From Candidatus Binatia bacterium (GTDB lineage: Bacteria; Desulfobacterota; Binatia; Bin18): a DNA stretch of 64,000 bases. The position numbers were made by a program, and so were the translations under genes. Below, in pieces: positions 1 to 64,000 of the stretch; the stretch's first letter is position 1; every line of letters begins with the position of its first letter. The stretch is taken from positions 27,625 through 91,624 of the forward strand of contig CAXXHG010000041.1 of NCBI GenBank assembly GCA_963666315.2. The letters are read 5' to 3'. The notes beneath the pieces were generated by a model. It was not told the origin of the DNA, searched no databases, and saw only the letters and a program-made list of their open reading frames with translations.

Positions 1-2
1 GG

Positions 3-1025
3 GCTGAGCGGGTCGCGATTGCCGCCGAGGTGCGCAAAGCGTGGACGTGTACCCTGTGCACGGACCGCAAAGCGGCGCTGTCGCCCTCAGCAGTCACCGG
101 TGAGCACGATACCCACGGTGTCCTTCCGTCCGCCGTAGTCGAAATGATCCACCGCATCACCACCGATCCGGGCCGGCTGAGTAAGGACTGGTATGAGCGG
201 CTCTTAGCCGAGGGTGTAGAGGATACCCATTATGTCGAGGCGCTGGGGGTCGTCGTGCGCACGGTCAGTATCGATTCGTTTTGTCGCGGCCTGGGTGTTC
301 CCCTACATCCATTACCGACACCAATCCCAGGCGAACCGTCCCGTCGGCGGCCGCCGCAGGCCCACATGGAGGCTTCCTGGGTGCCGATGATTCCCAGCGG
401 GCAAGAAACCGGCCCCGATGCTGATATCTACTGGGGCCAGCCTGCTCCAAATGTCATCCGGGCAATGAGTCTGGTCCCAGACGAAGTGCGCGCCAGTATC
501 CATACTCTTATAGTGACGCACTACATGGAATTCGCCCAAGCCATGGATCCGACGACTAACGGCGGACGGGCTATTAGCCGCGCCCAAATCGAACTCTTGG
601 CGTCGCGCGTCTCCGCACTCAATCAGTGCTTCTATTGAACGGCTGCCCATGTGATGCAGCTCCGGGGGAGCAGCCCAACAAGTGAAATTGATCTACATGC
701 AGCCGTGAATGCTAACACAGAGAACGGCGTCCCTCACGGCGCCCTGCTGAATACGTTTGCCGAAGCCGTACTAGGCACGGATGACGTGCAGCTCGACACG
801 GTCCGAAACGCTATCGTCACAGAACTCGGCCCAGCCGCACTGGTCGATGCCGCCGCCGTGATCGGTGGATTTATGCAGATGGACCGCATCGCCGATGCTG
901 CCGGAGTTCCGCTGGATGACTTTGTGGTCGAGGCCACGAATGATGTCCGTGAAGACCTCGGCCTCCACAATTTTGCTTCCGCGCGGAATACGCTAGGGGT
1001 CGCCGGAACTCCGGGAACTCTTTGA
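3..1025 (+). CDS. AhpD/alkylhydroperoxidase-related selenoprotein, copy 1 (5' end outside window; Sec at UGA 636-638)
   Basis: ORFs 30..638 and 651..1025 are in one frame, joined by TGC TTC TAT TGA ACG GCT GCC CAT = C-F-Y-U-T-A-A-H. This is an AhpD-like CxxC..H motif after SRAQIELLASRVSALN. A hairpin follows the UGA. Confidence 0.85.
659..671 (+). promoter_or_regulatory. putative bacterial SECIS hairpin
   Basis: GCTCC-GGG-GGAGC; loop starts 25 nt after the UGA. Confidence 0.65.
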
Positions 1026-1124
1026 TGACGTCGAGGTGTTCCGGCCAGAAGGGTTTCGCAGTGTGAGTAATCGCGCGGCGACTTTTTATATCGGCGTAGG
1101 GCCGACAGAAAGGGAGGGAGTATC

Positions 1125-2255
1125 ATGACCACTATCTCGTATGCCAGCGCTAGCACCCCAGTGCGGGCCGATCTTGTCGAGGCGCACCAACAGTTGTGGC
1201 AAAAACTGGCTGAGCCGGGCGCCTGGTGGACGGGGGCCGAGCGGGTGGCGATTGCCGCGGAGGTGCGTAAAGCCTGGACATGCACCCTGTGCACGGACCG
1301 CAAAGCGGCGCTGTCGCCCTCTGCAGTCACCGGTGAGCACGATAATACCCACGGTGTTCTTCCGTCCGCCGTAGTCGAAATGATCCACCGCGTCACCACC
1401 GATCCGGGCCGGCTGAGTAAAGACTGGTATGAGCGGCTCGTCGCCGATGGTGTAGAGGACACTCATTATATCGAGGCACTCGGCGTTGTCGTCCGGACGG
1501 TCAGTGTCGATTCGTTTTGTCGGGGCGTGGGCATTCTCCCACATCCATTACCGACACCAATCCCAGGCGAACCGTCCCATCGGCGGCCACCACAGGCCCA
1601 CATGGATGTCTCCTGGGTGCCCATGATTACTAGTGGTCAGGAAACCGGCCCCGAGGCCGATCTGTACTGGGGCCAGCCCGCCCCAAATGTCCTGCGGTCA
1701 ATGAGTCTGGTCCCGGATGAGGTGCGTGCAAGTATGCATATTCTTATGGGGGCGCATTACATGGGACTCGCCCAGGCTATGGATCCGACGAGCAACGGAG
1801 GACGGGCCATCAGCAGAGCCCAGATCGAACTCTTAGCGTCGCGCGTCTCCGCGCTCAATGAGTGCTTCTATTGAACAACCTTCCATGGCATGCTGCTCCG
1901 GGGGAGCAGCCCAACAGGTGAGATTGATCTGGATGCAGCCGTGAATGCGAGCACGGAGAACGGCGTCCCTCACGGCGCCCTGCTGAATACGTTTGCCGAA
2001 GCCGTGCTAGGCACGGACGACAAGAAGCTCGACACGGCTCGCAACGCCATCGTCGACGCCCTTGGCCCGGCAGCGCTGGTCGATGCCTCGGCTGTTATTG
2101 CGGCATTTATGCAAATGGACCGGATGGCCGATGCCACCGGAGTTCCGTTGGATGACTTTGTGGTCGAGGCCACGAATGATTTCCGTGAAGACATCGGCCT
2201 CCACGCCTTTGACTCAGCACGGAATACGGTGGGGGACGCGGCAACTCTTCGTTGA
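1125..2255 (+). CDS. AhpD/alkylhydroperoxidase-related selenoprotein, copy 2 (376 aa, Sec250 at UGA 1872-1874)
   Basis: GGAGG RBS and ATG 1125. ORFs 1125..1874 and 1890..2255 are in frame across C-F-Y-U-T-T-F-H. N-terminal CTLC motif. Close paralog of copy 1. Confidence 0.88.
1892..1910 (+). promoter_or_regulatory. putative bacterial SECIS hairpin
   Basis: perfect 8-bp stem GCTGCTCC-GGG-GGAGCAGC; loop 25 nt after the UGA. Confidence 0.75.
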
Positions 2256-2319
2256 TGCAAGGTGTTCGGCTTCGAATTACATCCGCAGATCTTTTTTTAA
2301 TGAGGGGAGTAACACCAGT

Positions 2320-3372
2320 ATGGATTTAGGGATTTTATTCATCGCCGATACCACCGTCCATCAACAGGCAACCCTCGCCCAGCAGGCTGAGAGCAGCGGA
2401 TTCGCTTCGCTGTACATGGCCGAGGCCTACCGCAGCTGTTGGGTCCCGTTGACGGCTATGGCCGCCGCGACGAGTACAATCCGGCTCGGCCCCTACATCC
2501 TCAATGCGTACGGCCACAGTCCATTGATGACGGGTATGGCGGCGGTCGACTTCAACGAATTTAGCGGCGGGCGCCTGTTACTCGGTATCGGCGCCGGGAA
2601 TCGCCAGATCAATGAACAGTGGCATGGGGTCCCTCACGAGCGTGCGCTCACAAAGATGCGCGAATATGTGACCCTGCTGAAACTAATCGCACGCACACGC
2701 CGCGGTGAAACGCTTAAATATGCAGGCAAGATCCACCACATGGACTGGACCCCCACCGCCGATCCGGGCGACCAACCGTTTCCGGTCTATCTCGCCGCAG
2801 TCTTCCCGCGCATGACGCGCATAGCAGCGCAGGTCGCGGACGGGATTGCTGGGGGCGGAACCTTATCTGCAGAGTATTTGCGCGATGTGGTGAAGCCTCA
2901 GGCCGCCACCGCCGCCGCGGACGTTGACCGGGACCCGGCGACCATAGGCTGGAAGGCAGTGTCATTGATTGCAGTCAACCACGATCGTGAACGCGCCCGC
3001 CGCACCGCACGCGAAGCAATCTGTCATCTGTATGCGCCGCTGCCGCATCCCTATTACGAGTACACCATGCGTGAACAGGGATTCGGTGAGGCAGCCGACG
3101 CACTGTTAAAACTCATGCCGGCGGGCAAACTGGAGGCGGCTGTGGACGCTATCCCAGACGAGTGTGTCGACCGACTGACGATCGCGGGGACGCTTGAGGA
3201 CTGCCGGGAACGGATTGCTTCTTACGAGGGAGTGGTGGATGAACTCATACTCGCTAATGTGGCACCTGCAGCCGACGGTGACATGATGCGCGTCTATGCG
3301 CCACTGATGCAACTCGCCGGAGCGGCCTCTTTGGCGTCGGCGCCGCGCCCAGGGAACGGAACAAGCCCTTGA
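2320..3372 (+). CDS. LLM-class flavin/F420-dependent oxidoreductase (Mer-like)
   Basis: MDLGILF start after GGGGAG RBS; AEAY, IRLGP, SGGRLLLGIGAG and PVYLAA motifs. Confidence 0.85.
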   Translation: MDLGILFIADTTVHQQATLAQQAESSGFASLYMAEAYRSCWVPLTAMAAATSTIRLGPYILNAYGHSPLMTGMAAVDFNEFSGGRLLLGIGAGNRQINEQWHGVPHERALTKMREYVTLLKLIARTRRGETLKYAGKIHHMDWTPTADPGDQPFPVYLAAVFPRMTRIAAQVADGIAGGGTLSAEYLRDVVKPQAATAAADVDRDPATIGWKAVSLIAVNHDRERARRTAREAICHLYAPLPHPYYEYTMREQGFGEAADALLKLMPAGKLEAAVDAIPDECVDRLTIAGTLEDCRERIASYEGVVDELILANVAPAADGDMMRVYAPLMQLAGAASLASAPRPGNGTSP

Positions 3373-3561
3373 GTTTCTTTGCGGGCGGAAGATGCGTGCA
3401 GAACAGAAAAGCCCACGAGCCGAATTCGCTCGTGCTCGCACAAACGATCTTCGATGATCTTTGATGATCTTTATTGACACTCCGGAATTGACTTGGACAC
3501 TACTCGTTAAAAAAGGAATGCCTGGTAGGATGCTCCCATTCGTTCCAGAAAGGAGCTGTGT

Positions 3562-4723
3562 ATGCAAAACGGCAATGGCGCAATCACCACAGGGGCAATC
3601 GACGCGGATGGCCATGTTTTAGAGCCACCTGATTTATGGGAAACCTATTTAGAGCCCAAATATCGCGACCGGGCCCTACGGATTCGCACCAATAGGGATG
3701 CTGGAAATCCTTGAAATCGACGGCAAGCAATCCTGGACCGGTTATCCCGGTTTTCCCGGTCAGCTCGGTGGGATGGGCAAGGAGGACATCGATCCCCGGC
3801 CCGACCGAACATACTTGCGTGGCGCGCCGGCGGGTTCAATGGACCCCAAAGAACGGGTCGCCAGGTTAGATGAAGAAGGTTTGGCCAAGGCGATCTTATA
3901 TCCTACTCTGGGACTCTTCTTGGGTGAGATTAAAGATCCCGAACTGGCCACGGCCCACTGTCGCGCCTACAACCGCTGGATCCTTGATTTCTGCTCAGAG
4001 TCTGGTGGACGGCTAATCCCTATCGCCCAAGTCACACTGGACGACGATCCGCATAACGCGGCTGCGGAGTGAGAACGAGCAGTGAAAGACGGGGCCAAAG
4101 GAGGATTCTTTTTACCCTTTACTTGGAAAAAGCAGTCGCCCGGCCACCCACACTTCGATCCGTTGTGGGCGAAGGCCGAAGAACTCGGCGTTCCATTAGG
4201 CATCCATCCCACAGCCGATCCACCTGAACTCGATGTACATAAGAGGTTTTCCGAACTCGCGCAAGGTGATCAGTTCGACTTCACCTGGTATATGGACGTG
4301 CTCGTTTCCCAGGGCATGGTTCAGTCGTTTGTATCGCTCTTTCACTATGGCCTGTTCGATCGTTTTCCTCAGGTTAAATTGGTCGTGCTGGAATCCCAAG
4401 CAGGTTGGACCGGCCATATTTTGGACCGGATGGATGCCGTCTGGCGTAGCCCCTTAGGCAAAACCACCCGCATGAAGGAATCGCCCAAAACGTATTTTAA
4501 TCGCCAGTGCTGGGTTTCTGCCGATCCGGATGAGCAGATGGCCTCGGCGGTGATTAACGCGGTGGGGAGCGATCGTTTCTTCTGGGCGTCGGATTTTCCG
4601 CATCCGGATCATATCAGCCATTACATGCAAGCCTTAGGCGATATGATCGCTCCGCTGTCGGAAGAATCACAACACCAGATTCTGTGGGAGAATGTGAGTA
4701 AGGCGTATAATTTGGGCGAGTAA
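3562..4723 (+). pseudogene. amidohydrolase_2 family, disrupted
   Basis: IDADGHVLEPPDLW from ATG 3562; frameshift near 3695; in-frame TGA at 4070 in AAE*ERAV; C-terminal WASDFPHPD. Confidence 0.8.
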
Positions 4724-4773
4724 AAAATGTACGCAGAAACACCTTACGGCGTAGAGCGCGCAGACGATCCAGA

Positions 4774-4826
4774 CCAGCAGCGCTGGTCGATGTAGCCACC
4801 GTTATTGCGGCATTTATGCAGATGGA
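4774..4826 (+). repeat. relic fragment of the AhpD-related gene
   Basis: encodes PAALVDVATVIAAFMQM; matches 2067-2119 (PAALVDASAVIAAFMQM) at DNA level. Confidence 0.75.
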
Positions 4827-4839
4827 AAGGAGGCAAGCC

Positions 4840-4977
4840 ATGGAATCCCAAGCCATCTCAGCTGACTTTCCGTATGCGGCCCACTTCGTGGACGTGCACG
4901 GCTCACAGATACACTACGTCGAAGCGGGAGCGGGAGATCCCATCTTATTTCTGCACGGCAATCCCATCTCGCCGTAG
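4840..4977 (+). pseudogene. haloalkane dehalogenase N-terminal fragment
   Basis: AGGAGG RBS, then MESQAISADFPYAAHFVDVHGSQIHYVEAGAGDPILFLHGNP followed by a stop. Confidence 0.75.
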
Positions 4978-5028
4978 TGGTATTGCGACAAACCAAAAAG
5001 ATTGAGAATTAGGGATTGGGGATAGACG

Positions 5029-6244
5029 ATGCACGACAACGACCAAGCCATGCGCGATTTTGCAGCGACCCTAGCGGTACCGGAATTCGAAGACACCGCT
5101 TTCACCACACCGCCGGCGCTCCGGGAGGCGCGCGTGGCAATCGTGACGAGCGCCGCGCTCAGCAGCAGCGGCTGGATCTCACAGTGGCAGGCCGAAAAGT
5201 GGGATTTCGCAGATTTCCACTTCGAGACTCTCCCGCACGACGTACGCGATCTGGAGCTCGGCCACGTGAGTCCGAACTTTGATCGCGCTGGCTTTGCCGC
5301 CGACCTGAACGTCGTTTACCCAGTCGACCGTCTGCAGGAACTGGCTGACCAGGGCGTGATCGGCAGTGTCGCGGCCTCCCATTACTCGTTCGCCGGCAAC
5401 CAACCCGAGGGGCTGTCCGCGCTGCGGCTGGATACCGGACCGGCCTGCGCCAAAAAGATGCTCGAGGACGGAGTCGACGTCGTTCTGCTCACCCCCGTCT
5501 GACCCCTGTGCCCGCGTACCGGGTGTACGCTCGCCCACGTCTTCGAGGCTGCTGGCCTGTCAACGGTCATAATCGCGTCGATACGCGACGTCGCCGAACG
5601 CATGCACCCACCGCGGGCGCTGTATGTGGAGTACCCGTTGGGGCTGCCCCTCGGAAAGCCGCGCGACGCCATGTTTCAGCACCGCGTACTCGAAGCGGCC
5701 TTTGCGCTGTTGGAGCAGCCCACGGGACCGGTCCTCGTGGACTTTCCGGAGACGATCCAAAGCAAGGGCGGTGAGCCGTTGGCGTGCGCCCTCCCCCCCC
5801 CCCCGCTACGACCCGAACTTGCACCCGGCCATCGACGAAGCACAGGCGCTGCGCGGTGCATATAATCGAGCCGTGGCGAAAAATGGGCGGACCAGCGTGG
5901 GACGGGCGATCACTGCGGAACAGATTCCTGGAGCCATTGAGAAGTTTGTTCAAATCACCGACGGCCAAGCCTGGGATCAGGTTGGGTTTAACGCCCCGCT
6001 GATGCAGGTGACGACTGATATCCGGGCGTACTACGAAGAGCTAGCTGTCGAGTTGGTGGACGGTGGTCCGATTGCGGCATGGGGCGCCGAGCGCTGGTTC
6101 TACGATAAGACCGAGGCGGGTAAGGTGTTGTTAGCGGCGCGCGAGGAGCTAAAGAAGGCCGGCGCACCGTTCCTGATCTGGTGGCATATGGCGCCGGGGT
6201 CGCGCCAGTCCGGTATGGAGCAAATGAAGAATGTCTCGGTGTGA
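5029..6244 (+). CDS. PrdB/GrdB-family (proline/glycine reductase selenoprotein B-like) selenoprotein with C-terminal extension; Sec158 at UGA 5500-5502; frameshift in C12 tract
   Basis: VAIVTSAAL, DLNVVYPVDRLQELADQGVIG, DGVDVVLLTPV-U-PLC, then EAAGLSTV..PPRALYVEYPLGLPLG in frame. The C-terminal domain continues in the +1 frame after poly-C 5793-5804. Confidence 0.82.
5514..5530 (+). promoter_or_regulatory. putative bacterial SECIS hairpin
   Basis: GCGTAC-CGGGT-GTACGC; GGG lies 18 nt after the UGA. Confidence 0.65.
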
Positions 6245-6379
6245 TACCCGTTCAAGAAATCAGACGAGCCAGCGATGCGCACCACTATAACGGCAACGAG
6301 GTCATCCTCAGGGGCGGAGTGGGGATAGATCATTCAAGCGAGTAATAAATAAACACAAGATCGAGAAGAAGGAGAAGAT

Positions 6380-7234
6380 ATGGCAGAAAACAGTACGTAT
6401 ACACCAGCGAAAGTTTGGCAGTGGAATAAAAAGAATGGCGGCCGGTTTGCCAACATCAACCGGCCCACGGCGGGCGCGACGCACGACAAAGAACTCCCGG
6501 TCGGCGAGCACGCCTTGCAGCTCTATTCTCTGGCCACGCCCAATGGCGTCAAGGTCACCGTCCTGCTGGAAGAGCTCCTCGAGCTCGGCATCAAAGAGGC
6601 CGAGTACGATGCCTACCTGATCGACATCGGCGAGGGGGATCAATTCGGCAGTGGCTTTGTGGCCATCAACCCCAATTCCAAAATCCCCGCGCTCCTTGAC
6701 CGTAGCACTACCCCACCCACCCGCGTCTTTGAGTCAGGTGCCATGCTCGTCTATCTGGCGGAAAAATTTGGCGCCTTCCTGCCGACCGAGCCTTCCGCTC
6801 GCGCGGAATGCATGTCGTGGTTGTTCTGGCAGATGGGCAGCGCGCCCTACCTCGGCGGCGGGTTTGGGCATTTTTATGCCTACGCCCCGGAAAAGTTCGA
6901 GTACCCTATTGATCGCTATACGATGGAGGTGAAACGCCTATTAGATGTGTTGGACCGCCATCTCAGCGAACAGCAGTATTTGTGTGGTGACGACTATACG
7001 ATCGCAGACATGGCCAACTACGCCTGGTATGGCATGTTAGTAGCACACAATGGCTATGAAGCCGCAGAGTTTCTTGACGTCGGAACGTATACGCATGTGC
7101 TCCGGTGGGTGAAGGAGATTGAAGCCAGGCCTGCCGTACAACGAGGCCGACGCGTGAACAAGTCCTGGGGACCAGAGGAAGAGCAGCTCATCGAGCGACA
7201 CAGCGCAAGCGATTTCGATGCGCCGACTGCCTAA
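6380..7234 (+). CDS. yghU: glutathione-dependent disulfide-bond oxidoreductase (GST Nu class)
   Basis: FANINRPTAGATHDKELPVGEHALQLYSLATPNGVKV, NPNSKIPAL, FESGA. Confidence 0.92.
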   Translation: MAENSTYTPAKVWQWNKKNGGRFANINRPTAGATHDKELPVGEHALQLYSLATPNGVKVTVLLEELLELGIKEAEYDAYLIDIGEGDQFGSGFVAINPNSKIPALLDRSTTPPTRVFESGAMLVYLAEKFGAFLPTEPSARAECMSWLFWQMGSAPYLGGGFGHFYAYAPEKFEYPIDRYTMEVKRLLDVLDRHLSEQQYLCGDDYTIADMANYAWYGMLVAHNGYEAAEFLDVGTYTHVLRWVKEIEARPAVQRGRRVNKSWGPEEEQLIERHSASDFDAPTA

Positions 7235-7255
7235 GAATTGGAAGGAAACAGTCAT

Positions 7256-7741
7256 ATGGCAGAAGAAAAAGCAGAGCTGGGTTGGGCAGATCTAATGAAA
7301 ATGGTCGCAGAAGTCGGTTCCGACAACGGCCCAGGCTCAAAAGCATGGAAGGCGGAAGGGTCGGAGACCAAGCGCGACAACAACGGCAAAGTACCCGGCG
7401 AACTCGCAGATATGCCGGCATTGATCATCACCACTACCGGCTCGAAGACGGGCGAAAAGCGCGCCGTGCCTTTGGGCTATCAGCTCGTGGACGGTCGGCT
7501 TCTGGTTATCGCGTCGATGGCCGGCGCAGAGAGAAACCCGCCGTGGTTCAACAATCTGGTTAAAACCTCTGAGGTCTTAGTTGAAAAAGATGGTGAAAGC
7601 TTTTCAGCCAATGCTGTCGTGACACAAGGCGACGATAGGAACTATTTGTTCCAGAAAATCTGCGCGAGCGAGCCCACGTTTGCGGCATATGAAGCGCGCA
7701 CAGATCGCGTCATTCCAGTCGTAGAGTTGCGGCGCAAATAG
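7256..7741 (+). CDS. deazaflavin (F420)-dependent nitroreductase family (Ddn-like)
   Basis: ITTTGSKTGEKRAVPL, IASMAGAERNPPWFNNL, YEARTDRVIPVVEL. Confidence 0.85.
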   Translation: MAEEKAELGWADLMKMVAEVGSDNGPGSKAWKAEGSETKRDNNGKVPGELADMPALIITTTGSKTGEKRAVPLGYQLVDGRLLVIASMAGAERNPPWFNNLVKTSEVLVEKDGESFSANAVVTQGDDRNYLFQKICASEPTFAAYEARTDRVIPVVELRRK

Positions 7742-7796
7742 CAAGAAGTCTGTCCGATCGCAGTAAAGTGTACATTGTATTGCCACTGTTCCCCCC

Positions 7797-7898
7797 CCCT
7801 TCGACCCTGCTCAGGGCAGGCTTCGACAGGCTCAGGGCGAATGGGAAGAGCGGCGCTGGCCCAGGCCCGTTCGTGCTGAGCTCGTCGAAGCATGAACG
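7797..7898. repeat. REP-like palindromic element (CTTCGACAGGCTCAGGGCGAA family)
   Basis: paired inverted units; a related copy is at 26712-26744. Confidence 0.7.
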
Positions 7899-7952
7899 CG
7901 TACTGGTGTTCAATGAGGAAGCCAGCCCGTTTGTTAAGAGGGAGGGGCGGGC

Positions 7953-8420
7953 ATGGAACGAATGACTCCTGAAGAATGTCGAAGTTTCCTGCGCAGTCCG
8001 GTGCGGACCGGAAAGCTGGCCACCGTGCGGAAGGATGGCCGGCCCCTTATCGTGCCCGTGTGGTATGACCTTGAGGAGGAGACGCTCGTCTTTATGACTG
8101 GGCGGGACTCGGCCAAGGCAAGGAATATGCGCCGCGATCCCCGTGTCAGTGTGTGCGTAGATGATGAGGTGACACCATTCGCGTATGTCGAACTCGCGGG
8201 CACAGTCGTCCTGTCCAACGATGCAGACCAAATGCGCTATTGGGCAACGCGGATTGGCGGGCGCTATATGGGGCAGGAGTTAGCCGAGACCTACGGGAAA
8301 ATAAACAGCGGTGCAGGAGAACTGATCGTGCACGTCACGCCGACGCATCTGCATGGCTATAAAGATCTGACAGGTCGGTACCCACAGCCAGCGCAGCTGC
8401 AAGGGAGGGATGTCGTGTGA
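7953..8420 (+). CDS. PPOX-class F420-dependent oxidoreductase
   Basis: TGKLATVRKDGRPLIVPVWY, KARNMRRDPRVSVCVDD. Confidence 0.85.
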   Translation: MERMTPEECRSFLRSPVRTGKLATVRKDGRPLIVPVWYDLEEETLVFMTGRDSAKARNMRRDPRVSVCVDDEVTPFAYVELAGTVVLSNDADQMRYWATRIGGRYMGQELAETYGKINSGAGELIVHVTPTHLHGYKDLTGRYPQPAQLQGRDVV

Positions 8421-8425
8421 CTCAC

Positions 8426-11400
8426 TCACGGACATTGCGACTCGGCGCGTTCTTCTTCCCGCTTGCCCTGTTGCTGCCACAGTCGTGCGAGACTCGTTGC
8501 AGCGCGCAGTTCCCACGATTTGGCGGCTTGCCTCTGCGCAATGGCTATCGCCTGCAGAAAGCAGGCTTCAGTCTCGGCGGCGTTGGAGTGTGACTGCTTG
8601 AGCAACAGCTCTCCCTTGAGGCGATACAGCTCTGCCTCATAGTAACGCTCCTCAGTGCTCTCGACAAAAGCCAACCCCTCGACCACCGCTCCGAGCCCTT
8701 CCTCAACCTGCCTGTCTTGCCCGTAGGCCTCGGCCAATAAGGCAAGAAAATGCGGCCGCAAGAACTCTGCCCCGATAGCCCGCCAGGCAGCCAGATTCTC
8801 GTGGATCTGCTTGAGGCCTTCCGCTGGGTGTCCTTGCTCGGCCAGCGCCCAGCCCCGGAAGATCGTGCCTTCTCCCAAGAAGAACGGAAACCCCCGCTCG
8901 GTGGACAGCGCGATGACCTCCTCCGTCCGGCCCTGGGCAGCCTGCGCCTCCCGGCGCAACTGATGGAGCCGGACAGCAAAGGTCAAGGCAAACGCGAGAC
9001 TAAAGGGGGGAGACAGGTCATGGGCCAGACGCTGGGCCTCGTGGCTTGTCTTTAGGGCCTGGTCCGGATAGCCCAGAAGCCATAAGACCTCGGTCCTATA
9101 GGTGAGACACGCGACCCCAGGGTCAAACGACCCATAGCTGAACGCCAAAGAGTGGTGCTGCTGCGCGTCGTAGAGTGGACTCCCGTGCTCCAGGTGGGGG
9201 CGGGCCGGGGCCAGTTCTCCCAGGTGGGCCAAAGAGAGTCCTACCGCATAATGAGCCTCTACGAGAAGAGCGGAGTCGGACCCGGTTTGAGCCAAGTGCA
9301 GCAGTTGCTCGGCCAGTTCGTGCGCCTCCTTGTGCTCCGCCCGGACGAGATAAAACGCCCACAGCCCCCACAGCACCGGGAAAAGTTCAGGCGTGTCCCC
9401 CACTTGTTCACACAGCTCCCGGGCCCTCAGGTAGATACTCCCCACTTCTGGGGCCGCGTAACTCTGGGTGGCCGTGAGCGACGGGCCCAAGGCCACGTGC
9501 AGCGCGAGTTCGTGCTGCCAGCGCGCTGGACTGTCCGGCTGGGTCTGGAGCAGCTCGAGGGCCGTGGTGAAGTGTCTAATCGCTTCGTCATTCGCCGCCC
9601 GCTGCACGGCCTGGTGACCGGCTAATTCGAGATACTCGACGGCCTTCTCCGTGTTCCCACTGCGGCTATAGTGATGCGCCAGTTCACTGTAGTGATCGAC
9701 CACACTCGTTCGATACAACCCCTCCATCGCCTGGCCCGTCCGCTCATGCAAGGTCTTGCGCTGCTCCTGCAGCACGGTGCCATACGCCACATCTTGGGTC
9801 AGCGCATGCTTGAAGAGATATTCCGATTCGGGGAAGGCGGGTTGTTCATACAGAAACTCTTTCGCTTGCAGAGACGCTAAGATCTGATGCAGCTCGTCCT
9901 CCGTTTGCGGCACCACCGCGTGTACCAGGCTCACGGGAAACTGCCGACCTATCACCGAGAGCTGTTGCAGCAACTCTTTTTCCGCTGCCGTCAGCCGGTC
10001 AATCCGGGCAGCCAATACGCCTTGAACAGTGGGAGAGATATGAAACTCAGTTGGCGCCGTCTCCAACCGATAATGACCTGGCTCACCGCTGAGAGCCCCG
10101 TCTTCCGCCAACGTCTGCACCACCTCTTCCATGAAGAATGGCGTCCCTTCCGTCTTCTCTAAGATGAGCGGCTTGAGCGGCGCCAGACTGGCATCGTTTC
10201 CAAGTAAGAAGGAGAGCAGCTCTTCCGCCTCTTCTTTTCCCAGGGGCGTCAGGCGCAGCTGGGTGTAATACGTCTTCCCACCCCACTCATGTCGATACTC
10301 AGGCCGGTAGTTTGTGAGCAGTAAGAGCTGGGCTGAGGCAATATTTTCACTCAGCGTATTCAGGGCGCCCTCTGTCTCAGTGTCGAGCCAATGCAAGTCC
10401 TCACAGATGAGAATAAGCGGCTGGTTAAGGCTCTCGCGCAAAAACAGTTTCTTGAGCGCTTCAAACGTGCGCTGGCGCCGAATCTGGGCATCCATTTGCT
10501 GCAGGCTCAACTGTTCATCTTCAATGCCAAGCAGAGAAAAGAGATACGGTAGGGTCTCTTCGAGACTGCGGTCTAAGCCTAGGACCTTCCCAATGAGGCG
10601 TTCGCGCCGACTCCGTGCATCGTCCTGAGGCTCGATCTGACAATAATTTTTAAGCAGTTCAATGAGTGGGAGATAGGGCGATGATTTGCCGTGCGAGACG
10701 GCAAACGCTTCCAGCACCAGACAGCCACTTGGTGACGTGAGCTTGAACTCGTGGAACAGTCGAGACTTGCCTAGCCCCGGCTCACCCATCACCCCGACGA
10801 TTTGCCCGTGGCCCGCTTTCGGCTGCGCGAGTGCCTGCTGGATCTGGTCCATCTCGGTATGGCGCCCTACAAAGCGGCTGAGTCCGCGCCGCGCGGACTC
10901 AGCCGCGTCCTCAACGGACCCGCGCCGATGACCTCGTATACGTTGAGCGGTTCTTCGACGCCTTTGATTTCAGCAGCACCGAGCGCCTTCAGGTCAAAAT
11001 ACCCCTCCGTTAACTTCCGGGTGTATTCGCTGATCACAATCGACCCGGGGTTGGCCATCTGTTCCATGCGAGCGGCGAGGTTTGTTGAGTGGCCCACGGG
11101 CACGTAGTCGGTATGCAAGTCGTCTTTGCGAATGGACCGCACCACGACTTCCCCCGTGTTGATGCCTACTCGCATGTGGAGGGGAACACCGTGTTTGAGG
11201 CGGACTTGATCGCTATACCCCCGCATCTCTTCCTGCATCCGCCAACGCCGCATACAATGCCCGTTGCGGATGATCCTCATGCGCTATCGGCGCCCCAAAC
11301 AACGAAAAGATGCCGTCCCCCAACGCCTGCGCCACGTAGCCGTCATACCGATGCACGGCGTCCATCATGAGTTGCAGTGCAGGGTCAATGATGGCTCGTG

Positions 11401-11800
11401 CGTCTTCGGGGTCTAAGCCTTCGATAAGAGCAGTGGAGCCTTTGAGGTCGGCAAACAACGCCGTGATTGTTTTGCGCTCACCGTCTGCTGCGCCACGGGA
11501 TTCCATGGCCGCTTGTTCGGCGCGGATACGCTCGGCCAGGTGGTGTCGCGTGTACGTTGAGGGGGATTGGGGTTGCGGCTCGGGTCTGGACGATACTGGG
11601 GCTGGCTCCCCGTTACCAGTCCAAACGAGGATTTCTCCGCCTTCGTCCGTGGCTACCCGCTCCGCTTTGATCAGCTCATCCTTCAAGACGTCCAGGCGTT
11701 CGTCGTCCAAGTCAAATTCTAACTTGAGCGCGCGATACGTTACCCGCCCCTTCCCCTGGAGCAGTTCCTTCGCTTCTTTGACGATCTCCGAAAATCTCAC
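8426..11800 (-). pseudogene. class III adenylate/guanylate cyclase-AAA ATPase-TPR protein, frameshifted and C-terminally truncated
   Basis: ERKTITALFADLKGST, GDGIFSLFGAP, RVGINTGEVVV, GEPGLGKSRL Walker A and a TPR tail. Split over three frames (shifts near 11245 and 10890); the usual C-terminal helix is lost. Confidence 0.85.
10874..10906. repeat. perfect 16-bp inverted repeat inside the cyclase gene
   Basis: GCGGCTGAGTCCGCGC-C-GCGCGGACTCAGCCGC. Confidence 0.9.
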
Positions 11801-12004
11801 AGACGGGACTCCCCTTACAGACAGACTGAGCCGATAAGAGCAGGAAATGGGCGAGAGGAGAACTCGACGCGCGGTGTCTCGATTCTGTTGACCTTGACCC
11901 TTCGCCACGCCATACTCAGTTCTATACGCAGCCTTGCGGCCCGTCGTCTTTTAAACGGTATGCGCGTTTGGAGTAGATAATCGTCCGGTTATGAGAGGAG
12001 AACG

Positions 12005-12775
12005 ATGACCATGAAACCTGTGTGTTTAGTGATTGGTGCGGGTGCGGGCATTGGAGGACATGTTGGAAAACGCTTTGCGCGTGAAGGCTACCATGCCTGC
12101 CTGTGCCGCCGGACTGATACAGATGGACTCGACACCATCGTGAAAGACATAGAGACCGCAGGCGGTTCAGCAACCGGTTTCATGCTGAATGCGATCGAAG
12201 AGAACAGCATCGAGGATCTCGTTACCACCATCGAGTCCGATATTGGACCGATCGAAGTCGCCGTGTACAACCTGGGCGCGCAGATTGGCGATCGCGCACT
12301 GAAGGAGACGAGTTATAAGGCGTTTGAGGGGGGGTGGCGAATGGCTACCTTTGGCCTGTTTCGACTGGCTTCGACTCTGTGTCCACGCATGGAAGAGCGC
12401 GGTCAGGGAACGCTCCTGGTCACCTCTGCGACCGCAGCCGTCCGGGGCAATGCGGGCCAACACTCTCACGCGGCGGCCATGGGTGGGCGACGCTTATTAT
12501 GCCAATCGCTCAACGCCGAGTTTGGGCCAAAGGGGATCCACGTCGCACACATACTTGTCGATGGGTCCGTGGATGCACCGGATACGCTCGGCAAGATGCT
12601 TGGCCCGGAGAAGTTTCAGGCATTGCGAGAGAGCAAAGGCTTGACGCACGATGGACTCATCCTGCCGGCTGAGATTGCGAACACCTATTTCCATCTTGCT
12701 CAGCAGCATCGCTCAACCTGGACGCACGAAATCGATGTGCGCGCCTATTCTGATCGCCCCTGGTGGAATCATTAA
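12005..12775 (+). CDS. short-chain dehydrogenase/reductase
   Basis: VIGAGAGIG Rossmann motif, YNLGA, GIHVAHILVDG. Confidence 0.88.
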   Translation: MTMKPVCLVIGAGAGIGGHVGKRFAREGYHACLCRRTDTDGLDTIVKDIETAGGSATGFMLNAIEENSIEDLVTTIESDIGPIEVAVYNLGAQIGDRALKETSYKAFEGGWRMATFGLFRLASTLCPRMEERGQGTLLVTSATAAVRGNAGQHSHAAAMGGRRLLCQSLNAEFGPKGIHVAHILVDGSVDAPDTLGKMLGPEKFQALRESKGLTHDGLILPAEIANTYFHLAQQHRSTWTHEIDVRAYSDRPWWNH

Positions 12776-12784
12776 ATCGCAAGA

Positions 12785-13276
12785 TTACAATTGAACGGAC
12801 TTATTCTTATGGCCCGCCCACTTCGGCAGACCATCGGTCATATCCATCACCCGCATCCCATAGAAAATATGACACGTGGGTTTGAAGCTCGGTGGCACCT
12901 GGGGCGGGTGCCCAAAATCAAATAGGGAGGGAAACGCCAGCCACATCGTGCGGCCTTCATCCGCAATCAGCGTTCCACACCCGGCACAACTGACTTTGCA
13001 GGGCAAAATACGCTCACGCTGATCAAGCTCGCTATTGTAGAAACGGAGCTGATCGAGGCCTTGCGTAATGCGAACGTGGCGTTTGTGAAAGATGGCCGCC
13101 CACTGCATGGGCGCGCCGTGCAGCTTCTGGCAGACCACGCAGTGGCAGATTTTCGCGTCCACCGGATCTGCGCTCACTTCGTACTGGACGGCCTGACACT
13201 GACACCTGGCGTGGTATTTTGCCGTAAACGTCTCATCCCCAATCGATGCAAATACTACTCCAAATTCTTTTTGCAT
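12785..13276 (-). CDS. GFA (glutathione-dependent formaldehyde-activating, CENP-V) family protein
   Basis: CQC, CHCVVCQKLHGAP and CAGCGT zinc motifs; PTCHIFY. Confidence 0.85.
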   Translation of the reverse strand: MQKEFGVVFASIGDETFTAKYHARCQCQAVQYEVSADPVDAKICHCVVCQKLHGAPMQWAAIFHKRHVRITQGLDQLRFYNSELDQRERILPCKVSCAGCGTLIADEGRTMWLAFPSLFDFGHPPQVPPSFKPTCHIFYGMRVMDMTDGLPKWAGHKNKSVQL

Positions 13277-13291
13277 AGTGACGCTGCCATC

Positions 13292-13425
13292 TAGAAGGTG
13301 TTTGGAAAAGGGAGAGGTGGTGTCATTGCGAGGAGCCGTAGGCGACGAAGCAATCTCTTTTCCCGCTACGGATTGCTTCGCTTCGCTCGCAATGACGTGT
13401 ACCGCGACTTTCCAAACACCCTCTA
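13292..13425. mobile_element. MITE-like element carrying REP hairpins
   Basis: 17-bp terminal inverted repeats TAGAAGGTGTTTGGAAA / TTTCCAAACACCCTCTA (1 mismatch); internal GTCATTGCGAG...CTCGCAATGAC. Confidence 0.75.
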
Positions 13426-13554
13426 TCAAGTTTTGCACGGGTCGCAGATGCGGTGTGAGAGAGACTTCATCATTCCTCACACTACGTGAGGTTTATACTC
13501 CGTCTTGACTACGTGACACTACCTAACGAAGGCATGCCGCGAAGGCCCATGCGG

Positions 13555-15210
13555 TCAGTCCATGGCGAGGCCCTCGTAGCCACTTTCCTGCACGGCGTCG
13601 CGGATCTGGCGGTAGTCGCCCACCCCGCCGATGTATGACAACAGGCGACGTGGTTTGCCGGCGACATTCGAACCCATATACCAAGAGTGGGTCTTGACGA
13701 CGAGGGTAGCGTTGGCAGTTTCATCGTGGTGCTTCACCCACTCTGCTTCCTTCTCCGCAGTCGGTTCGATGACGGTGTGGCCATGTTCACGTACGTAATG
13801 GATACAGTCGGTGACCCAGTCGACCTGCTGCTGCAGGCAGGTCGTCATGTTGCACAAGGCCGTCGCAGGTGCCAACGGGCCGGCTACGGTGAACAGGTTT
13901 GGGTAGCCGTGCACCTGCAGCCCGAGGGTTGACCGAATGTCCTGCTGCCACTGCTCAGTGAGCGAGCGGCCATCGCGTCCGTAAATATTCATGCGTGACA
14001 GCGACCCGGTGCCGGCATCGAAGCCGGTCGCCAGGATGATCACGTCGAAGTCGTACTCGCCCTCTTGCGTCTTGAGCCCAGCCTCGGTGAAGCACACAAT
14101 CGGAGCAGCGTTGACGTCGACGAGCTCGACATTGTCGCGGTTGTAGGCTTCGAAATACTTGGTTTCCAGCGGCACGCGATGCAAGCCGAAACCGTGAGTT
14201 TTCGGCATCAACTTTTCGGCGATCTTCGGGTCGTTGACACGCGCGCGGATCTTCCCGCGTACGAACTCGGAGATCTCCTCGTTGACGTCCGCTTCAAAGA
14301 ATAACTCCTGGAAACTGCCATGCCAGAAACTGAGAGAGCCGTCCGCCCAGATCTCCTCGAGCGCCTCGGTGCGCTCCTCAGGCGTAAGGTCACGGTACAC
14401 CCGGCGGTCGAAGTCGTGATCGAATCCACCAAACGTATGGTGCACCCGCTTCTTGAGTTCCGGGTACCGGGCGCGGTAGGCGGCGCGGTCGGCATCGGTG
14501 AAGGCCGGGTTACGCATGGGAATCGCGTACTGGGCCGTGCGTTGAAAGACCGTGAGATGGCTGACCTCGCTGGCGATAGTCTGGATCACTTGGATGCCGG
14601 TCGCACCGGTACCGATGACGCCAACGCGCTTCCCTGCCAGCTCCAGGCCGTCCTTCGGCCAGCGGGCGGTGTGGGCGATCTCGCCCTTAAAGTTTTCATG
14701 GCCCGGAAAGGGCGGCACGAGCGGCGCAGACAGCATGCCGGTGCAGCTCACGAAGAACCGAGTGCTGACTGTGTCGCCGCGATCAGTCTTGATGATCCAA
14801 CGCTTACCGGCCTCGTCGTACTCCGCCGCGGTGACGACGGTGTCGAACTGGATGTCCTTGCGCAGATCGCACTTGTCGGCCACGAAATTGAGGTAGCGAT
14901 CGATTTCCGGCTGGGCGGGGAATCGCTGGCTCCAGTCCCATTCGTCCAGAATTTCGTCAGAAAACCAGTACTGATAGATATAGGATGGAGAATCGACACG
15001 TGCGCCGGGATACCGGTTCCAGTACCACGTTCCACCGACGCCGGAGGCCGCTTCGAAGATCCGGACCTTCAGGTCCAGATTGCGCAGACGATAGAGCTGA
15101 TACATGCCAGCTATACCAGCCCCTACGATGATCGCGTCAAAACCGTTCTGGCCTGTGTCGGAGTTCGCGCCAGCGTGTTGAGAAACGACATCACTCATTG
15201 TAATCTCCAT
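13555..15210 (-). CDS. Baeyer-Villiger monooxygenase (cyclohexanone monooxygenase-like)
   Basis: GAGIAG, GGTWYWNRYPGAR, FKGEIAHTARWP fingerprint, GTGATG, ATGFD. Confidence 0.92.
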   Translation of the reverse strand: MEITMSDVVSQHAGANSDTGQNGFDAIIVGAGIAGMYQLYRLRNLDLKVRIFEAASGVGGTWYWNRYPGARVDSPSYIYQYWFSDEILDEWDWSQRFPAQPEIDRYLNFVADKCDLRKDIQFDTVVTAAEYDEAGKRWIIKTDRGDTVSTRFFVSCTGMLSAPLVPPFPGHENFKGEIAHTARWPKDGLELAGKRVGVIGTGATGIQVIQTIASEVSHLTVFQRTAQYAIPMRNPAFTDADRAAYRARYPELKKRVHHTFGGFDHDFDRRVYRDLTPEERTEALEEIWADGSLSFWHGSFQELFFEADVNEEISEFVRGKIRARVNDPKIAEKLMPKTHGFGLHRVPLETKYFEAYNRDNVELVDVNAAPIVCFTEAGLKTQEGEYDFDVIILATGFDAGTGSLSRMNIYGRDGRSLTEQWQQDIRSTLGLQVHGYPNLFTVAGPLAPATALCNMTTCLQQQVDWVTDCIHYVREHGHTVIEPTAEKEAEWVKHHDETANATLVVKTHSWYMGSNVAGKPRRLLSYIGGVGDYRQIRDAVQESGYEGLAMD

Positions 15211-15283
15211 CTTGACAGTACCTGGCTGGGTGCTTGATCCTCGTATCCCCTGGTAAATTCCGGTTGCTCACCTAGCTCGCGAC

Positions 15284-15718
15284 TTAGGCCCGGCGGGCCA
15301 TATGCTCGTCAAATAGGGACTCTTTCCCGCGGACTCTCTTCATTTCTACCATCAGCGGCTCCAGAACCTCGCGATCCCAATAGTCGTGCCAGCGGCAGAT
15401 CTTCCCCTCACTATTAAATTCAAACATGCCCATGCAGGGGAGGTGAATGGTGACGTCGCCTAAAGCCCACGTTTCGAGCCGGACGTTCATGACGATATTC
15501 CCCGAGGACGCGGTGTGCTTGATATCCATTTTTTGCAGCATCCCCGCGTCAATCCATTCGCCTAACATCTCCTGGACACCGGCATGCCCGGTCGACTGCG
15601 ACGTGCCGATATTTTGATAATCCACATCCTCTGACAGATGTTGTACGCTCTTGGCCGGATTAGCCTCTTCTAAAGAATGACAGTAATCCGTTACTTTCTT
15701 TTCGTTCTCAGCGCTCAT
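15284..15718 (-). CDS. limonene-1,2-epoxide hydrolase / SnoaL-like protein
   Basis: LSEDVDYQN, GNIVMNVRLE, GKICRWHDYWD; AGGAGG RBS. Confidence 0.75.
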   Translation of the reverse strand: MSAENEKKVTDYCHSLEEANPAKSVQHLSEDVDYQNIGTSQSTGHAGVQEMLGEWIDAGMLQKMDIKHTASSGNIVMNVRLETWALGDVTIHLPCMGMFEFNSEGKICRWHDYWDREVLEPLMVEMKRVRGKESLFDEHMARRA

Positions 15719-15819
15719 AAGGTCCTCCTGTATTGCCTTTTGCCCTCGTGCCCGGGTGTGACCCATTAAATTCCGGTGAAACTTTCCCCCTCGTTTGTTT
15801 ACTTGCACCCTCGCTGCCG

Positions 15820-16500
15820 CTACAGGCTTTTTCCCGGTACGACCAGTTCATTGGCCCACTGGTCAAGCTCTCGCTTTACGTCATCTAGCGTGTCGCGGCT
15901 GGCAACTAAATTAATCTGGTCGGCCCCGGCATCCCGATACTGTTTGACGGTGTCCAAGGTCACATCTTGCAATGGCGCCGCATGAATTTTGATCTCGTCC
16001 ATCGTTCGACCGTATTCGGCGAGCAGCGGTTTCAGTTTATCGACACCCGCCTGTACCTCGTCGGGCCGGTCTACGCCGTACCAACCGTCGCAATGCTTCG
16101 CCACACGCCGCAACGCCGCGAGGGATTCGCCGCCAGAATAAATCGGCGGATGGGGGTGCTGGATCGGTTTTGGGTACAGGTGACATTCGGGCAGGGTGTA
16201 GAATTCTCCCTTAAACTGGGACGGTCCCTCGGACCACAGGGTTTTCACGATCTCGATATATTCATTGGCACGCGCGCCGCGTCTCTGCCACGGAATCCCA
16301 AGGGCATCGAATTCTTCCCTCAGCCAACCGATCCCAATGCCGAAGTCGAACCGTCCGCCGGAGAGGACATCCAAGTCGGCAACGTGTTTGGCGGTATAAA
16401 CCGGATTGCGCTGGGGTATGAGGCAGATACCCGTGGCTAACCGCAGGGTGGTCGTCGTCGCCGCGATAAAGGAGAGCGCGGTAACCGGCTCTAGAAAATT
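15820..16500 (-). pseudogene. LLM-class F420-dependent oxidoreductase lacking its N-terminus
   Basis: begins abruptly at FLEPVTALSFIAATTTTLRLATG; LSGGRFDFGIGIGWLREEF; PKPIQHPHPPIY. Confidence 0.75.
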
Positions 16501-17378
16501 AACAGCTGGCGAAGAAAAAGGCATTCCTGAACGAAATGACCTGCGTGTTCCAAATAGAGTGGCGGTGGACAACCACGAATGACGCTATGTAGCTCGTCCA
16601 TAACGGGTTTGCCCAAGACAGGGTCTTACAGCCCCACGGCCATGAAACTTTTACCGGTCCATTCCTCCGCCCAGAACTGTCTCGCGCGTTGGCATTCTTC
16701 AACGCCTTGCATCTCCGGCTCCACGGGGACGAGCTGCGGAAAGCGCCGTACGCCGGCCTGATAGCTCGCGTCGGGGAAGGGAGCCGCGTACGCAGCGATG
16801 TCCATCCAGTCGAGTGCGTCCGGACAACTCACACCCATCAGGCCGGAAACAGGAAGGTCGGTGAACTGAGCGGCATAGGCTTTCCATTGGGCAAAACCAT
16901 CGCTGATGGGTTTACCGACAGGCAGACCGGTATTCATAACGATCAGACGCTTGAATCGTTCCGGCATGTCGAGCGGGAAGGTTAGCCCCAATATGCCACC
17001 CCAGTCCTGGCAGACCAGCGTAATATTTCGTAAGTCAAGGTGTTCGATGAGCCGTAGCAGCGAGTTGCGGTGAAACGAAAAGGTGATGTCGTGGTCGTTG
17101 ACGGGTTTATCCGACCTACCAAAACCGAACCAATCAGGTGCAACAATTCGGCCGCCCGCGCTCAGAAAGGGCGGGATCATTTTTCGATACAGGTAACTCC
17201 AAGTTGGCTCACCATGCAGACACAGGTAGACATCCTTCGCTATTGGAGACCCTTCGTCGATGTAGTGCATGCGACAGCCTTCGTATCCCGGCAGTGTTTC
17301 TACGTAGTGCGGGGCGTACGAAAAATTCGGCAAGTTCGCAAAGCGTTCTTCTGGCGTTCGTTTGCATAGAATACTCAT
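16491..17378 (-). pseudogene. haloalkane dehalogenase with internal TAA and lost C-terminal helix
   Basis: RTPEERF, LHGEPTWSYLYRKM, CQDWGG; AVGL*DPVLG (TAA 16626-16628) continuing in frame to AGHFVQE. Confidence 0.85.
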
Positions 17379-17481
17379 AGCGCAGCCTCCCAATGATACG
17401 ACAACGTAGACACAACACCGGTTCTTCTCGATCTTGGGCTCGTCTGTTACTCGCCTGGATGATCTCCCACCGCTCCAGGGT

Positions 17482-17877
17482 TCATCCGTAATTGCCGAAC
17501 GTCTTACGGCCGGGCCAGTCTGTAAAGTCGGCGTAGGTGCGGTCCAGGACGATTTTGCCGTCGCGCATGGTCAACACGGCCACGAATGGGATCGACCAAT
17601 CGTCACCCTTGTCCGGGTCGAGGAGGGTGACTTCAAGAATCACGACATCGCCGCTGACGTGCATGTGTTCGAGCCGCATATAGCGTTTAGGCGCCGCGGC
17701 ATGAATGGCCTGCTCGAGTTGCAGCCAATCCTCAGTGTTGGCAGGCGCGACGGCGCCCATCCCGTACACTGTGCAATCCGGGGTGTAGCATTCGCGCACG
17801 TAGCGATCGATGTCGGTGTTGTACAGCTCGATGTGGCGCTTGGCGTTTTCGATATTGCGTTGTTCCTCTTCCGTCAT
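17482..17877 (-). CDS. SnoaL/NTF2-like protein
   Basis: AGGAG RBS; GDVVILE, VLTMRDGKIVLDRTYAD. Confidence 0.75.
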   Translation of the reverse strand: MTEEEQRNIENAKRHIELYNTDIDRYVRECYTPDCTVYGMGAVAPANTEDWLQLEQAIHAAAPKRYMRLEHMHVSGDVVILEVTLLDPDKGDDWSIPFVAVLTMRDGKIVLDRTYADFTDWPGRKTFGNYG

Positions 17878-17935
17878 GGGATATCTCCTGTGTGGAACAG
17901 ACCTCCTCTCGGTCCTGTTCCGCTGATGCGGCGGG

Positions 17936-18307
17936 TTAATTCCAGCCCGCATTATCAATCATATATTCCCAACTCCCGTCCGCTTGGCGTCGTACCACCT
18001 CCGTCCCATTGCCCGACATCGAAACCGCCTGCCCATCCGGAGTCGTGCCCGACAGCGTCCACGGAGAGTTCAAGAGCGCAATATCGCCGTTCTGCGTCAC
18101 CGTGGCTTCAATCGTGAAATGAAGCTTCTGCGCGAAAAACCCGCGCATAATTTCCCGAATGGCAGCCCTTCCTCTGGCGACCCGGCCCCCCTCCTGCACA
18201 AAGGCGGCGTCCTCCTCGTAGAGCGACACTAAGCCCTCAAGGTCGCCGGTATTAAACGCTTCCATAAAGAGGCGGTCACAATCTTCGGGTTTATGTGCCA
18301 CTGCCAT
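17936..18307 (-). CDS. DUF4440/NTF2-like (ketosteroid isomerase-like) protein
   Basis: AFNTGDLEGLVSLYEEDA, EVVRRQADGSWEYMIDN. Confidence 0.8.
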   Translation of the reverse strand: MAVAHKPEDCDRLFMEAFNTGDLEGLVSLYEEDAAFVQEGGRVARGRAAIREIMRGFFAQKLHFTIEATVTQNGDIALLNSPWTLSGTTPDGQAVSMSGNGTEVVRRQADGSWEYMIDNAGWN

Positions 18308-18325
18308 CGGACACCACCGTTCGTG

Positions 18326-19482
18326 TTACGAGTCTTCCTGTCGGCATGCCACCAGTTGGGCCATATACGCTCCGGTCTGGACCGGGCTGACCCGCAGGCC
18401 CCTGTCTTGGAACGGCGGCAAGTCGGGAACAATGCCCTGGGCAAGCGGCAACTCTAGCGAGACGTTTACGGTGCGCTGCAGAAAACACTCACGCTTACTA
18501 CACGATTGGTAGCCGATGGTGAGATCAAGCCTGATTGTCTTCTGGTCTAGAGGCTTGAGCACGTTGAGCAGTTCAGTCGTCGCGGTAATGGGGATCCCAA
18601 TATCGACCGTCCCTTCCCAGGCAGGCAATTCCAGCCCCAGTTCCTCCATCACCAGCGGCGTGGCAGCTGGATACACCGGCTGCCCGAGACGTATCCCAGG
18701 CACTGCCTTGACAGTCACCTGCGTTGCCACAAAACCACTGGGAACTGGTTCGGCGTAGATATGCAGGCCTTCCCGAATGTCGAGCCGACAGTACAGTCGA
18801 CGGGTCAACTCGATCTTCAGATCTCCCCCAGAGAGAAAGACGGAGACACGAACGTCGCCGTCTCGATATTCCTGCTGCGGCGCATCTGGGCTCAGGACAA
18901 TCTGCCCACCCGCTTCTTCGAGGAAGCGTTCGGGCACGTCACGGGTGGCGAGATGTTGGTTGAAATATTTCCTGACAACTATCCCCGACGCATCCACGAT
19001 ATAGGTTCCGGGGAACGGGATGCCGTAGAACACCTCGGCGTCCGCTCCGTCGGATCGATCAAGGTGTTCAGGATGCCAAAGCGCGTAATGACCGCGGAGT
19101 CGCTGTCTGACAACAGATCGTAGGTAATACCGTACGTCCGGGCAAAATCCGCCAGCCCGTCTTGGGGATCATAGCTCACCGCAAAGACTTTCATCCCGGC
19201 GGCCTCAAAGTCCGGCAAGCGACGTTGCAACTCCACGAGTTGCGTCATGCAGGACGGTCACCACACGGCCGAGCGTTGAAAACTGAGCACGGCTTTGTGC
19301 TGGCCGCGGGCGGCGTGGAAGTCGATCAGCTCGCCGTGTTGATTCGGGAGCCGGAACTCCGGTAGGCGGTCTCCTACCGCTGGGCCGGTTGAGAAATCCG
19401 GATCCGGAATGCGCCGGGCAGGATGCTCCACAGGCGCAGGACCAACAAAGCCAAACTCATCTTGGAAGCCTTCACTCTCCAT
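18326..19482 (-). CDS. peroxiredoxin-like (AhpC/TSA) selenoprotein fused to a DsbD N-terminal-like domain; Sec75 at UGA 19258-19260; 1-nt frameshift near 19045
   Basis: GPAVGDRLPEFRLPNQHG..FQRSAVW-U-PSC-MTQLVEL..AVSYD..LLSDSDSAVITRFG, then PFPGTYIVDASG and LDIREGLHIYA..YQSCSKRECF. Confidence 0.82.
19227..19243 (-). promoter_or_regulatory. putative bacterial SECIS hairpin
   Basis: minus strand GCAACTC-GTG-GAGTTGC; loop 21 nt after the UGA. Confidence 0.7.
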
Positions 19483-19528
19483 ATTCCGTTCTCCGTTCCA
19501 GCGCCCCATGCGTGTCATATGACGATCC

Positions 19529-20641
19529 CTACAAATTATATAACCGCTTGGCATTCTCGCTGAGGATTTGTTGTTGGGCGTGCGCCGGGAGTTTGGCACA
19601 CGCCTCCTTCACCTCGTCAACAACACCCGGAAACGTGCAATCAAAATGCGGGTAGTCCGACCCCCAAATCACACGCTCTTCCAGCCCCCACTCCACGATG
19701 CCACTCATACTCTTCTCGTCCGTTTCCATCCCGATATAGCATTGCTCGCGAAAGTGCTCGCTGGGTTTCTTTTTGAGCCATGGCACGTAGTGGCCCATGC
19801 TCTCAAAGTGACTGTCCATCCGCTCCAGCCAATAGCCCAGCCACCCTACTCCGGATTCCAGAAACGCCACTTTGAGTTTGGGGAATTTCGTCAACACGCC
19901 GCCACAAATAATATCCATGCACGCGCCCTGCTGTTCCCAGGGGTGACATACCATATGGAAAAAGAACGGGTCTTTGTATCGCTCTTGGCCCAGGGTTGGC
20001 ATCTTGGTGCCGAAGCTACTATGGATGGCCACTGGAACATTGAGCTCCTGGGCTTCTTGCCACAAAGGATCATAAGCCGCGTCGTTGAGCCGGCGACCAT
20101 TAAACGGATTGGGCCGCACAAACACGGCCCGCATGCCCAAATCTTTAACCACGCGCCGCATTTCTGTGATGGACTCCTCAACACTCTGCAAGGGCAGAGG
20201 AGCCACTCCGTAAAAGCGATGCGGATAGGCTTTGCAGAAGTCGGCCAACCAATTGTTATAGGCCCGGCAAGCTGCGGCTGCGACCTGCGGGTCGGTGATA
20301 TCACCGTAGAGGAGCCACAAGGTCGGATAGAAAAAGGCGATCTCAATGCCTTCAAGATCCATATCTTTGATCCGTTGGTGCGGATCGTAGCCGCCGAGAA
20401 CAATCTCGTCCCAGGACATGGTACGTGCTTTGTGGGCGTCGGACATCCCGCCCGGCGTACAGGCAGCAGCGATGGCCATATTGCGATCACGCCTTATCTC
20501 TCCATTGATTTTGAGACAGTCGATGCCTTCCGCATCTTTGGCAATCTGAATCACCTGCTCACGATAGGCCGGTTCGGTGTACTCTTCCCAAACACTCGGC
20601 GGCTCCAGCAGATGGCCATCGGAATCAATGATGCTTGCCAT
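19529..20641 (-). CDS. amidohydrolase_2 family protein
   Basis: IDSDGHLLEP, AFLESGVGW, WGSDYPHFD. Confidence 0.9.
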   Translation of the reverse strand: MASIIDSDGHLLEPPSVWEEYTEPAYREQVIQIAKDAEGIDCLKINGEIRRDRNMAIAAACTPGGMSDAHKARTMSWDEIVLGGYDPHQRIKDMDLEGIEIAFFYPTLWLLYGDITDPQVAAAACRAYNNWLADFCKAYPHRFYGVAPLPLQSVEESITEMRRVVKDLGMRAVFVRPNPFNGRRLNDAAYDPLWQEAQELNVPVAIHSSFGTKMPTLGQERYKDPFFFHMVCHPWEQQGACMDIICGGVLTKFPKLKVAFLESGVGWLGYWLERMDSHFESMGHYVPWLKKKPSEHFREQCYIGMETDEKSMSGIVEWGLEERVIWGSDYPHFDCTFPGVVDEVKEACAKLPAHAQQQILSENAKRLYNL

Positions 20642-20856
20642 GACTCCCTCCTCTCTCGGTGTGAGGCCCTTTTATAATAAGGGCGTTATGTGATCATTCC
20701 GTCATGACCTGGGCGGCTGATGACGACGTCAGTGTCGACACTGCCTTGGCGTGACCTGAGCTTGAATTTACAATGGCTAGTGTAAAACAGTCAATCCCCC
20801 AGAAAGGGGCTGTCAGAGTAAGGTCTCTTGCCGGCCAGCCATCAGCCGCACCCTAT

Positions 20857-20970
20857 GAGGGTGTTTGGAAATTCACCGTACACGTCATTGCGAGCATAGC
20901 GAAGCAATCTGAGACGGTACAAGAGATGGCTTCGTCGCCTCCAGCTCCTCGCAATGACAGGGCCTCTCCA
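20857..20970. mobile_element. partial inverted copy of the MITE/REP at 13292
   Basis: GAGGGTGTTTGGAAA end plus GTCATTGCGAG..GAAGCAATC..CTCGCAATGAC. Confidence 0.7.
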
Positions 20971-20974
20971 CTCA

Positions 20975-21250
20975 TCAGGTACCGGCCCAATAACAAGCGA
21001 TTATTGTTCCTCCTACAATCAGCGTCCATACCTCGAACGTAAGGCGCAACGGCAGCGGCGCATGGCGCAATTCCATGAAATCAAGAAACACCAGGCGGAC
21101 CTTGATGAAAGCGATGATCACGATTGCGACTGTGGCGTACGTGTAACGATCGCCGAAGCCAAAGCCGTGTCCGAGTTGCCACGACAGTGCAGTCGCCAGG
21201 ATCAACCCTAGCCACACGAACGTAATTTTGCGCCGTAGGAGGGAGGGCAT
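20975..21250 (-). CDS. prokaryotic cytochrome c oxidase subunit IV family protein
   Basis: 3 TM segments; IAFIKVRLVFLDFMELRHAP. Confidence 0.8.
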   Translation of the reverse strand: MPSLLRRKITFVWLGLILATALSWQLGHGFGFGDRYTYATVAIVIIAFIKVRLVFLDFMELRHAPLPLRLTFEVWTLIVGGTIIACYWAGT

Positions 21251-21253
21251 TCG

Positions 21254-21841
21254 TTATCTCATCAGATACAACAGTGCGAACAGGACGATCCACACGATAT
21301 CCACCAGGTGCCAGTAGCTCGCGCCACTTTCAAGAGTGCCAATACATTTTTCATCCAGCGAGTCCGTGCGCGCGGTGTGCCACAGAAACGTCAGGACCCC
21401 CAGACCAATGACGACATGCATCAAATGGATACCGGTCAGCATGTAGTAATACATATAAAAATCGTTGCTCGTGATGAAATATCCCGCGCTGATCTTTTCG
21501 CTGTATTCGAACGATTTCACCACCACAAAGGCGACCCCACAGGCACCGGCCAGCAGTATGAGGCGGCTGGTGATTTTTGCGAGATTGTCGCGGGCGGCGT
21601 GAACGGCCAGCGCAACAAACCAGGAACTGGACAGCATCAAGAAGGTGTTCACGGCGCCGTAGGTCTGATTCAAGGTTGCCTGCGAGTGCGTGTAGAGCGG
21701 CACATCCAGCGACCGGTGATACATAAACACCACGAAAAACAGACCAAAAACGAACAGGTCGCCGATGATGAAAACCCACACCCCGGATTCGCCAGGCAAA
21801 TGGGTTTTTGCCTGGCGCGTGGGGCTGGTCAAAGCTGCCAT
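21254..21841 (-). CDS. cytochrome c oxidase subunit III / NorE-like protein
   Basis: GVWVFIIGD, NTFLMLSSSWFVA, LTGIHLMHV, YWHLVDIVW. Confidence 0.88.
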   Translation of the reverse strand: MAALTSPTRQAKTHLPGESGVWVFIIGDLFVFGLFFVVFMYHRSLDVPLYTHSQATLNQTYGAVNTFLMLSSSWFVALAVHAARDNLAKITSRLILLAGACGVAFVVVKSFEYSEKISAGYFITSNDFYMYYYMLTGIHLMHVVIGLGVLTFLWHTARTDSLDEKCIGTLESGASYWHLVDIVWIVLFALLYLMR

Positions 21842-21872
21842 GGGCTTACTGCTCGCTCGCGCTGGTCTCTCG

Positions 21873-22550
21873 TCAGGCCAGAGCTTCTTGCCAATGTCGA
21901 AGGATACTGGTGCGTACCACCACGAACGTCACAGTGTACCAGCCAAAAAACGCGAGCACGCCTAACCAGAAGACGAGCAGGCCATTCCAGGCAAAGGGGC
22001 CGGTCTTGAAGAATATCAGCATGACGCCCGGCAGAAACAGCATTGCGCACCACAGGCAAAAGAAACCGAACCAACGCGGGAAGATGGGTCGCTCGTTCTT
22101 GTCGCCGAGGGTGGCCAGACCGGTCGCGACCACTTGCACGACAAATGTTCCAACCGGCCACAAGAATGTGATCCAGGCCATGTCATTGAAAACCCGGATT
22201 ATTTCCGGATTCTGCTCCGGGCGGAAGGCGGCCGTGGCCCACAACAATTCCGGGATGATCGTAAGCACCGCGTTACTCGAGCCGCTCACCAACTGGGTGT
22301 AGGACAAGGCCGATGGCCCACCCTCTATACGATTGAGTTGAATAGAAATGACAGCGGCGAACGGGATAATCAACGCCCACGCGATCACCATGAGCACTAA
22401 TCCCAGGCGAATTTGCAACGTATGTTGCTGGTACATCGCGGCTATTTCCGTGGCACTAACACTCGGCAGGGGCGGCGGCAGGAAATTCGCGAGCGGCCAG
22501 AATCCCGCGAAAAAGACGAGCAAGAAAACGACCCCGCTCCATGCGCACGC
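21873..22550 (-). CDS. hypothetical multi-pass membrane protein (start uncertain or truncated)
   Basis: about 6 hydrophobic segments; AAFRP, IFPRWFG, FKTGPFAWNG; no clear start upstream of CAWSG. Confidence 0.65.
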   Translation of the reverse strand, partial: ACAWSGVVFLLVFFAGFWPLANFLPPPLPSVSATEIAAMYQQHTLQIRLGLVLMVIAWALIIPFAAVISIQLNRIEGGPSALSYTQLVSGSSNAVLTIIPELLWATAAFRPEQNPEIIRVFNDMAWITFLWPVGTFVVQVVATGLATLGDKNERPIFPRWFGFFCLWCAMLFLPGVMLIFFKTGPFAWNGLLVFWLGVLAFFGWYTVTFVVVRTSILRHWQEALA

Positions 22551-22962
22551 TTGTCTCGGGTGAGCAGCACAAGCTCCCGTTTGTCAATGATATAGGAGCA
22601 GCGGAGGGCATCAGGCAGGCGATCCGGACTGTCTATCTGAACGATATTCGAATCGACCAGATATTGGAGACTGACCTCAAGCGGAAAATTGTCCCGAATA
22701 GTTTCGCATTTGTCCGACTGCTGCTCTGGTGTGTTCGTTTCCGTACGATGGAGAAAAGCGCTTCCAAGATTTGAGGTATTGAGTGCCATACGGCCCTTAC
22801 TGTTCTTAAAATTACCGCAATTTATCCATCGTAGCGGTGTACTGGCAGCCCCGCTTTAACCACAATCGATCATAGAGAGAAATAGCAGCGAAGCAGACGC
22901 GGGTGAGGGGTTCTTTACTTCTGCTATTATGAGAGGCCAGAGAGGGCACAACGATCATCACT

Positions 22963-23517
22963 ATGCTACTCATCCTCGACGTTGATTACACCCTGAATCA
23001 ATTCTATCCACCTTCCTTACAAGACATCGCTCCAGCAGGCTTGATTGGACAAAGCGGACCGCCCATGTGGGAGTGGATTATCCAGCACCTCAGAGAGGTC
23101 GAATATCCTGTTTGGGAAAAAGCGGTCGAGATCGTCCACTGGCTGCATCAGTGCCGGCCTACGGTCGTTGTCAGCACAGGTCGACCCGAAGCCCTTCGCT
23201 CTGAGACCGAGCGCTGGCTGCATCGGTATTTTCGCTTCGATACACTGCTGATGCGACAACCGAACGACTTTCGCCCGAATGCCGAGATTAAACAGGACGC
23301 TTTGCATAAAGACATTGTGCCGCGCATTGGCGATAAACGGGCCTACGCATTTGAGGATGATGCGACCACGCTGACAATGTACCAACAAGAGGGGATTCAA
23401 ACATTGACTGCCCCAGCCTGTTGGGAACAACTCCAGCCGCATATCGAAGAGACCGAACCAACAGCGATTCACTCCGTCCTTGCGTCGTACACGAGGCTGG
23501 ACACGGAGGACGTTTAG
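22963..23517 (+). CDS. HAD-superfamily phosphatase
   Basis: LDVDYTL, STGRPE, LLMR, K, FEDD. Confidence 0.8.
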   Translation: MLLILDVDYTLNQFYPPSLQDIAPAGLIGQSGPPMWEWIIQHLREVEYPVWEKAVEIVHWLHQCRPTVVVSTGRPEALRSETERWLHRYFRFDTLLMRQPNDFRPNAEIKQDALHKDIVPRIGDKRAYAFEDDATTLTMYQQEGIQTLTAPACWEQLQPHIEETEPTAIHSVLASYTRLDTEDV

Positions 23518-23771
23518 GCCTGCGGAGAGACGAGGTTGAGCAACTCGGCCTTCATCTCTCGGCAGCGTTGCTCTTCAAAACTGAAATCCCCGGCACACTG
23601 CTCATACGCCAGCTTCACCACACGAAACCGCGGCATGAAGGCATCCGGAGGCAGAAAGCGCGACTTTGTATACTGCGTCCGAATCGAGATGTCCGGATTC
23701 AGTGCAGCCGGCTCTTTCTGCGTTAGAAAAAGGGAGTTGAAAATCAGCCCAACCAGCAGCAGACTGTTCAC
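23514..23771 (-). CDS. hypothetical small protein
   Basis: open frame with hydrophobic N-terminus; no recognisable motif. Confidence 0.3.
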   Translation of the reverse strand: MNSLLLVGLIFNSLFLTQKEPAALNPDISIRTQYTKSRFLPPDAFMPRFRVVKLAYEQCAGDFSFEEQRCREMKAELLNLVSPQA

Positions 23772-24002
23772 AACGGCCTAGGTCATCCGATTTGTCACCA
23801 CGGCGTTTCTCACACTCCACGACTCTCAAGTGCCAGGACAACAGCTCAATGCGTGTGCCAGTGCAATAGTGGGAAACCGGTGTATATCAGGCAGTTTTTT
23901 CTGAGCGACACCTGATCGACACCTGGGGTAGGAAATTTTAGCCGGGTGTTTTAGGAAGGAAATGACAGTCGTGCCCATATCATTTTTTCCGCCTCACACA
24001 TT

Positions 24003-24638
24003 ATGAAAAATCTCAGCCACGAAGAAGCCGCCCAAACCGCCCGCACGACACTGGACTTCTACGATCAGTTTGCCGAAGCATTCTGGCGCGGCACACAAGA
24101 CCATGACGTCAGTCAGAATCGGGCGGCGTTACTTGATCATCTACACGGTCCAGGCCCGTACCACATCCTCGACTTTGGCTGCGGTCCGGGCCGTGATCTC
24201 AAGGTCTTTCGCGAACTGGGCCATATCGCTATCGGCCTCGACGGCGCTGAACGCTTTGTCAGCATGGCCAAACAGTACACGGGCTGCGAGGTGTGGCAGC
24301 AAGACTTTCTGCAGCTCGATCTCCCTGCCGCATACTTTGATGGTGTTTTTGCCAATGCCGCTCTCTTCCATATTCCCAGTCAGGAACTACCGCACGTGCT
24401 GACCCAGCTGTGGGAAACGCTCAAGCCGAACGGCGTGCTGTTTAGCTCCAATCCACGCGGCAACGATCACGAAGGCTGGCAAGATGGACGCTATGCGAGT
24501 TTTTATACGTTTGAGACCTGGCAGCGTCTACTTATTGATGCCGGCTACCAAGAAGTCATGCATTATTACCGCCCGCCAGGCCGACCACGTCACCAGCAAC
24601 CCTGGTTGGCGACGGTGTTGCGGAAGGCGGCGGAATAG
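24003..24638 (+). CDS. class I SAM-dependent methyltransferase
   Basis: ILDFGCGPGRD, FDGVFANAALFH, LKPNG. Confidence 0.9.
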   Translation: MKNLSHEEAAQTARTTLDFYDQFAEAFWRGTQDHDVSQNRAALLDHLHGPGPYHILDFGCGPGRDLKVFRELGHIAIGLDGAERFVSMAKQYTGCEVWQQDFLQLDLPAAYFDGVFANAALFHIPSQELPHVLTQLWETLKPNGVLFSSNPRGNDHEGWQDGRYASFYTFETWQRLLIDAGYQEVMHYYRPPGRPRHQQPWLATVLRKAAE

Positions 24639-24703
24639 CGGCAGCTACTCATGTCGTCTGGCGTTTGTTATGCAGTGGATATTCTGCAACTCGCGAAGGG
24701 AGA

Positions 24704-25201
24704 ATGCATATGCACAGAAGACAATGGACTGGCTGTATTGGGGGTCTTGGCGGTCTCGTGTTGCTGCTCGGTCTGACAGGTCCGACCTGGGCGCAGGAGT
24801 CACAGCGAACGGTCGTGAGCTTTCTGGCCGAGAAGCGCAACGCCACCATGGCCACCATTCGAGAGGATGGGACATCCCAGCTCACGCCGGTGTGGTTTGT
24901 GTGGGACGGCGAACAGTTTTTCATCTCCACCACAAGCGAGCGCGCCAAGTATAAAAACCTGGTCCGTGACGCACGTATGAGTCTGTGTATCGATGATGTG
25001 ACAGGTTTCGGCTACGTCACGGCAGAAGGGAAGGCGGAAATTAGGGAAAAGGACATTTGGGACGATACACGAAAAATCCTTGTCAAATACCGAGGCGAGG
25101 AAGGCGGGGACGCCTCCCTCAAGGACATGAAAACACAGCCCCGTATTCTGGTTGTGATGAAACCCACCCGCATGGAAACGCAGGGCCTGGCGAAGAAGTA
25201 A
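24704..25201 (+). CDS. PPOX-class F420-dependent oxidoreductase with signal-peptide-like N-terminus
   Basis: MHRRQW..LVLLLGLTGPTWA|Q, then ATIREDGTSQLTPVWF, KYKNLVRDAR. Confidence 0.8.
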   Translation: MHMHRRQWTGCIGGLGGLVLLLGLTGPTWAQESQRTVVSFLAEKRNATMATIREDGTSQLTPVWFVWDGEQFFISTTSERAKYKNLVRDARMSLCIDDVTGFGYVTAEGKAEIREKDIWDDTRKILVKYRGEEGGDASLKDMKTQPRILVVMKPTRMETQGLAKK

Positions 25202-25208
25202 TCAGATA

Positions 25209-25538
25209 CTACGACAGCGGTCGGATCGCGCCGCATTTCCAGCAGGCGGTGAATTGGCCTTCGAGCCCTTCTCCGCACTGTGGACAGTGCCACGACTTGG
25301 GCGGTAACGGTCCGGAGAGGAAGCCCTGGTCATACGCTGTAGCAGTGCTTCGTGCCTGGTCGAAGTCCGCATCGTTGACCACCCACACAGAAGGATTGGT
25401 GTCAGCAGTCACCGGGATAATGCCGCGCAGGGGGAACAGGTGTTCGCCCTGTACGACGGTCTCAATGCCTTCGGCTTCGAGCAAGCCTTTGACCAGATGC
25501 GCTTCGGTTGGATTGTGAGCTGTATACACACACTTCAT
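25209..25538 (-). CDS. DUF2007 protein with C-terminal zinc ribbon
   Basis: EAHLVKGLLEAEGI; WHCPQCGE..CWKCG. Confidence 0.8.
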   Translation of the reverse strand: MKCVYTAHNPTEAHLVKGLLEAEGIETVVQGEHLFPLRGIIPVTADTNPSVWVVNDADFDQARSTATAYDQGFLSGPLPPKSWHCPQCGEGLEGQFTACWKCGAIRPLS

Positions 25539-25539
25539 A

Positions 25540-26550
25540 TCATAACCACCTGCTATGTGTCTGTTGTAGCAAGCTGTCCTGATCCAAAACAGCGTGGGGT
25601 TGTGGGAAAATGCCTAACTCCATATATGAGACAGCGATCTTATCGATTGCGTCAACGAATGCCGCGGTGCGGAGATCAGGGATGTCAGGCTTGCTTTTCC
25701 AGACCTCATGAATGTGTTGATAGGCGTTGATCATCGTCTCCTCTAAGCCCGAATTCACGAGATCGATTTCGTCCGTCCCGTGCACCACTTCTGCGCGTTC
25801 TGCGGCAGACAGAGTTTTACCGGTCAAGCGTTCGACCGTATGCATCAGCCGGTCAAAAGCCGACTGTTCGAAGCGCTTCCCCATGCGCCCGAGACGGACG
25901 TGCGACAGGTTTTTGAGCCATTCAAAATACGAGACTGTTACCCCACCCGCGTTGAGGTAGACGTCAGGAATGATCAGGACGCCTTTGTCTAACAGAATTT
26001 CTTCTGCCTGGGCAGTCACCGGACCATCGGCAGCCTCAGCCACAATTTTCGCTTGAATGCGGGGCGCATTGTCCTCCGTAATTTGGTTTTCAATCGCAGC
26101 GGGAATCAGGATGTCGCATTCCCGCTCTAAAACCGTCTTGCTGTTGGGAATGTTCTCCACGCCGGGGAAATTCAGAACCGACTGCGTCTCTCTTCGGTGC
26201 GCCACGACAGCCTCAACGTCCAGACCCTGCGGATGGTACAGCGCGCCCTCATACTCGGCGATGCCAACGATCCGACACCCACCTTCTTGGCAGAACTTTG
26301 CGGCATGATAGCTGACATTTCCCAACCCCTGCACGATCACCGTTTTACCGGCCAGCCCCCGAGCTAAGCCGATCTTTTTCATATCCTCGGCACTATCGCA
26401 AGCTTCACGCAGACCAAAGTATACGCCTCGTTCAGTTGCCTCGACTCGTCCGCGTATGCCCCCTTGCGCGACTGGCTTGCCGATCACACAGGCGGCAGCG
26501 TCGATCTGCCCAGGGCTGAAGGTCGCATAGGTATCAAAGATCCAGGCCAT
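25540..26550 (-). pseudogene. Glu/Leu/Phe/Val dehydrogenase, N-terminal part deleted
   Basis: starts at MAWIFDTY; [21 protein letters not shown]; substrate-binding N-terminus absent. Confidence 0.8.
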
Positions 26551-26554
26551 CTCC

Positions 26555-26687
26555 CGCCCACTAGTCCCGTAGTCAGGCGCGCGGTTTCATCATTCACGGC
26601 ATTGCGCCGTTCCGGCCGGTTGAGGATGAGGGTGGTCACCGGGCCGTCTTTTTCTACGAGAATTTTCATGCCAGATTCCTTACTCAT
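26555..26687 (-). pseudogene. enoyl-CoA hydratase N-terminal fragment fused to the GDH remnant
   Basis: KILVEKDGPVTTLILNRPERRNAVN, then an abrupt switch. Confidence 0.75.
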
Positions 26688-26774
26688 CTACAAAGATACA
26701 GAGACGTAGCCCCCGTTCGCCCTGAGCCTGTCGAAGGGGAACGGATAAGTCACCCGACACCCCACATCGACCTC

Positions 26775-27683
26775 CTACCGAAACGCTGCGATCACTTCCT
26801 GCAACGCAACCATTTGGTTGCCGTTGGCCGACGACGGCACCAGGATGGGCGTCTTCAGGCCCGTGTCGTACCAGGCTTCTACCCCTTCCCGCACTTCAGA
26901 CACACTGCCGTATAGCGTGACCTGACTCAGCCAGCGGTCAGACATCAAAGACGGAATCTTATCGTCTTCTTTGTTGGCCATGGCTTTTTGGATGGCCCGC
27001 ATTTCCTCTTCATACCCGGCTTCGATCCAGTATTTTTGGTAATTCGGCAGCCGGACATAGGTACTGAGCGTTCGGCGATGTACTTTTGCTGCGGTTTCTT
27101 TATCGTCTGTAATCACGGTCGGGATCATATTGCCGACAAAGAAATCGTCATCCTGCATTTTCTCCTGAGGCAGAAAACTTAGCGAGGTAGACATATGAGA
27201 CAGAGCGGCATTGGCCCACACCGCGCCTTGGGAAATCTCAGCCGACAGCTTGACCATGGCCTTGCGTAAGGTGGCCAGAATAATAGGCGGCAGAGCGTCT
27301 TTTCTGCCCACGCTGGCCTGCAGGTCTGAAACAAACTGGCGCATGTCGGCCAGCGACTTGTTAGCCTGCACCTTGAGCCGATTCAGCATAGGCCCGTGAC
27401 TCACCCCAACCCCGAACCGAAAACGGCCACCAGAGACCTCATGAATAAAGGCCGCCGTCTGGGCATAGTCATACGGATGGCGCGTATACATATTGGCGAT
27501 GCTGGTGCCGAGCGGAATCTCGTGAGTGGCAAAGGCCAGGGCCTCACACAGGCCCAAGCCATCCCCAACGCTTTGGCAAAAAATACCGCTAAAGCCTTCT
27601 TTTTCGATCTGGGCTGCAACTTCCAAAGTTGCCTTTCGCCGTCCCGCCACTGCCACTAGTGCGATTGCCGGTTTTTGGGCCAT
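26775..27683 (-). CDS. LLM-class flavin-dependent oxidoreductase
   Basis: LGTSIANMYTRHP, SGGRFRFGVGVSH. Confidence 0.85.
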   Translation of the reverse strand: MAQKPAIALVAVAGRRKATLEVAAQIEKEGFSGIFCQSVGDGLGLCEALAFATHEIPLGTSIANMYTRHPYDYAQTAAFIHEVSGGRFRFGVGVSHGPMLNRLKVQANKSLADMRQFVSDLQASVGRKDALPPIILATLRKAMVKLSAEISQGAVWANAALSHMSTSLSFLPQEKMQDDDFFVGNMIPTVITDDKETAAKVHRRTLSTYVRLPNYQKYWIEAGYEEEMRAIQKAMANKEDDKIPSLMSDRWLSQVTLYGSVSEVREGVEAWYDTGLKTPILVPSSANGNQMVALQEVIAAFR

Positions 27684-27934
27684 AGGTCCTCCTTCTGCGT
27701 GCTTGTCAGAACAATGCGTTCTTTACAGTAGTCGCCGGATTGTATCTGGTGTGAGCGGGAGTGGCTATCGGTGAGAGGCAGGCCCTAGAGCCGCCTGGTG
27801 CAGATACACCCTCACCCACGTTCGCGAAGCGAACGACACCCCCGTATGTTGACGTAGAGGACAAGTGAGAGCATCGTTTTCTTTTGACATACACACCCGT
27901 GATGTGTACCCTGGGCTAAGAAAAAGTGCTGTGT

Positions 27935-28183
27935 ATGCATCAGCGTATTAACATCACCCTGCCGGAGGACACCATACGGTTACTAGACCGGACGGTTACT
28001 GCTGGCAGCCGGAGCCGGTTCATCGACCAGGCGATTAAGCATTATGTGCAGACGCAGTCCAAAAAGCGGCTGCGGACCTTACTCAAGGAAGGCGCAATCG
28101 CTCGAGCCGAGCGCGATCTTGCCGTAGCAGGGGAGTGGTTTCCCGTGGATGACGAGACATGGCAGCACGGCAACAACGAGTAA
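27935..28183 (+). CDS. ribbon-helix-helix antitoxin (NdoAI/MazE-like)
   Basis: RINITLPEDTIRLLD..SRSRFIDQAI; overlaps the toxin gene. Confidence 0.8.
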   Translation: MHQRINITLPEDTIRLLDRTVTAGSRSRFIDQAIKHYVQTQSKKRLRTLLKEGAIARAERDLAVAGEWFPVDDETWQHGNNE

Positions 28184-28533
28184 GTTTCATCAAACGCGGC
28201 GAAATCTATCTGGTCAATTTTGATCCGACCCTGGGCGCAGAAATCAAGAAAACCCGTCCGGCCCTGATTCTGCAAAATAATATTGCCAACCGTCATAGCC
28301 CGGTGACAATTGTCGCAGCGATCAGCTCACAGTTTGGCGAGACGCTGTATCCGACCGAAGTTCTGATCACAGCCCCGGAGGGCGGGTTAAGTGTCGATTC
28401 CGTGGCGCTGCTGAACCAGATGCGCTCCATTGACCACCGCCGCTTAGTCAAACGGTTAGGCGCCATCCGCTCCGAGACCTTGCGCCAGGTTGAACACGCC
28501 TTGCTTATCAGCCTGGGCATGATGGAGGTCTGA
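28159..28533 (+). CDS. mazF: MazF/PemK family toxin
   Basis: KRGEIYLVNFDPTLGAEIKKTRPALILQN..QMRSIDHRRL. Confidence 0.9.
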   Translation: MAARQQRVSFIKRGEIYLVNFDPTLGAEIKKTRPALILQNNIANRHSPVTIVAAISSQFGETLYPTEVLITAPEGGLSVDSVALLNQMRSIDHRRLVKRLGAIRSETLRQVEHALLISLGMMEV

Positions 28534-28654
28534 ACCTTAAAACCCTCTGCGTGGGAGGTAGTCGTTCAGGAAAGAGAGAGGGAGATCTATTCCCAAACAG
28601 ATATCTTGAATCTGGAGAAAAAGAACAGTTCTGACAGGTCCAGTTTCGCGGAAC

Positions 28655-28680
28655 AAAAAAGGGCCGGCAGAGCCGGCCCT
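28655..28680 (-). terminator. intrinsic terminator
   Basis: AGGGCCGGC-TCT-GCCGGCCCT followed by a T tract on the minus strand. Confidence 0.75.
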
Positions 28681-28710
28681 AAGAGCGCATCCAACTGAGA
28701 GTGGGTCGCC

Positions 28711-29007
28711 TTACACATCAATCCGGTCGTAATACCGAATACTCGGCTCTTTAGACAATTTGGAACCGAGCTCCTTGAGCACGCCGGTTTCCTCCCGCCA
28801 GCTCAGATATTTTTCGTAATGGCCACGCGACTCCCAGCGTTCGTAAAAAATCAGGTTGGTCGACTCGTCGAGGTTGCCATAGATATCAACCCCCTGGCAG
28901 CCGGCGTAGGCACGTGTGTCTGGGAGCGCTTCTTTCAGAAAGGCTTTGACCTCGTCCACACATTCGGGCTTGATCTGTATTTCAAGCATCACAACAGTTG
29001 TACCCAT
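28711..29007 (-). CDS. antibiotic biosynthesis monooxygenase (ABM) family protein
   Basis: DTRAYAGC, FYERWESRGHYEKY; GGAGG RBS. Confidence 0.85.
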   Translation of the reverse strand: MGTTVVMLEIQIKPECVDEVKAFLKEALPDTRAYAGCQGVDIYGNLDESTNLIFYERWESRGHYEKYLSWREETGVLKELGSKLSKEPSIRYYDRIDV

Positions 29008-29159
29008 TCTGGTATCCTCCCTTTCTAGAGCTTCGTATGCATATTGAGTCGCACAGCCACAGCGGGAGATCAACCCCTAGACGAGGCAATGCCTCTTGCG
29101 ATAAAAGAAAGGCTCCAGAATCAATCGAAACATTTCATTGCCGTTCAAAGGAGGTCGAT

Positions 29160-29366
29160 ATGCCACAAGTTATAGGTGGAGAAATTGGCAAAATCCAAGA
29201 GGAAGAATGGAGCTGCGGCGAATGCAAAGACGCTGGAGCCGAGCACAAAGACACCTTAGCCAAGGTGCTCATGCATTGTGCACTCAGGCACGATGCGTGG
29301 GAAACCAACCAGGACAAGGACAATAAAGTTGTCCAGGTCAAGTCAAAAAAGGCGGATCAGGCCTAG
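29160..29366 (+). CDS. 68-aa hypothetical protein with CxxC/His motif
   Basis: AGGAGG RBS; WSCGEC..H..MHCALRH; downstream terminator. Confidence 0.7.
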   Translation: MPQVIGGEIGKIQEEEWSCGECKDAGAEHKDTLAKVLMHCALRHDAWETNQDKDNKVVQVKSKKADQA

Positions 29367-29420
29367 CATCAGCTTGCTTGGCTGCATGTTTGGCCGCATG
29401 TTCAGCCGAACTGTTTGAGA

Positions 29421-29455
29421 AAAGCCCATCGTCATCCGGTGGGCTTTCTTTTTTT
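29421..29455 (+). terminator. intrinsic terminator
   Basis: AAAGCCCATC..GGTGGGCTTT followed by a T run. Confidence 0.75.
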
Positions 29456-29507
29456 AACCTCCTTCCCTGCGCCTCATCTCCCACCTTTTTTGTCCAACCT
29501 TTTCTGC

Positions 29508-29547
29508 TTGACAGCGTGATTTTATAAAAATAGACTTATCAGTCTAT
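29508..29547 (+). promoter_or_regulatory. sigma70 promoter with overlapping palindromic operator
   Basis: TTGACA-17 bp-TAGACT; ATAGACT-TATC-AGTCTAT inverted repeat at 29530-29547. Confidence 0.7.
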
Positions 29548-29614
29548 AATAGTTCAAAAAATCACGACAGAGCAGTCATGTTTCGCATGCATCACGAAAA
29601 GGGAGGGTCAGCGC

Positions 29615-30868
29615 ATCGCACCAGAAAGCCTATCGTTTTACTCCGCACTGAGTCACGCACCTATTCGGTCAGCCGGAAACCACGTTGATCTTACGATCTA
29701 TCGTGATGCTGGGGACACGACCTACGGCACGTTCAAATACAAGGCCCCGGCGGAGGGGTTGGTTCAGGTCGGCGGTCCACACAGCACCGAGACAGCCTGG
29801 AGCGACGATTTCGAAATTGCCTACACCAAAGTCGGCACCACCGGGCCGTTGGTACTACTACTGCACGGCGTGCCGTGTAATCGCGCCCAATGGGAAGACG
29901 TGCAGCGCTCTCTCGGCCGCTTCTGCGAGACGATTGCGATAGACATGCTCGGCATGGGCGAAAGCACCCAGCCCCGCATGTACGGCAAAAAAGACGACCC
30001 GAATAACGGCACCCAGTGGCACTGGATCAACGACGTGGACTACGTCGAGCAGCTCATGCAGCATGAGTATCCGGATCGCAAGTTCATCTTTATCGCCGAT
30101 GACTGGGGCAGCGGCGTCGCTTCACATTATGCGGCCGCCTACAACGACCGTTTGCATGCCTTGATCCAGCTTGATGCCATCACTTTCGATGGCTATCCGG
30201 GCAACGAGATCCAAGCTATCGGTCGAGCGTCACAGATTCCGAACACGCCTGAGGGTGACGCCATGTTTCCCGCAGGCTTTGCCGCGTTTGATCAGACTTT
30301 GGTCCAGATCCTCAAAACCATGGTGTATGACCCCAGCGTCTATAACCAGTACAACTTGCGCAAGCTCATCTGTACCTATGTAGACGTGGATTACGAGCGC
30401 AACGGCGCACACGATGGGGTGACTGGTGTCGCCAGCTCAACCACCCTCCGCCTTCACCTGCATAACCTGCGGGTGCTGGCCGACCGGGCGGCTATCTTGA
30501 GCCCAGCACTCCTCTTGCGCTACCACCCGCAACACAACCCGCGCGGCGTCGATTACCAGGCAATCACAGTTCCAACGCTGATTGCCTGGGGTGAGTACGA
30601 TAATATGATGCCTGCCGTCCAAACGCAGCGTTTTGCCGACGTGCTCGGCACTGACGACGTGCAAATCACCTATATTCCGAATGCGGGCCATTTCGCTCAC
30701 ACCGACCGGCCACTGTTTGTTGCAGACACGATTGTCAACTTCATCCGCCGCGTCATGGGACGCAGCGCCATGGCCGACATCAATCTCGGCCATGAGGGCA
30801 TCTGGAAGGACGATGAACGCTTAGTCATTGCAGAACTGCGCCAATTACATGGAATACACGTGGATTAA
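29615..30868 (+). CDS. alpha/beta hydrolase (Asp nucleophile, epoxide hydrolase-like); start uncertain
   Basis: LLHGVP, DMLGMGES, ADDWG, WGEYD, AGHF; frame is open back to GGGAGG plus ATC 29615. Confidence 0.75.
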   Translation: MAPESLSFYSALSHAPIRSAGNHVDLTIYRDAGDTTYGTFKYKAPAEGLVQVGGPHSTETAWSDDFEIAYTKVGTTGPLVLLLHGVPCNRAQWEDVQRSLGRFCETIAIDMLGMGESTQPRMYGKKDDPNNGTQWHWINDVDYVEQLMQHEYPDRKFIFIADDWGSGVASHYAAAYNDRLHALIQLDAITFDGYPGNEIQAIGRASQIPNTPEGDAMFPAGFAAFDQTLVQILKTMVYDPSVYNQYNLRKLICTYVDVDYERNGAHDGVTGVASSTTLRLHLHNLRVLADRAAILSPALLLRYHPQHNPRGVDYQAITVPTLIAWGEYDNMMPAVQTQRFADVLGTDDVQITYIPNAGHFAHTDRPLFVADTIVNFIRRVMGRSAMADINLGHEGIWKDDERLVIAELRQLHGIHVD

Positions 30869-31024
30869 GTCCACGGCACCGTGGCCCAGCCATTATCGAC
30901 GGATACACGACATGCTCTTTTCATACCGCTGACACACTCCAGCGTTTCAGATATTCTACGAAGACCAACTGACATTCGATTTTTAGTACGCCAGCAAGAA
31001 GAGCAGGAAGCGAAGGGATCCTCT

Positions 31025-31470
31025 ATGCACGTCACGGGCATGATGCACGTCAACGTCAACTGCTGCGACTATGAGCGCTCGCGCAAATTTTACGAACTGC
31101 TCGGGTTCAAGGTGATGTGGGAAGTGCCGGAGCGGAATACGCCGGAAGTAGCCGCCGCCGTGGGCATGCCGCCTTACCTCGTGCGAGGCGCACTCCTGCA
31201 GCTAGAGGGATCACCGACGACGACGCTCATCGATCTGCTGGAGTGGAAAGAGCCACGCGACAACGAGCCGCCGTATCCTCATCTGTATCACCCGGGGATC
31301 GCGCGGATCGCACTGCTCACCAGTGATCTGGCTGCAGACGTGCAAACGCTGAAAGCGTACGGGGTAGAGTTCATTTCTGAGCCCGTCCTGCTCGATCCGC
31401 CGGACGCTTTGTGTGTTTCAAAGATCCAGACGGCACTGTGCTGGAGTTGGTCGATACGGAGCAACCCTAG
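31025..31470 (+). pseudogene. VOC/glyoxalase family, frameshifted near the C-terminus
   Basis: HVNVNCCDYERSRKFY; FKDPDGTVLEL appears in another frame after about 31405. Confidence 0.75.
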
Positions 31471-31530
31471 TTTCCAGAATCAGCGGATCAATCGTTCGGG
31501 ATAATTCCAACTCACAAAGGAGGACGGCAT

Positions 31531-32352
31531 ATGAGTTATTGGCAAACGGAATTCAGCGATGGAGTTGTGATCGCAAAGTACAACAATCCACCCATGAACT
31601 ATTTCTGTGCTGAAGGCACGCAAGAGTTATGGAAGCTGATCGAAGAATGGCGCGATCCTTCCATTCGAGCCGTTGTTTTGACCGGCGCGATGGAAGGCAA
31701 GTTTATCACCCACTACAGCGTGGAGGAGCTGGTTGATCTGGCCAAGGATCGCGAAGCCATGCGGCTGGCGGGCACTTCGCTCACCGCTTCCTATCACGCC
31801 ATGCTCAAAAACCTGAGCGACTTACCCAAGGCCATCATCGTGGCCATGAACGGCGATACCATGGGCGGCGGCTTTGAGCTGAGTCTCTCGTGTGATCTGC
31901 GCATTGGACAAAAAGGCGACTACCGCTTTGGATTTCCAGAAGTCAAACTCGGTATTCTGCCCGGTGGCAGCGGCACCCAGCGGCTCTCACGGTTGATTGG
32001 CGTCGGACGGGCGCTTGAGTTTGTCATTCGCTCGCGCGTGGTCCGGCCGGAAGTAGCACTCTCTTTTGGGCTGGTGCACGAAGTTGTGGATGATGCCCTC
32101 GCGCGGGCGACGGAAATCGCGCGTGAGATTGCCAATTTCCCGCCGATCGCGGTAGCCCGGGCCAAACACGCGGTCTATGCGGGCAGTGACGCCCACCTCG
32201 CGGCTGGACTGGATATCGAAAGTTCAGCGTTTTTGGAGACCATGCTGTCCGAAGACGGCCTACTGGCCATGCAAACGTATATCGGTCTGCCGTATGACAT
32301 GCGCCGCGACTGGCTCGATAACCCCACCAACCCTGGCTATACGGGCAAGTAG
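31531..32352 (+). CDS. enoyl-CoA hydratase/isomerase family
   Basis: MGGGFELSLSCDLR, PEVKLGILPGGSGTQRL. Confidence 0.9.
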   Translation: MSYWQTEFSDGVVIAKYNNPPMNYFCAEGTQELWKLIEEWRDPSIRAVVLTGAMEGKFITHYSVEELVDLAKDREAMRLAGTSLTASYHAMLKNLSDLPKAIIVAMNGDTMGGGFELSLSCDLRIGQKGDYRFGFPEVKLGILPGGSGTQRLSRLIGVGRALEFVIRSRVVRPEVALSFGLVHEVVDDALARATEIAREIANFPPIAVARAKHAVYAGSDAHLAAGLDIESSAFLETMLSEDGLLAMQTYIGLPYDMRRDWLDNPTNPGYTGK

Positions 32353-32426
32353 CAGAATCTCTCCTCTGAGAGAAATCTCCCCATACCCCCCTTTAGGATA
32401 AAGGGGGGAATTCTCCTCGTTCTGTC

Positions 32427-32765
32427 TCAGAGGCGTCTTTCGAGCACTTCACGCTGCGGCGTGACCTGAAAGCGGATGCCTTCGTGCTTTTGCAGCAGCG
32501 CCATGAGATCGAAGAGATTGCGAGCGGCGGGATTGCCCTTGGGGCCAAGCATGCGCATCAAACTCGTGTCTTTCTTCCCGGTCACACGCACAAGCTCCTG
32601 AAAGCCGATGGTCGCGTTGATGTAGTCCCGCAGGATAATCGTCCCGGTCGTAAGATCTCCGCCGAGAAAGCACTCAATGGCTTCCGTCAGCAACCCTTCC
32701 CGGAATTCCAGATCACGCCGCGCCCGGGCCATGACGGTGCCTTTGAAATCACGAGTAAGAGCCAT
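32427..32765 (-). CDS. addiction module antidote, HTH (HigA-like)
   Basis: ILRDYINATIGFQEL..SLMRMLGPKGNP. Confidence 0.8.
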   Translation of the reverse strand: MALTRDFKGTVMARARRDLEFREGLLTEAIECFLGGDLTTGTIILRDYINATIGFQELVRVTGKKDTSLMRMLGPKGNPAARNLFDLMALLQKHEGIRFQVTPQREVLERRL

Positions 32766-32766
32766 C

Positions 32767-32950
32767 TCACCGTTCCTTTCTCTTGCGGGCCTGATACAGA
32801 GTCCACCGCTCCCGCGCTGCGACGATATCCTGTTGCTGGCGTTTCTTTATCCCGCCGGCAAGGAGGATAATCAGTTGCGTCCCAGCTTTAGCAAAATACA
32901 CCCGGTAGCGGGGGCCAAAATCAATCTTGCATTCCGAGACTCCGCCGCCG
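32767..32950 (-). pseudogene. RelE/HigB-type addiction module killer, N-terminus lost
   Basis: GVSECKIDFGPRYRVYF..LLAGGIKKRQQQDI; N-terminal half absent. Confidence 0.75.
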
Positions 32951-33129
32951 GCGCATCCAAACATAAATGTTAGCATTTGCCAGATCAAGAGAAAGAAATC
33001 TGAGGGGGATGAGAACTTTCAAATGATTCTGGCCAAGAATTTCCCCCAAAACAGAAAAATATACGGCGCTATAGTCTAATCATAATATTATTTATTGTGA
33101 ATATATCATAACTCTAGTATGCTGCATCC

Positions 33130-33420
33130 ATGCCTACCCAGTCAGCAGAAAAGAAAATCCTCAGCGTACCCATCCCCTCCGCTTTGAATATATTCATTCA
33201 GGAGCGCCTCAAAACCAAGGGGTTTCACACGGTCAGCGAGTATGTGCGCTCCTTGATCCGGGCCGATCAGGAAGCCGCATCCCGTCATGAGGTTGAGGCG
33301 ACGCTCTTGGAAGCGGTTGAGCGGGGCGATTACCGCGAGGTCACCCCGGAATTCTTGCAACGCATAGAAGCAGCAGCCACCGGGAAATCCGCGCGGAAAC
33401 GTAAGCCGAGGAAGTCGTGA
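33130..33420 (+). CDS. ParD-like ribbon-helix-helix antitoxin
   Basis: GFHTVSEYVRSLIRADQ..LLEAVERG; GTGA overlap with a following stub. Confidence 0.75.
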   Translation: MPTQSAEKKILSVPIPSALNIFIQERLKTKGFHTVSEYVRSLIRADQEAASRHEVEATLLEAVERGDYREVTPEFLQRIEAAATGKSARKRKPRKS

Positions 33421-33521
33421 AGCGGCGTCTTTTCATTGAGCGACTAAAATTTCACGCTTTTAGTTCTCATACGCTTATTCGAGCGTTTGCGAGACTTACA
33501 AAAAGTAATACAAGAAACTCC

Positions 33522-34271
33522 TTATTTCTTTCCCACTTGCTTGTTCAGGGCATTCAAGATAAATCCCGGGGCAATGCGAGACATCAGTTTCATTTGAGAA
33601 GCTTGCCCAGGCGTTATTTCATGTTTATTCTTCGAAAAAGCAGCCATAAATTTTGTTACCAGTTGCTCCGGCTCCATCATTGGAAATTCTTGGTAATCTT
33701 CCACTATCTCCGTCCTCACAAGGGGACGGATTAGTTCGAATACTTTTACCGAGCTATTTTTAAGTTGATAGCGCAGCGAACGGCTCCAAGAGTGCATTGC
33801 TGCCTTTGTCGCACAATATATCGGGGTTAGGGCGAGTGGCACGAAGGCTAAGACATACCCGACATTCACGATAGCAGCTGAAGGGTGTTTTAGAAGAAAA
33901 GGGAGAAAAAAGTGAGCCATCCGAACAGGCCCACTGAAATCAATGTCGATTTCCCCTAGCTGCTGTTCCAGACTCGCTCCGCCTTCGGAGTAATCGGTCT
34001 CTTGAAGAATGCCCGCATTATTGACGAGGACATTGATAATCTTACCGTGTTCCTCTGCCAACGTTTTAATTTGTCGTTGATCGGTAACATCACAGACCCT
34101 GTACTCAGCCTTTCCGAGTTTCTGACAAGCAGTCTGTAACTTTGACTCACTTCTCCCTGTAATCAAAACAGTGCTACCGTTTTGGACGAAAGCCAGCGCT
34201 AACTGGAAACCGATTCCAGAGTCCCCTCCTGTAACGAGCACGCTATTTCCAGATATTTTCTATAATTTCAT
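33522..34271 (-). pseudogene. DltE-like short-chain dehydrogenase, AT-rich, with a TAG near the start
   Basis: MKL*KISGNSVLVTGGDSGIG, NNAG, YCATK. Confidence 0.7.
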
Positions 34272-34695
34272 CTTCTTATCGGGCCAGTGAGGGAATCTCA
34301 ACAAAGGCCTATGGTTCTGAATTTTGGCTGAGGCGATTACCAGAACAAATTTTCGCCTGATTTGGTTTTTTCCTTGATTTTTGCAGGGTTAGCCACGACT
34401 GCCAGAAAAATAGACGGATCCTGTTAGCCAACCCCAAAAGAGAGAAAAATTCGACAGAGGAATAGCTTCATCGAACGAAGGGGAGCCGCGAAATCCTATG
34501 CAGGAAGGCAGTTTACCGACGTGAAAATAGGCTCGCCAAGGTATCTGCCCGTTCTTTGGAATTGGATGGATAAATGGATGGAAACAGATGACTTATTGGA
34601 TAACGGCCCGAAAACATCAACGTCCGCAATGAATTATAGACGAGATTGCTGCATGCTTTTGCGACCCCTGGGACGATTGGCGGAGGGAATTCGCC

Positions 34696-35199
34696 TCACC
34701 ACGGGCGCCGGAACTCACACTTCGGCAGCTTACCCTGAAGTGCATCGATGCCACCCCGGCTCGCTAGCGTACTGCGCAGATTGAGTACGCGTAGGCCGGA
34801 TAGCCCCTGCAGATGGACCAAGCCCGCGTCACTAATACGAGTGTCATAGAGCCACAGCACCCGCAGGCCAGTCAGATGCTCCAAATGCGCAAGGCTGATG
34901 TTATTTACGCGCGAGGCAGAAAGCTGAAGGAATTGGATAGCGTTCGGGTCGATCGCGCCGAAGGGCGATAGATCGGTTGACGCTTGTGGGTTGACATTGA
35001 GCCGGAGCTCTTTACCCGCCGGAATCGCACTGCCGCCCTGCGCCCGACCAATGGATTCCCAAAAGGCGTAGGCGTCCGCATGGTGGACGCCATCTCGGAC
35101 AAAGAGTTCCCCCATTGAACGATCCGTAGGAAACTGGATGGTTCGGGCAGGGAGTAGCACACTCTCTTCGGCAGTATTTCCGTTGTTCACACCAATCAC
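34696..35199 (-). CDS. leucine-rich repeat protein
   Basis: LTGLRVLWLYDTRISDAGLVHLQGLSGLRVLNL. Confidence 0.75.
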   Translation of the reverse strand: MIGVNNGNTAEESVLLPARTIQFPTDRSMGELFVRDGVHHADAYAFWESIGRAQGGSAIPAGKELRLNVNPQASTDLSPFGAIDPNAIQFLQLSASRVNNISLAHLEHLTGLRVLWLYDTRISDAGLVHLQGLSGLRVLNLRSTLASRGGIDALQGKLPKCEFRRPW

Positions 35200-35287
35200 G
35201 GCCAGGATACTATCTTCCTATGTAGGCGACCTTAGAATGCATAACAAAACTGCCTGGAGTACGTTGTCAGCGCCCCAACCCTGCCCC

Positions 35288-35355
35288 CCTGGATTCCCGT
35301 TTCCACGGGAATGACAGTCCTTCTTGTATCATATCTGCGAAAGCAGGTATCCAGG
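35288..35355. repeat. REP-like element (GGATTCCCG..CGGGAATGAC family)
   Basis: CTGGATTCCCGTTTCCACGGGAATGAC with a degenerate inverted partner. Confidence 0.6.
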
Positions 35356-35389
35356 CCTACGGGACAAGACGGGAGTTCGTTAGTGGCCC

Positions 35390-36385
35390 TTAGGCATTCA
35401 CGTCAATCACGACGCGGCCGCGGACTTGCCCCTTTAAGATTTGCGGAGCGAGCTCCAATACTTTCGATATGGGTTCAACAACCGTCATGGCATCCAGCTT
35501 TTCAATCGGCAAGTCTTGAGCCAACCGATCCCAGGCAGTCTGCCGCTTGGGATTCGGACATACGACCGAGTCTACACCTATCAAACTCACATTACGCAGG
35601 ATAAACGGCAGGACCGACGTTGGTAGATCGGTTCCCCCGGCCAGACCGCAGGCGGCAACCGCCCCACCATAACAGGTCCCGCGCAGGACCGATGCCAAGG
35701 TCTCCCCACCAACCGAGTCCACTCCGCCCGCCCAGCGTTCGGCATCAAGCGGACGGCCCGACGGCGTGGCGAGTTCAGCCCGTTCAACTATCGTGGCTGC
35801 ACCGAGTCCGGTCAGATAGTCGCACAACTCAGTTCGACCGGTTGAGGCCGCAACCTGATAGCCGAGCTTGGCCAGCACGGCAACGGCCACGCTACCGACC
35901 CCACCCGCGGCCCCAGTCACAATAACTTCTTTGTCTCCAGGTCTGACGCCCATGCGTTCAAGATCCAAGATGCACAGCATGGCGGTATAACCAGCGGTCC
36001 CCACGGCCATCGCTTGTTTGAGACTGAAGGCTGCAGGGACACGGGTCAACCATTCGGATTTGACGCGCTGTTTCTGGGCATAGCCACCGCCGTGAGTCAT
36101 GCTCAGCTCCCAGCCGGTGATGAGGACTTGATCGCCCGGCTTATAATCCGGCGAGCGTGAGGACTCGACCGTCCCAGCCAGGTCGATGCCACAGATCATC
36201 GGGTAGGTGCGTGCAATGGGCGCTGTGCCTGTTACGGCCAAGCCGTCTTTATAGTTGAGGGTTGAATAAGCGACGCTGACCGTGACATCACCCTCCGGCA
36301 AGTCGTCTATTGTAATTTCTTGCAGTGAGGCAGAGATTTTTTTCTCAACTCTGTTTATAATAACCGCTTGTATGGTTGCATTCAT
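35390..36385 (-). CDS. acuI: acrylyl-CoA reductase / YhdH-family MDR oxidoreductase
   Basis: YSTLNYKDGLA, GTAGYTA, TGAAGGVGS, PFILRNVSLIGVDSV. Confidence 0.85.
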   Translation of the reverse strand: MNATIQAVIINRVEKKISASLQEITIDDLPEGDVTVSVAYSTLNYKDGLAVTGTAPIARTYPMICGIDLAGTVESSRSPDYKPGDQVLITGWELSMTHGGGYAQKQRVKSEWLTRVPAAFSLKQAMAVGTAGYTAMLCILDLERMGVRPGDKEVIVTGAAGGVGSVAVAVLAKLGYQVAASTGRTELCDYLTGLGAATIVERAELATPSGRPLDAERWAGGVDSVGGETLASVLRGTCYGGAVAACGLAGGTDLPTSVLPFILRNVSLIGVDSVVCPNPKRQTAWDRLAQDLPIEKLDAMTVVEPISKVLELAPQILKGQVRGRVVIDVNA

Positions 36386-36643
36386 GGCTACAGGCTCCTC
36401 GGTCTGAGATAGTCAACAAATTTTTCTGAATGCGAGGCAGGCAGGATACCCGCCCCTAGGCGATAAGGCTACTCCCTTTGCAAACTGAGGCTGAGTCCCG
36501 CGCGACTTTCTGACCAGCATTCCCAGAAATAGAAAAATCCCCCCGGCGCCTTGCGCTTCCCCCTTTAGTAAAGGGGAAGTCAGGGGGGATTTTAGTCTTT
36601 CGCGGATATGATGACTACGAATGATCTCGATTTAATCGCCTCA

Positions 36644-38278
36644 TTAAATCGCTCGATAGGCAGCAAACGACTGGGTTGAAGACCGCGCAGTCGGATCAGT
36701 CACCACATTAACCACGGCCGGCTTGCCGGATGCCGCTGCCCGCTCAAGCGCAGGCCGGATATCTTCCGGTCTTTCAACAAACTCACCGTGGGCACCAAAG
36801 ACCTTGGCCATCTCGTCATAGCGGCTGAAACCCAGATCACGCCCGGCTGTCATCACACCCGCGCCGGCCCAGCCGCCATTATTACTAATCACGATAATGG
36901 CCGGGATGTTCTTGCGCACCATGGTGTCGATTTCCATACCGTTCATGCCAAACGAGCCGTCACCACTGAGCACGATGACCTGCGTGTCTGGTTTGGCCAC
37001 TTTCGCCCCCAACCCGAACGGAACGGCAACACCCATGCAGCCGTTGGGGCCCGCGTTGATCCGGTGGCCGGGCGCATGGGTCGGCACTGATTGGCGCGCA
37101 AAGTTCAAAATTTCATGTCCATCCACTACAATAATGGCATCCCGATCCATGAAGTCGCGGACTTCTTTGCATAAACGCAGAGGGTGCATGGGTGACGAAT
37201 CCGCATTCATGATGGCTTCCATTTTCTCTTGGGAGCGCTTATCGTAGCCACGCAGAGTGTCGAGCCAAGGCAATTCGCTCCGACCACGGAAAGAGTCAAT
37301 GCCCTCGTCCATGAGTTGACGCAGAACCGTTTTGGCGTCGCCCACAATGCCAACGTCCACAGCCCGATTGCGGCCTATCTCTTCATCCGAGATATCGACC
37401 TGAATCATTTTCACATTCTCAGCAAAGCGCGGGGCTTGTCCAAAGCCCAGAATGAAATTCAGGCGGGTGCCGACGATCAGTACCACGTCGGCTTCTTTCC
37501 ACGCCCGATTACGCGCACCGAGAAAGCTCAGCGCATGATCCTCAGGAATGACGCCACGACCTTGGGGCGTGGTGTAAAACGGGATGCCGGTCATTTCGAC
37601 GAACTCTTGCAGTTCTTGCATCGCACCCGACCACAGGATGCCTGTGCCCGTGATCACCAGCGGCCGCTCAGCCCCCTTGAGGAGAGCCACGGCGTCCTTG
37701 ATGAAGTCGGGGTCACCTGACACACGCGGGACTTTATGCGGGCGCTGGGAACGCCCAACCTCGTTTTCGTCAACCACGTTGTACAGTACGTCACCTGGCA
37801 GATCGACGTAGACAGGACCCGGCTGGCCGCTGGTGGCGACCCGAAAGGCTTTATTAATTATTTCCGGAATGCGACGGACATCTTTGACCCTCTCAGACAT
37901 TTTGGTGATAGGCTTAAACATAGCCACCTGATCCATCTCTTGGAATGCACCCATGCCGTCCTGCGAAATGGCGCTGGCGCCTCCCAATGCGACCACGGGG
38001 ACAGCATCCAGATAGGCATTGCCCACGCCGGTAATCAAATTGGTCACACCAGGGCCAGAGGCAGCAAAACACACACCTGGCCTGGCGAGTACCCGGCTAT
38101 ATGCGTGGGCCGCCATAGAGGCCCCCTGCTCGTGGCGCACATCCACCGAATTAAAGCCTATTTCAATGCACTTGGCGGCCACATCCACCATCGGTCCGCC
38201 GGTGATGTAAAAAACCGTATCAACGCCTTCTCTTTTGAGCGATGTGACTACTAACGAGTTGCCATCAACTTTTGCCAT
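36644..38278 (-). CDS. TPP-dependent enzyme (2-hydroxyacyl-CoA lyase / oxalyl-CoA decarboxylase-like)
   Basis: RHEQGA, SGPGVTN, GAFQE, GDGSFG..NN. Confidence 0.88.
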   Translation of the reverse strand: MAKVDGNSLVVTSLKREGVDTVFYITGGPMVDVAAKCIEIGFNSVDVRHEQGASMAAHAYSRVLARPGVCFAASGPGVTNLITGVGNAYLDAVPVVALGGASAISQDGMGAFQEMDQVAMFKPITKMSERVKDVRRIPEIINKAFRVATSGQPGPVYVDLPGDVLYNVVDENEVGRSQRPHKVPRVSGDPDFIKDAVALLKGAERPLVITGTGILWSGAMQELQEFVEMTGIPFYTTPQGRGVIPEDHALSFLGARNRAWKEADVVLIVGTRLNFILGFGQAPRFAENVKMIQVDISDEEIGRNRAVDVGIVGDAKTVLRQLMDEGIDSFRGRSELPWLDTLRGYDKRSQEKMEAIMNADSSPMHPLRLCKEVRDFMDRDAIIVVDGHEILNFARQSVPTHAPGHRINAGPNGCMGVAVPFGLGAKVAKPDTQVIVLSGDGSFGMNGMEIDTMVRKNIPAIIVISNNGGWAGAGVMTAGRDLGFSRYDEMAKVFGAHGEFVERPEDIRPALERAAASGKPAVVNVVTDPTARSSTQSFAAYRAI

Positions 38279-38362
38279 ATTCAGTCTCCCCTTTCTCCTT
38301 TGTTCCGTAACGCGGCATCTTATCCCTAGTGCGCACCACAATTCCAGAGGAGGAAGAATAAA

Positions 38363-38392
38363 TGTCTGGGCAATTCATGCATTGCCCAGACA
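38363..38392. repeat. REP-like palindrome
   Basis: TGTCTGGGCAAT-TCATGC-ATTGCCCAGACA; related to 61802-61829. Confidence 0.7.
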
Positions 38393-38412
38393 GTACATGC
38401 ACTGCCCTCACA

Positions 38413-39309
38413 TCACACCTGCACCACCAGCCGTCCGTCCGATCGAAACGCTACGCTCATCGCCTCGGTATTGTAGACAAAGCCAGTTCGCCCAAAGGGA
38501 TCGAGCACAATGAGGCCCGCCTCGTGGAGCCCGGCCTCTCCGAGGCGCGCCTCCGCCTGTGTTTGTCTTTTGAGTATATCCAGGGCATTGTGAGCTGCTT
38601 GCAGCGGGTCTTTTCCACCCCGCATTAGCTCAACCACAGTACGGGCGAGCGTTACGCGAATGATGGCTTCTCCATCTCCGGTTGCTGAACAGGCGCCAAC
38701 CGTGCTGTCCGCATAGGTTCCTGCCCCAATAATAGCCGAGTCACCGACTCGACCCGATTGTTTATAGAAAACGCCGCCGGTTGAGGTCGCGACTGCCAAA
38801 CGGCCTGCTCGATCGAGAGCGACTGTGCCAACCGTACCTGGTTCGCCGTTGGTTCGTTGCGTTTGCCAGCGCTGTCGTTGGCGTTGTGTGACCAAGTCTT
38901 CTAGCGAGGTTTCAGGAAATCTTTGCTCCCGGGCAAGTCGCAGCGCGCCTTCCCCTACGAGGAAGACGTGCCGTTCGGTTTCCATGACGGCTTTGGCCAG
39001 CAGGATGGCATTCTTCACATTTTTAACTGCCCCAACGGCACCCGCCTGAAAGGTGGTCCCATCCATCAGTGCAGCATCAACCTCGACCGTTCCATCTTGT
39101 GTCAAACACGAGCCAAGACCAGCGTTAAATAATGGATGGTCTTCCAGCACGACTGTTGCCTGGACTACGGCATCCAGCGCTGAGCCGTCTTGAATAAGAA
39201 TTTTCCAGCCGGTTTCAAAGGCTGAAGACAAGCCTGCCCGACGGCCGGCTTGCAGCTCGGGCGGTGTGGCTGCGCCGGCGCCGCCGTGGATGATGAGGGC
39301 AGGAGTCAT
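38413..39309 (-). CDS. iaaA: isoaspartyl peptidase/L-asparaginase
   Basis: IIHGGAG, FNAGLGS, GTVG, ATSTGG, GRVGDS. Confidence 0.88.
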   Translation of the reverse strand: MTPALIIHGGAGAATPPELQAGRRAGLSSAFETGWKILIQDGSALDAVVQATVVLEDHPLFNAGLGSCLTQDGTVEVDAALMDGTTFQAGAVGAVKNVKNAILLAKAVMETERHVFLVGEGALRLAREQRFPETSLEDLVTQRQRQRWQTQRTNGEPGTVGTVALDRAGRLAVATSTGGVFYKQSGRVGDSAIIGAGTYADSTVGACSATGDGEAIIRVTLARTVVELMRGGKDPLQAAHNALDILKRQTQAEARLGEAGLHEAGLIVLDPFGRTGFVYNTEAMSVAFRSDGRLVVQV

Positions 39310-39434
39310 GAAGAGAATTGCATAGATCCAAAAACGTAGGAGCGCACGACCGTCATCAGTCACAACTTAAGCCTTAGTCGGGTTACTGGGCATTCTGCCC
39401 CCTCCAAGGAGGGGAGAAACTCGCTGACGCTAGC

Positions 39435-40592
39435 CTACAAATCCAACGTCTGAGCCACAATCTCGCGATGCGTTGGTGCGCTGCCGAACGCCGCTTCTGA
39501 GGCGAGTCCACGCCGATAGAATAAATGCATGTCGTGTTCCCAGGTAAAGCCTATGCCGCCATGCACCTGAATGGCTTCACTCGTCACGGTTTTGCACATA
39601 TCACTACAATACGCCTTGGCCATGGGCACGGCTTGGTTCGCCTCGTCCACGTTTTCATCAACCGTCCATGCCGCGTAATAGGTCAGCGAACGCGCATTTT
39701 CGACCTGAACCATCATGTCTACGCATTTATGTTTAATGGCCTGAAAGCTGCCGATGGGTTTGCCGAATTGCACGCGCTCTTTGGCATATTCCACGGCCAT
39801 ATCCAACGCCCGCTGCCCAGTGCCGACCATCTCGGTGCACAACCCGGCCATAGCGAGGTCCAGTACACGTTTGAGAATCGGCCAGCCTTTCCCCACCTCA
39901 CCGATTACGTGCGAGCCAGCCACGCCGACGTCTTGAAAGGCGACATGGCATTGGCGACGGGTCATATCAACGGTTTTCAGTTGAGTGACTTCAACCCCAG
40001 GCGATTTGGCATCAACCAGAAAGAGCGTAATACCGTCTTCGGGCGAACTCTCCGGACTTGCTGGGCCTGCTTGGCTCGTCCGAGCAGCAACGACAATATG
40101 GTCTGCTACATGGGCATCCGGCACGAACAACTTTTCTCCAGACAGCACAAAGTCACTGCCTTTGGCAGCTGCCTGCATGCTGATCCCACCGGCATCGTAC
40201 CGACCGCTCTTTTCTGCTTGAGCCAGGGTCATGAGCAATTCCCCCGCAGAGACCTTGGGCAGCAGCCTAGACTTCTGTTCGTCCGAACCCCCGACAAACA
40301 CCGCCGTACTGCCCAACAGCACGGTCGCGAAAAAGGGTCCCGGCATGAGCGACTTGCCCATCTCTTCCAGCACTACGACGAGGTCAAGAAAGCTCCCGCC
40401 TATGCCGCCGTATTCCTCAGGAATAAGAATCCCCATCCAACCCAGCCCAGCCACTTTCTTCCAGAGTTCAGTGGCATGCGCGCTGTCATCTTCCATCATC
40501 TTGCGCACGAAGGTAGTGGGACACTCAGCGTCGAGGAATTTGCGCGCTGAGTCCCGTAAGAGTTCTTGATCTTCACTAAAACCGAAATCCAT
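39435..40592 (-). CDS. acyl-CoA dehydrogenase
   Basis: ERVQFGKPIGSFQAIKH, QVHGGIGFTWE. Confidence 0.9.
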   Translation of the reverse strand: MDFGFSEDQELLRDSARKFLDAECPTTFVRKMMEDDSAHATELWKKVAGLGWMGILIPEEYGGIGGSFLDLVVVLEEMGKSLMPGPFFATVLLGSTAVFVGGSDEQKSRLLPKVSAGELLMTLAQAEKSGRYDAGGISMQAAAKGSDFVLSGEKLFVPDAHVADHIVVAARTSQAGPASPESSPEDGITLFLVDAKSPGVEVTQLKTVDMTRRQCHVAFQDVGVAGSHVIGEVGKGWPILKRVLDLAMAGLCTEMVGTGQRALDMAVEYAKERVQFGKPIGSFQAIKHKCVDMMVQVENARSLTYYAAWTVDENVDEANQAVPMAKAYCSDMCKTVTSEAIQVHGGIGFTWEHDMHLFYRRGLASEAAFGSAPTHREIVAQTLDL

Positions 40593-40602
40593 GCTTCCCC
40601 CT

Positions 40603-41787
40603 TTATCCCTTAGGCAGCCCTAACACACGCTCGCCAACAATATTCCGCATGATCTCCGAGGTCCCCCCGGCAATGGTGTATAACCGTGAACCGAGGGCGC
40701 GTCGGGCCCAGAAACCGTTATCAATGCCGCGCTCCTCGCCCAGCGCACACTGGCTGTACGGTCCCAGGAGTTCCATTCCAAAATGGGCCATGCGGATATA
40801 CAGCTCGCTGCCGGCCAGCTTGCTGATCGACCCTTCCGGTCCAGGCGGATTGCCTCTCAATTGTTGCGTGAGCTGACGATAGCCGTTGTATTTAAGCGCC
40901 TGGGTTTCCACATGGAACTGGGCAATCTTTTGGCGTACGTCCGGATCGCTGGCTGCCGTCTGGCCATTCAGCCCAAGCTCTTTGGCGAGCGCCTTTAGCT
41001 TGTCTAGCATGGGCTCCAAGTTATACACCATGCCGAAATTCGCCCGCTCGAACATGAGCGTTGTAATTGCCACTTGCCAGCCCTGATTACGTTCACCGAC
41101 CATATTGGCCTTGGGGACCCGTACGTCTTCAAAGAAGACTTCGTTGAATTCCGCATCGCCGGAGATCTGGACCAAAGGCCGAACGGTCACACCGGGTGAA
41201 TGCATGTCGACTAATAGATAGGACAAGCCTTTGTGTTTGGGAGCATCCGGGTCAGTTCGAACAACCAGGATGCAGTAATGCGCTTTATGCGCAAAGCTCG
41301 TCCACACTTTTTGGCCGTTGACCACAAAGTCATCACCATCATCGACTGCGCGCGTTTGGAGCGATGCTAAGTCCGAGCCTGCGCCCGGCTCGGAATAGCC
41401 CTGACACCACAGCTCTTCAGCGCTCAGGATCTTGGGCACATAACGTTTTTTCTGCTCGTCCGTCCCCCAATGCATCAGGGTTGGCGCGACCAGCGAAATG
41501 CCGAGCGGATTGGCCAGCCCGGGTGCACGCACGCGGGCCATCTCTTGCTGGTAGATACTCTGCTCCATGATGGTCGCGCCACGACCGCCGTATTCTTCGG
41601 GCCAGTGTATGCCGACCCAGCCAGCACTGTGGAGCTTCTTCTGCCAGTCGAGTTTGATCTGAAAGCGTTCTTCCTGATTGATAATCTCAAAGGTGTCCGG
41701 GTCATACCTGTCCGGCGCATGCTCTTCGAGCCACGAACACAGTTCCCGCCGAAAGGCTTCTTCTTGTTGGGAATAATCAAAATCCAC
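40603..41787 (-). CDS. acyl-CoA dehydrogenase (partner subunit)
   Basis: WCQGYSEPGAGSDLASL, NGQKVWTS, IAGGTSEI. Confidence 0.9.
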   Translation of the reverse strand: MDFDYSQQEEAFRRELCSWLEEHAPDRYDPDTFEIINQEERFQIKLDWQKKLHSAGWVGIHWPEEYGGRGATIMEQSIYQQEMARVRAPGLANPLGISLVAPTLMHWGTDEQKKRYVPKILSAEELWCQGYSEPGAGSDLASLQTRAVDDGDDFVVNGQKVWTSFAHKAHYCILVVRTDPDAPKHKGLSYLLVDMHSPGVTVRPLVQISGDAEFNEVFFEDVRVPKANMVGERNQGWQVAITTLMFERANFGMVYNLEPMLDKLKALAKELGLNGQTAASDPDVRQKIAQFHVETQALKYNGYRQLTQQLRGNPPGPEGSISKLAGSELYIRMAHFGMELLGPYSQCALGEERGIDNGFWARRALGSRLYTIAGGTSEIMRNIVGERVLGLPKG

Positions 41788-41888
41788 GCTGTACTCCTGT
41801 GGAAAGGGAATATCGCGGGTAAATTATAGTTTTTGGCCAGGGGAAAGGAAAGGGGTGAGGGAGAAGAGTTTTTCTACTTCTTAATCAT

Positions 41889-42111
41889 GTAGCCTGGATG
41901 AAGTGTCAACGGAATTCGGGATTTCCCTAACATCCCGGATTTCACTTCGTTCCATCCAGGCGACATTTCTATGGCGGACGGTAGGCCTGAGTAGGATTGT
42001 TCCCAGCACAAATTACAAGTTGAGGGACCTTTAATTGCTGGACTTCTCCTTGACATCAAACAGTTCACAGACTTGTAGCCTGGATGAAGTGTCAACGGAA
42101 TCCGGGATTGC
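41889..42111. repeat. GTAG-family REP cluster
   Basis: GTAGCCTGGATGAAGTGTCAACGGAATyCGGG at 41889 and 42075, with an inverted partner near 41934-41964. Confidence 0.8.
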
Positions 42112-42198
42112 CTTTGACAGTTTCCTAACTTCAGCTAGCGATATACGCATTGATGGGCGACGGAAGAACCCCGCTTGGCGGGCTAGGCGCACTCCCCA

Positions 42199-42429
42199 CT
42201 ACCGGGAGCTGTGGTCAGTGATTGAGAGAGGCGTCGTATCTGTCTGAGCGGTAGAACGTGCTGGTTGGTGCTCGGTCTGACCAGTTGAAATTGAGAAGCT
42301 GTGGCCATTCACTGTCTTTTTTAGCTTCCTGGGAAGTATCCGCCCCGAGGAGAGGTCTCGGAATCGCTTTCGCGCCTTGCGAGCAGCCTGGATAAGATCC
42401 GTCTCGTCATTCTCGTAGTTTTTCACCAT
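42199..42429 (-). CDS. hypothetical basic protein
   Basis: ATG 14 nt after the preceding stop; no motif. Confidence 0.45.
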   Translation of the reverse strand: MVKNYENDETDLIQAARKARKRFRDLSSGRILPRKLKKTVNGHSFSISTGQTEHQPARSTAQTDTTPLSITDHSSR

Positions 42430-42442
42430 AACGTCCAGCTAC

Positions 42443-43633
42443 CTACCCGTCTTCTACACTCCTCAGAATATTAAGACAATCGACCAGAATATCAAGGAGT
42501 GGAACCGCAAGTGGATAAAAGTGAGTTACTGGGTCTAGACGAGAAGCCAGCAGGTCCGGTTTATTCAAATAGAGAGTTAACACACCCACATCCGGGTTCT
42601 CGCTCTCCGGATTGAGGAGGGGGAGAGAAACGAAGCTGCGTATCAATTTGTTATTAGTCTGAAAAAATTGTTGGAATTCTGCGACAACTTCATCAGCCCA
42701 ATTACCATTCTTTTTACACCATTTTCCTATATCTCCTACATCGGCGTATCCAGCTAAGTCTCTACTCACGATAGCCATGGGGGCGCCGGGAAGCGCCTTC
42801 CATTTGTCCGTGTCAGACTTGGCTTGACGCGGTACAGGCATCGCGAGGGGATCTGGTATCCATCCCGTATCATTGTCCTCGCCATCGGATGGATTGTCCT
42901 CGTCATCGGATGGGCGGTGTGTTAGATCTAGACGCAGATCAAGAACACCCCGAAGATTCTCTAAGGCAGTCTCCTCGTCCACGAACTTGAGGCGCTCGCG
43001 CACCTTAGTCTTCTGCCCTTCAGAGAGCAGCTCAATCGGTCTAAATAATAAGACAAGTGCACCGTAGCCGGCAGCGTCACGATCATCAAAGTGCTTGGCG
43101 AGCGAGACGATGCCTCCTACGACAGCGTTGATTATCTTACGCACTTCAGTAATGCTTGGGTTTTGCCTCTTGTGGAGTTCGGCACAAAGCGCGTTGCTTT
43201 TCGCATAGATATCCATGAATCGTGGAAGAAACCCAGGCGTAACGGTAAGTATCAAATTTTCGAGGTCTCGCGTCCGGGCATCAAACCGCTCCTCAGCCTT
43301 CCGACGGCTCTTCTCTTGCGCATTCTGTCTGAGGAAGAAAAGTCCCGCTGTAAAGCCAGCAACGATCCAGAACCAATCTGCTGCCGCTGCGTGTGAAGGG
43401 ACCGGAACGTTAACAGCAAGGTCCTCCGGCCGGATCAAAGAAAGAGGGAAAGTCGACCCAAGCGTCCGCGAATACACCGAGCCGATAGCGCCTGCGGACA
43501 AGGCAGTTAACGTCATGAGAGCGCCAGCCCAGGGTGTCAAGGCAAGGTCTTCCCACCATGTCAGTGTCGTCTCCGCGGTCAGTGCCGTTTCCGCGTGAGC
43601 CGCATCACCCGGCATGGGGTTCGCCGTATGCAC
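42443..43633 (-). CDS. hypothetical membrane protein with possible GAF-like C-terminal domain
   Basis: 396-aa ORF; two N-terminal hydrophobic segments; RSFVSLPL..DVGVLTL. Confidence 0.65.
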   Translation of the reverse strand: MHTANPMPGDAAHAETALTAETTLTWWEDLALTPWAGALMTLTALSAGAIGSVYSRTLGSTFPLSLIRPEDLAVNVPVPSHAAAADWFWIVAGFTAGLFFLRQNAQEKSRRKAEERFDARTRDLENLILTVTPGFLPRFMDIYAKSNALCAELHKRQNPSITEVRKIINAVVGGIVSLAKHFDDRDAAGYGALVLLFRPIELLSEGQKTKVRERLKFVDEETALENLRGVLDLRLDLTHRPSDDEDNPSDGEDNDTGWIPDPLAMPVPRQAKSDTDKWKALPGAPMAIVSRDLAGYADVGDIGKWCKKNGNWADEVVAEFQQFFQTNNKLIRSFVSLPLLNPESENPDVGVLTLYLNKPDLLASRLDPVTHFYPLAVPLLDILVDCLNILRSVEDG

Positions 43634-43963
43634 CGCGACGCAGTAAAACCTATCCGGCTAAAAAAGTCAAACATAATTAAAGGGCTGCATTATTTAATGC
43701 ATACAGTAAGCCCTTGGCATGAATCGATCTTTTATAACTATAGCATCTTGCCCTGAGGAGAAAAAATCTGCCGCATTCTATTTCCCCGGCATCTGCCCGA
43801 GCACATCTTCTAGCTCAGAGCCCAGCTCCCCATGGCCGCTGCAATACGCAGAATCGCCACAAAGAGCACCAAATCGCAGGGTGCCAGTGAACCGGCCCAT
43901 GCGCGTTCCTGGACGAGAGCCGTCAGGCAGGTCTAGGACGACGCACACGCCTGCCGCATCTTC

Positions 43964-44035
43964 CACAGACTTGTAGCCTGGATGGAGTGTCAACGGAATC
44001 CGGGATTGCTCCTACCACTTCGTTTCATCCAGGCT
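43964..44035. repeat. GTAG-family REP copy
   Basis: 46-bp direct repeat of 42066-42111 (1 mismatch) plus an inverted CATCCAGGCT. Confidence 0.8.
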
Positions 44036-44078
44036 CTGATATTTGCTATAGTGCCAGCCGATCCAAAAAGGAAACTTT

Positions 44079-45189
44079 ATGGCCGAACACATATTACACA
44101 CGCCGCTGTGCGACATCCTAGGCATCAAATACCCGATTCTGCTAGCAGGCATGGGTGGTGCATCAACACCGGAGTTAGCTGCGGCGGTGTCTAACGCCGG
44201 CGGGTTGGGCATTCTTGGTGCGGCTGCTTTGAGTCCGGATGAATTGTCGGAATGGATCACCCGGACGCGCAAGTTGACGGACAAGCCGTTTGGCGTTGAT
44301 ACCTTGCTGCCGGCCAAGGTTCCTTCGGGCGGGTCAAAATCGGCAATGCGAGCCAAATTGCCACAAGCGCATATTGATTTTGCCAAGAGCTTTAAAGAAC
44401 GCCACAACATTCCGAACCCTGACCCTAAAAAATACCCTTCGCGCGGCGGCTTTGCCCTGTCAAAAGATTTTTTCAAAAAACAAATTGCAGTGATTTTAGA
44501 CGAAAAGGTCCCGGTGTATGTGGCCGGTCTGGGCGACCCGTCATTCATTCTTGAAGATGCGCATGCGCGCGACATGAAAGTCATGGCCATTGCCGGAGCA
44601 GTCAAACACGCCAAGCGGTTTCAAGAAGGCGGCGTGGATATCATCATGGCCCAAGGCACGGACGGCGGCGGGCATAGCGGCCGGATCGGGACTATGGTCT
44701 TGGTTCCGCAGGTAGTGGATGCCGTCAGTCCCACCCCGGTTGTGGCCGCAGGCGGTATTGCCGACGGTCGCGGTCTGGTGGCAGCGCTTGCATTAGGCGC
44801 GGTCGGCATATGGTGCGGCACGCCGTTCCTGCCTACACCTGAGTCCGGTATCGATGACTTCCAAAAAAGAAGCTATTGTGGAAGCTGCCAGTGAAGATGC
44901 CATTATTAGCCGCTGCATGACCGGCAAGCCGGTGCGACAGCTCAAAAATAAATGGGTCGAGGAATTTGAGGCGTCCGGACTGGATGCCTTGCCCATGCCG
45001 TTTCAAGGATTTATTTCCTTGCCCGTCCTTGAAGCCGCCCGGCAGGCAAAGATGAAAGATATTTATCCTGGCATCGCCGGACAGTCGGTCGGACTGCTCA
45101 AGAGCATACGGCCGGCCAAAGAAGTTTTTGAGGGGATAGTGACACAGGCGCAGCGCGTTTTAAACGAACGGTTTCCACAGGCGGTTTAG
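44079..45189 (+). pseudogene. nitronate monooxygenase/FabK-like flavoenzyme, frameshift in A6 tract 44863-44868
   Basis: PILLAGMGG, AQGTDGGGH, AAGGIADGRG; C-terminus (TGKPVR, AGQSVG) is in the +1 frame. Confidence 0.8.
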
Positions 45190-45293
45190 GCCGAGTATTA
45201 CCCCACTCCCTTATCCCTATCCCCAGCCCCGGCTTGACACCCTGCCCTCGCGCTGACTAATTGTCACCGAAATCTTTAGGATCGGGGGTCCGG

Positions 45294-47012
45294 GTGCGCT
45301 ATCGCCAAACATTCATCCCGACATTACGCGAAGATCCGGCGGAAGCCGAAGTGATTAGCCATAAACTCTTGCTGCGCGCTGGTATGATGCGCCAGGTCGC
45401 GCGCGGTATTTACAACTTTCTCCCGCTGGGGTTGCGCGTTGTTCGCAAAGTCGAAAACATCGTGCGCGAGGAAATGAACCGCGCCGGCGCCCAAGAGATC
45501 CTCATGCCTGCGCTGTGTCCGGCTGAGCTGTGGCAAGAGAGCGGACGCTGGGACCTGTACGGGAGAGAGCTGCTGCGTATCAAGGATCGGCACAAGCGTG
45601 ACTTCTGCTTTGGTCCGACCCACGAGGAAGTGGTAACCGATATTGTTCGGGGTGAGATTCGCTCCTATCGCGACCTGCCGGTCAATCTGTATCAAATACA
45701 GACTAAATTTCGGGACGAGGTGCGGCCGCGCTTCGGCCTCATGCGCGGCCGAGAATTCATCATGAAGGACGCCTACTCCTTTCATACCGACCTGGAAGAC
45801 TGCCAGCGTGAATACCGAAACATGTATGATGCCTACGGCCGCATCTTTGACCGCTGTGGTTTAACCTATCGCCCGGTTGAAGCGGACACTGGGCCCATAG
45901 GCGGGAGTATGTCACACGAATTCCAGGTGCTGGCTGATTCCGGTGAAGACGCCATCGTCAGTTGTGACTCGTGCGATTATGCGGCCAATGTCGAAAAGGC
46001 CGAGCTGGCCCCACCGCCCGGCCCGCTGTCCACGCGCAGCGCAATTCTCACAAAAGTGGACACGCCCGACCAGCGGACCATTGAGGAAGTCTCGTCTTTT
46101 CTCGGCGAGCCGCCGGAGCATTTCGTCAAAACCCTACTGTATGTCACGGATACTGATACCGCTGTTGCCGCCTTGGTCCGTGGCGATCACGAGCTGAGCG
46201 AGCCCAAACTCAAAAACGTACTGGGCTGTCAGTGGGTCGCGCTGGCCGACGAAGCAACCGTCCGACAAGCAACCGGCGCACCGACCGGCTTTGCTGGACC
46301 GATTAATATCAAAGCAACCCTGATCAGTGACCTAGCCTTACGCGGAGAAAAAGGCCTGGTGTGCGGCGCGAACGAGCCAGACGCCCACTTGACCGGTCTT
46401 GATCAAGAGCGCGACCTACCTACGCTACAATTCGCGGATCTCCATCGGGCGACGGCCGGCGACCCCTGTCCGCGCTGTCAGAAAGGCACGTTCACCGCTC
46501 ATCGCGGCATTGAAGTCGGCCAGACATTTTATCTTGGCACCAAGTATAGCCAGGCCATGAATGCTACCTATTTGGATGCCAAGGGCGAACAACGTCCGAT
46601 GGAAATGGGCTGCTACGGCATAGGCATCACGCGTACAGTCGCGGCAGCGATTGAACAAAACCACGATGACGCCGGCATCATCTGGCCGAAACCGCTCGCC
46701 CCGGCAGACGTACATATTGTTCCGCTCAATTGGAATGACGAGACAACGCGCAATACCGCCGAGGATGTATATGCGAAATTGCAGCGTGCGGGGACCGACG
46801 TCTTATTTGATGATCGTGAGGAGCGGCCGGGAGTGAAGTTTAAAGACGCGGATCTCTTAGGCCTGCCCTTGCGGGTCACTATCGGCGGCAAATCCTTAGC
46901 CCGGGGTGTTGTGGAATTAAAGCAACGCGCTGACGGAACTATGACGGAAGTTCCCGTAGCGCAGGCCGTCGAAGCCATACGAAACGCTGTCCAAAGCCGA
47001 GATCTAGCGTAG
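45294..47012 (+). CDS. proS: proline--tRNA ligase
   Basis: PTHEE, FRDEVRPRFGLMRGREFIMKDAYSF, editing domain, GCYGIG. Confidence 0.97.
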   Translation: MRYRQTFIPTLREDPAEAEVISHKLLLRAGMMRQVARGIYNFLPLGLRVVRKVENIVREEMNRAGAQEILMPALCPAELWQESGRWDLYGRELLRIKDRHKRDFCFGPTHEEVVTDIVRGEIRSYRDLPVNLYQIQTKFRDEVRPRFGLMRGREFIMKDAYSFHTDLEDCQREYRNMYDAYGRIFDRCGLTYRPVEADTGPIGGSMSHEFQVLADSGEDAIVSCDSCDYAANVEKAELAPPPGPLSTRSAILTKVDTPDQRTIEEVSSFLGEPPEHFVKTLLYVTDTDTAVAALVRGDHELSEPKLKNVLGCQWVALADEATVRQATGAPTGFAGPINIKATLISDLALRGEKGLVCGANEPDAHLTGLDQERDLPTLQFADLHRATAGDPCPRCQKGTFTAHRGIEVGQTFYLGTKYSQAMNATYLDAKGEQRPMEMGCYGIGITRTVAAAIEQNHDDAGIIWPKPLAPADVHIVPLNWNDETTRNTAEDVYAKLQRAGTDVLFDDREERPGVKFKDADLLGLPLRVTIGGKSLARGVVELKQRADGTMTEVPVAQAVEAIRNAVQSRDLA

Positions 47013-47025
47013 GGATAAGGCGCGT

Positions 47026-47943
47026 ATGGCCATTCCGCCTCTCGGCAAAGAAAAGAAAAACGAACCGGCACGACAAAGTAAAGCTGGCGAAGCGGGCGAA
47101 TCCGCCAAAACCGTCCAGGCAATACGGCGTCGGTTGATCTTCCCGCTTGATGTTGCATCACTCTCCGAGGTTGACCGTTATGTCGATCTGCTGGTGGACG
47201 AAGTGGGTCTTTTTAAGGTCGGCAAACAGCTCTTCGTGCATGCCGGTCCAGACGTCGTGCGGCGTATTCAGGCCAAGGGCGGTGCAGTCTTTCTGGACCT
47301 CAAGTTCCACGATATTCCGCGCACGGTCGCTCTGGCAGCGACCGAAGCAGCCCGTCTCGAAGTAAAGATGCTGACCCTGCATGCCTCCGGCGGAGCACAG
47401 ATGATGCAGCACGCGCAAAGCGCCGTCCGCAAGGTGTGTCGGTCAGAACACCTTGCCCAACCGACCTTGCTCGCCGTCACCGTACTCACCAGCCTCAACC
47501 GGGACGACCTCAAACAAACCGGGGTTGGTGCCGCAGTCGCTACCCAGGTTGTGCGTTTAGCGAAACTTGCGCAACAGGCAGGAATCAGCGGTCTTGTAGC
47601 CTCGCCACACGAGATCACCGCTCTTCGGCGTGCATGTGGCAAAAAACTGACCTTAGTCATTCCAGGCGTCCGCTCTCAAGGGGACGCAACCGACGACCAA
47701 AAACGAGTACTGACACCAAGCCAGGCTATGCGAGCGGGCGCTGACTATATTGTTGTCGGCAAACCCATTCGCGATGCCCAAGACCCCAGGCAGGCTGCAC
47801 GGCGCATCGTAGAGGAAATGGAAGACGGGCTACGCGAGACAAGCAAGGCCATCAAATCTGTCAAATCCGCCACACCCACGACAGCGGCTTCATCACGACA
47901 GCGTCCCAAGCGATCACGGCACCTGCTGCGTCGTTCCAAATAA
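47026..47943 (+). CDS. pyrF: orotidine-5'-phosphate decarboxylase
   Basis: FLDLKFHDIPRT, VTVLTS, PGVR, DDQKR. Confidence 0.95.
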   Translation: MAIPPLGKEKKNEPARQSKAGEAGESAKTVQAIRRRLIFPLDVASLSEVDRYVDLLVDEVGLFKVGKQLFVHAGPDVVRRIQAKGGAVFLDLKFHDIPRTVALAATEAARLEVKMLTLHASGGAQMMQHAQSAVRKVCRSEHLAQPTLLAVTVLTSLNRDDLKQTGVGAAVATQVVRLAKLAQQAGISGLVASPHEITALRRACGKKLTLVIPGVRSQGDATDDQKRVLTPSQAMRAGADYIVVGKPIRDAQDPRQAARRIVEEMEDGLRETSKAIKSVKSATPTTAASSRQRPKRSRHLLRRSK

Positions 47944-48001
47944 GAGGCTGGGACAAGACGCAATCATTTTCTTGACTGCAAAACAGCCTGTTCTATCGCG
48001 C

Positions 48002-48307
48002 TCATGAAGATTTTGCCGGAGCACGGAACCGATACACGAGTTCGTTTTGGCGTACAAAGCCCAGCCCCTCACGCACGACTTTCTCAAGGAACTCATCATC
48101 GGTGTGAAGACGCTGAATCCTATCATTAAGATCGGCATTGTCACGCAGTAGAGACCTGACTTGCGTCTCCCACTCGCGCTGCTCTTGGGTCAACCGTAAG
48201 AGATGCAAGAGTCCGAGCTGACCACAGACGGTTGAGTATATGAGCAACCCGTACAGCACAAGAACTGTCGGCAACGATACCCACCGCACCACCACCATCC
48301 ACCCCAT
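48002..48307 (-). CDS. ftsB: septum formation initiator FtsB/DivIC family
   Basis: TM segment, G..G, coiled coil, LEKVVREGLGFVRQNELVY. Confidence 0.75.
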   Translation of the reverse strand: MGWMVVVRWVSLPTVLVLYGLLIYSTVCGQLGLLHLLRLTQEQREWETQVRSLLRDNADLNDRIQRLHTDDEFLEKVVREGLGFVRQNELVYRFRAPAKSS

Positions 48308-48311
48308 GTGA

Positions 48312-49685
<1,374 letters not shown>

Positions 49686-49819
49686 CAATTTGTTTCTGGT
49701 CGTTTTTTTGTTGCAGCATGGAGACTAATCTGATAAAAAAGAATGCAAATGGGCCTCCGCCTCAAAGGCATGGTTCACACTCGTAAGGGGTTCCCACACT
49801 CATAACCAAGGAGGCCACT

Positions 49820-50011
49820 ATGGCTGCAGCGAAAAAGAAAGCCGCTACGAAAGCGGTAAAGAAGGTTGTCAAGAAAGCGGTAAAGAAAGTCCCGACCAAG
49901 AAAGCCCCGGCCAAGAAAGCCCCGGCCAAGAAAGCCCCGGCCAAGAAAGCCCCGGCCAAGAAAGCCCCGGCTAAAAAAGCCGCCAAAAAGAAAACGGCGC
50001 GGCGGCGCTAA
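49820..50011 (+). CDS. histone H1-like Lys/Ala-rich protein
   Basis: AGGAGG RBS; KKAPA x5 encoded by 15-bp tandem repeats; terminator follows. Confidence 0.8.
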   Translation: MAAAKKKAATKAVKKVVKKAVKKVPTKKAPAKKAPAKKAPAKKAPAKKAPAKKAAKKKTARRR

Positions 50012-50047
50012 GCGCAGCGGCGCTACACGAGGCGGAGAACCCCCAAG

Positions 50048-50074
50048 AAAAAAGGCCCCAAGCGGGCCTTTTTT
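50048..50074 (+). terminator. bidirectional intrinsic terminator
   Basis: AAAAAAGGCCC-CAAGC-GGGCCTTTTTT. Confidence 0.8.
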
Positions 50075-50085
50075 CTTTTGTGTAT

Positions 50086-50907
50086 ATGAAACAGCAGCTC
50101 GCCACGTTGACCGCTGAGGTCACCTTTCCCGAACGCGAAAAATTTACCGCACCGCTGCTGCTGCTTCCCGGCTTGTGGACTGGCGGCTGGGTATGGAACG
50201 AAGTCACCTGGAGATTTTCCCAACGCGGCTGGGAGTGCTGGGCGCTTGATTGTTATCAGGCCGAGGCAGCTTCTCAACGCGGCAAAATATCCTTTGCCCA
50301 GCAGCTGCATACGATAACCACCGCCCTCTCTTCGCTTGATAACGCACCGATTGTATTAGGTTTTGATGTCGGCAGTGTGTTTGCCCTGTTGGCTGCCGAA
50401 CGCATACGCCCTCGGGCAGTCGTGTGCATTGCCCCTCTTCTGCCGTGCAACTGGACGCCGGAGAGACGCCCGGCCCTCCCTCTTGTCCGACTCATGGCGC
50501 TGCCTGCGCTGCTATGGAGTCGTCCCCACCCTCCGCCGTATCGACGTATGGCACGGGATTTTCTTTTTCATAGTGTTCCGACCGCCATGCACAACCAACT
50601 GCATGCCCACCTTGAACCGGATTCAGGCCATATCGTCCGCACCCTCACGCGGGACTCAGTGCCCCTGCCAGCCATTCCTCTGCCATGCCCGGCCTCTATT
50701 GTGTGGGGACAAGAAGACCGCATGAATGCTCCCGCAGCCTCTCGCCAGCTCGCGGATTTTCTGCATGCAGACAGTCTGATCTATCCGGACCAAGGCCACT
50801 GGCTCCTCTCTGGTCCACAGGCTGCTCTCCTTGTTACCGATGTCCATCGCTGGCTCATCCGGACGTTGGGCGAGGGGCTTTTACTGCCTCCAGAAGACGG
50901 CGCATGA
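50086..50907 (+). CDS. alpha/beta hydrolase fold protein
   Basis: LLLPGLWTGGWVW, GFDVG, WGQED, GHW. Confidence 0.75.
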   Translation: MKQQLATLTAEVTFPEREKFTAPLLLLPGLWTGGWVWNEVTWRFSQRGWECWALDCYQAEAASQRGKISFAQQLHTITTALSSLDNAPIVLGFDVGSVFALLAAERIRPRAVVCIAPLLPCNWTPERRPALPLVRLMALPALLWSRPHPPPYRRMARDFLFHSVPTAMHNQLHAHLEPDSGHIVRTLTRDSVPLPAIPLPCPASIVWGQEDRMNAPAASRQLADFLHADSLIYPDQGHWLLSGPQAALLVTDVHRWLIRTLGEGLLLPPEDGA

Positions 50908-51012
50908 CGTGAGTCGCCTGAACGGTCTGGATCGTTCTCCTCACAACCTGGTATAATAGAGCAAAGAGCCGGATCGGCGCGTATCTTTCCAAGTCAAAGT
51001 CTATCCATTTTT

Positions 51013-53046
51013 ATGCTGCAACTCATTAATCTCTCTCTCGCTTTTGGCGAACAGGAACTTTTTCGCAATCTCAACTGGCATGTTCGGGACGGTGACCGGG
51101 TGGGTGTGGTCGGACCCAATGGCGCCGGCAAGACGACGTTGTTTCGTTTGCTGACCGGCCAGATTGAACCTGATGCCGGTGTGGTGCAACGCGGGCGAGA
51201 TCTCAGCATAGGCTATCTTCCCCAAGAAGGTATCCCGCTGTCCGGGCGCGACCTCTTTACGGAAACCCGCTCGGCATTGCCTGAACTGACCGCGCTGCAA
51301 CAGGAATTAGAGACGCTGCAAACAGCGCTCGAAAGCGCGAACGGGGCAAGTCCAGCTTCAGACATACACGCGGCACACAACGCTCGGCACGATGCTCTCA
51401 TCGAGCGGCAGGGAGAAATCCAGCATCGCATCGAAGAGCTGGACGGCTTTCGGGCCGACGCTGAAGTCGCCAAAATATTAACCGGCTTAGGCTTTCACGA
51501 AGATCAGTTCTCCTCGCCACTAGAGACCTTTAGCGGCGGCTGGCAAATGCGTATCGCGCTTGCCAAGCTCTTACTACAACAACCGGATGTCTTGTTGCTT
51601 GACGAGCCGACCAACCACCTCGACCTGGATTCTCTGGTCTGGTTGGAATCGTATCTGCGTAATTATCGCGGCAGTATTGTCCTGATTTCTCACGACCGGA
51701 CCTTTCTTGACCGCATGGTCAACCGCATTGTCGCCTTCCATCACTGCACCTTGACCGAGTATACGGGCAACTATTCCACCTTTGAGCGCCTGTTTGAAGA
51801 ACAATTGGAGACCTACCGGAAGGCTTATGCTGCGCAACAGGATGAGATTGAGCGCATTACGCGTTTCATTAACACCTTCCGTTACAATGCGCGTAAGGCC
51901 TCGCAAGTACAGAGCCGGATCAAACAACTTGAGAAAATGGAGAAACTCGACCGGCCGCAAGACGTGCCGAAGGGTGTCCGCTTTCATTTCCCCCCGGCAC
52001 CCCGGAGTGGACGCCGGGTTATCGAGCTCCAGGGCCTGTGCAAACACTACGCAGACGTGCAGGTATTCAATGATCTCAACCTCGTCATCGAGCGCGGTGA
52101 CCGGGTAGCCTTGGTCGGCGTCAACGGGGCAGGCAAATCCACCCTGACTCGCATCTTGTCTGGAGTCGAAGAGCCGACGTCAGGCACGTGTCAGCTCGGT
52201 CACCAGGTCGTCCTGGATTACTATGCCCAGCAGCAAGCCGAGCGCTTACAGAGTAACAACACCGTCTACGAAGAAATCGTCCGCCATGCTGCGACCGCAG
52301 TCGTCCCTCGGCTGCGTACCCTGCTCGGTGCCTTTCTCTTTTCCGGCGATGCCGTGGAAAAACGGGTCGCCGTCCTCAGTGGAGGCGAGAAAAGTCGCCT
52401 CGCCTTGGCCAAAATGCTCTTGCAAGCTTCAAATACGCTCATTCTTGACGAGCCGACCAACCATCTCGATATACGCACCAAAGATATCGTGAAAGAAGCC
52501 TTACTGCAGTTTGGCGGGACTTTTCTCATTGTCTCGCATGACCGCTATTTCCTAAACGGACTGGTGACCAAGGTCATGGAACTGCACGACGGACACTTCA
52601 CCACGTATACCGGTACGTTTGAGGAGTTCCTCGACTGGAAAGAACGCCAGAAAACCCGGCCTACCCAACCCGCCCAGACACAGCCCGCCTCTCAGGCTGC
52701 TCCGGCGCGTGCTGCGCTGTCTTCTCCAGCACCGAACACCGACGGCATCGCCGGTGCACTGGCCGCCATTCACCAAGCCAAGCACGGTAAATTATCCTAC
52801 CAAGAACAAAAAGCCGCGCGGGCCGGGCGCCAGAAACGAGGCAAACGTTTGGCCGCTCTAGAAAAGAGTATTGCTGCGCTTGAGGCCAAGAAAGATCAGC
52901 TCGAAGCCTTGCTCGCGGACGAAAAAACTTTTCAACATCAGGACACAGCGCGCGACGTCAGCACGCAGTACGAACAGCTCAAACAACAACTAGACGAAGC
53001 CTATCTTGCATGGACAGCACTGGCTGAAGAACACGAAACCGCATAG
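51013..53046 (+). CDS. ABC-F family ATPase
   Basis: two ABC domains (GPNGAGKT, FSGGW, LDEPTNHLD; GVNGAGKS, LSGGE); no TM segments. Confidence 0.93.
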   Translation: MLQLINLSLAFGEQELFRNLNWHVRDGDRVGVVGPNGAGKTTLFRLLTGQIEPDAGVVQRGRDLSIGYLPQEGIPLSGRDLFTETRSALPELTALQQELETLQTALESANGASPASDIHAAHNARHDALIERQGEIQHRIEELDGFRADAEVAKILTGLGFHEDQFSSPLETFSGGWQMRIALAKLLLQQPDVLLLDEPTNHLDLDSLVWLESYLRNYRGSIVLISHDRTFLDRMVNRIVAFHHCTLTEYTGNYSTFERLFEEQLETYRKAYAAQQDEIERITRFINTFRYNARKASQVQSRIKQLEKMEKLDRPQDVPKGVRFHFPPAPRSGRRVIELQGLCKHYADVQVFNDLNLVIERGDRVALVGVNGAGKSTLTRILSGVEEPTSGTCQLGHQVVLDYYAQQQAERLQSNNTVYEEIVRHAATAVVPRLRTLLGAFLFSGDAVEKRVAVLSGGEKSRLALAKMLLQASNTLILDEPTNHLDIRTKDIVKEALLQFGGTFLIVSHDRYFLNGLVTKVMELHDGHFTTYTGTFEEFLDWKERQKTRPTQPAQTQPASQAAPARAALSSPAPNTDGIAGALAAIHQAKHGKLSYQEQKAARAGRQKRGKRLAALEKSIAALEAKKDQLEALLADEKTFQHQDTARDVSTQYEQLKQQLDEAYLAWTALAEEHETA

Positions 53047-53069
53047 ACCGACGCAAGGGAGAAGTCAGC

Positions 53070-54054
53070 ATGCGCATCGGCTTAGGACTGCCACCAACCG
53101 GACTCCATTTTGACCTATACCAAAGATATTGCGCGTAAGGCGGATGCGCGCGGATTTGAGAGTCTCTGGAGTGGTGACGCGTGCGGAACGGAGACCTGTA
53201 CCATGGTCAGTGCGTTTCTTGCCTGTACGCAGCGTATTCACGTTGCTACGGGGATCATCTCACTGTATCTCCGACCTCCCACCCTGACGACCATGCAAGC
53301 TGCAAGCATGGATCTCGTCGCGCCTGGCCGAGCCCGGCTGGGTATCGGGGTGAGTACGCGGAATATTAACACCTTCCACGGCATCCCGTGGGATCATCCT
53401 GTAGCTCGCACGCGCGAGTATGTCGACATTGTTCGCCGCATTTTGGCCGGAGAGCGTGTCACCCACGACGGCCAATTCTATACACCCCTCGGGTTTCGGC
53501 TCAGTATGCCGCTCTCAACCAGAATGCCGATTTACCTCGCAGCAGTGAATCCGCACATGCTCCAGCTTGCGGGAGAAATTGCCGACGGTGTTTTACTCGC
53601 GTGGCTACCGGCCAGGCAGATTCCGCATTCACTGGCAGAGATCGCCAAGGGGGCCGAGCGCGCCGGCCGAAGCCTGAGCGACATCGACGTTGGCTGCTAT
53701 GTGCATACATTGGTCAAACAAGATCGGGAACTCGCCCTCAAGCAATTGCGCCACGTACTGGTTGGCTACTGTCAAGCCAACACCTATATCCAGGGCTTTC
53801 GACGCTTTGGCTATAGCGACATTCTGGATGACGTCCATCAGCACTGGCAGGCGGGAGACCGTATAGGGGCAGAAGAAGCGATGCCGGACTCCATGGTCGA
53901 AGATCTTTTTGCATTCGGTCCGCCCGAAGACTGTCAGAAACAGCTGAGCAGGTTTATCGATGCCGGGGTTCAACTGCCTATAGTTGCTGCGCCGCCAACC
54001 TGCCAGCTGACGGGGGAAGATTTGCACGCATTAGTTGAGGCGTTTGAGCAGTAA
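53070..54054 (+). pseudogene. LLM-class oxidoreductase with a frameshift near the N-terminus
   Basis: GGAG RBS and MRIGLGLP at 53070 are out of frame with the body starting about 53110. Confidence 0.7.
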
Positions 54055-54113
54055 ACCCGCCTTGTCAGGACTCGTATGAAGTTGCACAGTGAAGGAGGAT
54101 GGAGGCCAGTTTT

Positions 54114-54326
54114 ATGGCAGCACAAAATGTTTTGCGTTTAGACCCGCAGGAGATTCGGGCACGCAGAGCCCAAGGTGAGGACATTGTCTTTGTGGATGTT
54201 CGAACACAAGCCGCGCGGAGTATACAACCGGAGCAAATTCCAGGTACGCATTGGTTATCATTGGCTATGGATGTGAGTGGTCTGTACTATCCCGCGACCA
54301 CATTCGGGACAGGCGTATTCGAATAA
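54114..54326 (+). pseudogene. rhodanese-like fragment
   Basis: IVFVDVRT..EQIPGT, then degenerates. Confidence 0.5.
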
Positions 54327-54414
54327 TGCTTCAGCCTGCATGGTTTGGGCTCTCCTAGAAACAGAGAGCTTCTTCGCCCCACTCAGGCGGAGTTATCATG
54401 GTTTTGCTAGCGCT

Positions 54415-55410
54415 CTATCCCACCAACTTCGCCAAAATCTGCTCGTACTCTTTGTCATTGTCGGCCTGCACGTTGACGTGATGCAGGTCCACGCCGCTTT
54501 CTTCTTGGGCCTGAAGGCGCTCAATACCCTCTTCAACTGGACCCACACAGCCGGTTGCGTCGACTAACTGATCGGGCACAGCTTCGCCCGCGGCTTGTGA
54601 GCCACCTGCCCAGGCTTTCTTTATTGTCTCAACCGCGTCACCGTAACCCAGTCGGGTCAGTTGGGCAGCATAAAAGGTACCCATACGACCAATATAAAAA
54701 GCCAACATACCAGCCGAGGCGGCACGGGCTTTATCCACGTGCGGAGTGACTGTCACGGTGCCAGGCGCCCGGACAGAGACCGCGTTGGCTGGACGACCAG
54801 CGGCCACGCTCACTTGACGCAGATTGTCAATTTCACTCTTGAGATGTTCAAGCGGAATCATAATCGGCAGCCAGCCGTCGGCCAGCTCTGCCGTCATCTT
54901 CACGCTCTTGGTATTGATAGTCGCCAGATAAATCGGAATGTGATCCCGGATGGGTTTGAATCGCAGCGTAAAGCCGCGTTGGAGATCAAACAGCTTACCC
55001 GAATATTTGAGCGGTTCCCCGCACATAATCGTGTTGATGATTTCAACATACTCACGCAGGCGTTGCAGCGGTAGTTTGAACTCCACGCCGTGAAAATGCT
55101 CAATCACCTGTGGCCCGCTGGTCCCGAGGCCAAGCAGCATGCGCCCACCAGCCAGCTCATCCATAGTCGCAAAATGCTGGGCCAGAGCGGCCGGCGTACG
55201 TGAATAGATATTGACAATCGCGCTGCCGAGCTGAATATTGCGCGTCTTGTCAGCCAGCAGAGTCAAAATAGTAAACGCATCCCGACCCCAGGCTTCCGGC
55301 ACCCAGGCCGAATGCACCCCGGCAGCGTCTGCGATTTGAACCTTTTCACATAACGTCTTGTAATCGATCTTGCCTTGCCAATCGATACCGATCGAAATTT
55401 TACGAGCCAT
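54415..55410 (-). CDS. LLM-class F420-dependent oxidoreductase
   Basis: EAWGRDA, IYSRTPA, GRMLLGLGTSGPQVIE. Confidence 0.88.
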   Translation of the reverse strand: MARKISIGIDWQGKIDYKTLCEKVQIADAAGVHSAWVPEAWGRDAFTILTLLADKTRNIQLGSAIVNIYSRTPAALAQHFATMDELAGGRMLLGLGTSGPQVIEHFHGVEFKLPLQRLREYVEIINTIMCGEPLKYSGKLFDLQRGFTLRFKPIRDHIPIYLATINTKSVKMTAELADGWLPIMIPLEHLKSEIDNLRQVSVAAGRPANAVSVRAPGTVTVTPHVDKARAASAGMLAFYIGRMGTFYAAQLTRLGYGDAVETIKKAWAGGSQAAGEAVPDQLVDATGCVGPVEEGIERLQAQEESGVDLHHVNVQADNDKEYEQILAKLVG

Positions 55411-55594
55411 ACTGTCCTCCACAAATTGTTTGGTGGCGCGACTGTAGCATGTTCGTTTTTCACAGTCAGCTATTCCTCTTGTAGGGCAGCCCGATGTGGC
55501 TGTTCTTGTACTTGTGGATCCTTTCCATCCTGCACCAACCGATTAAAGACGATCTCCAAGTCTCTGACACGACCAGGTGTTTTCTGATCGGCTT

Positions 55595-55680
55595 TGCCTT
55601 TGCCGTGTTCTATGCAATTGCCGGCCTCCCCTTAGCCCGGCTTGCCGACCGTTAGCCACGCCGCAGCCTGATCGCGATCA
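55595..55680 (+). pseudogene. MFS transporter remnant
   Basis: AFAVFYAIAGLPLARLADR*PRRSLI (MFS motif A). Confidence 0.55.
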
Positions 55681-55690
55681 GTTAATCTAC

Positions 55691-56293
55691 CTAAATTTGC
55701 ACGTTGATAGCGAAATATACCATCTCGGTTGGCGCAGAAAAATACGCGGCCAGCCTGGACAGAACATCAGGGAAGAATCCACCGACTTGATCGGCCGCTT
55801 GCATCTGTTCTCGGCTTGTCCACAGGCTTATGCCAAGTCCCGTTCCTTGCAAGCGATTTGCCAACCACATCACACCCTGGAAACCCGGCGGCTGTTTGAG
55901 CAGCGGTAAATACTCTTCCTCATATATTGCGAGTGCCGGATAGACATGCTCTTGGGGCACAGGGAGCGTGATCACACGGGCGGCAGGACCACCGACGTGC
56001 TGGCCTGCTCGCACTAAAACTTCATAGTGCTCAAGCTGCGGGTTGTGGGTCAAAAACGGCAGGAGCATGCGGGCAACGGCCTCGCGGCTGCTGAGTTCGG
56101 AGCGTTCGAGTGCCGCCTCAGAGTTCCACAAGGTCACGATAAACCCCGCATGTGTCTGTGCGCTTGATACGACGAGTAGACCGCTAAAGCCCTGTTCTTG
56201 GATCAGCGCCGGCATGACGGCTTGGCGATAGACAGATAGAAAGTCGTTCAGCAGGCCAGGCTTGTATTGCACTGGGACGACACGCGCGTGCAT
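55691..56293 (-). CDS. tandem ABM-like domain protein
   Basis: two repeats of ..GFxG..(T/S)LW.S. Confidence 0.7.
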   Translation of the reverse strand: MHARVVPVQYKPGLLNDFLSVYRQAVMPALIQEQGFSGLLVVSSAQTHAGFIVTLWNSEAALERSELSSREAVARMLLPFLTHNPQLEHYEVLVRAGQHVGGPAARVITLPVPQEHVYPALAIYEEEYLPLLKQPPGFQGVMWLANRLQGTGLGISLWTSREQMQAADQVGGFFPDVLSRLAAYFSAPTEMVYFAINVQI

Positions 56294-56316
56294 ATTATCC
56301 TTCTCCTCTGGCCCCC

Positions 56317-58107
56317 TTACAGCGTGGCCCGCAAATCACTTAAAAACCCCGCAATGACCCGAAAGCCTTTGTCCCAAAATTCCGGCTGGTTAATATCAAT
56401 GCCGATCTGCGCCAGGGCATGCTCCGGGCGTTGTGATCCGCCACTTTCCAAAAGCTGCAAATAGCCGGGAACAAACTCCTCGCCTTGGTCAAGATAACGC
56501 TGGAACAACGCCAAAGTCAGCAATTCCCCAAACGGATAAGAGTAGCAGTAAAACCGGCTATAAATAAAATGCGGAATATACGACCAGCCCCAACGATAGA
56601 CGGGCAGCATTTCCACACTGTCGCCAAAGAGCTTAGCCTGCTCGGCCAGCCAGAGATCACAAATATCGTCGGTGCTGAGCTGTCCGTCACGCCGTTTGGC
56701 ATGAGCGGCCATCTCAAACCGGGTCAGCGCAGTTTGGCGGAAGACGGTACCGTACATGCCTTCTAAAACATCACACAGCAGTGCGCGGCGGGTGTCAGGA
56801 TTGTCTGCTTTGTCGAGCAGATGTCTCGTCAGGACAATTTCTGCAAAGACCGACGCCGTCTCGGCCAACACCAGCGGAGCATCGTACTGGAGAAGTTTCT
56901 GACGTCTGGCCAGCAGGTAATGTACCCCGTGTCCTAATTCGTGCGCAACGGTCGAGACATCGCGTCCGGTGCCGTTATAACTGCACAGCACATACGGGTG
57001 ATGCTGCGGGGAGAGCGCAGCGCAGAATGCCCCGCCGCGTTTGCCTGCTCGCACCTCAGCATCAATCCAGCGTTTGTCAAAAAATTCTCCAGCCAGAGCG
57101 GCAAACTGCGGGTTGAATTTGCCAAAGGCGGTTAGGATTAAATCTTGTGCTGCAGCGAACGAAATTTCTTCTGGCGCAGTTTCGATCGGGGCATACAGGT
57201 CCGTATTCTTGAGACGCTCAAGACCGAGCAGTTCGGCCTTGAGTTGAAAATACTCTTGCGCCAAGGGATAGTGGCGTTCGACTGCCTGCATCATGGCCTC
57301 GACCGTGTGCGGCGCAATTTCATTTGATAAATGCGTCGGTGTGACCACATCGTCATAGTGACGCTGCTCGCACTCAATTTTGTGGTCGAGCAGGAGATTA
57401 TTAAAAACAGCGGTCAGCACCAGCGCGTGCTGCGCATACGTCTCAAGGAACGTCGTGAGTGCCCGCTCACGCAGCCCGCGATCTGCCTGCTGCAAGAGGG
57501 CCATGACCTCCCCATCGGTCAGTAGCTGATCCTCACCGTCAACGGTCAGCGGAAAGCGCAACGAGCCACTCAGTTCATCGTACAACTTCACAAATGCCTG
57601 TTTGCCGGACAGGTTTTTCTGGTTGAGGAGCTGCTCTTCCTTTTCACTTAAGGTATGCGCCTTAAAGCGCCGGACACTTTCGAGATAGTGCCGATAGTCC
57701 TGCATCTCGGCTGCGGTCAGCAACGCAGCCGCCTGTGTATCCTCAAGCGCGATGAGTTCCAGCGAGAAAAAGATCAACAGGTTCTCAATATCGGTTGCCG
57801 CCTCGCGCGTGTGCTGCACGAGTTGTTGAGCCCGCTGGTTCTGGGTGTCAGCGGCAAACAGGAGGGACGCGTAGAACGCCGGTTTCTGCTGCAACTCGGC
57901 AATGGCTTCATATTCAGCGAGCGCGCGGGCTAATGTCGGCCCATCGATTTGCCCGCTTTCGATCTTGCCTCGGTATGTCTGAGCCAAAGCTTCGGCGCAG
58001 CGGCGCGCTTCCCTCAGGTCGATCTCGATCTGTGCGTCGTCCGGACTCGTATACAGTCCCCCAAGATCCCAACACACGCCTGCCGCCTTGAATTCTCCAT
58101 TATCCAT
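56317..58107 (-). CDS. pepF: oligoendopeptidase F (M3B)
   Basis: WDL, GKRGGAF, HELGHGVH, AETASVFAE, FYCYSY. Confidence 0.9.
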   Translation of the reverse strand: MDNGEFKAAGVCWDLGGLYTSPDDAQIEIDLREARRCAEALAQTYRGKIESGQIDGPTLARALAEYEAIAELQQKPAFYASLLFAADTQNQRAQQLVQHTREAATDIENLLIFFSLELIALEDTQAAALLTAAEMQDYRHYLESVRRFKAHTLSEKEEQLLNQKNLSGKQAFVKLYDELSGSLRFPLTVDGEDQLLTDGEVMALLQQADRGLRERALTTFLETYAQHALVLTAVFNNLLLDHKIECEQRHYDDVVTPTHLSNEIAPHTVEAMMQAVERHYPLAQEYFQLKAELLGLERLKNTDLYAPIETAPEEISFAAAQDLILTAFGKFNPQFAALAGEFFDKRWIDAEVRAGKRGGAFCAALSPQHHPYVLCSYNGTGRDVSTVAHELGHGVHYLLARRQKLLQYDAPLVLAETASVFAEIVLTRHLLDKADNPDTRRALLCDVLEGMYGTVFRQTALTRFEMAAHAKRRDGQLSTDDICDLWLAEQAKLFGDSVEMLPVYRWGWSYIPHFIYSRFYCYSYPFGELLTLALFQRYLDQGEEFVPGYLQLLESGGSQRPEHALAQIGIDINQPEFWDKGFRVIAGFLSDLRATL

Positions 58108-58444
58108 TACTCACTCCTCCATCTTCTTCTTGTCCCTTCTTGCAATTATTATCCTGAGGTGTCGATTTTCAATCGTCCCGGCAGGGATGGAGTGTCAAGA
58201 AACTGACACGACTGACCATATCCCCGTTCATGTCTCGCCTCCCTTTCTCTTCTGGCCGTAAGTCATGCGTTCTTGAATAGCTCTGTATAGTGAGAAAACC
58301 ACAAGAATTTTTTGTAAGAGTCCTAATTTCGCAAATTGTGTTCCACTATCAGCCCCTGGCGTTATTCTTGCACACTACCCGGAAAGGTTTTTCTTATGCC
58401 AACTTGTTCCAATGAGGCAATGGCTACCGTAGGGTGAGGTTAGT

Positions 58445-59671
58445 ATGACAATTGCACTGCGTATCATCTTTTTCTTTCTGGTGTTCTCTTTCCAGGTAGG
58501 GGTGTCCCCAGTATGGGACCGTCCGGTACAGGCGGCAACAAGCTATTACAGTATTCAGCTCAGCAGCATTCCTAACAAAAAGAGTGCGCTACAGTTCTAT
58601 GAGAAGATCAAAAGCCAGCCTCAAGCGCGGATTGAACGTATCGGCAAATACTACACCGCTCGAGTTGGTTTGTGGCAGAATCATAGCGACGCACAGGCCA
58701 TTCTGGCCGATGTACGCAAAATCGCGCCAGGAGCCACAATCAGGAAAGCCCTGTACCGTACTGAACGGCTTATTGTTCCGGATTCACTTGATGACCCTGC
58801 TGCGGCTGCCAGCCCAAAGCCGGTTCCTCAAGAGTCGAGTCACGAGCAGGCCCAAGAACATGTACAAGAACCTATAAAAGAAGAGGCAAAAGAGCAGACC
58901 AAACAAAAGCAGGTCAAAGCTCCACCAGAACCGTTACCCTCTCCACCGCCGCCAACGAAAAAACCGGCTGAAACACCGGTCGCAGCCGTGTCGTCTCCAG
59001 CCGACGAGGAACTCTTCTACAGTTTCCAACTGGGAAGCTTCGCCACCAAAACAGAAGCCTAACAGACGTATGCACGTATCAAAGATCTGCCTGATTCTCG
59101 CATAGAACGAACTGGCAAAGCCTATACGGCCCGCTTTGGCCTATGGCAAAATCGAGCCGACGCACTGAAATTTCGGGCTGCAGCCAAGAAAATTGCGCCC
59201 GATGCGTATCTGCGTACCGCCCGACACGTTCCAGACCGGACCGTTTTGATGGAAACTGCGGTGGAAATCGCAACTGCCGGGCAGCCCGAATCCAGTCCGC
59301 AGGTTGATGCCCCCCAGGCAGCCGTACCCCCCGTTAAAAAGCAAGTGGCAACCAATCCAGACAAAAAGCAGGCGGCATCTAGTCCAGACAAAAAGCAGAC
59401 GGCGTCTCGATATTTATTCTATAGCTTTCACTTTGGAAGTTTTCCGGATAAGGACGCTGCAGGCTTAATATACGAAAAAATAAAAATGTTGCCGCAGGCT
59501 CGCGTTGAACAAGACGGGCAAGTCTATCTGCCACGCTTTGGTCTGTGGAAAGAAAAAGGAATGGGTGAGGCCTATCTTTCCCTTGTCCGAGAAATCGCTA
59601 TGGAAGCCACTTTACAGCAGGTTACTCTCCCACCCGACCAGATTGTTTTACCAAGCTTTAGTAGTAATTGA
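58445..59671 (+). pseudogene. exported protein with three SPOR-like repeats, in-frame TAA at 59060
   Basis: signal peptide; three YS(I/F)xxxS..RxE..GLW repeats separated by Pro/Lys linkers; frame continues after the TAA. Confidence 0.7.
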
Positions 59672-59942
59672 GCGGGTGTGGTTTCCGGCTCTTTGGAAAC
59701 CACACCCGCCTTGGAACCTCTTCTCGCGCGCGCTAGATGCGATTTTTGCTCGCGTTCTCCTAGTCCACATGCGGCCCCCTACCCAATCTAACGCTTTTCT
59801 CATCCAGCTTAATCCCTGCTGAGGGCGCCTCGCTGAGCGCGCCCTGGGCACTCAGTGGGCCCTCGCTTGACTTCTCCTGTGCGGTAATGGCAGACAGAGG
59901 GGTCAGTTAAAGGTTTTCGCAGAGGTTTTCGGAGGGATAATA

Positions 59943-60410
59943 ATGATCACCAACGGCGTTTCCCATATTGCGATCGGGGTGCGTGACCTGGATACCTCGC
60001 TCCAATTTTATCGTGATCTGCTCGGCTTTGAGGTTGTCCGCGACGAGGTCCAAGAAACGCGGGGCACGGTCCTGCCTGCGTTGTATAAAGATCCGCATGA
60101 CCGGCGCCGGGTGGCAACATTGTATTGGAAAAAGGGCAAACATGAGGCGTTTCTGGTCCTGTCTGAACATTCCGATAAACCGGTGAGTGGCGAGCCGATT
60201 AAGCTTGACCAGATCGGCATCCATCATTTTGCTTTTTGGGTAGAGAATCTGCCCCAGGTCTATAAAGAGTTGACAGCCAAAGGCGCCGATTTCGTCGTGC
60301 CGCCTACGGTAACAAAAACCAAGGATGGCAATTTCAATAGCGCCTTCCTACGTGACCCAGACGGCATTCTAGTCCAGCTCGATGAGTTGGCGCAGGACGA
60401 GAAGGATTAA
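59943..60410 (+). CDS. VOC/glyoxalase family protein
   Basis: HIAIGVRDLDTSLQFY, GIHHFAF, RDPDGILVQL. Confidence 0.88.
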   Translation: MITNGVSHIAIGVRDLDTSLQFYRDLLGFEVVRDEVQETRGTVLPALYKDPHDRRRVATLYWKKGKHEAFLVLSEHSDKPVSGEPIKLDQIGIHHFAFWVENLPQVYKELTAKGADFVVPPTVTKTKDGNFNSAFLRDPDGILVQLDELAQDEKD

Positions 60411-60447
60411 CGGTAGCGCTTTGCTTAATGCGGGAAAGGTCGTCGGT

Positions 60448-61800
60448 ATGACCCAGCCATACACACTCACAATTGCAACAGCAGCCGAGCATATGCGCAC
60501 CGGACAACTCTCTCCGGTTGAACTCGTGCGTTCCTGTCTAGACCGGCTCGACCAGCTTGAGCCTCGTCTCCTGGCTTGGGTAACCGTAGATCGTGACGGC
60601 GCCCTGTCTGCAGCACAACGTTGTGAGACAGAAATGAAACAGGGCCAGCATCGCGGTCCTCTACACGGCATCCCGATTGGACTCAAGGATATCTTCTTGA
60701 CTGCGGGCATGAAGACGACCATGGGCTCAGCCATCTATGCCGACTTTGTGCCCGATTATGATGCGACTTCCGTCCGACTCCTGAAGGAAGCAGGCGCGGT
60801 GATTCTCGGCAAAGCCCAAACCACTGAATTTGCCGCCCTCGCTCCATCACCCACCCATAATCCCTGGAATCTTGAACATACACCTGGTGGCTCAAGCAGC
60901 GGCTCAGCCGCAGCCGTCGCGGCTCAGATGTGTTTTGGTGCGCTGGGCTCCCAGACGTATGGCTCGACCATTCGACCGGCTGCGTATTGTGGCTGTGTCG
61001 GCCTCAAGCCCACGTTTGGCCGGATCAGCACCTACGGCGTCTACCCCCTTTCCGGCAGTCTTGATCATGTGGGTATTTTCTCTCGCACGGTCACGGACAT
61101 GGCTCTTCTCCTGCAGGCACTGGCCGGCGAAGATCAGAACGATCCTGTGAGTGCGGCCCAACTTGTTCCGAACTATTCTGCCGCTCTTACCAACCTGCAG
61201 CCACCCCGAATCGGCCTGGTGCGAGAATTTTGTCTCGAAAAAGCCGATGACGAAACGCGCCAGCACGTCGAGACAGTAGCCGATCAATTCTCCCAGGCCG
61301 GGGCAAAGATCGAAGAAGTCCATTTACCCGACAGCTTCAAGGGTGCGCCTGAAGCTCATTTCAATATGATGTTTGTTGAGTCAGCCTTCTCACACAGCGA
61401 GGTCTATAACCAGTACAAAGCGCGCTATAGCCCACAGATGCAGAACCTGATCGAGAAAGGTCGCAAAATCTCAGGCGTAGACTATTTAGAAACGCAACGA
61501 CATCAGCATCTTTTTCGGGATGAACTGGACACGCTGTGCCGAACAGTCGATGTCATGCTCACACCAGCCACGCCTGCTCCTGCACCAAAAGGGTTCACGA
61601 CCACAGGGGACCCGACCTTTAACGGTCCGGCAACCTTTGCCGGCCTGCCGAGCCTGGGTCTACCCTCAGGCCTGAGCAAAACCGGCCTGCCCCTCGGCAT
61701 CCAGCTCATGGCAGCCGCGTTTGCTGAAGAAAAGCTCCTGGCTGTTGGAAAATGGTGTGAGCAGGTGTTGGCGTTCTCGCACACCCCATCCTTGGCATAA
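60448..61800 (+). CDS. amidase signature family enzyme
   Basis: GPLHGIPIGLKD, GGSSSGS, GSTIRPA. Confidence 0.9.
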   Translation: MTQPYTLTIATAAEHMRTGQLSPVELVRSCLDRLDQLEPRLLAWVTVDRDGALSAAQRCETEMKQGQHRGPLHGIPIGLKDIFLTAGMKTTMGSAIYADFVPDYDATSVRLLKEAGAVILGKAQTTEFAALAPSPTHNPWNLEHTPGGSSSGSAAAVAAQMCFGALGSQTYGSTIRPAAYCGCVGLKPTFGRISTYGVYPLSGSLDHVGIFSRTVTDMALLLQALAGEDQNDPVSAAQLVPNYSAALTNLQPPRIGLVREFCLEKADDETRQHVETVADQFSQAGAKIEEVHLPDSFKGAPEAHFNMMFVESAFSHSEVYNQYKARYSPQMQNLIEKGRKISGVDYLETQRHQHLFRDELDTLCRTVDVMLTPATPAPAPKGFTTTGDPTFNGPATFAGLPSLGLPSGLSKTGLPLGIQLMAAAFAEEKLLAVGKWCEQVLAFSHTPSLA

Positions 61801-61801
61801 C

Positions 61802-61829
61802 GTAGGGGCAATTCATGAATTGCCCCTAC
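61802..61829. repeat. GTAG-family REP palindrome
   Basis: perfect 28-bp palindrome GTAGGGGCAATTCATGAATTGCCCCTAC. Confidence 0.85.
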
Positions 61830-61834
61830 ACAGC

Positions 61835-62266
61835 TCAACTTACCACCACCACGACCCCACCGACAATCAAAATGGTCCCTACGACATCCACCCGCGTCAC
61901 TCGCCCTACGTCATGCAGGATGAGATAGCTCAGGATGAGGGTCACGAGCGGAACGGTGGAGATGAACGGCGCGACTATGGAGGCGGGGAGACGTTCAAGC
62001 GCGAAAAACAGGGAAAAATGGCTACGGTCGAAACCATCCCAGCCAACCCAAAATACCAGCCCGCCTGACGTGGCAGGGCCACAAGATAGTGCCCCGGCCC
62101 ACTCAAGAAGAAATAAGTCGTATACACAATCGCACTTGCAACGATGCCAATACAAGCTCCCAGCACCGGCTCGTTACTCAGGTGTAAGCCCAGTTTTGCC
62201 AAGATCGGATTGGGTCCCGTAGCACAGCGCCGCAAGCAGCGGATAAAGCACATCTTTCGTCTTCAT
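61835..62266 (-). pseudogene. EamA/DMT transporter half, frameshifted
   Basis: MKTKDVLYPLLAALCYGT / NPILAKLGL / FALERLPASIVAPF in three different frames. Confidence 0.65.
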
Positions 62267-62275
62267 CCGTCGCTC

Positions 62276-62707
62276 TCAGCCACGCTGCTGCCCGGTTAGT
62301 ACCACTGCCCCGGCCACGATACGCAAGATACCGGAGAGAATTTTTAGCGTGATGTGTTCACCCAGAAAGAGCACCGCAAAGACGGTTGTGAACAGTGGAG
62401 CCGTATTCACCAGCGGCGTACTCTTGACTGGCCCAAGCCGAGCAACCCCGATGTAATTAAACAATCGACCCAGGCATGGACCTGAGATTCCCGCTAGCAC
62501 GAACCACAGCGCCGCTTGCGGAGCGACGGCGTGTATTACTGAGCGAGGATAGAAAGTGAAGACCAATACAAGCAATGGCAAGCTTGCAAAGAGCCCGTCG
62601 AGAACGCCGACCGAGACGTTGGCATGAGGCAGTCCCTTGCGCACCAAAATCGGTACCACGCCCCATAATAATGCGGCTGTTAATGCAAAAGCTTCGCCGT
62701 AGAGCAC
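62276..62707 (-). CDS. EamA/DMT transporter half
   Basis: AALLWG, GVARLGP, PLFTTVFAVLFLGE. Confidence 0.8.
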   Translation of the reverse strand: MLYGEAFALTAALLWGVVPILVRKGLPHANVSVGVLDGLFASLPLLVLVFTFYPRSVIHAVAPQAALWFVLAGISGPCLGRLFNYIGVARLGPVKSTPLVNTAPLFTTVFAVLFLGEHITLKILSGILRIVAGAVVLTGQQRG

Positions 62708-62920
62708 GCGGCCTCCAGTCGTTATTATAAAAACTCTGTGACCTTCTCCCCCAGGCTAGGCTGGAATCCTCAAGCCGAGAAAGAAGACATTAAGGGATTG
62801 CATGTCCTGTCCGCTAGCGGCTCGTCAGTCTGTTAACGACGGGCAGCATGATCAACTATCTCGACCGGGTCAATATCGCTGTTACGGCCCTGGGCACCTG
62901 CAGGCAGCTGAGGGTTGACC

Positions 62921-62996
62921 GCACTACCGGGGCACTACCGGGGCACTACCGGGGCACTACCGGGGCACTACCGGGGCACTACCGGGGCACTGCCGG
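62921..62996 (+). repeat. 11-bp tandem repeat (VNTR)
   Basis: GCACTACCGGG x6 plus a degenerate seventh copy. Confidence 0.95.
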
Positions 62997-63203
62997 TACT
63001 CATGCCGCGTCGTCATTCTCATTCCTGCTCATTCCCGCTCATTAGCGCCGTTCCGGTTGTCTTCAACTGAGCGATCTGATAAATTCCCTTCTTGTCTTTG
63101 GATTTTTCATACTACTGGGAACAATAAACAGCCGACCCCGGAGACTATTATGAATAGTCCGGGGTTTCTTTTTATTGTGTCAAATCGCTAAGGAGGAAGT
63201 TTT

Positions 63204-63491
63204 ATGGCAAGACCACGTCGAGGCGGCGGCGGTCGCCGGAGACGGAAGCGGACCGAGAAGAGCTCGGAGCCGGCCGTCGAAAAAGATATTATTGAGATGA
63301 GTGGGAAAGTAACCCAAGTCCTTCCCAACGCGTTTTTTCGTGTCGAGCTTGAGAACGGGCACACTATTCTTGCCCATGTTGCGGGCAAGATGCGTAAATT
63401 CTTTATTAAAATCATCCAAGGGGACAATGTCACAGTACAGCTCTCCCCGTATGACCTCCAACGCGGCCGCATTACCTTCCGTCAGCGCTAG
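63204..63491 (+). CDS. infA: translation initiation factor IF-1 with Arg/Gly-rich N-terminal extension
   Basis: [46 protein letters not shown]. Confidence 0.93.
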
Positions 63492-63626
63492 CCTCCGGCG
63501 CAAACGGCTGTCCTCAGCCTCGGTGAGTCCAAAGCAGTCAGCACGGAGCCGGCACCGCTCAGACGTTCACATCCTGACCCTTGAGTAGGGTATAATACAA
63601 GAAGAACCCTAAGAGGGAGGTGAACG

Positions 63627-64000
63627 ATGGATAAGGCAGCAGTACGCTCCAGAAAAAAAGCGCCCTATCGTACACGGACGCATCTCATCCATGGCAGTCC
63701 TGACAGCAAACGCTGGGATTATAACCACCATGTGATTCCCCCCCTGACCGCTTCAACAACCTATTCGGCTCAGTTCAGCCCATCGTGGCGAACAGGGATT
63801 TATCGAGTTCGCCCAGCATGAGTATGCTGGACTAGACGAAATAGAGACGACCACTGGAACTGCAGCAGACAACTCCCGGCGAGTGCCCATCTATATCTAC
63901 GACCGTCTGGATGAGCCTACCCGGGGCATGCTGGAGGAAAATTTAGCCTATGTTGAAGGGGGAGAGACAGCCATCTGTTTCGCCACTGGCATGGCCGCCA
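63627..64000 (+). pseudogene. Cys/Met metabolism PLP enzyme (methionine gamma-lyase-like), partial, frameshift near 63765
   Basis: THLIHG..IPPLTASTTY, then YIYDRLDEPTRGMLEENLAYVEGGE..FATGMAA in another frame. Confidence 0.7.

Follow-up and report, generated by a model that had tools for sequence, protein, structure and literature searches.

We identified in-frame TGAs in four redox-protein genes of a marine Binatia genome that are almost certainly selenocysteine (Sec) codons, at least ancestrally, and we are highly confident that these loci represent four ordinary bacterial selenoprotein genes of an uncultured marine Candidatus Binatia genome encoding many selenoproteins. In the window, that is, the whole 64,000-nucleotide stretch of DNA that was analyzed, the TGAs are located at 636-638, 1872-1874, and 5500-5502 on the forward strand and at 19260-19258 on the reverse strand, within the motifs ...NQCFYUT..., ...NECFYUT..., ...TPVUPLCPRT..., and ...AVWUPSCMTQ..., respectively. 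The original prediction had described four apparent stops as TGAs at redox Cys positions, and all four positions and motifs were confirmed; the same protein family continues past each TGA, as had also been claimed, with the family profiles aligning across all four, and in the homologues the corresponding column held TGA or Cys and never TAA or TAG. The suggestion that these genes were "hidden" in the sense of new did not hold, since the catalogues from the Sargasso Sea and from GOS already contain all three families: the first corresponds to a curated NCBIfam model named CFYUT (NF041238), which a 2026 review identifies as the Sargasso Sea selenoproteome's "hypothetical protein 1", and the other two correspond to the marine "PrdB" and "Prx-like" families. 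Nothing is new at the family level, and because all of the families have been catalogued as selenoproteins since 2005, the result amounts to a sound correction of annotation and not to a discovery.

The Sec machinery of the genome is complete. Profile searches recovered selA (593 bits), selB (378 bits), and selD (308 bits), and a tRNA-Sec (66.8 bits), called SeC(tca) by ARAGORN, adjoins selA; all four, which were sought as a check on the prediction, were over the curated or gathering scores. In the pathway that these genes would provide, SelD, which in this genome is joined to a flavoprotein domain, would yield selenophosphate, SelA would load Sec onto the tRNA-Sec, and SelB would deliver the resulting Sec-tRNA to the ribosome; the guide for SelB would be a small, G-containing hairpin located within the coding sequence, 12-18 bases beyond the UGA. 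The products of the four genes would be thiol/selenol oxidoreductases. At least 30 Sec genes were counted in the genome, and in each the alignment to a family or to homologues extends through the TGA. Selenoproteins are described as rarely kept by aerobes, and the record gene counts are given as 57 and 63 (2026 review). An oxygenase-rich Binatia lineage that keeps 30 or more selenoproteins would run contrary to that stated rule; the wider point, a modest one, is that at least 30 selenoprotein genes and an Ndh-SelD fusion coexist in one genome with BVMO-type and luciferase-like oxygenases. No relevant report on selenoproteins of Binatia or Binatota was found in the literature searched.

The first two genes form a tandem pair of AhpD-related copies that are 85% identical and that both contain the CFYUT motif. 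Copy 1 occupies positions 1-1025 (forward strand), and its start falls outside the window, 109 bases further upstream; the whole gene (contig C41, positions 27516-28634) contains one TGA and ends with the stop TGA at 1023-1025, which is followed by a second TGA. It matches NF041238 with 425.4 bits (profile positions 26-357, cut-off 175), and copy 2 (1125-2255, forward strand, 376 aa) does so with 458.9 bits over positions 1-356 of the 357 in the profile. The Sec codons of the two copies (636-638 and 1872-1874, CFYU in each) are TGA in 13/13 loci in which the column was verified, and all 28 matches to the AhpD-related protein in 41 related genomes (E <= 8.5e-58) carry TGA; two full-length homologues, P0034 and P0073, have the Cys form CFYCT. 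Besides the CxxU center, the AhpD-related proteins have a conserved N-terminal CxxC. The full-length match far over the cut-off and the shared motif place both copies in NF041238 (AhpD_rel_CFYUT, alkylhydroperoxidase-related (seleno)protein), a family in which Sec and Cys forms both occur, as they do among the CFYUT homologues here, and of which one Binatia member has already been named by NCBI (P0029). Nothing essential differs from that family; what is particular here is the tandem arrangement and a third AhpD-type Sec gene, of double-domain structure, that precedes the pair just upstream of the window. One seawater strain has a single copy (joint 890->2127).

It had been predicted that gene calling would break genes of this kind, and this was borne out by the AhpD-related protein, among whose 120 best database relatives 117 were fragments, covering 43-66% of the query and mostly ~245 aa long with an end at the TGA. 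Because standard calls cut at the UGA, the redox capacity of Binatia and of other marine lineages is under-read. The main value of the present analysis is practical and lies in annotation.

The third gene belongs to the marine "PrdB-like" family of the GRDB superfamily and encodes ~400 aa in two frames of the assembly (5029-6244, forward strand). The model proposed earlier, of 278 aa, had to be corrected to this length, with a frame shift in a run of 12 C and an end at 6244. Pfam GRDB (PF07355) gave 43.4 bits against a gathering score of 22, and the same domain is precomputed on many full-length homologues; the GRDB and TIGR04483 alignments cover residues 30-229 and thus span U158. The Sec codon (5500-5502, VUPLC) is TGA in 14/14 loci of one set and 61/61 of another, so that TGA is kept in every PrdB-like locus examined, across Binatia, Gammaproteobacteria, Dehalococcoidia/Chloroflexota, and Acidimicrobiia/Actinomycetota; among 58 full-length homologues from the database, 52 have Cys in this column. 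The orthologues, each read in a single frame, are 386-395 aa long, and the genome holds four copies of the family. The family is an abundant selenoprotein family, and in the published catalogues the PrdB Sec:Cys counts are 42:1 (Sargasso) and 235:110 (GOS). The gene analyzed here shares with the marine "proline reductase PrdB" of these catalogues (pfam07355) the Pfam family, the UxxC motif, the strong Sec preference, and the occurrence in aerobic marine lineages; no difference was seen at the family level, and the member described here carries the frameshift.

It was also compared with clostridial PrdB (TIGR04483) and with protein B of glycine/betaine/sarcosine reductase. The N-terminal region is homologous and Sec likewise lies in UxxC, but TIGR04483 scored 111.8 bits for the window gene and 118.9 bits for a full-length orthologue, that is, 112-119 bits against an equivalog cut-off of 300, and the marine proteins carry ~150 extra C-terminal residues without a Pfam or NCBIfam family. 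Neither a PrdA-type nor a GrdE-type partner was found in the genome, which is 92% complete, and TIGR04480 and PF09338, used for the PrdA-type pyruvoyl partner, matched nothing there or in the control genomes. No PDB sequence had detectable relationship to the PrdB-like protein at E <= 0.01, and its predicted structure, modeled with confidence, gave no Foldseek match at E <= 0.001. The UxxC protein is probably not a D-proline reductase, and we see an even chance that the ~395-aa aerobic-marine "PrdB" is a stand-alone selenoenzyme that has a C-terminal domain of its own and whose fold lacks a solved relative, rather than a proline-reductase subunit.

The fourth gene, on the reverse strand (18326-19482), is a frameshifted fusion of a Prx-like domain with DsbD_N. 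The AhpC-TSA profile scored 83.3 bits (cut-off 26) over residues 75-180, which span U114, and the WUPSC motif makes U the first residue of UxxC; DsbD_N was recovered with 27.7 bits in the frame downstream of the shift, continuing to 18326. The Sec codon (19258-19260, reverse strand) is TGA in 14/14 loci, and Cys is found at this column in two of four Cys paralogues of the same genome. The AhpC-TSA domain with UxxC is common to this gene and to the "Prx-like 1" selenoproteins (pfam00578). Prx-like selenoproteins fused to Cys-containing extra domains are reported in the available part of the GOS description, where a Prx-like and DsbD_N fusion was not found named; the gene here differs from the fused GOS forms in having DsbD_N as the fused domain and in being frameshifted in all close versions seen. 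Only 2 of 24 sampled genus members have the Prx/DsbD_N gene (E 1.5e-40 or better), and it is broken in both; in a third member the Prx-like gene is split and shows a further TGA along with a degraded hairpin. We proposed that this gene is probably decaying.

Each of the four TGAs is followed by a short SECIS-like hairpin. In copy 1 (656-674, forward) the hairpin has 8 pairs with one A.A mismatch and a GGG loop and encodes part of (Q)LRGSS, and in copy 2 (1892-1910, forward) it has 8 perfect pairs and the same loop; the PrdB-like hairpin (5514-5530, forward) has 6 pairs with a CGGGU loop, and the Prx-like hairpin (19227-19243, reverse) has 7 pairs with a GUG loop and encodes QLVELQ. The stems and G-rich loops thus exist as predicted, but the distance of 18-25 nt that had been given is approximate only, because the stems start at the 18th, 18th, 12th, and 15th base after the UGA. 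Folding of the downstream sequence gave a divided result: the energies of the four hairpins did not exceed those of shuffled sequences (z = 0.35, -1.66, 0.16, and -1.36), whereas covariation and a genome-wide excess of stability were detected. In the PrdB-like alignment (A1, 54 sequences), 98.8% of cells were paired, three of the six pairs changed on both sides, and the covariation was reached by 0/500 shuffles; in the AhpD-related alignment (A2), 89.8% of cells were paired and the score was reached by 2/500 shuffles; and in the Prx-like alignment (A3, six sequences), 92.9% were paired, with one pair being A-U in three sequences and G-C in the other three. Across the genome, folds downstream of 31 candidate Sec sites had a median of -13.8 kcal/mol and were more stable than those after 1130 in-frame Cys codons (-9.3, p = 1e-7) or 349 true TGA stops (-7.6, p = 1e-10). 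The hairpins overlap conserved codons, and part of their conservation is therefore protein-driven. No Rfam family was matched within the whole window. In the published E. coli fdhF-type SECIS, the hairpin lies immediately 3' of the UGA in the coding sequence and has a small G-containing apical loop; the placement and loop are common to the hairpins described here, whereas the stems here are short (6-8 pairs).

Alternative readings of the TGAs and of the frameshifts were considered against these data. In-frame TGAs that resemble nonsense codons or errors, at conserved non-Cys positions, do occur in this genome (window 4070, C43:606873, C9:44879, and C15:199427), which favors the reading that the four TGAs are true stops or nonsense mutations and the ORF pairs split or dead genes. 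The first of these, at 4070-4072 (forward strand) in an Amidohydro_2 gene (3698-4723), was rejected as a Sec codon: it lies at no Cys or redox motif, and the base at 4071 is contradicted by four other runs, whose contigs have T and therefore TTA (Leu). Because at least this one in-frame TGA is spurious, the base calls of the assembly are not beyond doubt, and the support for the four Sec TGAs comes from conservation in other genomes and not from the assembly alone. Their location in redox Cys columns, the retention of TGA at all homologous loci examined (in the PrdB-like family, over four phyla), the complete Sec machinery, and the covarying hairpins make true stops very improbable. That TGA is read as a standard amino acid (Trp or Gly, codes 4 or 25) is scarcely credible; the TGA at C15:199427 falls at what we take, from the consensus of an alpha/beta-hydrolase motif, to be a Trp position, but of 1130 long open frames sampled, 349 terminate in TGA, the homologues align Cys and not Trp or Gly with the four TGAs, and the tRNA-Sec, selA, and selB are present. 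The TGAs are best read as Sec codons, and it can further be asked whether all four genes are intact in living cells, the frameshifts of the third and fourth being assembly errors, which we regard as possible but doubtful. The PrdB-like shift lies inside the 12-base homopolymer (5793-5804, forward strand), a classic error site and the sole C12 run in the genome, through which the frame would hold with 8, 11, or 14 C; because of this location, the gene could be either intact or broken in the cell. At 4071, too, this assembly carries a base that is demonstrably odd. The Prx-like frame is broken by a missing base at 19043-19044 (reverse strand), where a near-identical relative has one more C; this base is present in the X2 and X3 contigs, but the X4 contigs lack it, as the window does, and a different loss, of 2 bases at 18877, breaks the DsbD_N part in X2, in X3, and in the near-identical relative. 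In this assembly the AhpC-TSA domain is not covered by one open reading frame, and a gene open over its full length was found in none of the versions seen.

The original prediction further proposed that the Sec genes and the neighboring F420/flavin oxidoreductases, GST, BVMO, and hydrolases form one selenium redox/detox module, which we consider unlikely. The density of Sec genes is in its favor, with six within 27.6 kb (C41:19330-46884), an arrangement reached by 0/20000 random placements of 30 sites and retaining p = 0.011 with the tandem array counted as one; the neighbors include luciferase-like monooxygenases, GST, an F420H2-dependent reductase, an FMO/BVMO-like protein, and an alpha/beta hydrolase, and adjacent Prx-like and AhpD-like genes in metagenomes are reported in the GOS paper and the 2026 review. 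In contrast, three independent loci in 18.7 kb, with the tandem pair as one and 30 sites in the genome, gave p about 0.13, and the Sec genes occupy both strands at spacings of 3-13 kb, the intervening DNA holding unrelated genes, among them one for a cyclase/ATPase regulator. Nor is the set conserved: searches of five genus members for the two upstream Sec genes gave nothing at E <= 1e-20, the Prx/DsbD_N gene has the sparse distribution given above, the seawater strain has one AhpD copy only, and in three near-complete genomes (G001, G004, and G018) a distance of 33-46 kb separates the AhpD from the PrdB-like orthologues. Several Sec genes also lie close together in the SAO system (six Sec genes) and the Tso operon, which the 2026 review describes as multi-selenoprotein operons; those are co-oriented, one-pathway operons, whereas the genes here are interspersed on both strands. 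We concluded that the six Sec genes sit in a lineage-specific GC-rich stretch and do not constitute a conserved functional unit; of the window's Sec set, the AhpD and PrdB-like genes alone have orthologues that recur in relatives.

Translation of TGA as selenocysteine (U) gave continuous proteins from all four genes, with U falling within a redox motif each time. The codons lie at 636-638 (+, NQCFYUT) and 1872-1874 (+, NECFYUT) in genes 1 and 2, which encode AhpD-like proteins, at 5500-5502 (+, TPVUPLCPRT) in gene 3, which encodes a GrdB/PrdB-like protein, and at 19260-19258 (-, AVWUPSCMTQ) in gene 4, which encodes a peroxiredoxin-like protein. Family profiles aligned across each of these codons: NCBIfam NF041238 ("AhpD_rel_CFYUT") scored 425 and 459 bits on the AhpD-like pair (cut-off 175), Pfam GRDB scored 43 bits on the gene 3 product (cut-off 22), on which the TIGR04483 alignment covered residues 30-229, and AhpC-TSA scored 83 bits over residues 75-180 of the gene 4 product (cut-off 26). 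The four TGA codons at redox cysteine motifs are thus confirmed, and their reading as selenocysteine is well supported. The original prediction had also called the set hidden; however, all three families are known and already in print, and what is new is their members in this lineage. Among the families listed in the Sargasso Sea paper are "hypothetical protein 1" (CxxU), "proline reductase PrdB" (UxxC; 42 Sec to 1 Cys) and "Prx-like protein" (UxxC), and Table 2 of the GOS paper includes AhpD-like 1 and 2, PrdB (pfam07355; 235 Sec, 110 Cys) and Prx-like 1. A 2026 review treats NF041238 as the same family as "hypothetical protein 1," and a Binatia protein is already named "alkylhydroperoxidase-related (seleno)protein" at NCBI. 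The literature searched held nothing relevant on selenoproteins of Binatia or Binatota.

All four components of the selenocysteine machinery that the original prediction had named were found in the genome (G000; 4.99 Mb, 47 contigs, 92% complete): selA (593 bits), an adjoining tRNA-Sec gene (Rfam, 66.8 bits; SeC with anticodon tca by ARAGORN), selB (378 bits), and selD (308 bits). The selD sequence makes up the C-terminal half of a protein of 757 aa on contig C28 (L009:1393-3663, minus strand). This protein carries Pyr_redox_2 as its N-terminal domain as well as a CGGC motif, and it corresponds to the Ndh-SelD fusion that the GOS paper describes. In searches of 41 related genomes, the AhpD-related protein had a TGA in 28 of 28 matches at E <= 8.5e-58, and nearly all matches of the gene 3 and gene 4 proteins likewise carried a TGA. 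At every locus reached, the aligned column was TGA: 13 of 13 AhpD-related genes (12 loci), 14 of 14 PrdB-like loci, 14 of 14 Prx-like loci, and 61 of 61 loci in a further PrdB-like set of 62, one of which ended short of the column. The record titles of this further set name Binatia (these records overlap the earlier 14), Gammaproteobacteria (Porticoccaceae, SAR92), Dehalococcoidia/Chloroflexota, and Acidimicrobiia/Actinomycetota. Cysteine forms exist in all three families: CFYCT in two full-length AhpD-related homologues, Cys in 52 of 58 full-length PrdB-like database homologues (the others being Gly in 4, Ser in 1, and Ala in 1), and, for the Prx-like domain, Cys in two of the four Cys paralogues present in G000. 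Glycine at the PrdB-like column (LGPMC) was seen in homologues P0207, P0210, P0218, and P0221, and the glycine codon GGA is one base away from TGA.

Compact hairpins with G in the loop follow each UGA, with the stem starting at the 18th base past the codon in genes 1 (656-674, +) and 2 (1892-1910, +), at the 12th in gene 3 (5514-5530, +), and at the 15th in gene 4 (19243-19227, -); in the Sargasso Sea paper, the SECIS is a stem-loop whose small apical loop contains G. Over the 60 bases past each UGA, no folding energy was better than that of shuffled sequence (z = 0.35, -1.66, 0.16, and -1.36), and single-hairpin energy was therefore dropped as evidence; an Rfam search of the entire window matched no family. 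The covariation and class-level comparisons were favorable. In the PrdB-like alignment (54 distinct sequences, one broken copy with an indel excluded), 98.8% of cells were paired and three of six pairs changed on both sides (in eight sequences, for instance, C-G replaces U-A); these values were reached by 0 of 500 shuffles, and slid controls collapsed. The AhpD-related hairpin was paired in 89.8% of cells (11 distinct sequences), with two of eight pairs changing on both sides and a covariation score reached by 2 of 500 shuffles, and the Prx/DsbD_N hairpin, in six sequences only, was 92.9% paired, with one pair split evenly between A-U and G-C (three sequences each). Because the hairpins sit within conserved codons, their conservation is partly protein-driven, and the weight rests on the compensatory changes rather than on conservation. 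Across the genome, 31 candidate Sec sites, picked by coding potential and motif with the hairpin criterion unused, had a median fold of -13.8 kcal/mol over bases +4 to +48. The corresponding values were -9.3 kcal/mol after 1130 Cys codons in frame (Mann-Whitney p = 1e-7) and -7.6 kcal/mol after 349 TGA codons that act as genuine stops (p = 1e-10). As a group, the hairpins are beyond what chance would give.

In-frame TGA codons can also arise from scattered defects carried by the assembly or by the lineage, and comparative support is therefore needed before such a codon is taken as selenocysteine here. TGA 4070-4072, considered as a fifth Sec codon in an Amidohydro_2 gene (3698-4723), was rejected, since it occupies a non-Cys position (AAAEUERAV); contigs from each of the four runs compared have T at base 4071, so that the codon there reads TTA (Leu), and the base in the window is an assembly-specific or rare variant. 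Other in-frame TGAs at conserved non-Cys positions (G000:C43:606873, C9:44879, and C15:199427) fall in two response regulators and one alpha/beta hydrolase (HGFPQCUYLWR, in which Trp is presumably expected at the TGA position) and are probably nonsense mutations or assembly errors. Contigs of runs X2 and/or X3 differed from the window by small indels at 3700, 7371, 8527, 8781, 9385, 10647, and 10896, in or around an 808-aa AAA_16/TPR gene, cyclase fragments, and the Amidohydro_2 start; run X4 shared only that at 3700. Fragmented-looking genes occur between 1 and 20 kb, such as Bac_luciferase (15820-16572) and Guanylate_cyc (10867-11280). Elsewhere, a 1-Cys peroxiredoxin copy (G000:C43:243498-243842) with an in-frame TAG and other stops looks like a pseudogene.

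Frame breaks were found in two of the selenocysteine genes themselves. Compared with the 99%-identical relative G009, gene 4 in the window is one base short near 19043, beyond which the frame encodes a DsbD_N domain down to 18326. The base missing at 19043 is present in contigs from the seawater-metagenome runs X2 and X3, which share a 2-base loss at 18877 with G009; contigs from X4 show the same 1-base loss as the window; and in a third genus member the gene is split, contains a second TGA, and has lost the pairing of its hairpin. None of the close versions compared has an open full-length frame; therefore, gene 4 looks to be decaying, and the different frame-breaking indels by lineage suggest that the decay was independent. 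In gene 3, the frame shifts within a run of 12 C (5793-5804); no other C12 run occurs in the genome. The last 150 residues are encoded in the next frame, which ends at 6244; orthologues are 386-395 aa in a single frame, and the run could be an assembly error or a slippage-prone tract. Relatives have a shorter C run at this point (LPPRYDP).

The PrdB-like protein scored 112-119 bits, below the PrdB equivalog cut-off of 300, and its C-terminal domain matched no family. No PrdA/GrdE partner was found in G000 (92% complete) by a search run without a positive control, and clustering of ORFs around the 62 PrdB-like loci, a crude analysis swamped by spurious high-GC ORFs, gave no neighbor common across phyla. 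A PDB sequence search returned no relative at E <= 0.01, and the confident AlphaFold model of an orthologue (pLDDT 93.9, pTM 0.92) had no Foldseek match in the PDB at E <= 0.001. The protein is predicted to work like a UxxC selenol/thiol reductase, and we advise against annotating it as D-proline reductase; this question was undiscussed in the literature searched, and PrdA is absent from the GOS text. The protein is 73% identical to gammaproteobacterial MAG proteins (L068, L070, and L111) and only 55% identical to its own-genome paralogue (G000:C43:506575-507330), identities that hint at transfer between lineages.

An initial codon-score scan of the genome yielded 824 candidates, most of them artefacts of antisense or adjacent genes, and was replaced by a six-frame-best filter (131 candidates) followed by a motif filter and family checks. 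At least 30 Sec genes in G000 had alignment across the TGA, comprising the four in the window, seven paralogues with one TGA, and 19 of 20 fetched candidates, which belong to AhpD/YciW-related, Prx, UGSC (five), DsbA-like, Grx/GST_N-like, and DUF3179 families. The DUF3179 protein (G000:C39:16483-18003, L142; YUTLCGSG) belongs to a family among the selenoproteins listed in the 2026 review. The unconfirmed candidate (L143, G000:C22:13688-14815, DUGC) has its TGA between EthD and DUF1330 and may be two genes.

Six of these 30 genes lie within 27.6 kb (C41:19330-46884): a YciW-related (seleno)protein gene (C41:19013-19570, L124; GCPFU) and a 424-aa double AhpD-type gene (C41:26183-27454, L125; SSCYYUT), each located upstream of the window and the latter separated from gene 1 by 61 bases, and then the four. 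Random placement gave six in 27.6 kb in 0 of 20000 trials; three of the six form a tandem array, and once this was collapsed, p was 0.011. The selenium-based redox or detoxification module originally proposed was not upheld: its three independent loci in 18.7 kb gave p = 0.13, the Sec genes of the window lie on both strands with unrelated genes in between, and the set is unconserved. Neither upstream gene was matched at E <= 1e-20 in five genus members, a distance of 33-46 kb separates the AhpD and PrdB-like orthologues in three near-complete relatives, and AhpD is single copy in one seawater strain. We read this region as a flexible one in which redox genes accumulated, not an operon. GC content of the Sec-gene stretch is 0.576 compared with 0.551 for the genome, at the 95th-99th percentile among 30-kb windows; C41:1-50000, which holds the cluster, ranges over 0.55-0.60 and may have been acquired or may be a flexible part of the genome. 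The AhpD tandem duplication is polymorphic or recent. An X2 contig joins the two copies into one (window 890 to 2127, skipping 1236 bases), and genus relatives have a single orthologue of about 61% identity. RNA-labelled runs contained small shares (0.06-0.16) of the window's sequence words.

Follow-up and report, generated by a model that had tools for sequence, protein, structure and literature searches.

Organization of the locus

We analyzed a 64,000-nt stretch of contig CAXXHG010000041.1 from a Candidatus Binatia bacterium (hereafter, the window). At its left end lie two genes in the same orientation, 85% identical to each other, each of which is interrupted by an in-frame TGA codon. The features of this region, all on the forward strand, are as follows.

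<1..1025, +: copy A, NF041238 gene, predicted selenoprotein; 377 codons including Sec, stop codon TGA at 1023-1025 (read-through translation, profile match)
636..638, +: in-frame TGA of copy A within C-F-Y-U-T, predicted Sec (sequence; TGA at this column in the best 80/80 loci)
656..674, +: copy A hairpin, SECIS-like; loop CGGGG between stem arms 656-662 and 668-674, which mispair once (A.A, 658 with 672) (alignment, pair counts)
1026..1124, +: spacer between the copies, with a purine-rich ribosome-binding stretch (GAAAGGGAGGGAG) ahead of ATG 1125; paralogous to the leader of copy A (two 70-nt leaders compared)
1125..2255, +: copy B, NF041238 gene, predicted selenoprotein; 376 residues including Sec, stop codon TGA at 2253-2255 (read-through translation, profile match)
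1872..1874, +: in-frame TGA of copy B, predicted Sec U250 (sequence; TGA at this column in the best 80/80 loci)
1892..1910, +: copy B hairpin, SECIS-like; loop CGGGG closed by seven pairs (1892-1898 with 1904-1910) (folding, alignment, pair counts)
2320..3372, +: luciferase-like (LLM) oxidoreductase gene, co-oriented neighbor (PF00296, 194 bits)
4774..4831, +: 58-nt remnant of a third gene copy, encoding ...ALVDA..FMQMD... (direct-repeat family D3, 83% identity to copy B)

Copy A starts outside the window, its ATG lying 108 nt before the window start (at C41:27516). The tandem repeat unit is 1233-1236 nt long, ∼65 nt of leader included. In copies A and B, respectively, TGCTTCTATTGAAC is present at 627-640 and 1863-1876 (CFY-TGA-T spans 627-641 and 1863-1877), and CTCCGGGGGAGCAGC at 660-674 and 1896-1910, starting in both cases 24 nt past the T of the TGA. 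The codons between the TGA and the hairpin element have diverged (T-A-A-H-V-M-Q in copy A, T-T-F-H-G-M-L in copy B). In the read-through translation of copy B, the motifs are C53-T-L-C56 and C247-F-Y-U250-T-T-F-H254. The original prediction described two co-oriented tandem paralogs that share a CFY-TGA motif and a hairpin element at equal spacing with diverged codons in between, together with an N-terminal CTLC motif and a CxxU..H site; direct reading of the sequence and of the read-through translations bore out this description.

The tandem junction is spanned by contigs from three runs of three studies (X1, 939-1313; X2, 915-1310; X4, 762-1223), where X1 is possibly the source sample and the run mapping used contigs only. 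A JGI contig (L113), 99% identical, also bridges it. The tandem arrangement was observed at only one other of the best 80 loci (L024), and no tandem pair was found in the 60 relatives searched.

Both copies belong to a catalogued selenoprotein family

The NCBIfam model NF041238, 'alkylhydroperoxidase-related (seleno)protein' (AhpD_rel_CFYUT), has a curated cut-off of 175 bits. It matched copy B with 458.9 bits (model positions 1-356) and the part of copy A inside the window with 425.4 bits (26-357). When scored on the genome, the whole gene of copy A gave 464.9 bits (1-357) and copy B 450.3 bits (1-356). The earlier statement that an AhpD-related (seleno)protein family with this motif had been modeled was correct, since NF041238 matches far above its cut-off. 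Both copies have the C-F-Y-U-T that defines membership, the predicted U being encoded by the in-frame TGA. The Pfam CMD model (PF02627) scored 25.9 bits for copy A and 20.1 bits for copy B, against a gathering threshold of 23.

According to the text of a 2026 review, the NF041238 family is the 'hypothetical protein 1' of the Sargasso Sea selenoproteome (PMC13188914; PMC1088965). Both copies are plain members of this family, catalogued since 2005 and already known. The likeness extends to the full-length model match (1-357), C-F-Y-U-T, the TGA in frame and the hairpin that follows it, and the proteins show no difference from the family. Only details of the locus differ, and newness is limited to these: the tandem pair, the relic of a third copy and an upstream gene for an AhpD-fold selenoprotein.

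The family occupies 502 loci in a species-level genome collection. Among the matches listed in public proteins, 118 of 120 cover ≤66% of the query, as expected of products truncated at the TGA. Gene finders usually split this gene, and reading it whole restores the correct catalytic domain. No biochemical study of the NF041238 family was found among the papers searched on AhpD selenoproteins and on prokaryotic sestrin/AhpD. The family is widespread and nearly always has Sec, and the tandem pair would supply two naturally occurring forms with which biochemical work could begin; the knowledge of recoding and of AhpD chemistry is not changed by it.

Predicted fold and active site

The AlphaFold2 model of copy B was confident (pLDDT 94.9) and predicts an AhpD-like, all-helical fold with two AhpD-like lobes in one chain. 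A single AhpD domain (residues about 188-342) runs continuously across the TGA at 250. The best match to the whole model was Sestrin2 5cuf_A (Z 16.7, residues 1-341, 242 aligned, rmsd 3.7), and single AhpD-like chains were matched by the same comparison (VIA-align 2): 2pfx_B (Z 12.8), 3lvy_A (11.9), 2gmy_A (10.8) and 1gu9_A, which is M. tuberculosis AhpD (7.8). A Foldseek search of the PDB gave no match at E ≤ 0.001 (best 4.7e-3). In a profile search of PDB sequences, the C-terminal half matched D. radiodurans AhpD 6k40 (E 3.4e-15), whose E, C, C and H line up with E235, C247, U250 and H254. Among 59 sequences, the latter four residues are invariant. C53-x-x-C56 in the N-lobe is also invariant, and is located at the helix start equivalent to the C-lobe site. 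Comparison of the N-lobe and C-lobe profiles by hhalign placed CxxC over CxxU (E 2e-4 over 119 columns), at a probability of only 47%.

The C-lobe shares its fold and the aligned E...C-x-x-C/U-x-x-x-H with M. tuberculosis AhpD (1gu9/1knc) and D. radiodurans AhpD (6k40), both of them CxxCxxxH alkylhydroperoxidases/AhpC reductases. The copies differ from these in having Sec for the second Cys and, at the N-terminus of the same chain, a further AhpD-like lobe that has a CxxC of its own, and no AhpC or lipoamide-system genes lie near them. Sestrin2 (5cuf) and the bacterial fused double-AhpD 'Sestrin analogues' described in the text of PMC11429811 likewise combine two AhpD-like lobes in a single chain. 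However, the identity to Sestrin2 is 14%, the copies keep the cysteine/selenocysteine of the C-lobe active site, and the Sestrin family was absent from a Pfam scan at E ≤ 0.1, which returned CMD only. The resemblance to Sestrin is one of architecture and not of family membership.

The internal TGA codon is conserved

TGA occupies the Sec codon in all of the best 80 related loci, which come from several phyla, in 38/38 matches in 30 related genomes and in 7/7 matches in a phylum sample. This retention places the observation beyond chance. Among the 401 genomes of the phylum sample we found only TGA forms and no Cys-form DNA of the family. Two rare full-length relatives (P0036 and P0075) have CFYC at the aligned column, that is, Cys for Sec.

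The genome encodes the machinery for Sec insertion. A tRNA-SeC(tca) gene was detected by aragorn at C43:403982-404077, beside selA. The scores were 592.8 bits for selA (cut-off 267.9), 378.3 bits for selB (cut-off 242.25) and 308.3 bits for selD (cut-off 125). We are highly confident that the internal UGA of each copy is read as selenocysteine and that each copy is one NF041238 protein of ∼376 residues. The selection on UGA recoding that had been proposed for this pair is borne out by the conservation of the TGA, the covariation of the hairpin and the purifying selection after the TGA.

A covarying hairpin follows the UGA

Bacterial SECIS elements are stem-loops located shortly downstream of the UGA and conserved as structures. 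The hairpin of the present genes begins 17 nt downstream of the UGA and has, in the alignment, 6-7 pairs and the loop CGKGN. Pairing was observed in 90.2% of the cells, compared to 27-52% when the partner was slid. Columns 27 and 33 form CG in 71 rows and UA in 6, a compensatory change that leaves no row unpaired, and the observed covariation score was attained by 0 of 500 shuffles. Third-codon positions within the hairpin are near-fixed (column 24 is G in 77/77; column 30 is T or G only; column 36 is C in 74/77), and those in columns 6-21 ahead of it vary freely. This conservation is partly confounded by that of the peptide L-L-R-x-S-S. When folded singly, the hairpins of the two copies showed no stability beyond that of shuffles (z -0.29 and -1.22), and therefore the structural case rests on covariation. 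An Rfam scan of positions 1-4000 (E ≤ 10) gave no match. Having the location and the structural conservation of a bacterial SECIS, the covarying hairpin is predicted to be the SelB element.

Divergence of the two copies

Comparison of copies A and B gave a dS of 0.41 and an omega of 0.205 (0.287 after the TGA). For copy A and its L024 ortholog, omega was 0.152 overall and 0.113 after the TGA, the latter from 6 synonymous and 2 non-synonymous changes. The pair stems from a tandem duplication that is old (dS about 0.4), and purifying selection maintains both copies. In a tree of close relatives, both copies fall within one 13-row clade, whose inner branching lacks resolution.

A stretch just upstream of the active site differs between the copies (HTLIVTHYMEF in A, HILMGAHYMGL in B), and had been taken as a hint of sub-functionalization. 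This idea found no support. The stretch lies where the family varies most (conservation 0.19-0.6), and the 54 columns that differ between A and B are in general less conserved than the identical ones (median 0.46 vs 0.58). At well-conserved columns, there are five differences, V/I, A/S, A/S, A/T and L/I, and dN/dS is 0.2.

Alternative readings of the UGA codons

The A.A mismatch raises the question of whether copy B alone is efficiently recoded, copy A being poorly expressed or a decaying duplicate. A standard pair at the mismatched position (columns 23-37) is absent in only 2 of 77 distinct rows, copy A (with its L024 ortholog) being one of them. The local fold of copy A is also weaker (-18.0 vs -22.5 kcal/mol for copy B), and the 58-nt relic shows that gene copies do decay at this locus. 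We nevertheless consider this reading improbable. The L024 ortholog carries the same mismatch, and omega between the two is low (0.15 overall, 0.11 past the TGA); among relatives of its type, identity to copy A reaches 96% (P0006, which with P0007 forms the nearest tree rows). Six of the seven pairs persist, and a longer alternative stem is predicted. A contig from an RNA library (run X17) with 99% identity to copy A covers 513-693 including the TGA, where DNA carry-over is possible.

A much smaller probability attaches to the UGA acting as a terminator, so that each copy would be a split or decaying gene whose N-terminal product has 248-249 residues and which perhaps also yields, from a start of its own, a C-terminal product of 121-124 residues. 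Start codons are indeed present shortly past the TGA (GTG 651 and ATG 654 in copy A, ATG 1890 in copy B), and public gene callers give such pieces for 118 of the 120 relatives listed. However, no ribosome-binding stretch precedes 651 or 1890, and the AhpD domain crosses the TGA. A decaying gene would not keep the TGA in 80/80 loci of several phyla, the Cys-containing relatives are continuous, omega past the TGA is 0.29 and 0.11, and the full Sec machinery is present in the genome.

The least probable reading, next to negligible, is that UGA is decoded as one of the standard amino acids (Trp, Cys or Gly) through a reassigned code or near-cognate suppression: the frame would be open whatever sense meaning the TGA takes, but 471 of the 1664 long open frames in the genome, both copies included, end in TGA, which is therefore an ordinary stop here and the code is not reassigned, while the dedicated tRNA-SeC, SelA, SelB and SelD, the hairpin, conserved and covarying at a constant spacing as SelB-dependent recoding requires, and the alignment of the position with a redox Cys all point to Sec.

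Proposed mechanism

With the UGA read as selenocysteine, the ribosome would be guided at the internal codon by SelB bound to the short hairpin 17 nt downstream. The C-lobe holds the AhpD-type set E235...C247-x-x-U250-x-x-x-H254 as its predicted catalytic center. On the AhpD analogy, the U250 selenolate may attack an oxidized substrate, which could be a hydroperoxide or a protein sulfenate/disulfide (e.g. an oxidized peroxiredoxin), and C247 may resolve the adduct to form a selenenylsulfide. A cellular dithiol, possibly acting through the CxxC of the N-lobe, would re-reduce it. In this scheme, the chemistry, the substrate and whatever part the N-lobe cysteines may play are inferred.

Neighboring genes

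The proposed check upstream of the window revealed one more AhpD-fold gene, the third here, which likewise contains a TGA in frame but belongs to another subfamily.

C41:26222-27457, co-oriented: P0125, double-domain CYYU protein of AhpD fold with an in-frame TGA (TIGR01926)

P0125 scored 131 bits with TIGR01926 (cut-off 81.8). 'AhpD-like 1' selenoproteins of this TIGR01926/COG2128 type appear in the text of a report on ocean metagenomes (PMC2398784). They share with copies A and B the CxxU in an AhpD fold and are common in marine bacteria; the copies, however, score under the cut-off of TIGR01926 (37.7 and 41.5 bits) and have the extra N-lobe. Among the matches listed for P0125 in public proteins, 119 of 120 start after its UGA. 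P0184 was considered as a Cys form of P0125 and rejected, as the motif-bearing segment is simply absent from it.

P0125 had no match at E ≤ 1e-30 in the 60 relatives, and a tblastn search placed it near the gene in 0/91 related loci. A metagenome scan with P0125 returned 4 short contigs only. The three-gene order recurs in the 99% identical JGI contig L113; in L114 (74% identical), the 520 nt downstream contain no NF041238 match. Among these contigs, therefore, the three-gene order is seen only in the organism of the window itself.

The three co-oriented AhpD-fold TGA genes might constitute one selenol redox relay module, in which the paralogs would be specialized for different oxidized partners and the N-lobe CxxC would donate electrons to the CxxU of the C-lobe. 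P0125 would then stand for a fusion-type selenoprotein for which there is no dedicated curated model and of which the databases contain almost only truncated pieces of ∼310 residues. We regard this proposal as doubtful.

When ORFs of ≥120 residues were clustered, each neighbor family occurred in at most 11 of the 80 loci (the flanks of L102-L112 span just 1.5 kb), and no conserved neighbor hints at a substrate or reductant. A co-oriented LLM oxidoreductase gene does follow copy B, as originally predicted, but a link between them found no support: an LLM relative lies near the gene in 1/91 related loci, on the opposite strand there (tblastn). By these comparisons, the LLM gene is a neighbor, and its partnership with the selenoprotein genes has no support. 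The LLM protein itself resembles F420-dependent families, although none of the top-scoring NCBIfam F420 LLM families reached its cut-off.

The tandem pair and its family

The two co-oriented paralogs at the start of the window, copy A (<1..1025) and copy B (1125..2255; residue numbers follow copy B), were searched with the NCBIfam models. Both were far above the curated cut-off (175 bits) of NF041238 (AhpD_rel_CFYUT, 'alkylhydroperoxidase-related (seleno)protein'), with 458.9 bits for copy B and 425.4 bits for the part of copy A inside the window; scored over the whole model at the genome level, the values were 464.9 and 450.3 bits. The observation of tandem AhpD-related CFYU selenoprotein paralogs in the original prediction, and its main interpretation, were correct. 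The copies are ordinary members of an NCBI-curated selenoprotein family known since 2005, when 'hypothetical protein 1' was presented as a new family of selenoproteins in which a CXXU motif is conserved and a SECIS-like stem-loop is present (PMC1088965). The tandem pair and a local cluster of Sec genes are only minor additions to this.

The window begins inside the copy A gene, whose start lies at C41:27516 on the source contig, 108 nt before the window (C41:27625-91624). With TGA read as sense, no stop interrupts frame 3 between the first base and the TGA at 1023-1025; the copy B frame begins with ATG at 1125 and closes with the TGA at 2253-2255. Each copy has one internal TGA (636-638 and 1872-1874, respectively) in the context TGC TTC TAT TGA AC. 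As had been noticed, CTCCGGGGGAGCAGC begins at the same distance in both, 24 nt past the T of TGA, while the seven intervening codons differ. The repeat has an offset of 1233-1236 nt and takes in ∼65 nt of leader, and 318 of the 378 aligned residues are identical.

The junction between the copies was spanned by contigs of three runs from three studies. An independent JGI contig (L113) runs from the upstream gene through copy A into the beginning of copy B, and a Chloroflexota MAG contig with 94% DNA identity (L024) has an A-type copy followed by the start of a B-type copy. Therefore, the tandem arrangement is real and not an assembly artefact. The A-type copy of L024 (2978-4001) is without its first ∼90 codons, and upstream of it the frame runs on into unrelated sequence, so that the locus is either rearranged or chimeric in the assembly. 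Tandem copies elsewhere were found in L024 only. The one other adjacent pair, in a Rhodospirillaceae MAG (L099), is tail-to-tail (4001-5104, +; 5122-6222, −) with a TGA in each gene; among 61 related genomes, those with multiple copies have them dispersed.

Evidence for selenocysteine at the internal UGA

The genome encodes tRNA-SeC (anticodon TCA) 53 nt from selA, as well as selB and selD, all above curated cut-offs. TGA is also an ordinary stop here, as it terminates 471 of the 1664 stop-to-stop frames of ≥350 codons, plus both copies themselves. In a collection of 5.8 billion proteins, 118 of the 120 listed relatives span ≤66% of the query, as expected of products cut at TGA. The other two, P0036 and P0075, span 95-96% and have C-F-Y-C at the Sec column. 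A species-level genome collection yielded 502 stretches encoding relatives, and the aligned codon was TGA in all 80 loci kept (67 scored by a first pattern, the remaining 13 by a looser one). The family occurs in 30 of the 61 related genomes, with one in-frame TGA in 38/38 matches. In an even sample of the phylum it was present in only 6 of 401 genomes, with TGA every time.

We built a gap-free alignment of 82 sequences (77 distinct), each covering 48 nt that start with the TGA. Columns 21-27 pair with 33-39 around a CGKGN loop. Standard pairs occupy 90.2% of the cells; shifting the 3' partner by 1-3 columns lowers this to 27-52%, and 500 column shuffles all scored below the observed covariation. 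Every row is paired at 27-33, with CG in 71 and UA in 6, and the 22-38 pair occurs as CG, UG, AU and GC. Third-codon positions within the hairpin are near-fixed (G in 77/77 at column 24, T or G throughout column 30, C in 74 rows at column 36), whereas all four bases occur at those of columns 6-21, which points to selection acting on the RNA in addition to the peptide L-L-R-x-S-S. Together with the invariant TGA, the pairing and covariation support the proposal that UGA and hairpin are under selection for recoding. When folded as a single hairpin, the stem of neither copy was more stable than shuffles, and the region had no match in Rfam. In copy A, CAG replaces the CTG of the family, giving an A.A mismatch in the stem; the L024 ortholog shares this change.

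Comparison of the copies gave dS 0.41, dN 0.084 and omega 0.205 (0.163 before the TGA, 0.287 after). This divergence indicates that the duplication is not recent. Between copy A and its L024 ortholog omega was 0.152 overall and 0.113 after the TGA, the latter based on a mere 6 synonymous and 2 non-synonymous changes. The values after the TGA indicate that this segment is translated and constrained in both copies. The hint that the copies have sub-functionalised found no support in these sequences. Most differences fall in variable columns: median conservation is 0.46 at the 54 columns where they differ and 0.58 at the 316 identical ones, variability within the family peaks at residues 203-216, and all five differences at well-conserved columns are conservative.

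Predicted fold and chemistry

An AlphaFold2 model from 59 read-through sequences was all-helical (mean pLDDT 94.9). Its top whole-model match was human Sestrin2 (Z 16.7, 242 residues aligned, rmsd 3.7, residues 1-341). Among single AhpD-like chains, the C-terminal half matched Bmp8 and 2pfx (both Z 12.8), 3lvy (11.9), 2gmy (10.8) and Mycobacterium tuberculosis AhpD (7.8); with Foldseek alone, nothing matched at E ≤ 0.001. In sequence profiles, residues 188-340 matched Deinococcus radiodurans AhpD (E 3.4e-15), whose E, C, C and H align with E235, C247, U250 and H254, all invariant in the 59 sequences. The N-lobe and C-lobe profiles aligned with each other over 119 columns (E 2e-4, probability 47%), placing the invariant C53-x-x-C56 over C247-x-x-U250. 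Thus, the structure matches and the lobe alignment indicate a fused double AhpD fold. From the residue roles in AhpD, U250 would be the attacking nucleophile and C247 the resolving residue, and the N-lobe dithiol might act as a relay or metal site. Sestrin-like bacterial proteins with fused double AhpD folds are already discussed in the literature (PMC11429811).

Genes around the pair

The luciferase-like (LLM) gene adjacent to copy B (2320-3372) was recognized as such (PF00296, 194 bits), with all F420-type NCBIfam families under their cut-offs. The hint of a link to the selenoproteins found no support: of 91 loci with the NF041238 gene, a single one had an LLM relative nearby, and there it was encoded on the other strand. 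No neighbour family was common to more than 11 of 80 loci. Further downstream are:

3562-3714, 3698-4072 and 4082-4723 (together 3562-4723), +, Amidohydro_2-type gene in three successive frames
4774-4831, +, relic (58 nt) of a third NF041238 copy with 83% identity to copy B
4840-4977, +, short ORF right after the relic
5029-6244, +, PrdB/GrdB-like gene (PF07355; TIGR04483 68 bits, below cut-off)
6380-8420, +, run of redox genes, comprising a glutathione-dependent disulfide-bond oxidoreductase (NF008731, 510 bits) and the two genes listed next
7238-7741, +, deazaflavin-dependent nitroreductase/F420H2 quinone reductase-like gene
7953-8420, +, PPOX-class F420-dependent oxidoreductase

The Amidohydro_2-type gene is either broken or affected by assembly errors. 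The relic and the following ORF, presumably an alpha/beta hydrolase cut off after its N-terminus, suggest a past rearrangement at 4774-4977. In the PrdB/GrdB-like gene, TGA occurs in frame at 5500-5502 (T-P-V-U-P-L-C), and the reading frame is later broken in a poly-C run near 5786-5805, by either a genuine frameshift or a homopolymer error in the assembly. Several F420-type genes lie near the NF041238 pair.

Upstream of the window, where a check for more copies had been suggested, we found an additional AhpD-fold gene with an in-frame TGA:

C41:26222-27457 (= L008:478-1713), +, gene of P0125, 411 residues, two AhpD-like domains, just upstream of copy A

P0125 scored 131 bits on TIGR01926. Its TGA lies in S-S-C-Y-Y-TGA-T (SSCYY-TGA-TETIG), and the second domain has C-Q-Y-S. 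Among its 120 best database relatives, 119 are ∼310-residue pieces starting after the TGA; the TGA is retained in L116, a metagenome relative with 65-78% identity. Searching 60 related genomes with P0125 gave no match at E ≤ 1e-30. The genome has four more AhpD-like frames, each with one in-frame TGA and under the NF041238 cut-off:

C43:596360-596977
C21:180493-181050
C22:23331-23669
C15:145622-145933

These four frames suggest a genome rich in putative AhpD-fold selenoproteins.

What the first reader, a model, noticed from the sequence alone, without database searches (positions are those of the whole stretch)
5029..6244. Orphan PrdB/GrdB-like selenoprotein fused to an unknown C-terminal domain, outside any Stickland operon
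The protein has the selenoprotein B signature with UxxC (U-P-L-C, plus a further Cys 5 residues later). No PrdA, GrdE, GrdA, GrdC or GrdD is nearby; the downstream neighbours are yghU and F420 enzymes. About 145 extra C-terminal residues (EAQALRGAY..DIRAYYEE..WFYDKTEAG) are not part of classical PrdB. Inference: a stand-alone Sec reductase with a different substrate and perhaps a thiol- or F420-linked electron supply.
Basis: partly seen in the sequence, partly recalled or inferred. Interest (0 to 1): 0.75.

Follow-up and report, generated by a model that had tools for sequence, protein, structure and literature searches.

The report
Frameshifted PrdB-like stand-alone selenoprotein gene
This is one copy, interrupted by a frameshift in a run of twelve C's, of a very widespread but functionally uncharacterised selenocysteine enzyme family that earlier ocean surveys appear to have counted as "proline reductase PrdB"; it is not a new fusion.

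Summary
The PrdB-like selenoprotein signature is real. ATG 5029 is followed by an in-frame TGA at 5500-5502 (V-U-P-L-C-P-R-T-G-C). A hairpin 14 nt downstream is conserved and covaries.

5029-6244 is not one reading frame.

The N-domain plus the ~135-aa helical C-domain is the standard architecture of a large family:
- 547 relatives were found among species-representative genomes.
- In 79 of the 80 best loci the two parts are in one frame.
- 76 of 80 carry TGA at the same codon.

Ten close relatives that span the junction read L-P-P-R (nine) or V-P-A-R (one) in frame. The window copy is therefore the exception: either a fresh pseudogene or a homopolymer error. At least four other genes in the window are broken.

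No prd/grd gene lies in the 64 kb, and no neighbour is conserved across loci. The YghU and F420-enzyme neighbours recur near 0 of 80 homologues. The family fails NCBIfam's PrdB and GrdB cut-offs and has no solved structural relative. Marine selenoproteome surveys since 2005 count a "proline reductase PrdB" class, which I infer is this family.

Verdict: a member of a known but uncharacterised kind. The stand-alone reading is supported; the novel fusion and the proposed electron supply are not.

The parts
5029..5499 (+). Coding segment from the start codon to the residue before selenocysteine (157 codons, frame 1). It forms the first part of the PrdB-like alpha/beta domain.
   Evidence: ORF list and translation. 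Pfam GRDB over residues 9-155. This exact 157-aa product is in the protein collection as a gene call truncated at the TGA.
5500..5502 (+). In-frame TGA read as selenocysteine (U of U-P-L-C).
   Evidence: TGA at the aligned codon in 76 of 80 homologous loci, Cys in 4 of 80. Full-length Cys forms align across it. dN/dS downstream of it is 0.11-0.16.
5510..5534 (+). Candidate bacterial SECIS hairpin: a 6-bp stem at 5514-5519 / 5525-5530, loop CGGGU, and two outer pairs.
   Evidence: Fold. On 77 sequences (72 distinct), 99.7% of cells are paired. Pair 18-28 is U-A in 46 and C-G in 26. 0 of 500 shuffles reach the covariation score. By my reading of the printed sequences, two or more stem pairs are lost in 3 of the 4 Cys-form loci and one in the fourth.
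5503..5792 (+). Rest of the PrdB-like domain in frame 1, from after Sec to the conserved Cys just before the junction (..EPLACAL).
   Evidence: Translation. Alignments A1 and A5. NCBIfam PrdB alignment extends to residue 229.
5793..5804 (+). Run of 12 C in which the reading frame changes from frame 1 to the +1 frame.
   Evidence: Sequence. Longest homopolymer of the window. 78 of 80 loci have only two residues P-[PA] here, with L046 divergent and L076 cut off. Ten close relatives read L-P-P-R (nine) or V-P-A-R (one) in frame.
5804..6244 (+). C-terminal domain (RYDPNLHPAIDEA..DIRAYYEE..ERWFYDKTEAG..) in the +1 frame, including the stop TGA 6242-6244.
   Evidence: Translation. It aligns with the C-terminal third of all full-length homologues. 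All-helical in the AlphaFold model of homologue L001. No Pfam or NCBIfam family.
5863..5865 (+). TAA that ends frame 1. As sequenced, and with Sec inserted, the product would be 278 residues, the last ~20 of them out of frame.
   Evidence: Translation of frame 1 and the sequence.

Best explanation
The locus encodes a member of a large family of stand-alone, roughly 385-395-residue PrdB-like selenoproteins of the GRDB superfamily.

Shown:
- An alpha/beta domain homologous to PrdB carries selenocysteine in a U-x-x-C motif.
- The UGA is followed 14 nt downstream by a conserved, covarying hairpin that fits a bacterial SECIS.
- A ~135-residue helical C-terminal domain is a constant part of the same polypeptide in the family.

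Inferred:
- The protein works alone as a Sec-based reductase, without a PrdA-type pyruvoyl partner.
- Sec acts as the nucleophile, the Cys three residues later resolves the adduct to a selenenylsulfide, and a cellular thiol system recycles it.
- The helical domain and a near-invariant Cys at the domain junction help to shape the substrate site.
- The substrate is unknown and is probably not D-proline.

The window's copy is out of frame as sequenced. A C12 run stands where relatives encode two prolines, which would need at most 8 consecutive C's in this position, and it shifts the C-domain into the +1 frame. I rate a real, recent lesion (fresh pseudogene) at about 50%, a homopolymer sequencing or assembly error in an intact gene at about 40%, and a real lesion bypassed by slippage at about 10%.
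For: Family and architecture:
- Pfam GRDB 43.7 bits against a cut-off of 22.
- 3019 related protein clusters.
- 547 relatives in species-representative genomes, the closest being two Candidatus Binatia MAG chromosomes at 82% and 81%.
- The C-part follows the N-part in one frame in 79 of 80 loci.

Selenocysteine:
- TGA in 76 of 80 loci and Cys in 4 of 80.
- Hairpin 99.7% paired, with U-A/C-G covariation at one pair and 0 of 500 shuffles reaching the score.
- The hairpin is weakened in all four Cys forms.
- dN/dS is 0.11-0.16 on both sides of the TGA.

Stand-alone:
- No prd, grd or sel family among 67 window ORFs.
- The largest neighbour cluster occurs in only 18 of 80 loci, and it is an AMP-binding enzyme.

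Fold:
- AlphaFold model of homologue L001 has pLDDT 94.1 and pTM 0.92, with an alpha/beta part and then helices from residues 259-378.

Frameshift:
-.
- Ten close relatives at 72-89% identity over the C-part span the junction in frame. Five of them share the window's unusual tail.

For a real lesion:
- The run is 4 bases longer than an L-P-P-R junction can hold.
- At least four other genes in the window are disrupted, including by a nonsense codon and by gene remnants.
- Two lineage relatives have only short or degenerate C-terminal ORFs.
Against: - No experiment exists for any member of the family, so the chemistry is inferred from the UxxC motif and from homology to PrdB/GrdB.
- The hairpin's compensatory change may be a single event shared by one clade, and the stem lies in coding sequence whose amino acids are themselves conserved.
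- The hairpin alone is not more stable than shuffled sequence (z -0.5).
- No Rfam match was found in 4500-7000.
- Selenocysteine machinery (selA, selB, selC, selD) is not in the window: there are no tRNA genes, and the rest of the genome could not be examined.

Against a real lesion:
- The copy shows no decay. It departs from the family at 2 of 93 conserved columns, against 0-5 in intact homologues. One of the two departures is shared by intact lineage relatives.
- Its C/N identity ratio is within the family range.
- C-part dN/dS is 0.16.
- The break sits in the longest homopolymer, the classical place for indel errors.
- Two of the other frameshifts in the window also sit in short runs (A6, GGG), as residual long-read errors would.
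Confidence: 0.75

Rival explanations
1. The gene is intact in the organism and the C12 run is a sequencing or assembly miscount. The true tract would be C11, giving L-P-P-P-R, or shorter. The protein would then be a normal, working member of the family.
For: - The break is in the longest homopolymer of the window.
- There is no sign of decay: 2 of 93 conserved columns differ, within the 0-5 range of intact homologues.
- dN/dS is 0.16 in the C-part.
- Intact lineage relatives exist.
- Other frameshifts in the window fall in an A6 run and in short G runs, at about one per 13 kb. From my own knowledge, that resembles residual long-read indel error.
Against: - All 78 loci with a readable junction and all 10 close relatives encode only two residues there. 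A true C11 already needs a real 3-base expansion, and C8 would need a 4-base miscount.
- The window also holds lesions that indel error cannot make: an in-frame TGA inside the amidohydrolase gene at 4070-4072, and an enoyl-CoA hydratase start fused to a truncated dehydrogenase.
Confidence: 0.4
2. The frameshift is real, but full-length protein is still made. Either RNA polymerase slips on the C12 run, or the ribosome shifts +1 on C-rich proline codons while stalled on four prolines. The gene would then be recoded twice: UGA to Sec and a +1 shift.
For: - The required shift is +1, and it lies within CCC CCC CCC CCG.
- A P-site prolyl-tRNA that slips +1 inside the run stays fully paired, and the next codon is then the CGC (Arg) of R-Y-D-P-N-L. 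This is read from the sequence.
- From my own knowledge: CCC-C sites and polyproline stalls are known to be prone to +1 shifts, and homopolymers of 9 or more are prone to transcriptional slippage.
- The C-part is fully conserved.
Against: - No relative has such a run: 0 of 78 readable junctions and 0 of 10 close relatives. The device is therefore not conserved.
- No stimulatory element was looked for or found.
- Lack of decay is equally explained by a very recent lesion or by an error.
Confidence: 0.08
3. One reading: an unusual orphan fusion of selenoprotein B with a new domain, supplied with electrons by neighbouring thiol (YghU) or F420 enzymes.
For: - The YghU equivalog lies 136 nt downstream on the same strand, followed by two F420-family genes.
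- The C-domain has no known family or fold match.
Against: - The architecture is the rule in 79 of 80 loci.
- The family is very large and, by my inference, already counted in surveys.
- The YghU, FDOR and PPOX genes recur near 0 of 80 homologous loci.
- The closest relatives L001 and L002 have a luciferase-like gene downstream instead.
Confidence: 0.05
4. It is the PrdB subunit of a genuine D-proline reductase whose other subunits are encoded elsewhere in the genome.
For: - The best NCBIfam match is PrdB (TIGR04483, E 2.6e-32).
- JGI annotation calls several relatives 'D-proline reductase (dithiol) PrdB'.
- Surveys list the class under that name.
Against: - The score is 112 bits against a cut-off of 300. 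Four other family members score 102-131.
- About 150 extra residues lie beyond the 238-position PrdB model.
- No PrdA-type gene is in the window, and none is among the 20 largest neighbour clusters of the 80 loci.
- Carriers by record title are Binatia, Pseudomonadales, Porticoccaceae, SAR92 and Acidimicrobiia. From my own knowledge these are not Stickland fermenters.
Confidence: 0.03
5. The TGA is an ordinary stop. The real product is the 157-residue protein, and the downstream similarity is a relic.
For: Gene callers report 151-157-residue proteins for the window and many relatives.
Against: - The downstream frame is conserved with dN/dS 0.11-0.13 against L001 and L002.
- 76 of 80 loci keep TGA followed by about 228 in-frame codons.
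- Cys replaces the TGA in 4 of 80 loci and in the ~395-residue forms.
- The SECIS-like hairpin covaries.
Confidence: 0.02

Closest known systems
PrdB, the selenoprotein subunit of clostridial D-proline reductase (NCBIfam TIGR04483)
   Same: - Homologous alpha/beta domain: residues 30-229 align to model positions 26-219 of 238.
- Sec in a U-x-x-C motif at the same place.
- A reductive Sec/Cys chemistry is the natural inference.
   Different: - Scores 112 bits against a cut-off of 300.
- Has a ~135-150-residue helical C-domain that the 238-position model lacks.
- No prdA-type neighbour.
- Carriers are mostly marine and freshwater Gammaproteobacteria, Acidimicrobiia, Binatia and Myxococcota.
- The third Cys of the motif is not conserved: it is C, S or G in alignment A3.
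GrdB / GrdF / GrdH, selenoprotein B of glycine, sarcosine and betaine reductases (Pfam PF07355; TIGR01917, TIGR01918, NF040794, NF040795)
   Same: Same superfamily. The window protein passes the Pfam GRDB threshold and aligns to the C-terminal half of these ~435-residue proteins, model positions ~199-416.
   Different: - Lacks their N-terminal ~200 residues.
- Scores 47-63 bits against cut-offs of 65-800.
- No grdA, grdC, grdD or grdE nearby.
The 'Proline reductase PrdB' selenoprotein class of ocean metagenome surveys (Zhang and Gladyshev: Sargasso Sea 2005, GOS 2008; also a 2021 survey)
   Same: - UxxC motif and pfam07355.
- Far more Sec than Cys forms: 42 against 1 in the Sargasso Sea, 235 against 110 in GOS (passages and tables seen). 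Here the ratio is 76 against 4 of 80.
- Marine plankton carriers, and one relative carries a Tara source label.
- I infer that this is the same family. I did not compare sequences from those papers.
   Different: In the passages I read, those papers treat the class as proline reductase. They do not mention the extra C-terminal domain, the lack of PrdA or a separate subfamily.

Membership tests
D-proline reductase PrdB (NCBIfam TIGR04483, equivalog) | Whole-protein score at or above the curated cut-off of 300 bits | tested here: not met
   112.2 bits for the window's frame-1 part. Four other family members, two of them full-length, score 102.6-131 bits.
D-proline reductase PrdB (NCBIfam TIGR04483, equivalog) | Sec (or Cys) in a U-x-x-C motif at the homologous position | tested here: met
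   V-U-P-L-C at residues 157-161, lying within the aligned stretch 30-229.
D-proline reductase PrdB (NCBIfam TIGR04483, equivalog) | Encoded with prdA (pyruvoyl proprotein) and other prd genes | tested here: not met
   No such family among 67 window ORFs. None among the 20 largest neighbour clusters of 80 loci, and no cluster occurs in more than 18 of 80. The rest of the genome was not testable.
D-proline reductase PrdB (NCBIfam TIGR04483, equivalog) | Protein of about 240 residues without further domains (model length 238) | tested here: not met
   Family members have 380-395 residues, with a helical domain after residue ~250.
Glycine/betaine/sarcosine/D-proline reductase selenoprotein B subfamily (TIGR01918) and GrdB (TIGR01917) | Score at or above the cut-offs (65.45 and 602.2 bits) | tested here: not met
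   57.8 and 47.5 bits. Relatives score 27.6-60.7 and 18.9-49.3 bits.
GRDB superfamily (Pfam PF07355) | Score at or above the gathering threshold of 22 bits | tested here: met
   43.7 bits, E 3e-11, residues 9-155 aligned to model positions 200-345 of 347.
Bacterial selenoprotein | In-frame TGA aligned with Cys in homologues, with conservation on both sides | tested here: met
   Cys in 4 of 80 loci and in the ~395-residue forms. dN/dS is 0.11-0.16 before and after the TGA.
Bacterial selenoprotein | SECIS stem-loop shortly downstream of the UGA | tested here: met
   The hairpin starts 14 nt after the UGA. It is 99.7% paired in 77 sequences, with one pair U-A in 46 and C-G in 26, and 0 of 500 shuffles reach the score. 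No Rfam match was found in 4500-7000. The spacing and the G-rich loop rule are recalled, not tested.
Bacterial selenoprotein | selA, selB, selC and selD present in the genome | not testable with these tools
   Only 64 kb are available. There are no tRNA genes and no sel family in the window.
Stand-alone ~385-395-residue PrdB-like selenoprotein family (no curated model found) | PrdB-like domain followed by the helical C-domain in one open frame | tested here: not met
   Both parts are present and well conserved, with 91 of 93 conserved columns kept. They are in two frames, joined in a C12 run. 79 of 80 relatives have them in one frame.
Stand-alone ~385-395-residue PrdB-like selenoprotein family (no curated model found) | Family motifs: U-P-x-C-x-R, the junction C-x-L-P-P-R, D-E-A, Y-Y-E-E, W-F-Y | tested here: met
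   All are present in the window's two frames. The junction carries extra prolines.

The most novel reading that the evidence does not exclude
The C12 run is real and the gene is still expressed through two recoding events in one mRNA: UGA read as selenocysteine, and a +1 shift on the poly-C / polyproline tract. The shift could be ribosomal slippage of prolyl-tRNA, or RNA polymerase slippage. Either would restore the C-terminal domain with one extra proline. The tract would then act as a dimmer or switch on an abundant selenoenzyme of unknown function.
Probability: 0.07. Interest if true: 0.7.

Novelty: new member of a known kind. Interest (0 to 1): 0.35.

Why it matters
The instance itself adds little: it is one more copy of the family, and a broken or mis-sequenced one.

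The family matters more. The class listed as 'PrdB' is among the most abundant selenoprotein classes in ocean metagenomes:
- third most abundant in the Sargasso Sea data;
- 235 Sec sequences in GOS;
- 6.4% of selenoprotein genes in a 2021 survey (passages seen).

The present data argue that this label is wrong for the family studied here:
- it fails the curated PrdB and GrdB models;
- it has an extra helical domain;
- it has no PrdA-type or any other conserved partner;
- it has no solved structural relative.

Annotation is also systematically faulty. Gene callers cut the Sec forms into pieces of about 157 and about 228 residues.

Finding the substrate of this enzyme would explain a sizeable part of marine selenium demand. 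Searches for 'PrdB-like', 'GrdB-like', 'PrdB homolog', 'proline reductase-like' and 'selenoprotein B-like', and for proline reductase together with the carrier taxa, found no paper that treats it as a separate family.

Tried and rejected
- **Rfam**, region 4500-7000 at E<=10: only two chance-level eukaryotic matches.
- **Sequence search of solved structures** with profile A2: 0 matches at E<=1.
- **Foldseek** of the L001 model against the PDB: 0 matches at E<=0.001. The best was E 0.036 with TM <=0.28, giving generic Rossmann-like proteins and no hit for the helical domain. I did not fold the C-domain on its own.
- **ESM Atlas** look-alikes of the C-domain: best score 0.85, below the level at which a hit means anything. 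The glycoside-hydrolase names were rejected as noise.
- **Conserved gene neighbourhood.** I clustered 867 neighbour ORFs within 7 kb in 80 loci. The top clusters were AMP-binding 18, sulfatase 16, SDR 15, enoyl-CoA hydratase 13 and CoA-transferase 9 of 80, at scattered positions and strands. I rejected them as functional partners because these are large families that are common in such genomes.
- **Promoter and terminator scan**, 4700-6500: nothing found.
- **Decay in the window copy.** The conserved-column test, the C/N identity ratio and dN/dS all fall within the range of intact homologues, so they cannot date the lesion or prove it real.
- **Exact look-up of the window's 206-residue +1-frame ORF**: not in the collection, so there is no independent sighting of the same frameshift.
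- **Homodimer prediction**: the tool did not accept the alignment and the step was dropped, so oligomeric state is untested.
  - DNA of the closest protein relatives (P0272-P0278).
  - The rest of the source genome.
Full report
**1. What is in the sequence**

An ORF starts at ATG 5029 and meets TGA at 5500-5502. With TGA read as selenocysteine the frame gives ..LLTPV-U-P-L-C-P-R-T-G-C-TLAHVFEAAG.. and stays open until TAA 5863-5865.

They are in the +1 frame, which ends at TGA 6242-6244.

The two frames overlap in a run of 12 C at 5793-5804, the longest homopolymer of the window; the next is C9 at 7791-7799. Frame 1 reads A-L-P-P-P-P-L-R-P-E through the run.

**2. Family assignment**

- The frame-1 part passes Pfam GRDB (PF07355, 43.7 bits against a cut-off of 22).
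- Its best NCBIfam match is PrdB (TIGR04483), at 112 bits against a cut-off of 300.
- The GrdB, GrdF and GrdH models and the general selenoprotein-B model also fall below their cut-offs.
- Four other family members behave the same way, with PrdB scores of 102.6-131 bits.
- The +1-frame part has no Pfam or NCBIfam family.

**3. The 'fusion' is the normal form of a very large family**

- A search with the frame-1 part found 3019 protein clusters at E<=0.001. The 120 listed fall into two kinds: proteins of about 345-441 residues with Cys at the Sec position, named by NCBI 'glycine/sarcosine/betaine reductase selenoprotein B family protein', and stubs of 151-157 residues at 69-97% identity.
- Alignment shows that the long forms contain the window's +1-frame part as their C-terminal third, joined through C-x-L-P-P-R-x-x-P-x-L-H-P-A-V-D-E-A.
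- A scan of one genome per species found 547 relatives. The best 80 loci were kept. The closest are two Candidatus Binatia MAG chromosomes (82% and 81%), followed by Myxococcota, Pseudomonadales, Porticoccaceae/SAR92, many Acidimicrobiia and one Chloroflexota.
- In 79 of 80 loci the C-part follows the N-part directly in the same frame. The 80th, L076, is cut by its contig end.
- A search of 1.84 billion representatives with the C-part alone gave 181 hits. Among the 150 listed I saw only fragments, full-length members, or pieces of about 225-235 residues that start after the TGA. The exceptions are one 1019-residue protein without any Pfam domain and two repetitive proteins.

**4. Selenocysteine**

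- 76 of 80 loci have TGA at the aligned codon. My motif pattern matched 74; L045 and L047 read U-L-L-C.
- 4 of 80 loci (L014, L020, L026, L040) have Cys.
- Fourteen nucleotides after the UGA lies a 6-bp hairpin, GCGUAC-CGGGU-GUACGC in the window at 5514-5530.
- On 77 sequences (72 distinct), 99.7% of cells pair. One pair is U-A in 46 and C-G in 26, another is G-C in 46 and G-U in 26. 0 of 500 shuffles reach the covariation score, and slid controls collapse.
- Reading the printed sequences of the four Cys-form loci, I find the stem weakened in all of them: two or more of the six pairs are lost in three, and one in L040.
- Caveats: the compensatory change may be one clade-level event; the stem lies in conserved coding sequence; the window hairpin alone is not unusually stable; and no Rfam match was found in 4500-7000.
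- dN/dS between the window and the Binatia homologues is 0.12 before the TGA, 0.11-0.13 after it and 0.16 in the +1-frame part. All three segments have therefore evolved as coding sequence.

**5. The frameshift**

- All 78 loci with a readable junction encode only two residues, P-[PA], before R, Q or K. None has a long C run.
- Ten closer relatives, found with the C-part at 72-89% identity, span the junction in frame: nine read ..EPLxC[SP]LPPRYDPNL.. and one (P0279) ..CPVPARFDPDL...
- Five of them share the window's unusual tail (WWHM.PGSRQS..), so they belong to the same lineage.
- An all-C coding of L-P-P-R holds at most 8 consecutive C's here. The window therefore has 4 extra bases, or 1 more than an in-frame C11 that would add one proline.

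The copy shows no decay:
- It departs from the family at 2 of 93 columns that are at least 95% conserved. Intact homologues depart at 0-5.
- One of the two departures (F to W) is shared by intact lineage relatives.
- Its C/N identity ratio is in the family range.

Two other lineage sequences look degenerate. P0122 has 108 residues, a 15-residue deletion, and V in place of the invariant W of E-R-W-F-Y. P0124 has 78 residues.

The window holds several other broken genes:
- An amidohydrolase with a frameshift near 3690 and an in-frame TGA at 4070-4072.
- A short ORF at 4805-5005 that looks like the start of an alpha/beta-hydrolase.
- A cyclase-AAA_16-TPR gene in at least three pieces.
- The start of an enoyl-CoA hydratase abutting a truncated Glu/Leu/Phe/Val dehydrogenase.
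- A nitronate monooxygenase shifted at an A6 run.

These fit real gene decay. The indels in short runs would equally fit residual long-read error. I cannot decide from the sequence. My odds are about 50% real and inactivating, 40% error, and 10% real but bypassed by slippage.

**6. Context**

- None of the three recurs within the 80 homologous loci (0 of 80 at E<=1e-10).
- Clustering 867 neighbour ORFs gave no family in more than 18 of 80 loci. The leaders are generic: AMP-binding, sulfatase, SDR, enoyl-CoA hydratase and CoA-transferase.
- No prd, grd or sel family is found among 67 window ORFs.
- The protein therefore looks self-contained. The proposed thiol or F420 electron supply has no comparative support.

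**7. Structure**

- An AlphaFold model of homologue L001 was built with a 67-sequence alignment. L001 is 84% identical to the window in the N-part and 74% in the C-part.
- The model is confident: pLDDT 94.1, pTM 0.92. An alpha/beta domain runs to about residue 232, and seven helices span residues 259-378. It is a model of the relative, not of the window protein.
- Foldseek against the PDB gave nothing at E<=0.001.
- A profile search of PDB sequences gave nothing at E<=1.
- The Atlas look-alikes were below a useful score.

**8. How it most likely works**

Shown:
- Sec in U-x-x-C within a PrdB-homologous domain.
- An invariant Cys and Arg in the motif (C155 and R157 of L001).
- A near-invariant Cys at the domain junction.
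- Many conserved polar residues, including G-H-x-S-x-N-F-D, D-E-A, Y-Y-E-E and W-F-Y.

Inferred from established knowledge of D-proline and glycine reductases:
- Sec attacks a substrate, or forms a selenenylsulfide with the Cys three residues on.
- A cellular dithiol system then reduces it.
- With no PrdA- or GrdE-type partner, the helical domain may supply the rest of the active site.
- The substrate is unknown.

**9. Comparison with what is known**

- Ocean selenoproteome surveys list 'Proline reductase PrdB' (UxxC, pfam07355) among the most abundant classes: 42 Sec against 1 Cys sequence in the Sargasso Sea (PMC1088965; passages and tables seen), and 235 Sec against 110 Cys in GOS (PMC2398784; passages and tables seen).
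- It makes up 6.4% of selenoprotein genes in a later survey (PMC9402790; passage seen).
- Reviews from 2022 and 2026 list only D-proline reductase TIGR04483 (PMC9312934 and PMC13188914; passages seen).
- A 2006 comparison lists 'proline reductase' in Anaeromyxobacter and Geobacter (PMC1794560; tables seen). A 2016 survey counts it in 110 organisms (PMC5029168; table seen).
- I infer that the marine class is the family described here. I did not compare their sequences.
- Searches for 'PrdB-like', 'GrdB-like', 'PrdB homolog', 'proline reductase-like' and 'selenoprotein B-like', and for proline reductase together with carrier taxa, found no paper that separates it from PrdB. The two papers returned concern Synergistota fluoroacetate metabolism (listing only).

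**10. Verdict**

The locus is a new, possibly defective member of a known but uncharacterised kind. Interest is modest for the instance. It is higher for the family, whose name in databases and surveys is probably wrong.

Noticed in passing
window 3570-4723 (+): An Amidohydro_2 gene appears broken twice: a frame change near 3690, and an in-frame TGA at 4070-4072 inside ..AAAE*ERAVKDGAKG... From recall of the family, a Leu is expected at that position. Only the 213-residue tail (4082-4723) matches Pfam, at profile positions 105-289.
   Followed up: partly
window 4805-5005 (+): A 66-codon ORF directly upstream of the selenoprotein gene ends ..HYVEAGAGDPILFLHGNPISP*. By eye and from recall, it looks like the first part of an alpha/beta-hydrolase of the haloalkane-dehalogenase type. 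It has no Pfam hit at E<=0.001.
   Followed up: partly
window 8426-11908 (-): An adenylate/guanylate cyclase, AAA_16 and TPR protein is split over at least three ORFs (11908-11213, 11280-10867, 10852-8426). One frame change lies at ..ALYAALA|MQEEM.., and the AAA_16 frame stays open upstream of its ATG.
   Followed up: partly
window about 26550-26680 (-): The first ~30 codons of an enoyl-CoA hydratase-like gene ([28 protein letters not shown]..) run into a Glu/Leu/Phe/Val dehydrogenase that lacks its N-terminal domain. This looks like a deletion or rearrangement scar rather than a read error.
   Followed up: partly
window 44079-45189 (+): A nitronate monooxygenase gene changes frame at an A6 run (..DDFQKK|EAIVEA..). 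Pfam covers only profile positions 2-241 of 331 in the first ORF.
   Followed up: partly
L001 951-1277 (+): The closest relative (Binatia MAG chromosome OX638322) carries a truncated second copy of about the first 115 codons of its own homologue, 9 kb upstream of the full gene. After ..VIGSLA it runs into unrelated sequence.
   Followed up: partly
L008 16796-17716 (+); also L007 and L011: A second, 32%-identical PrdB-like selenoprotein paralogue (..LLLVPL-U-P-V-C-HQTVC.., about 290 residues to its likely TGA stop). The helical C-domain is not detected at E<=1e-5. It sits about 6 kb downstream of the family member, between a large unannotated ORF and a large gene that looks CoA-transferase-like by eye (neither was scanned). 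Further stand-alone subfamilies therefore exist.
   Followed up: partly
window 2062-3372, 15823-16572, 26778-27683, 53110-54054, 54418-55422; 7238-8420; 24665-25201: The window is rich in F420-type families: five luciferase-like monooxygenase ORFs, one of them matching only profile positions 51-224; a deazaflavin-dependent nitroreductase-family protein; and two PPOX-class proteins.
   Followed up: partly
window 28159-28533 (+): A PemK/MazF-family toxin ORF (Pfam E 1.3e-30). No antitoxin partner was looked for.
   Followed up: no
protein P0160: A 1019-residue database protein contains the junction and the helical C-domain (residues 687-815). It has no detectable PrdB-like N-domain and no Pfam family. 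It may be a gene-calling artefact or a different fusion.
   Followed up: partly
protein searches: Sec-containing members of this family are systematically mis-annotated in public collections as two proteins: a stub of about 151-157 residues ending at the TGA, and a 'hypothetical protein' of about 205-240 residues starting after it.
   Followed up: yes
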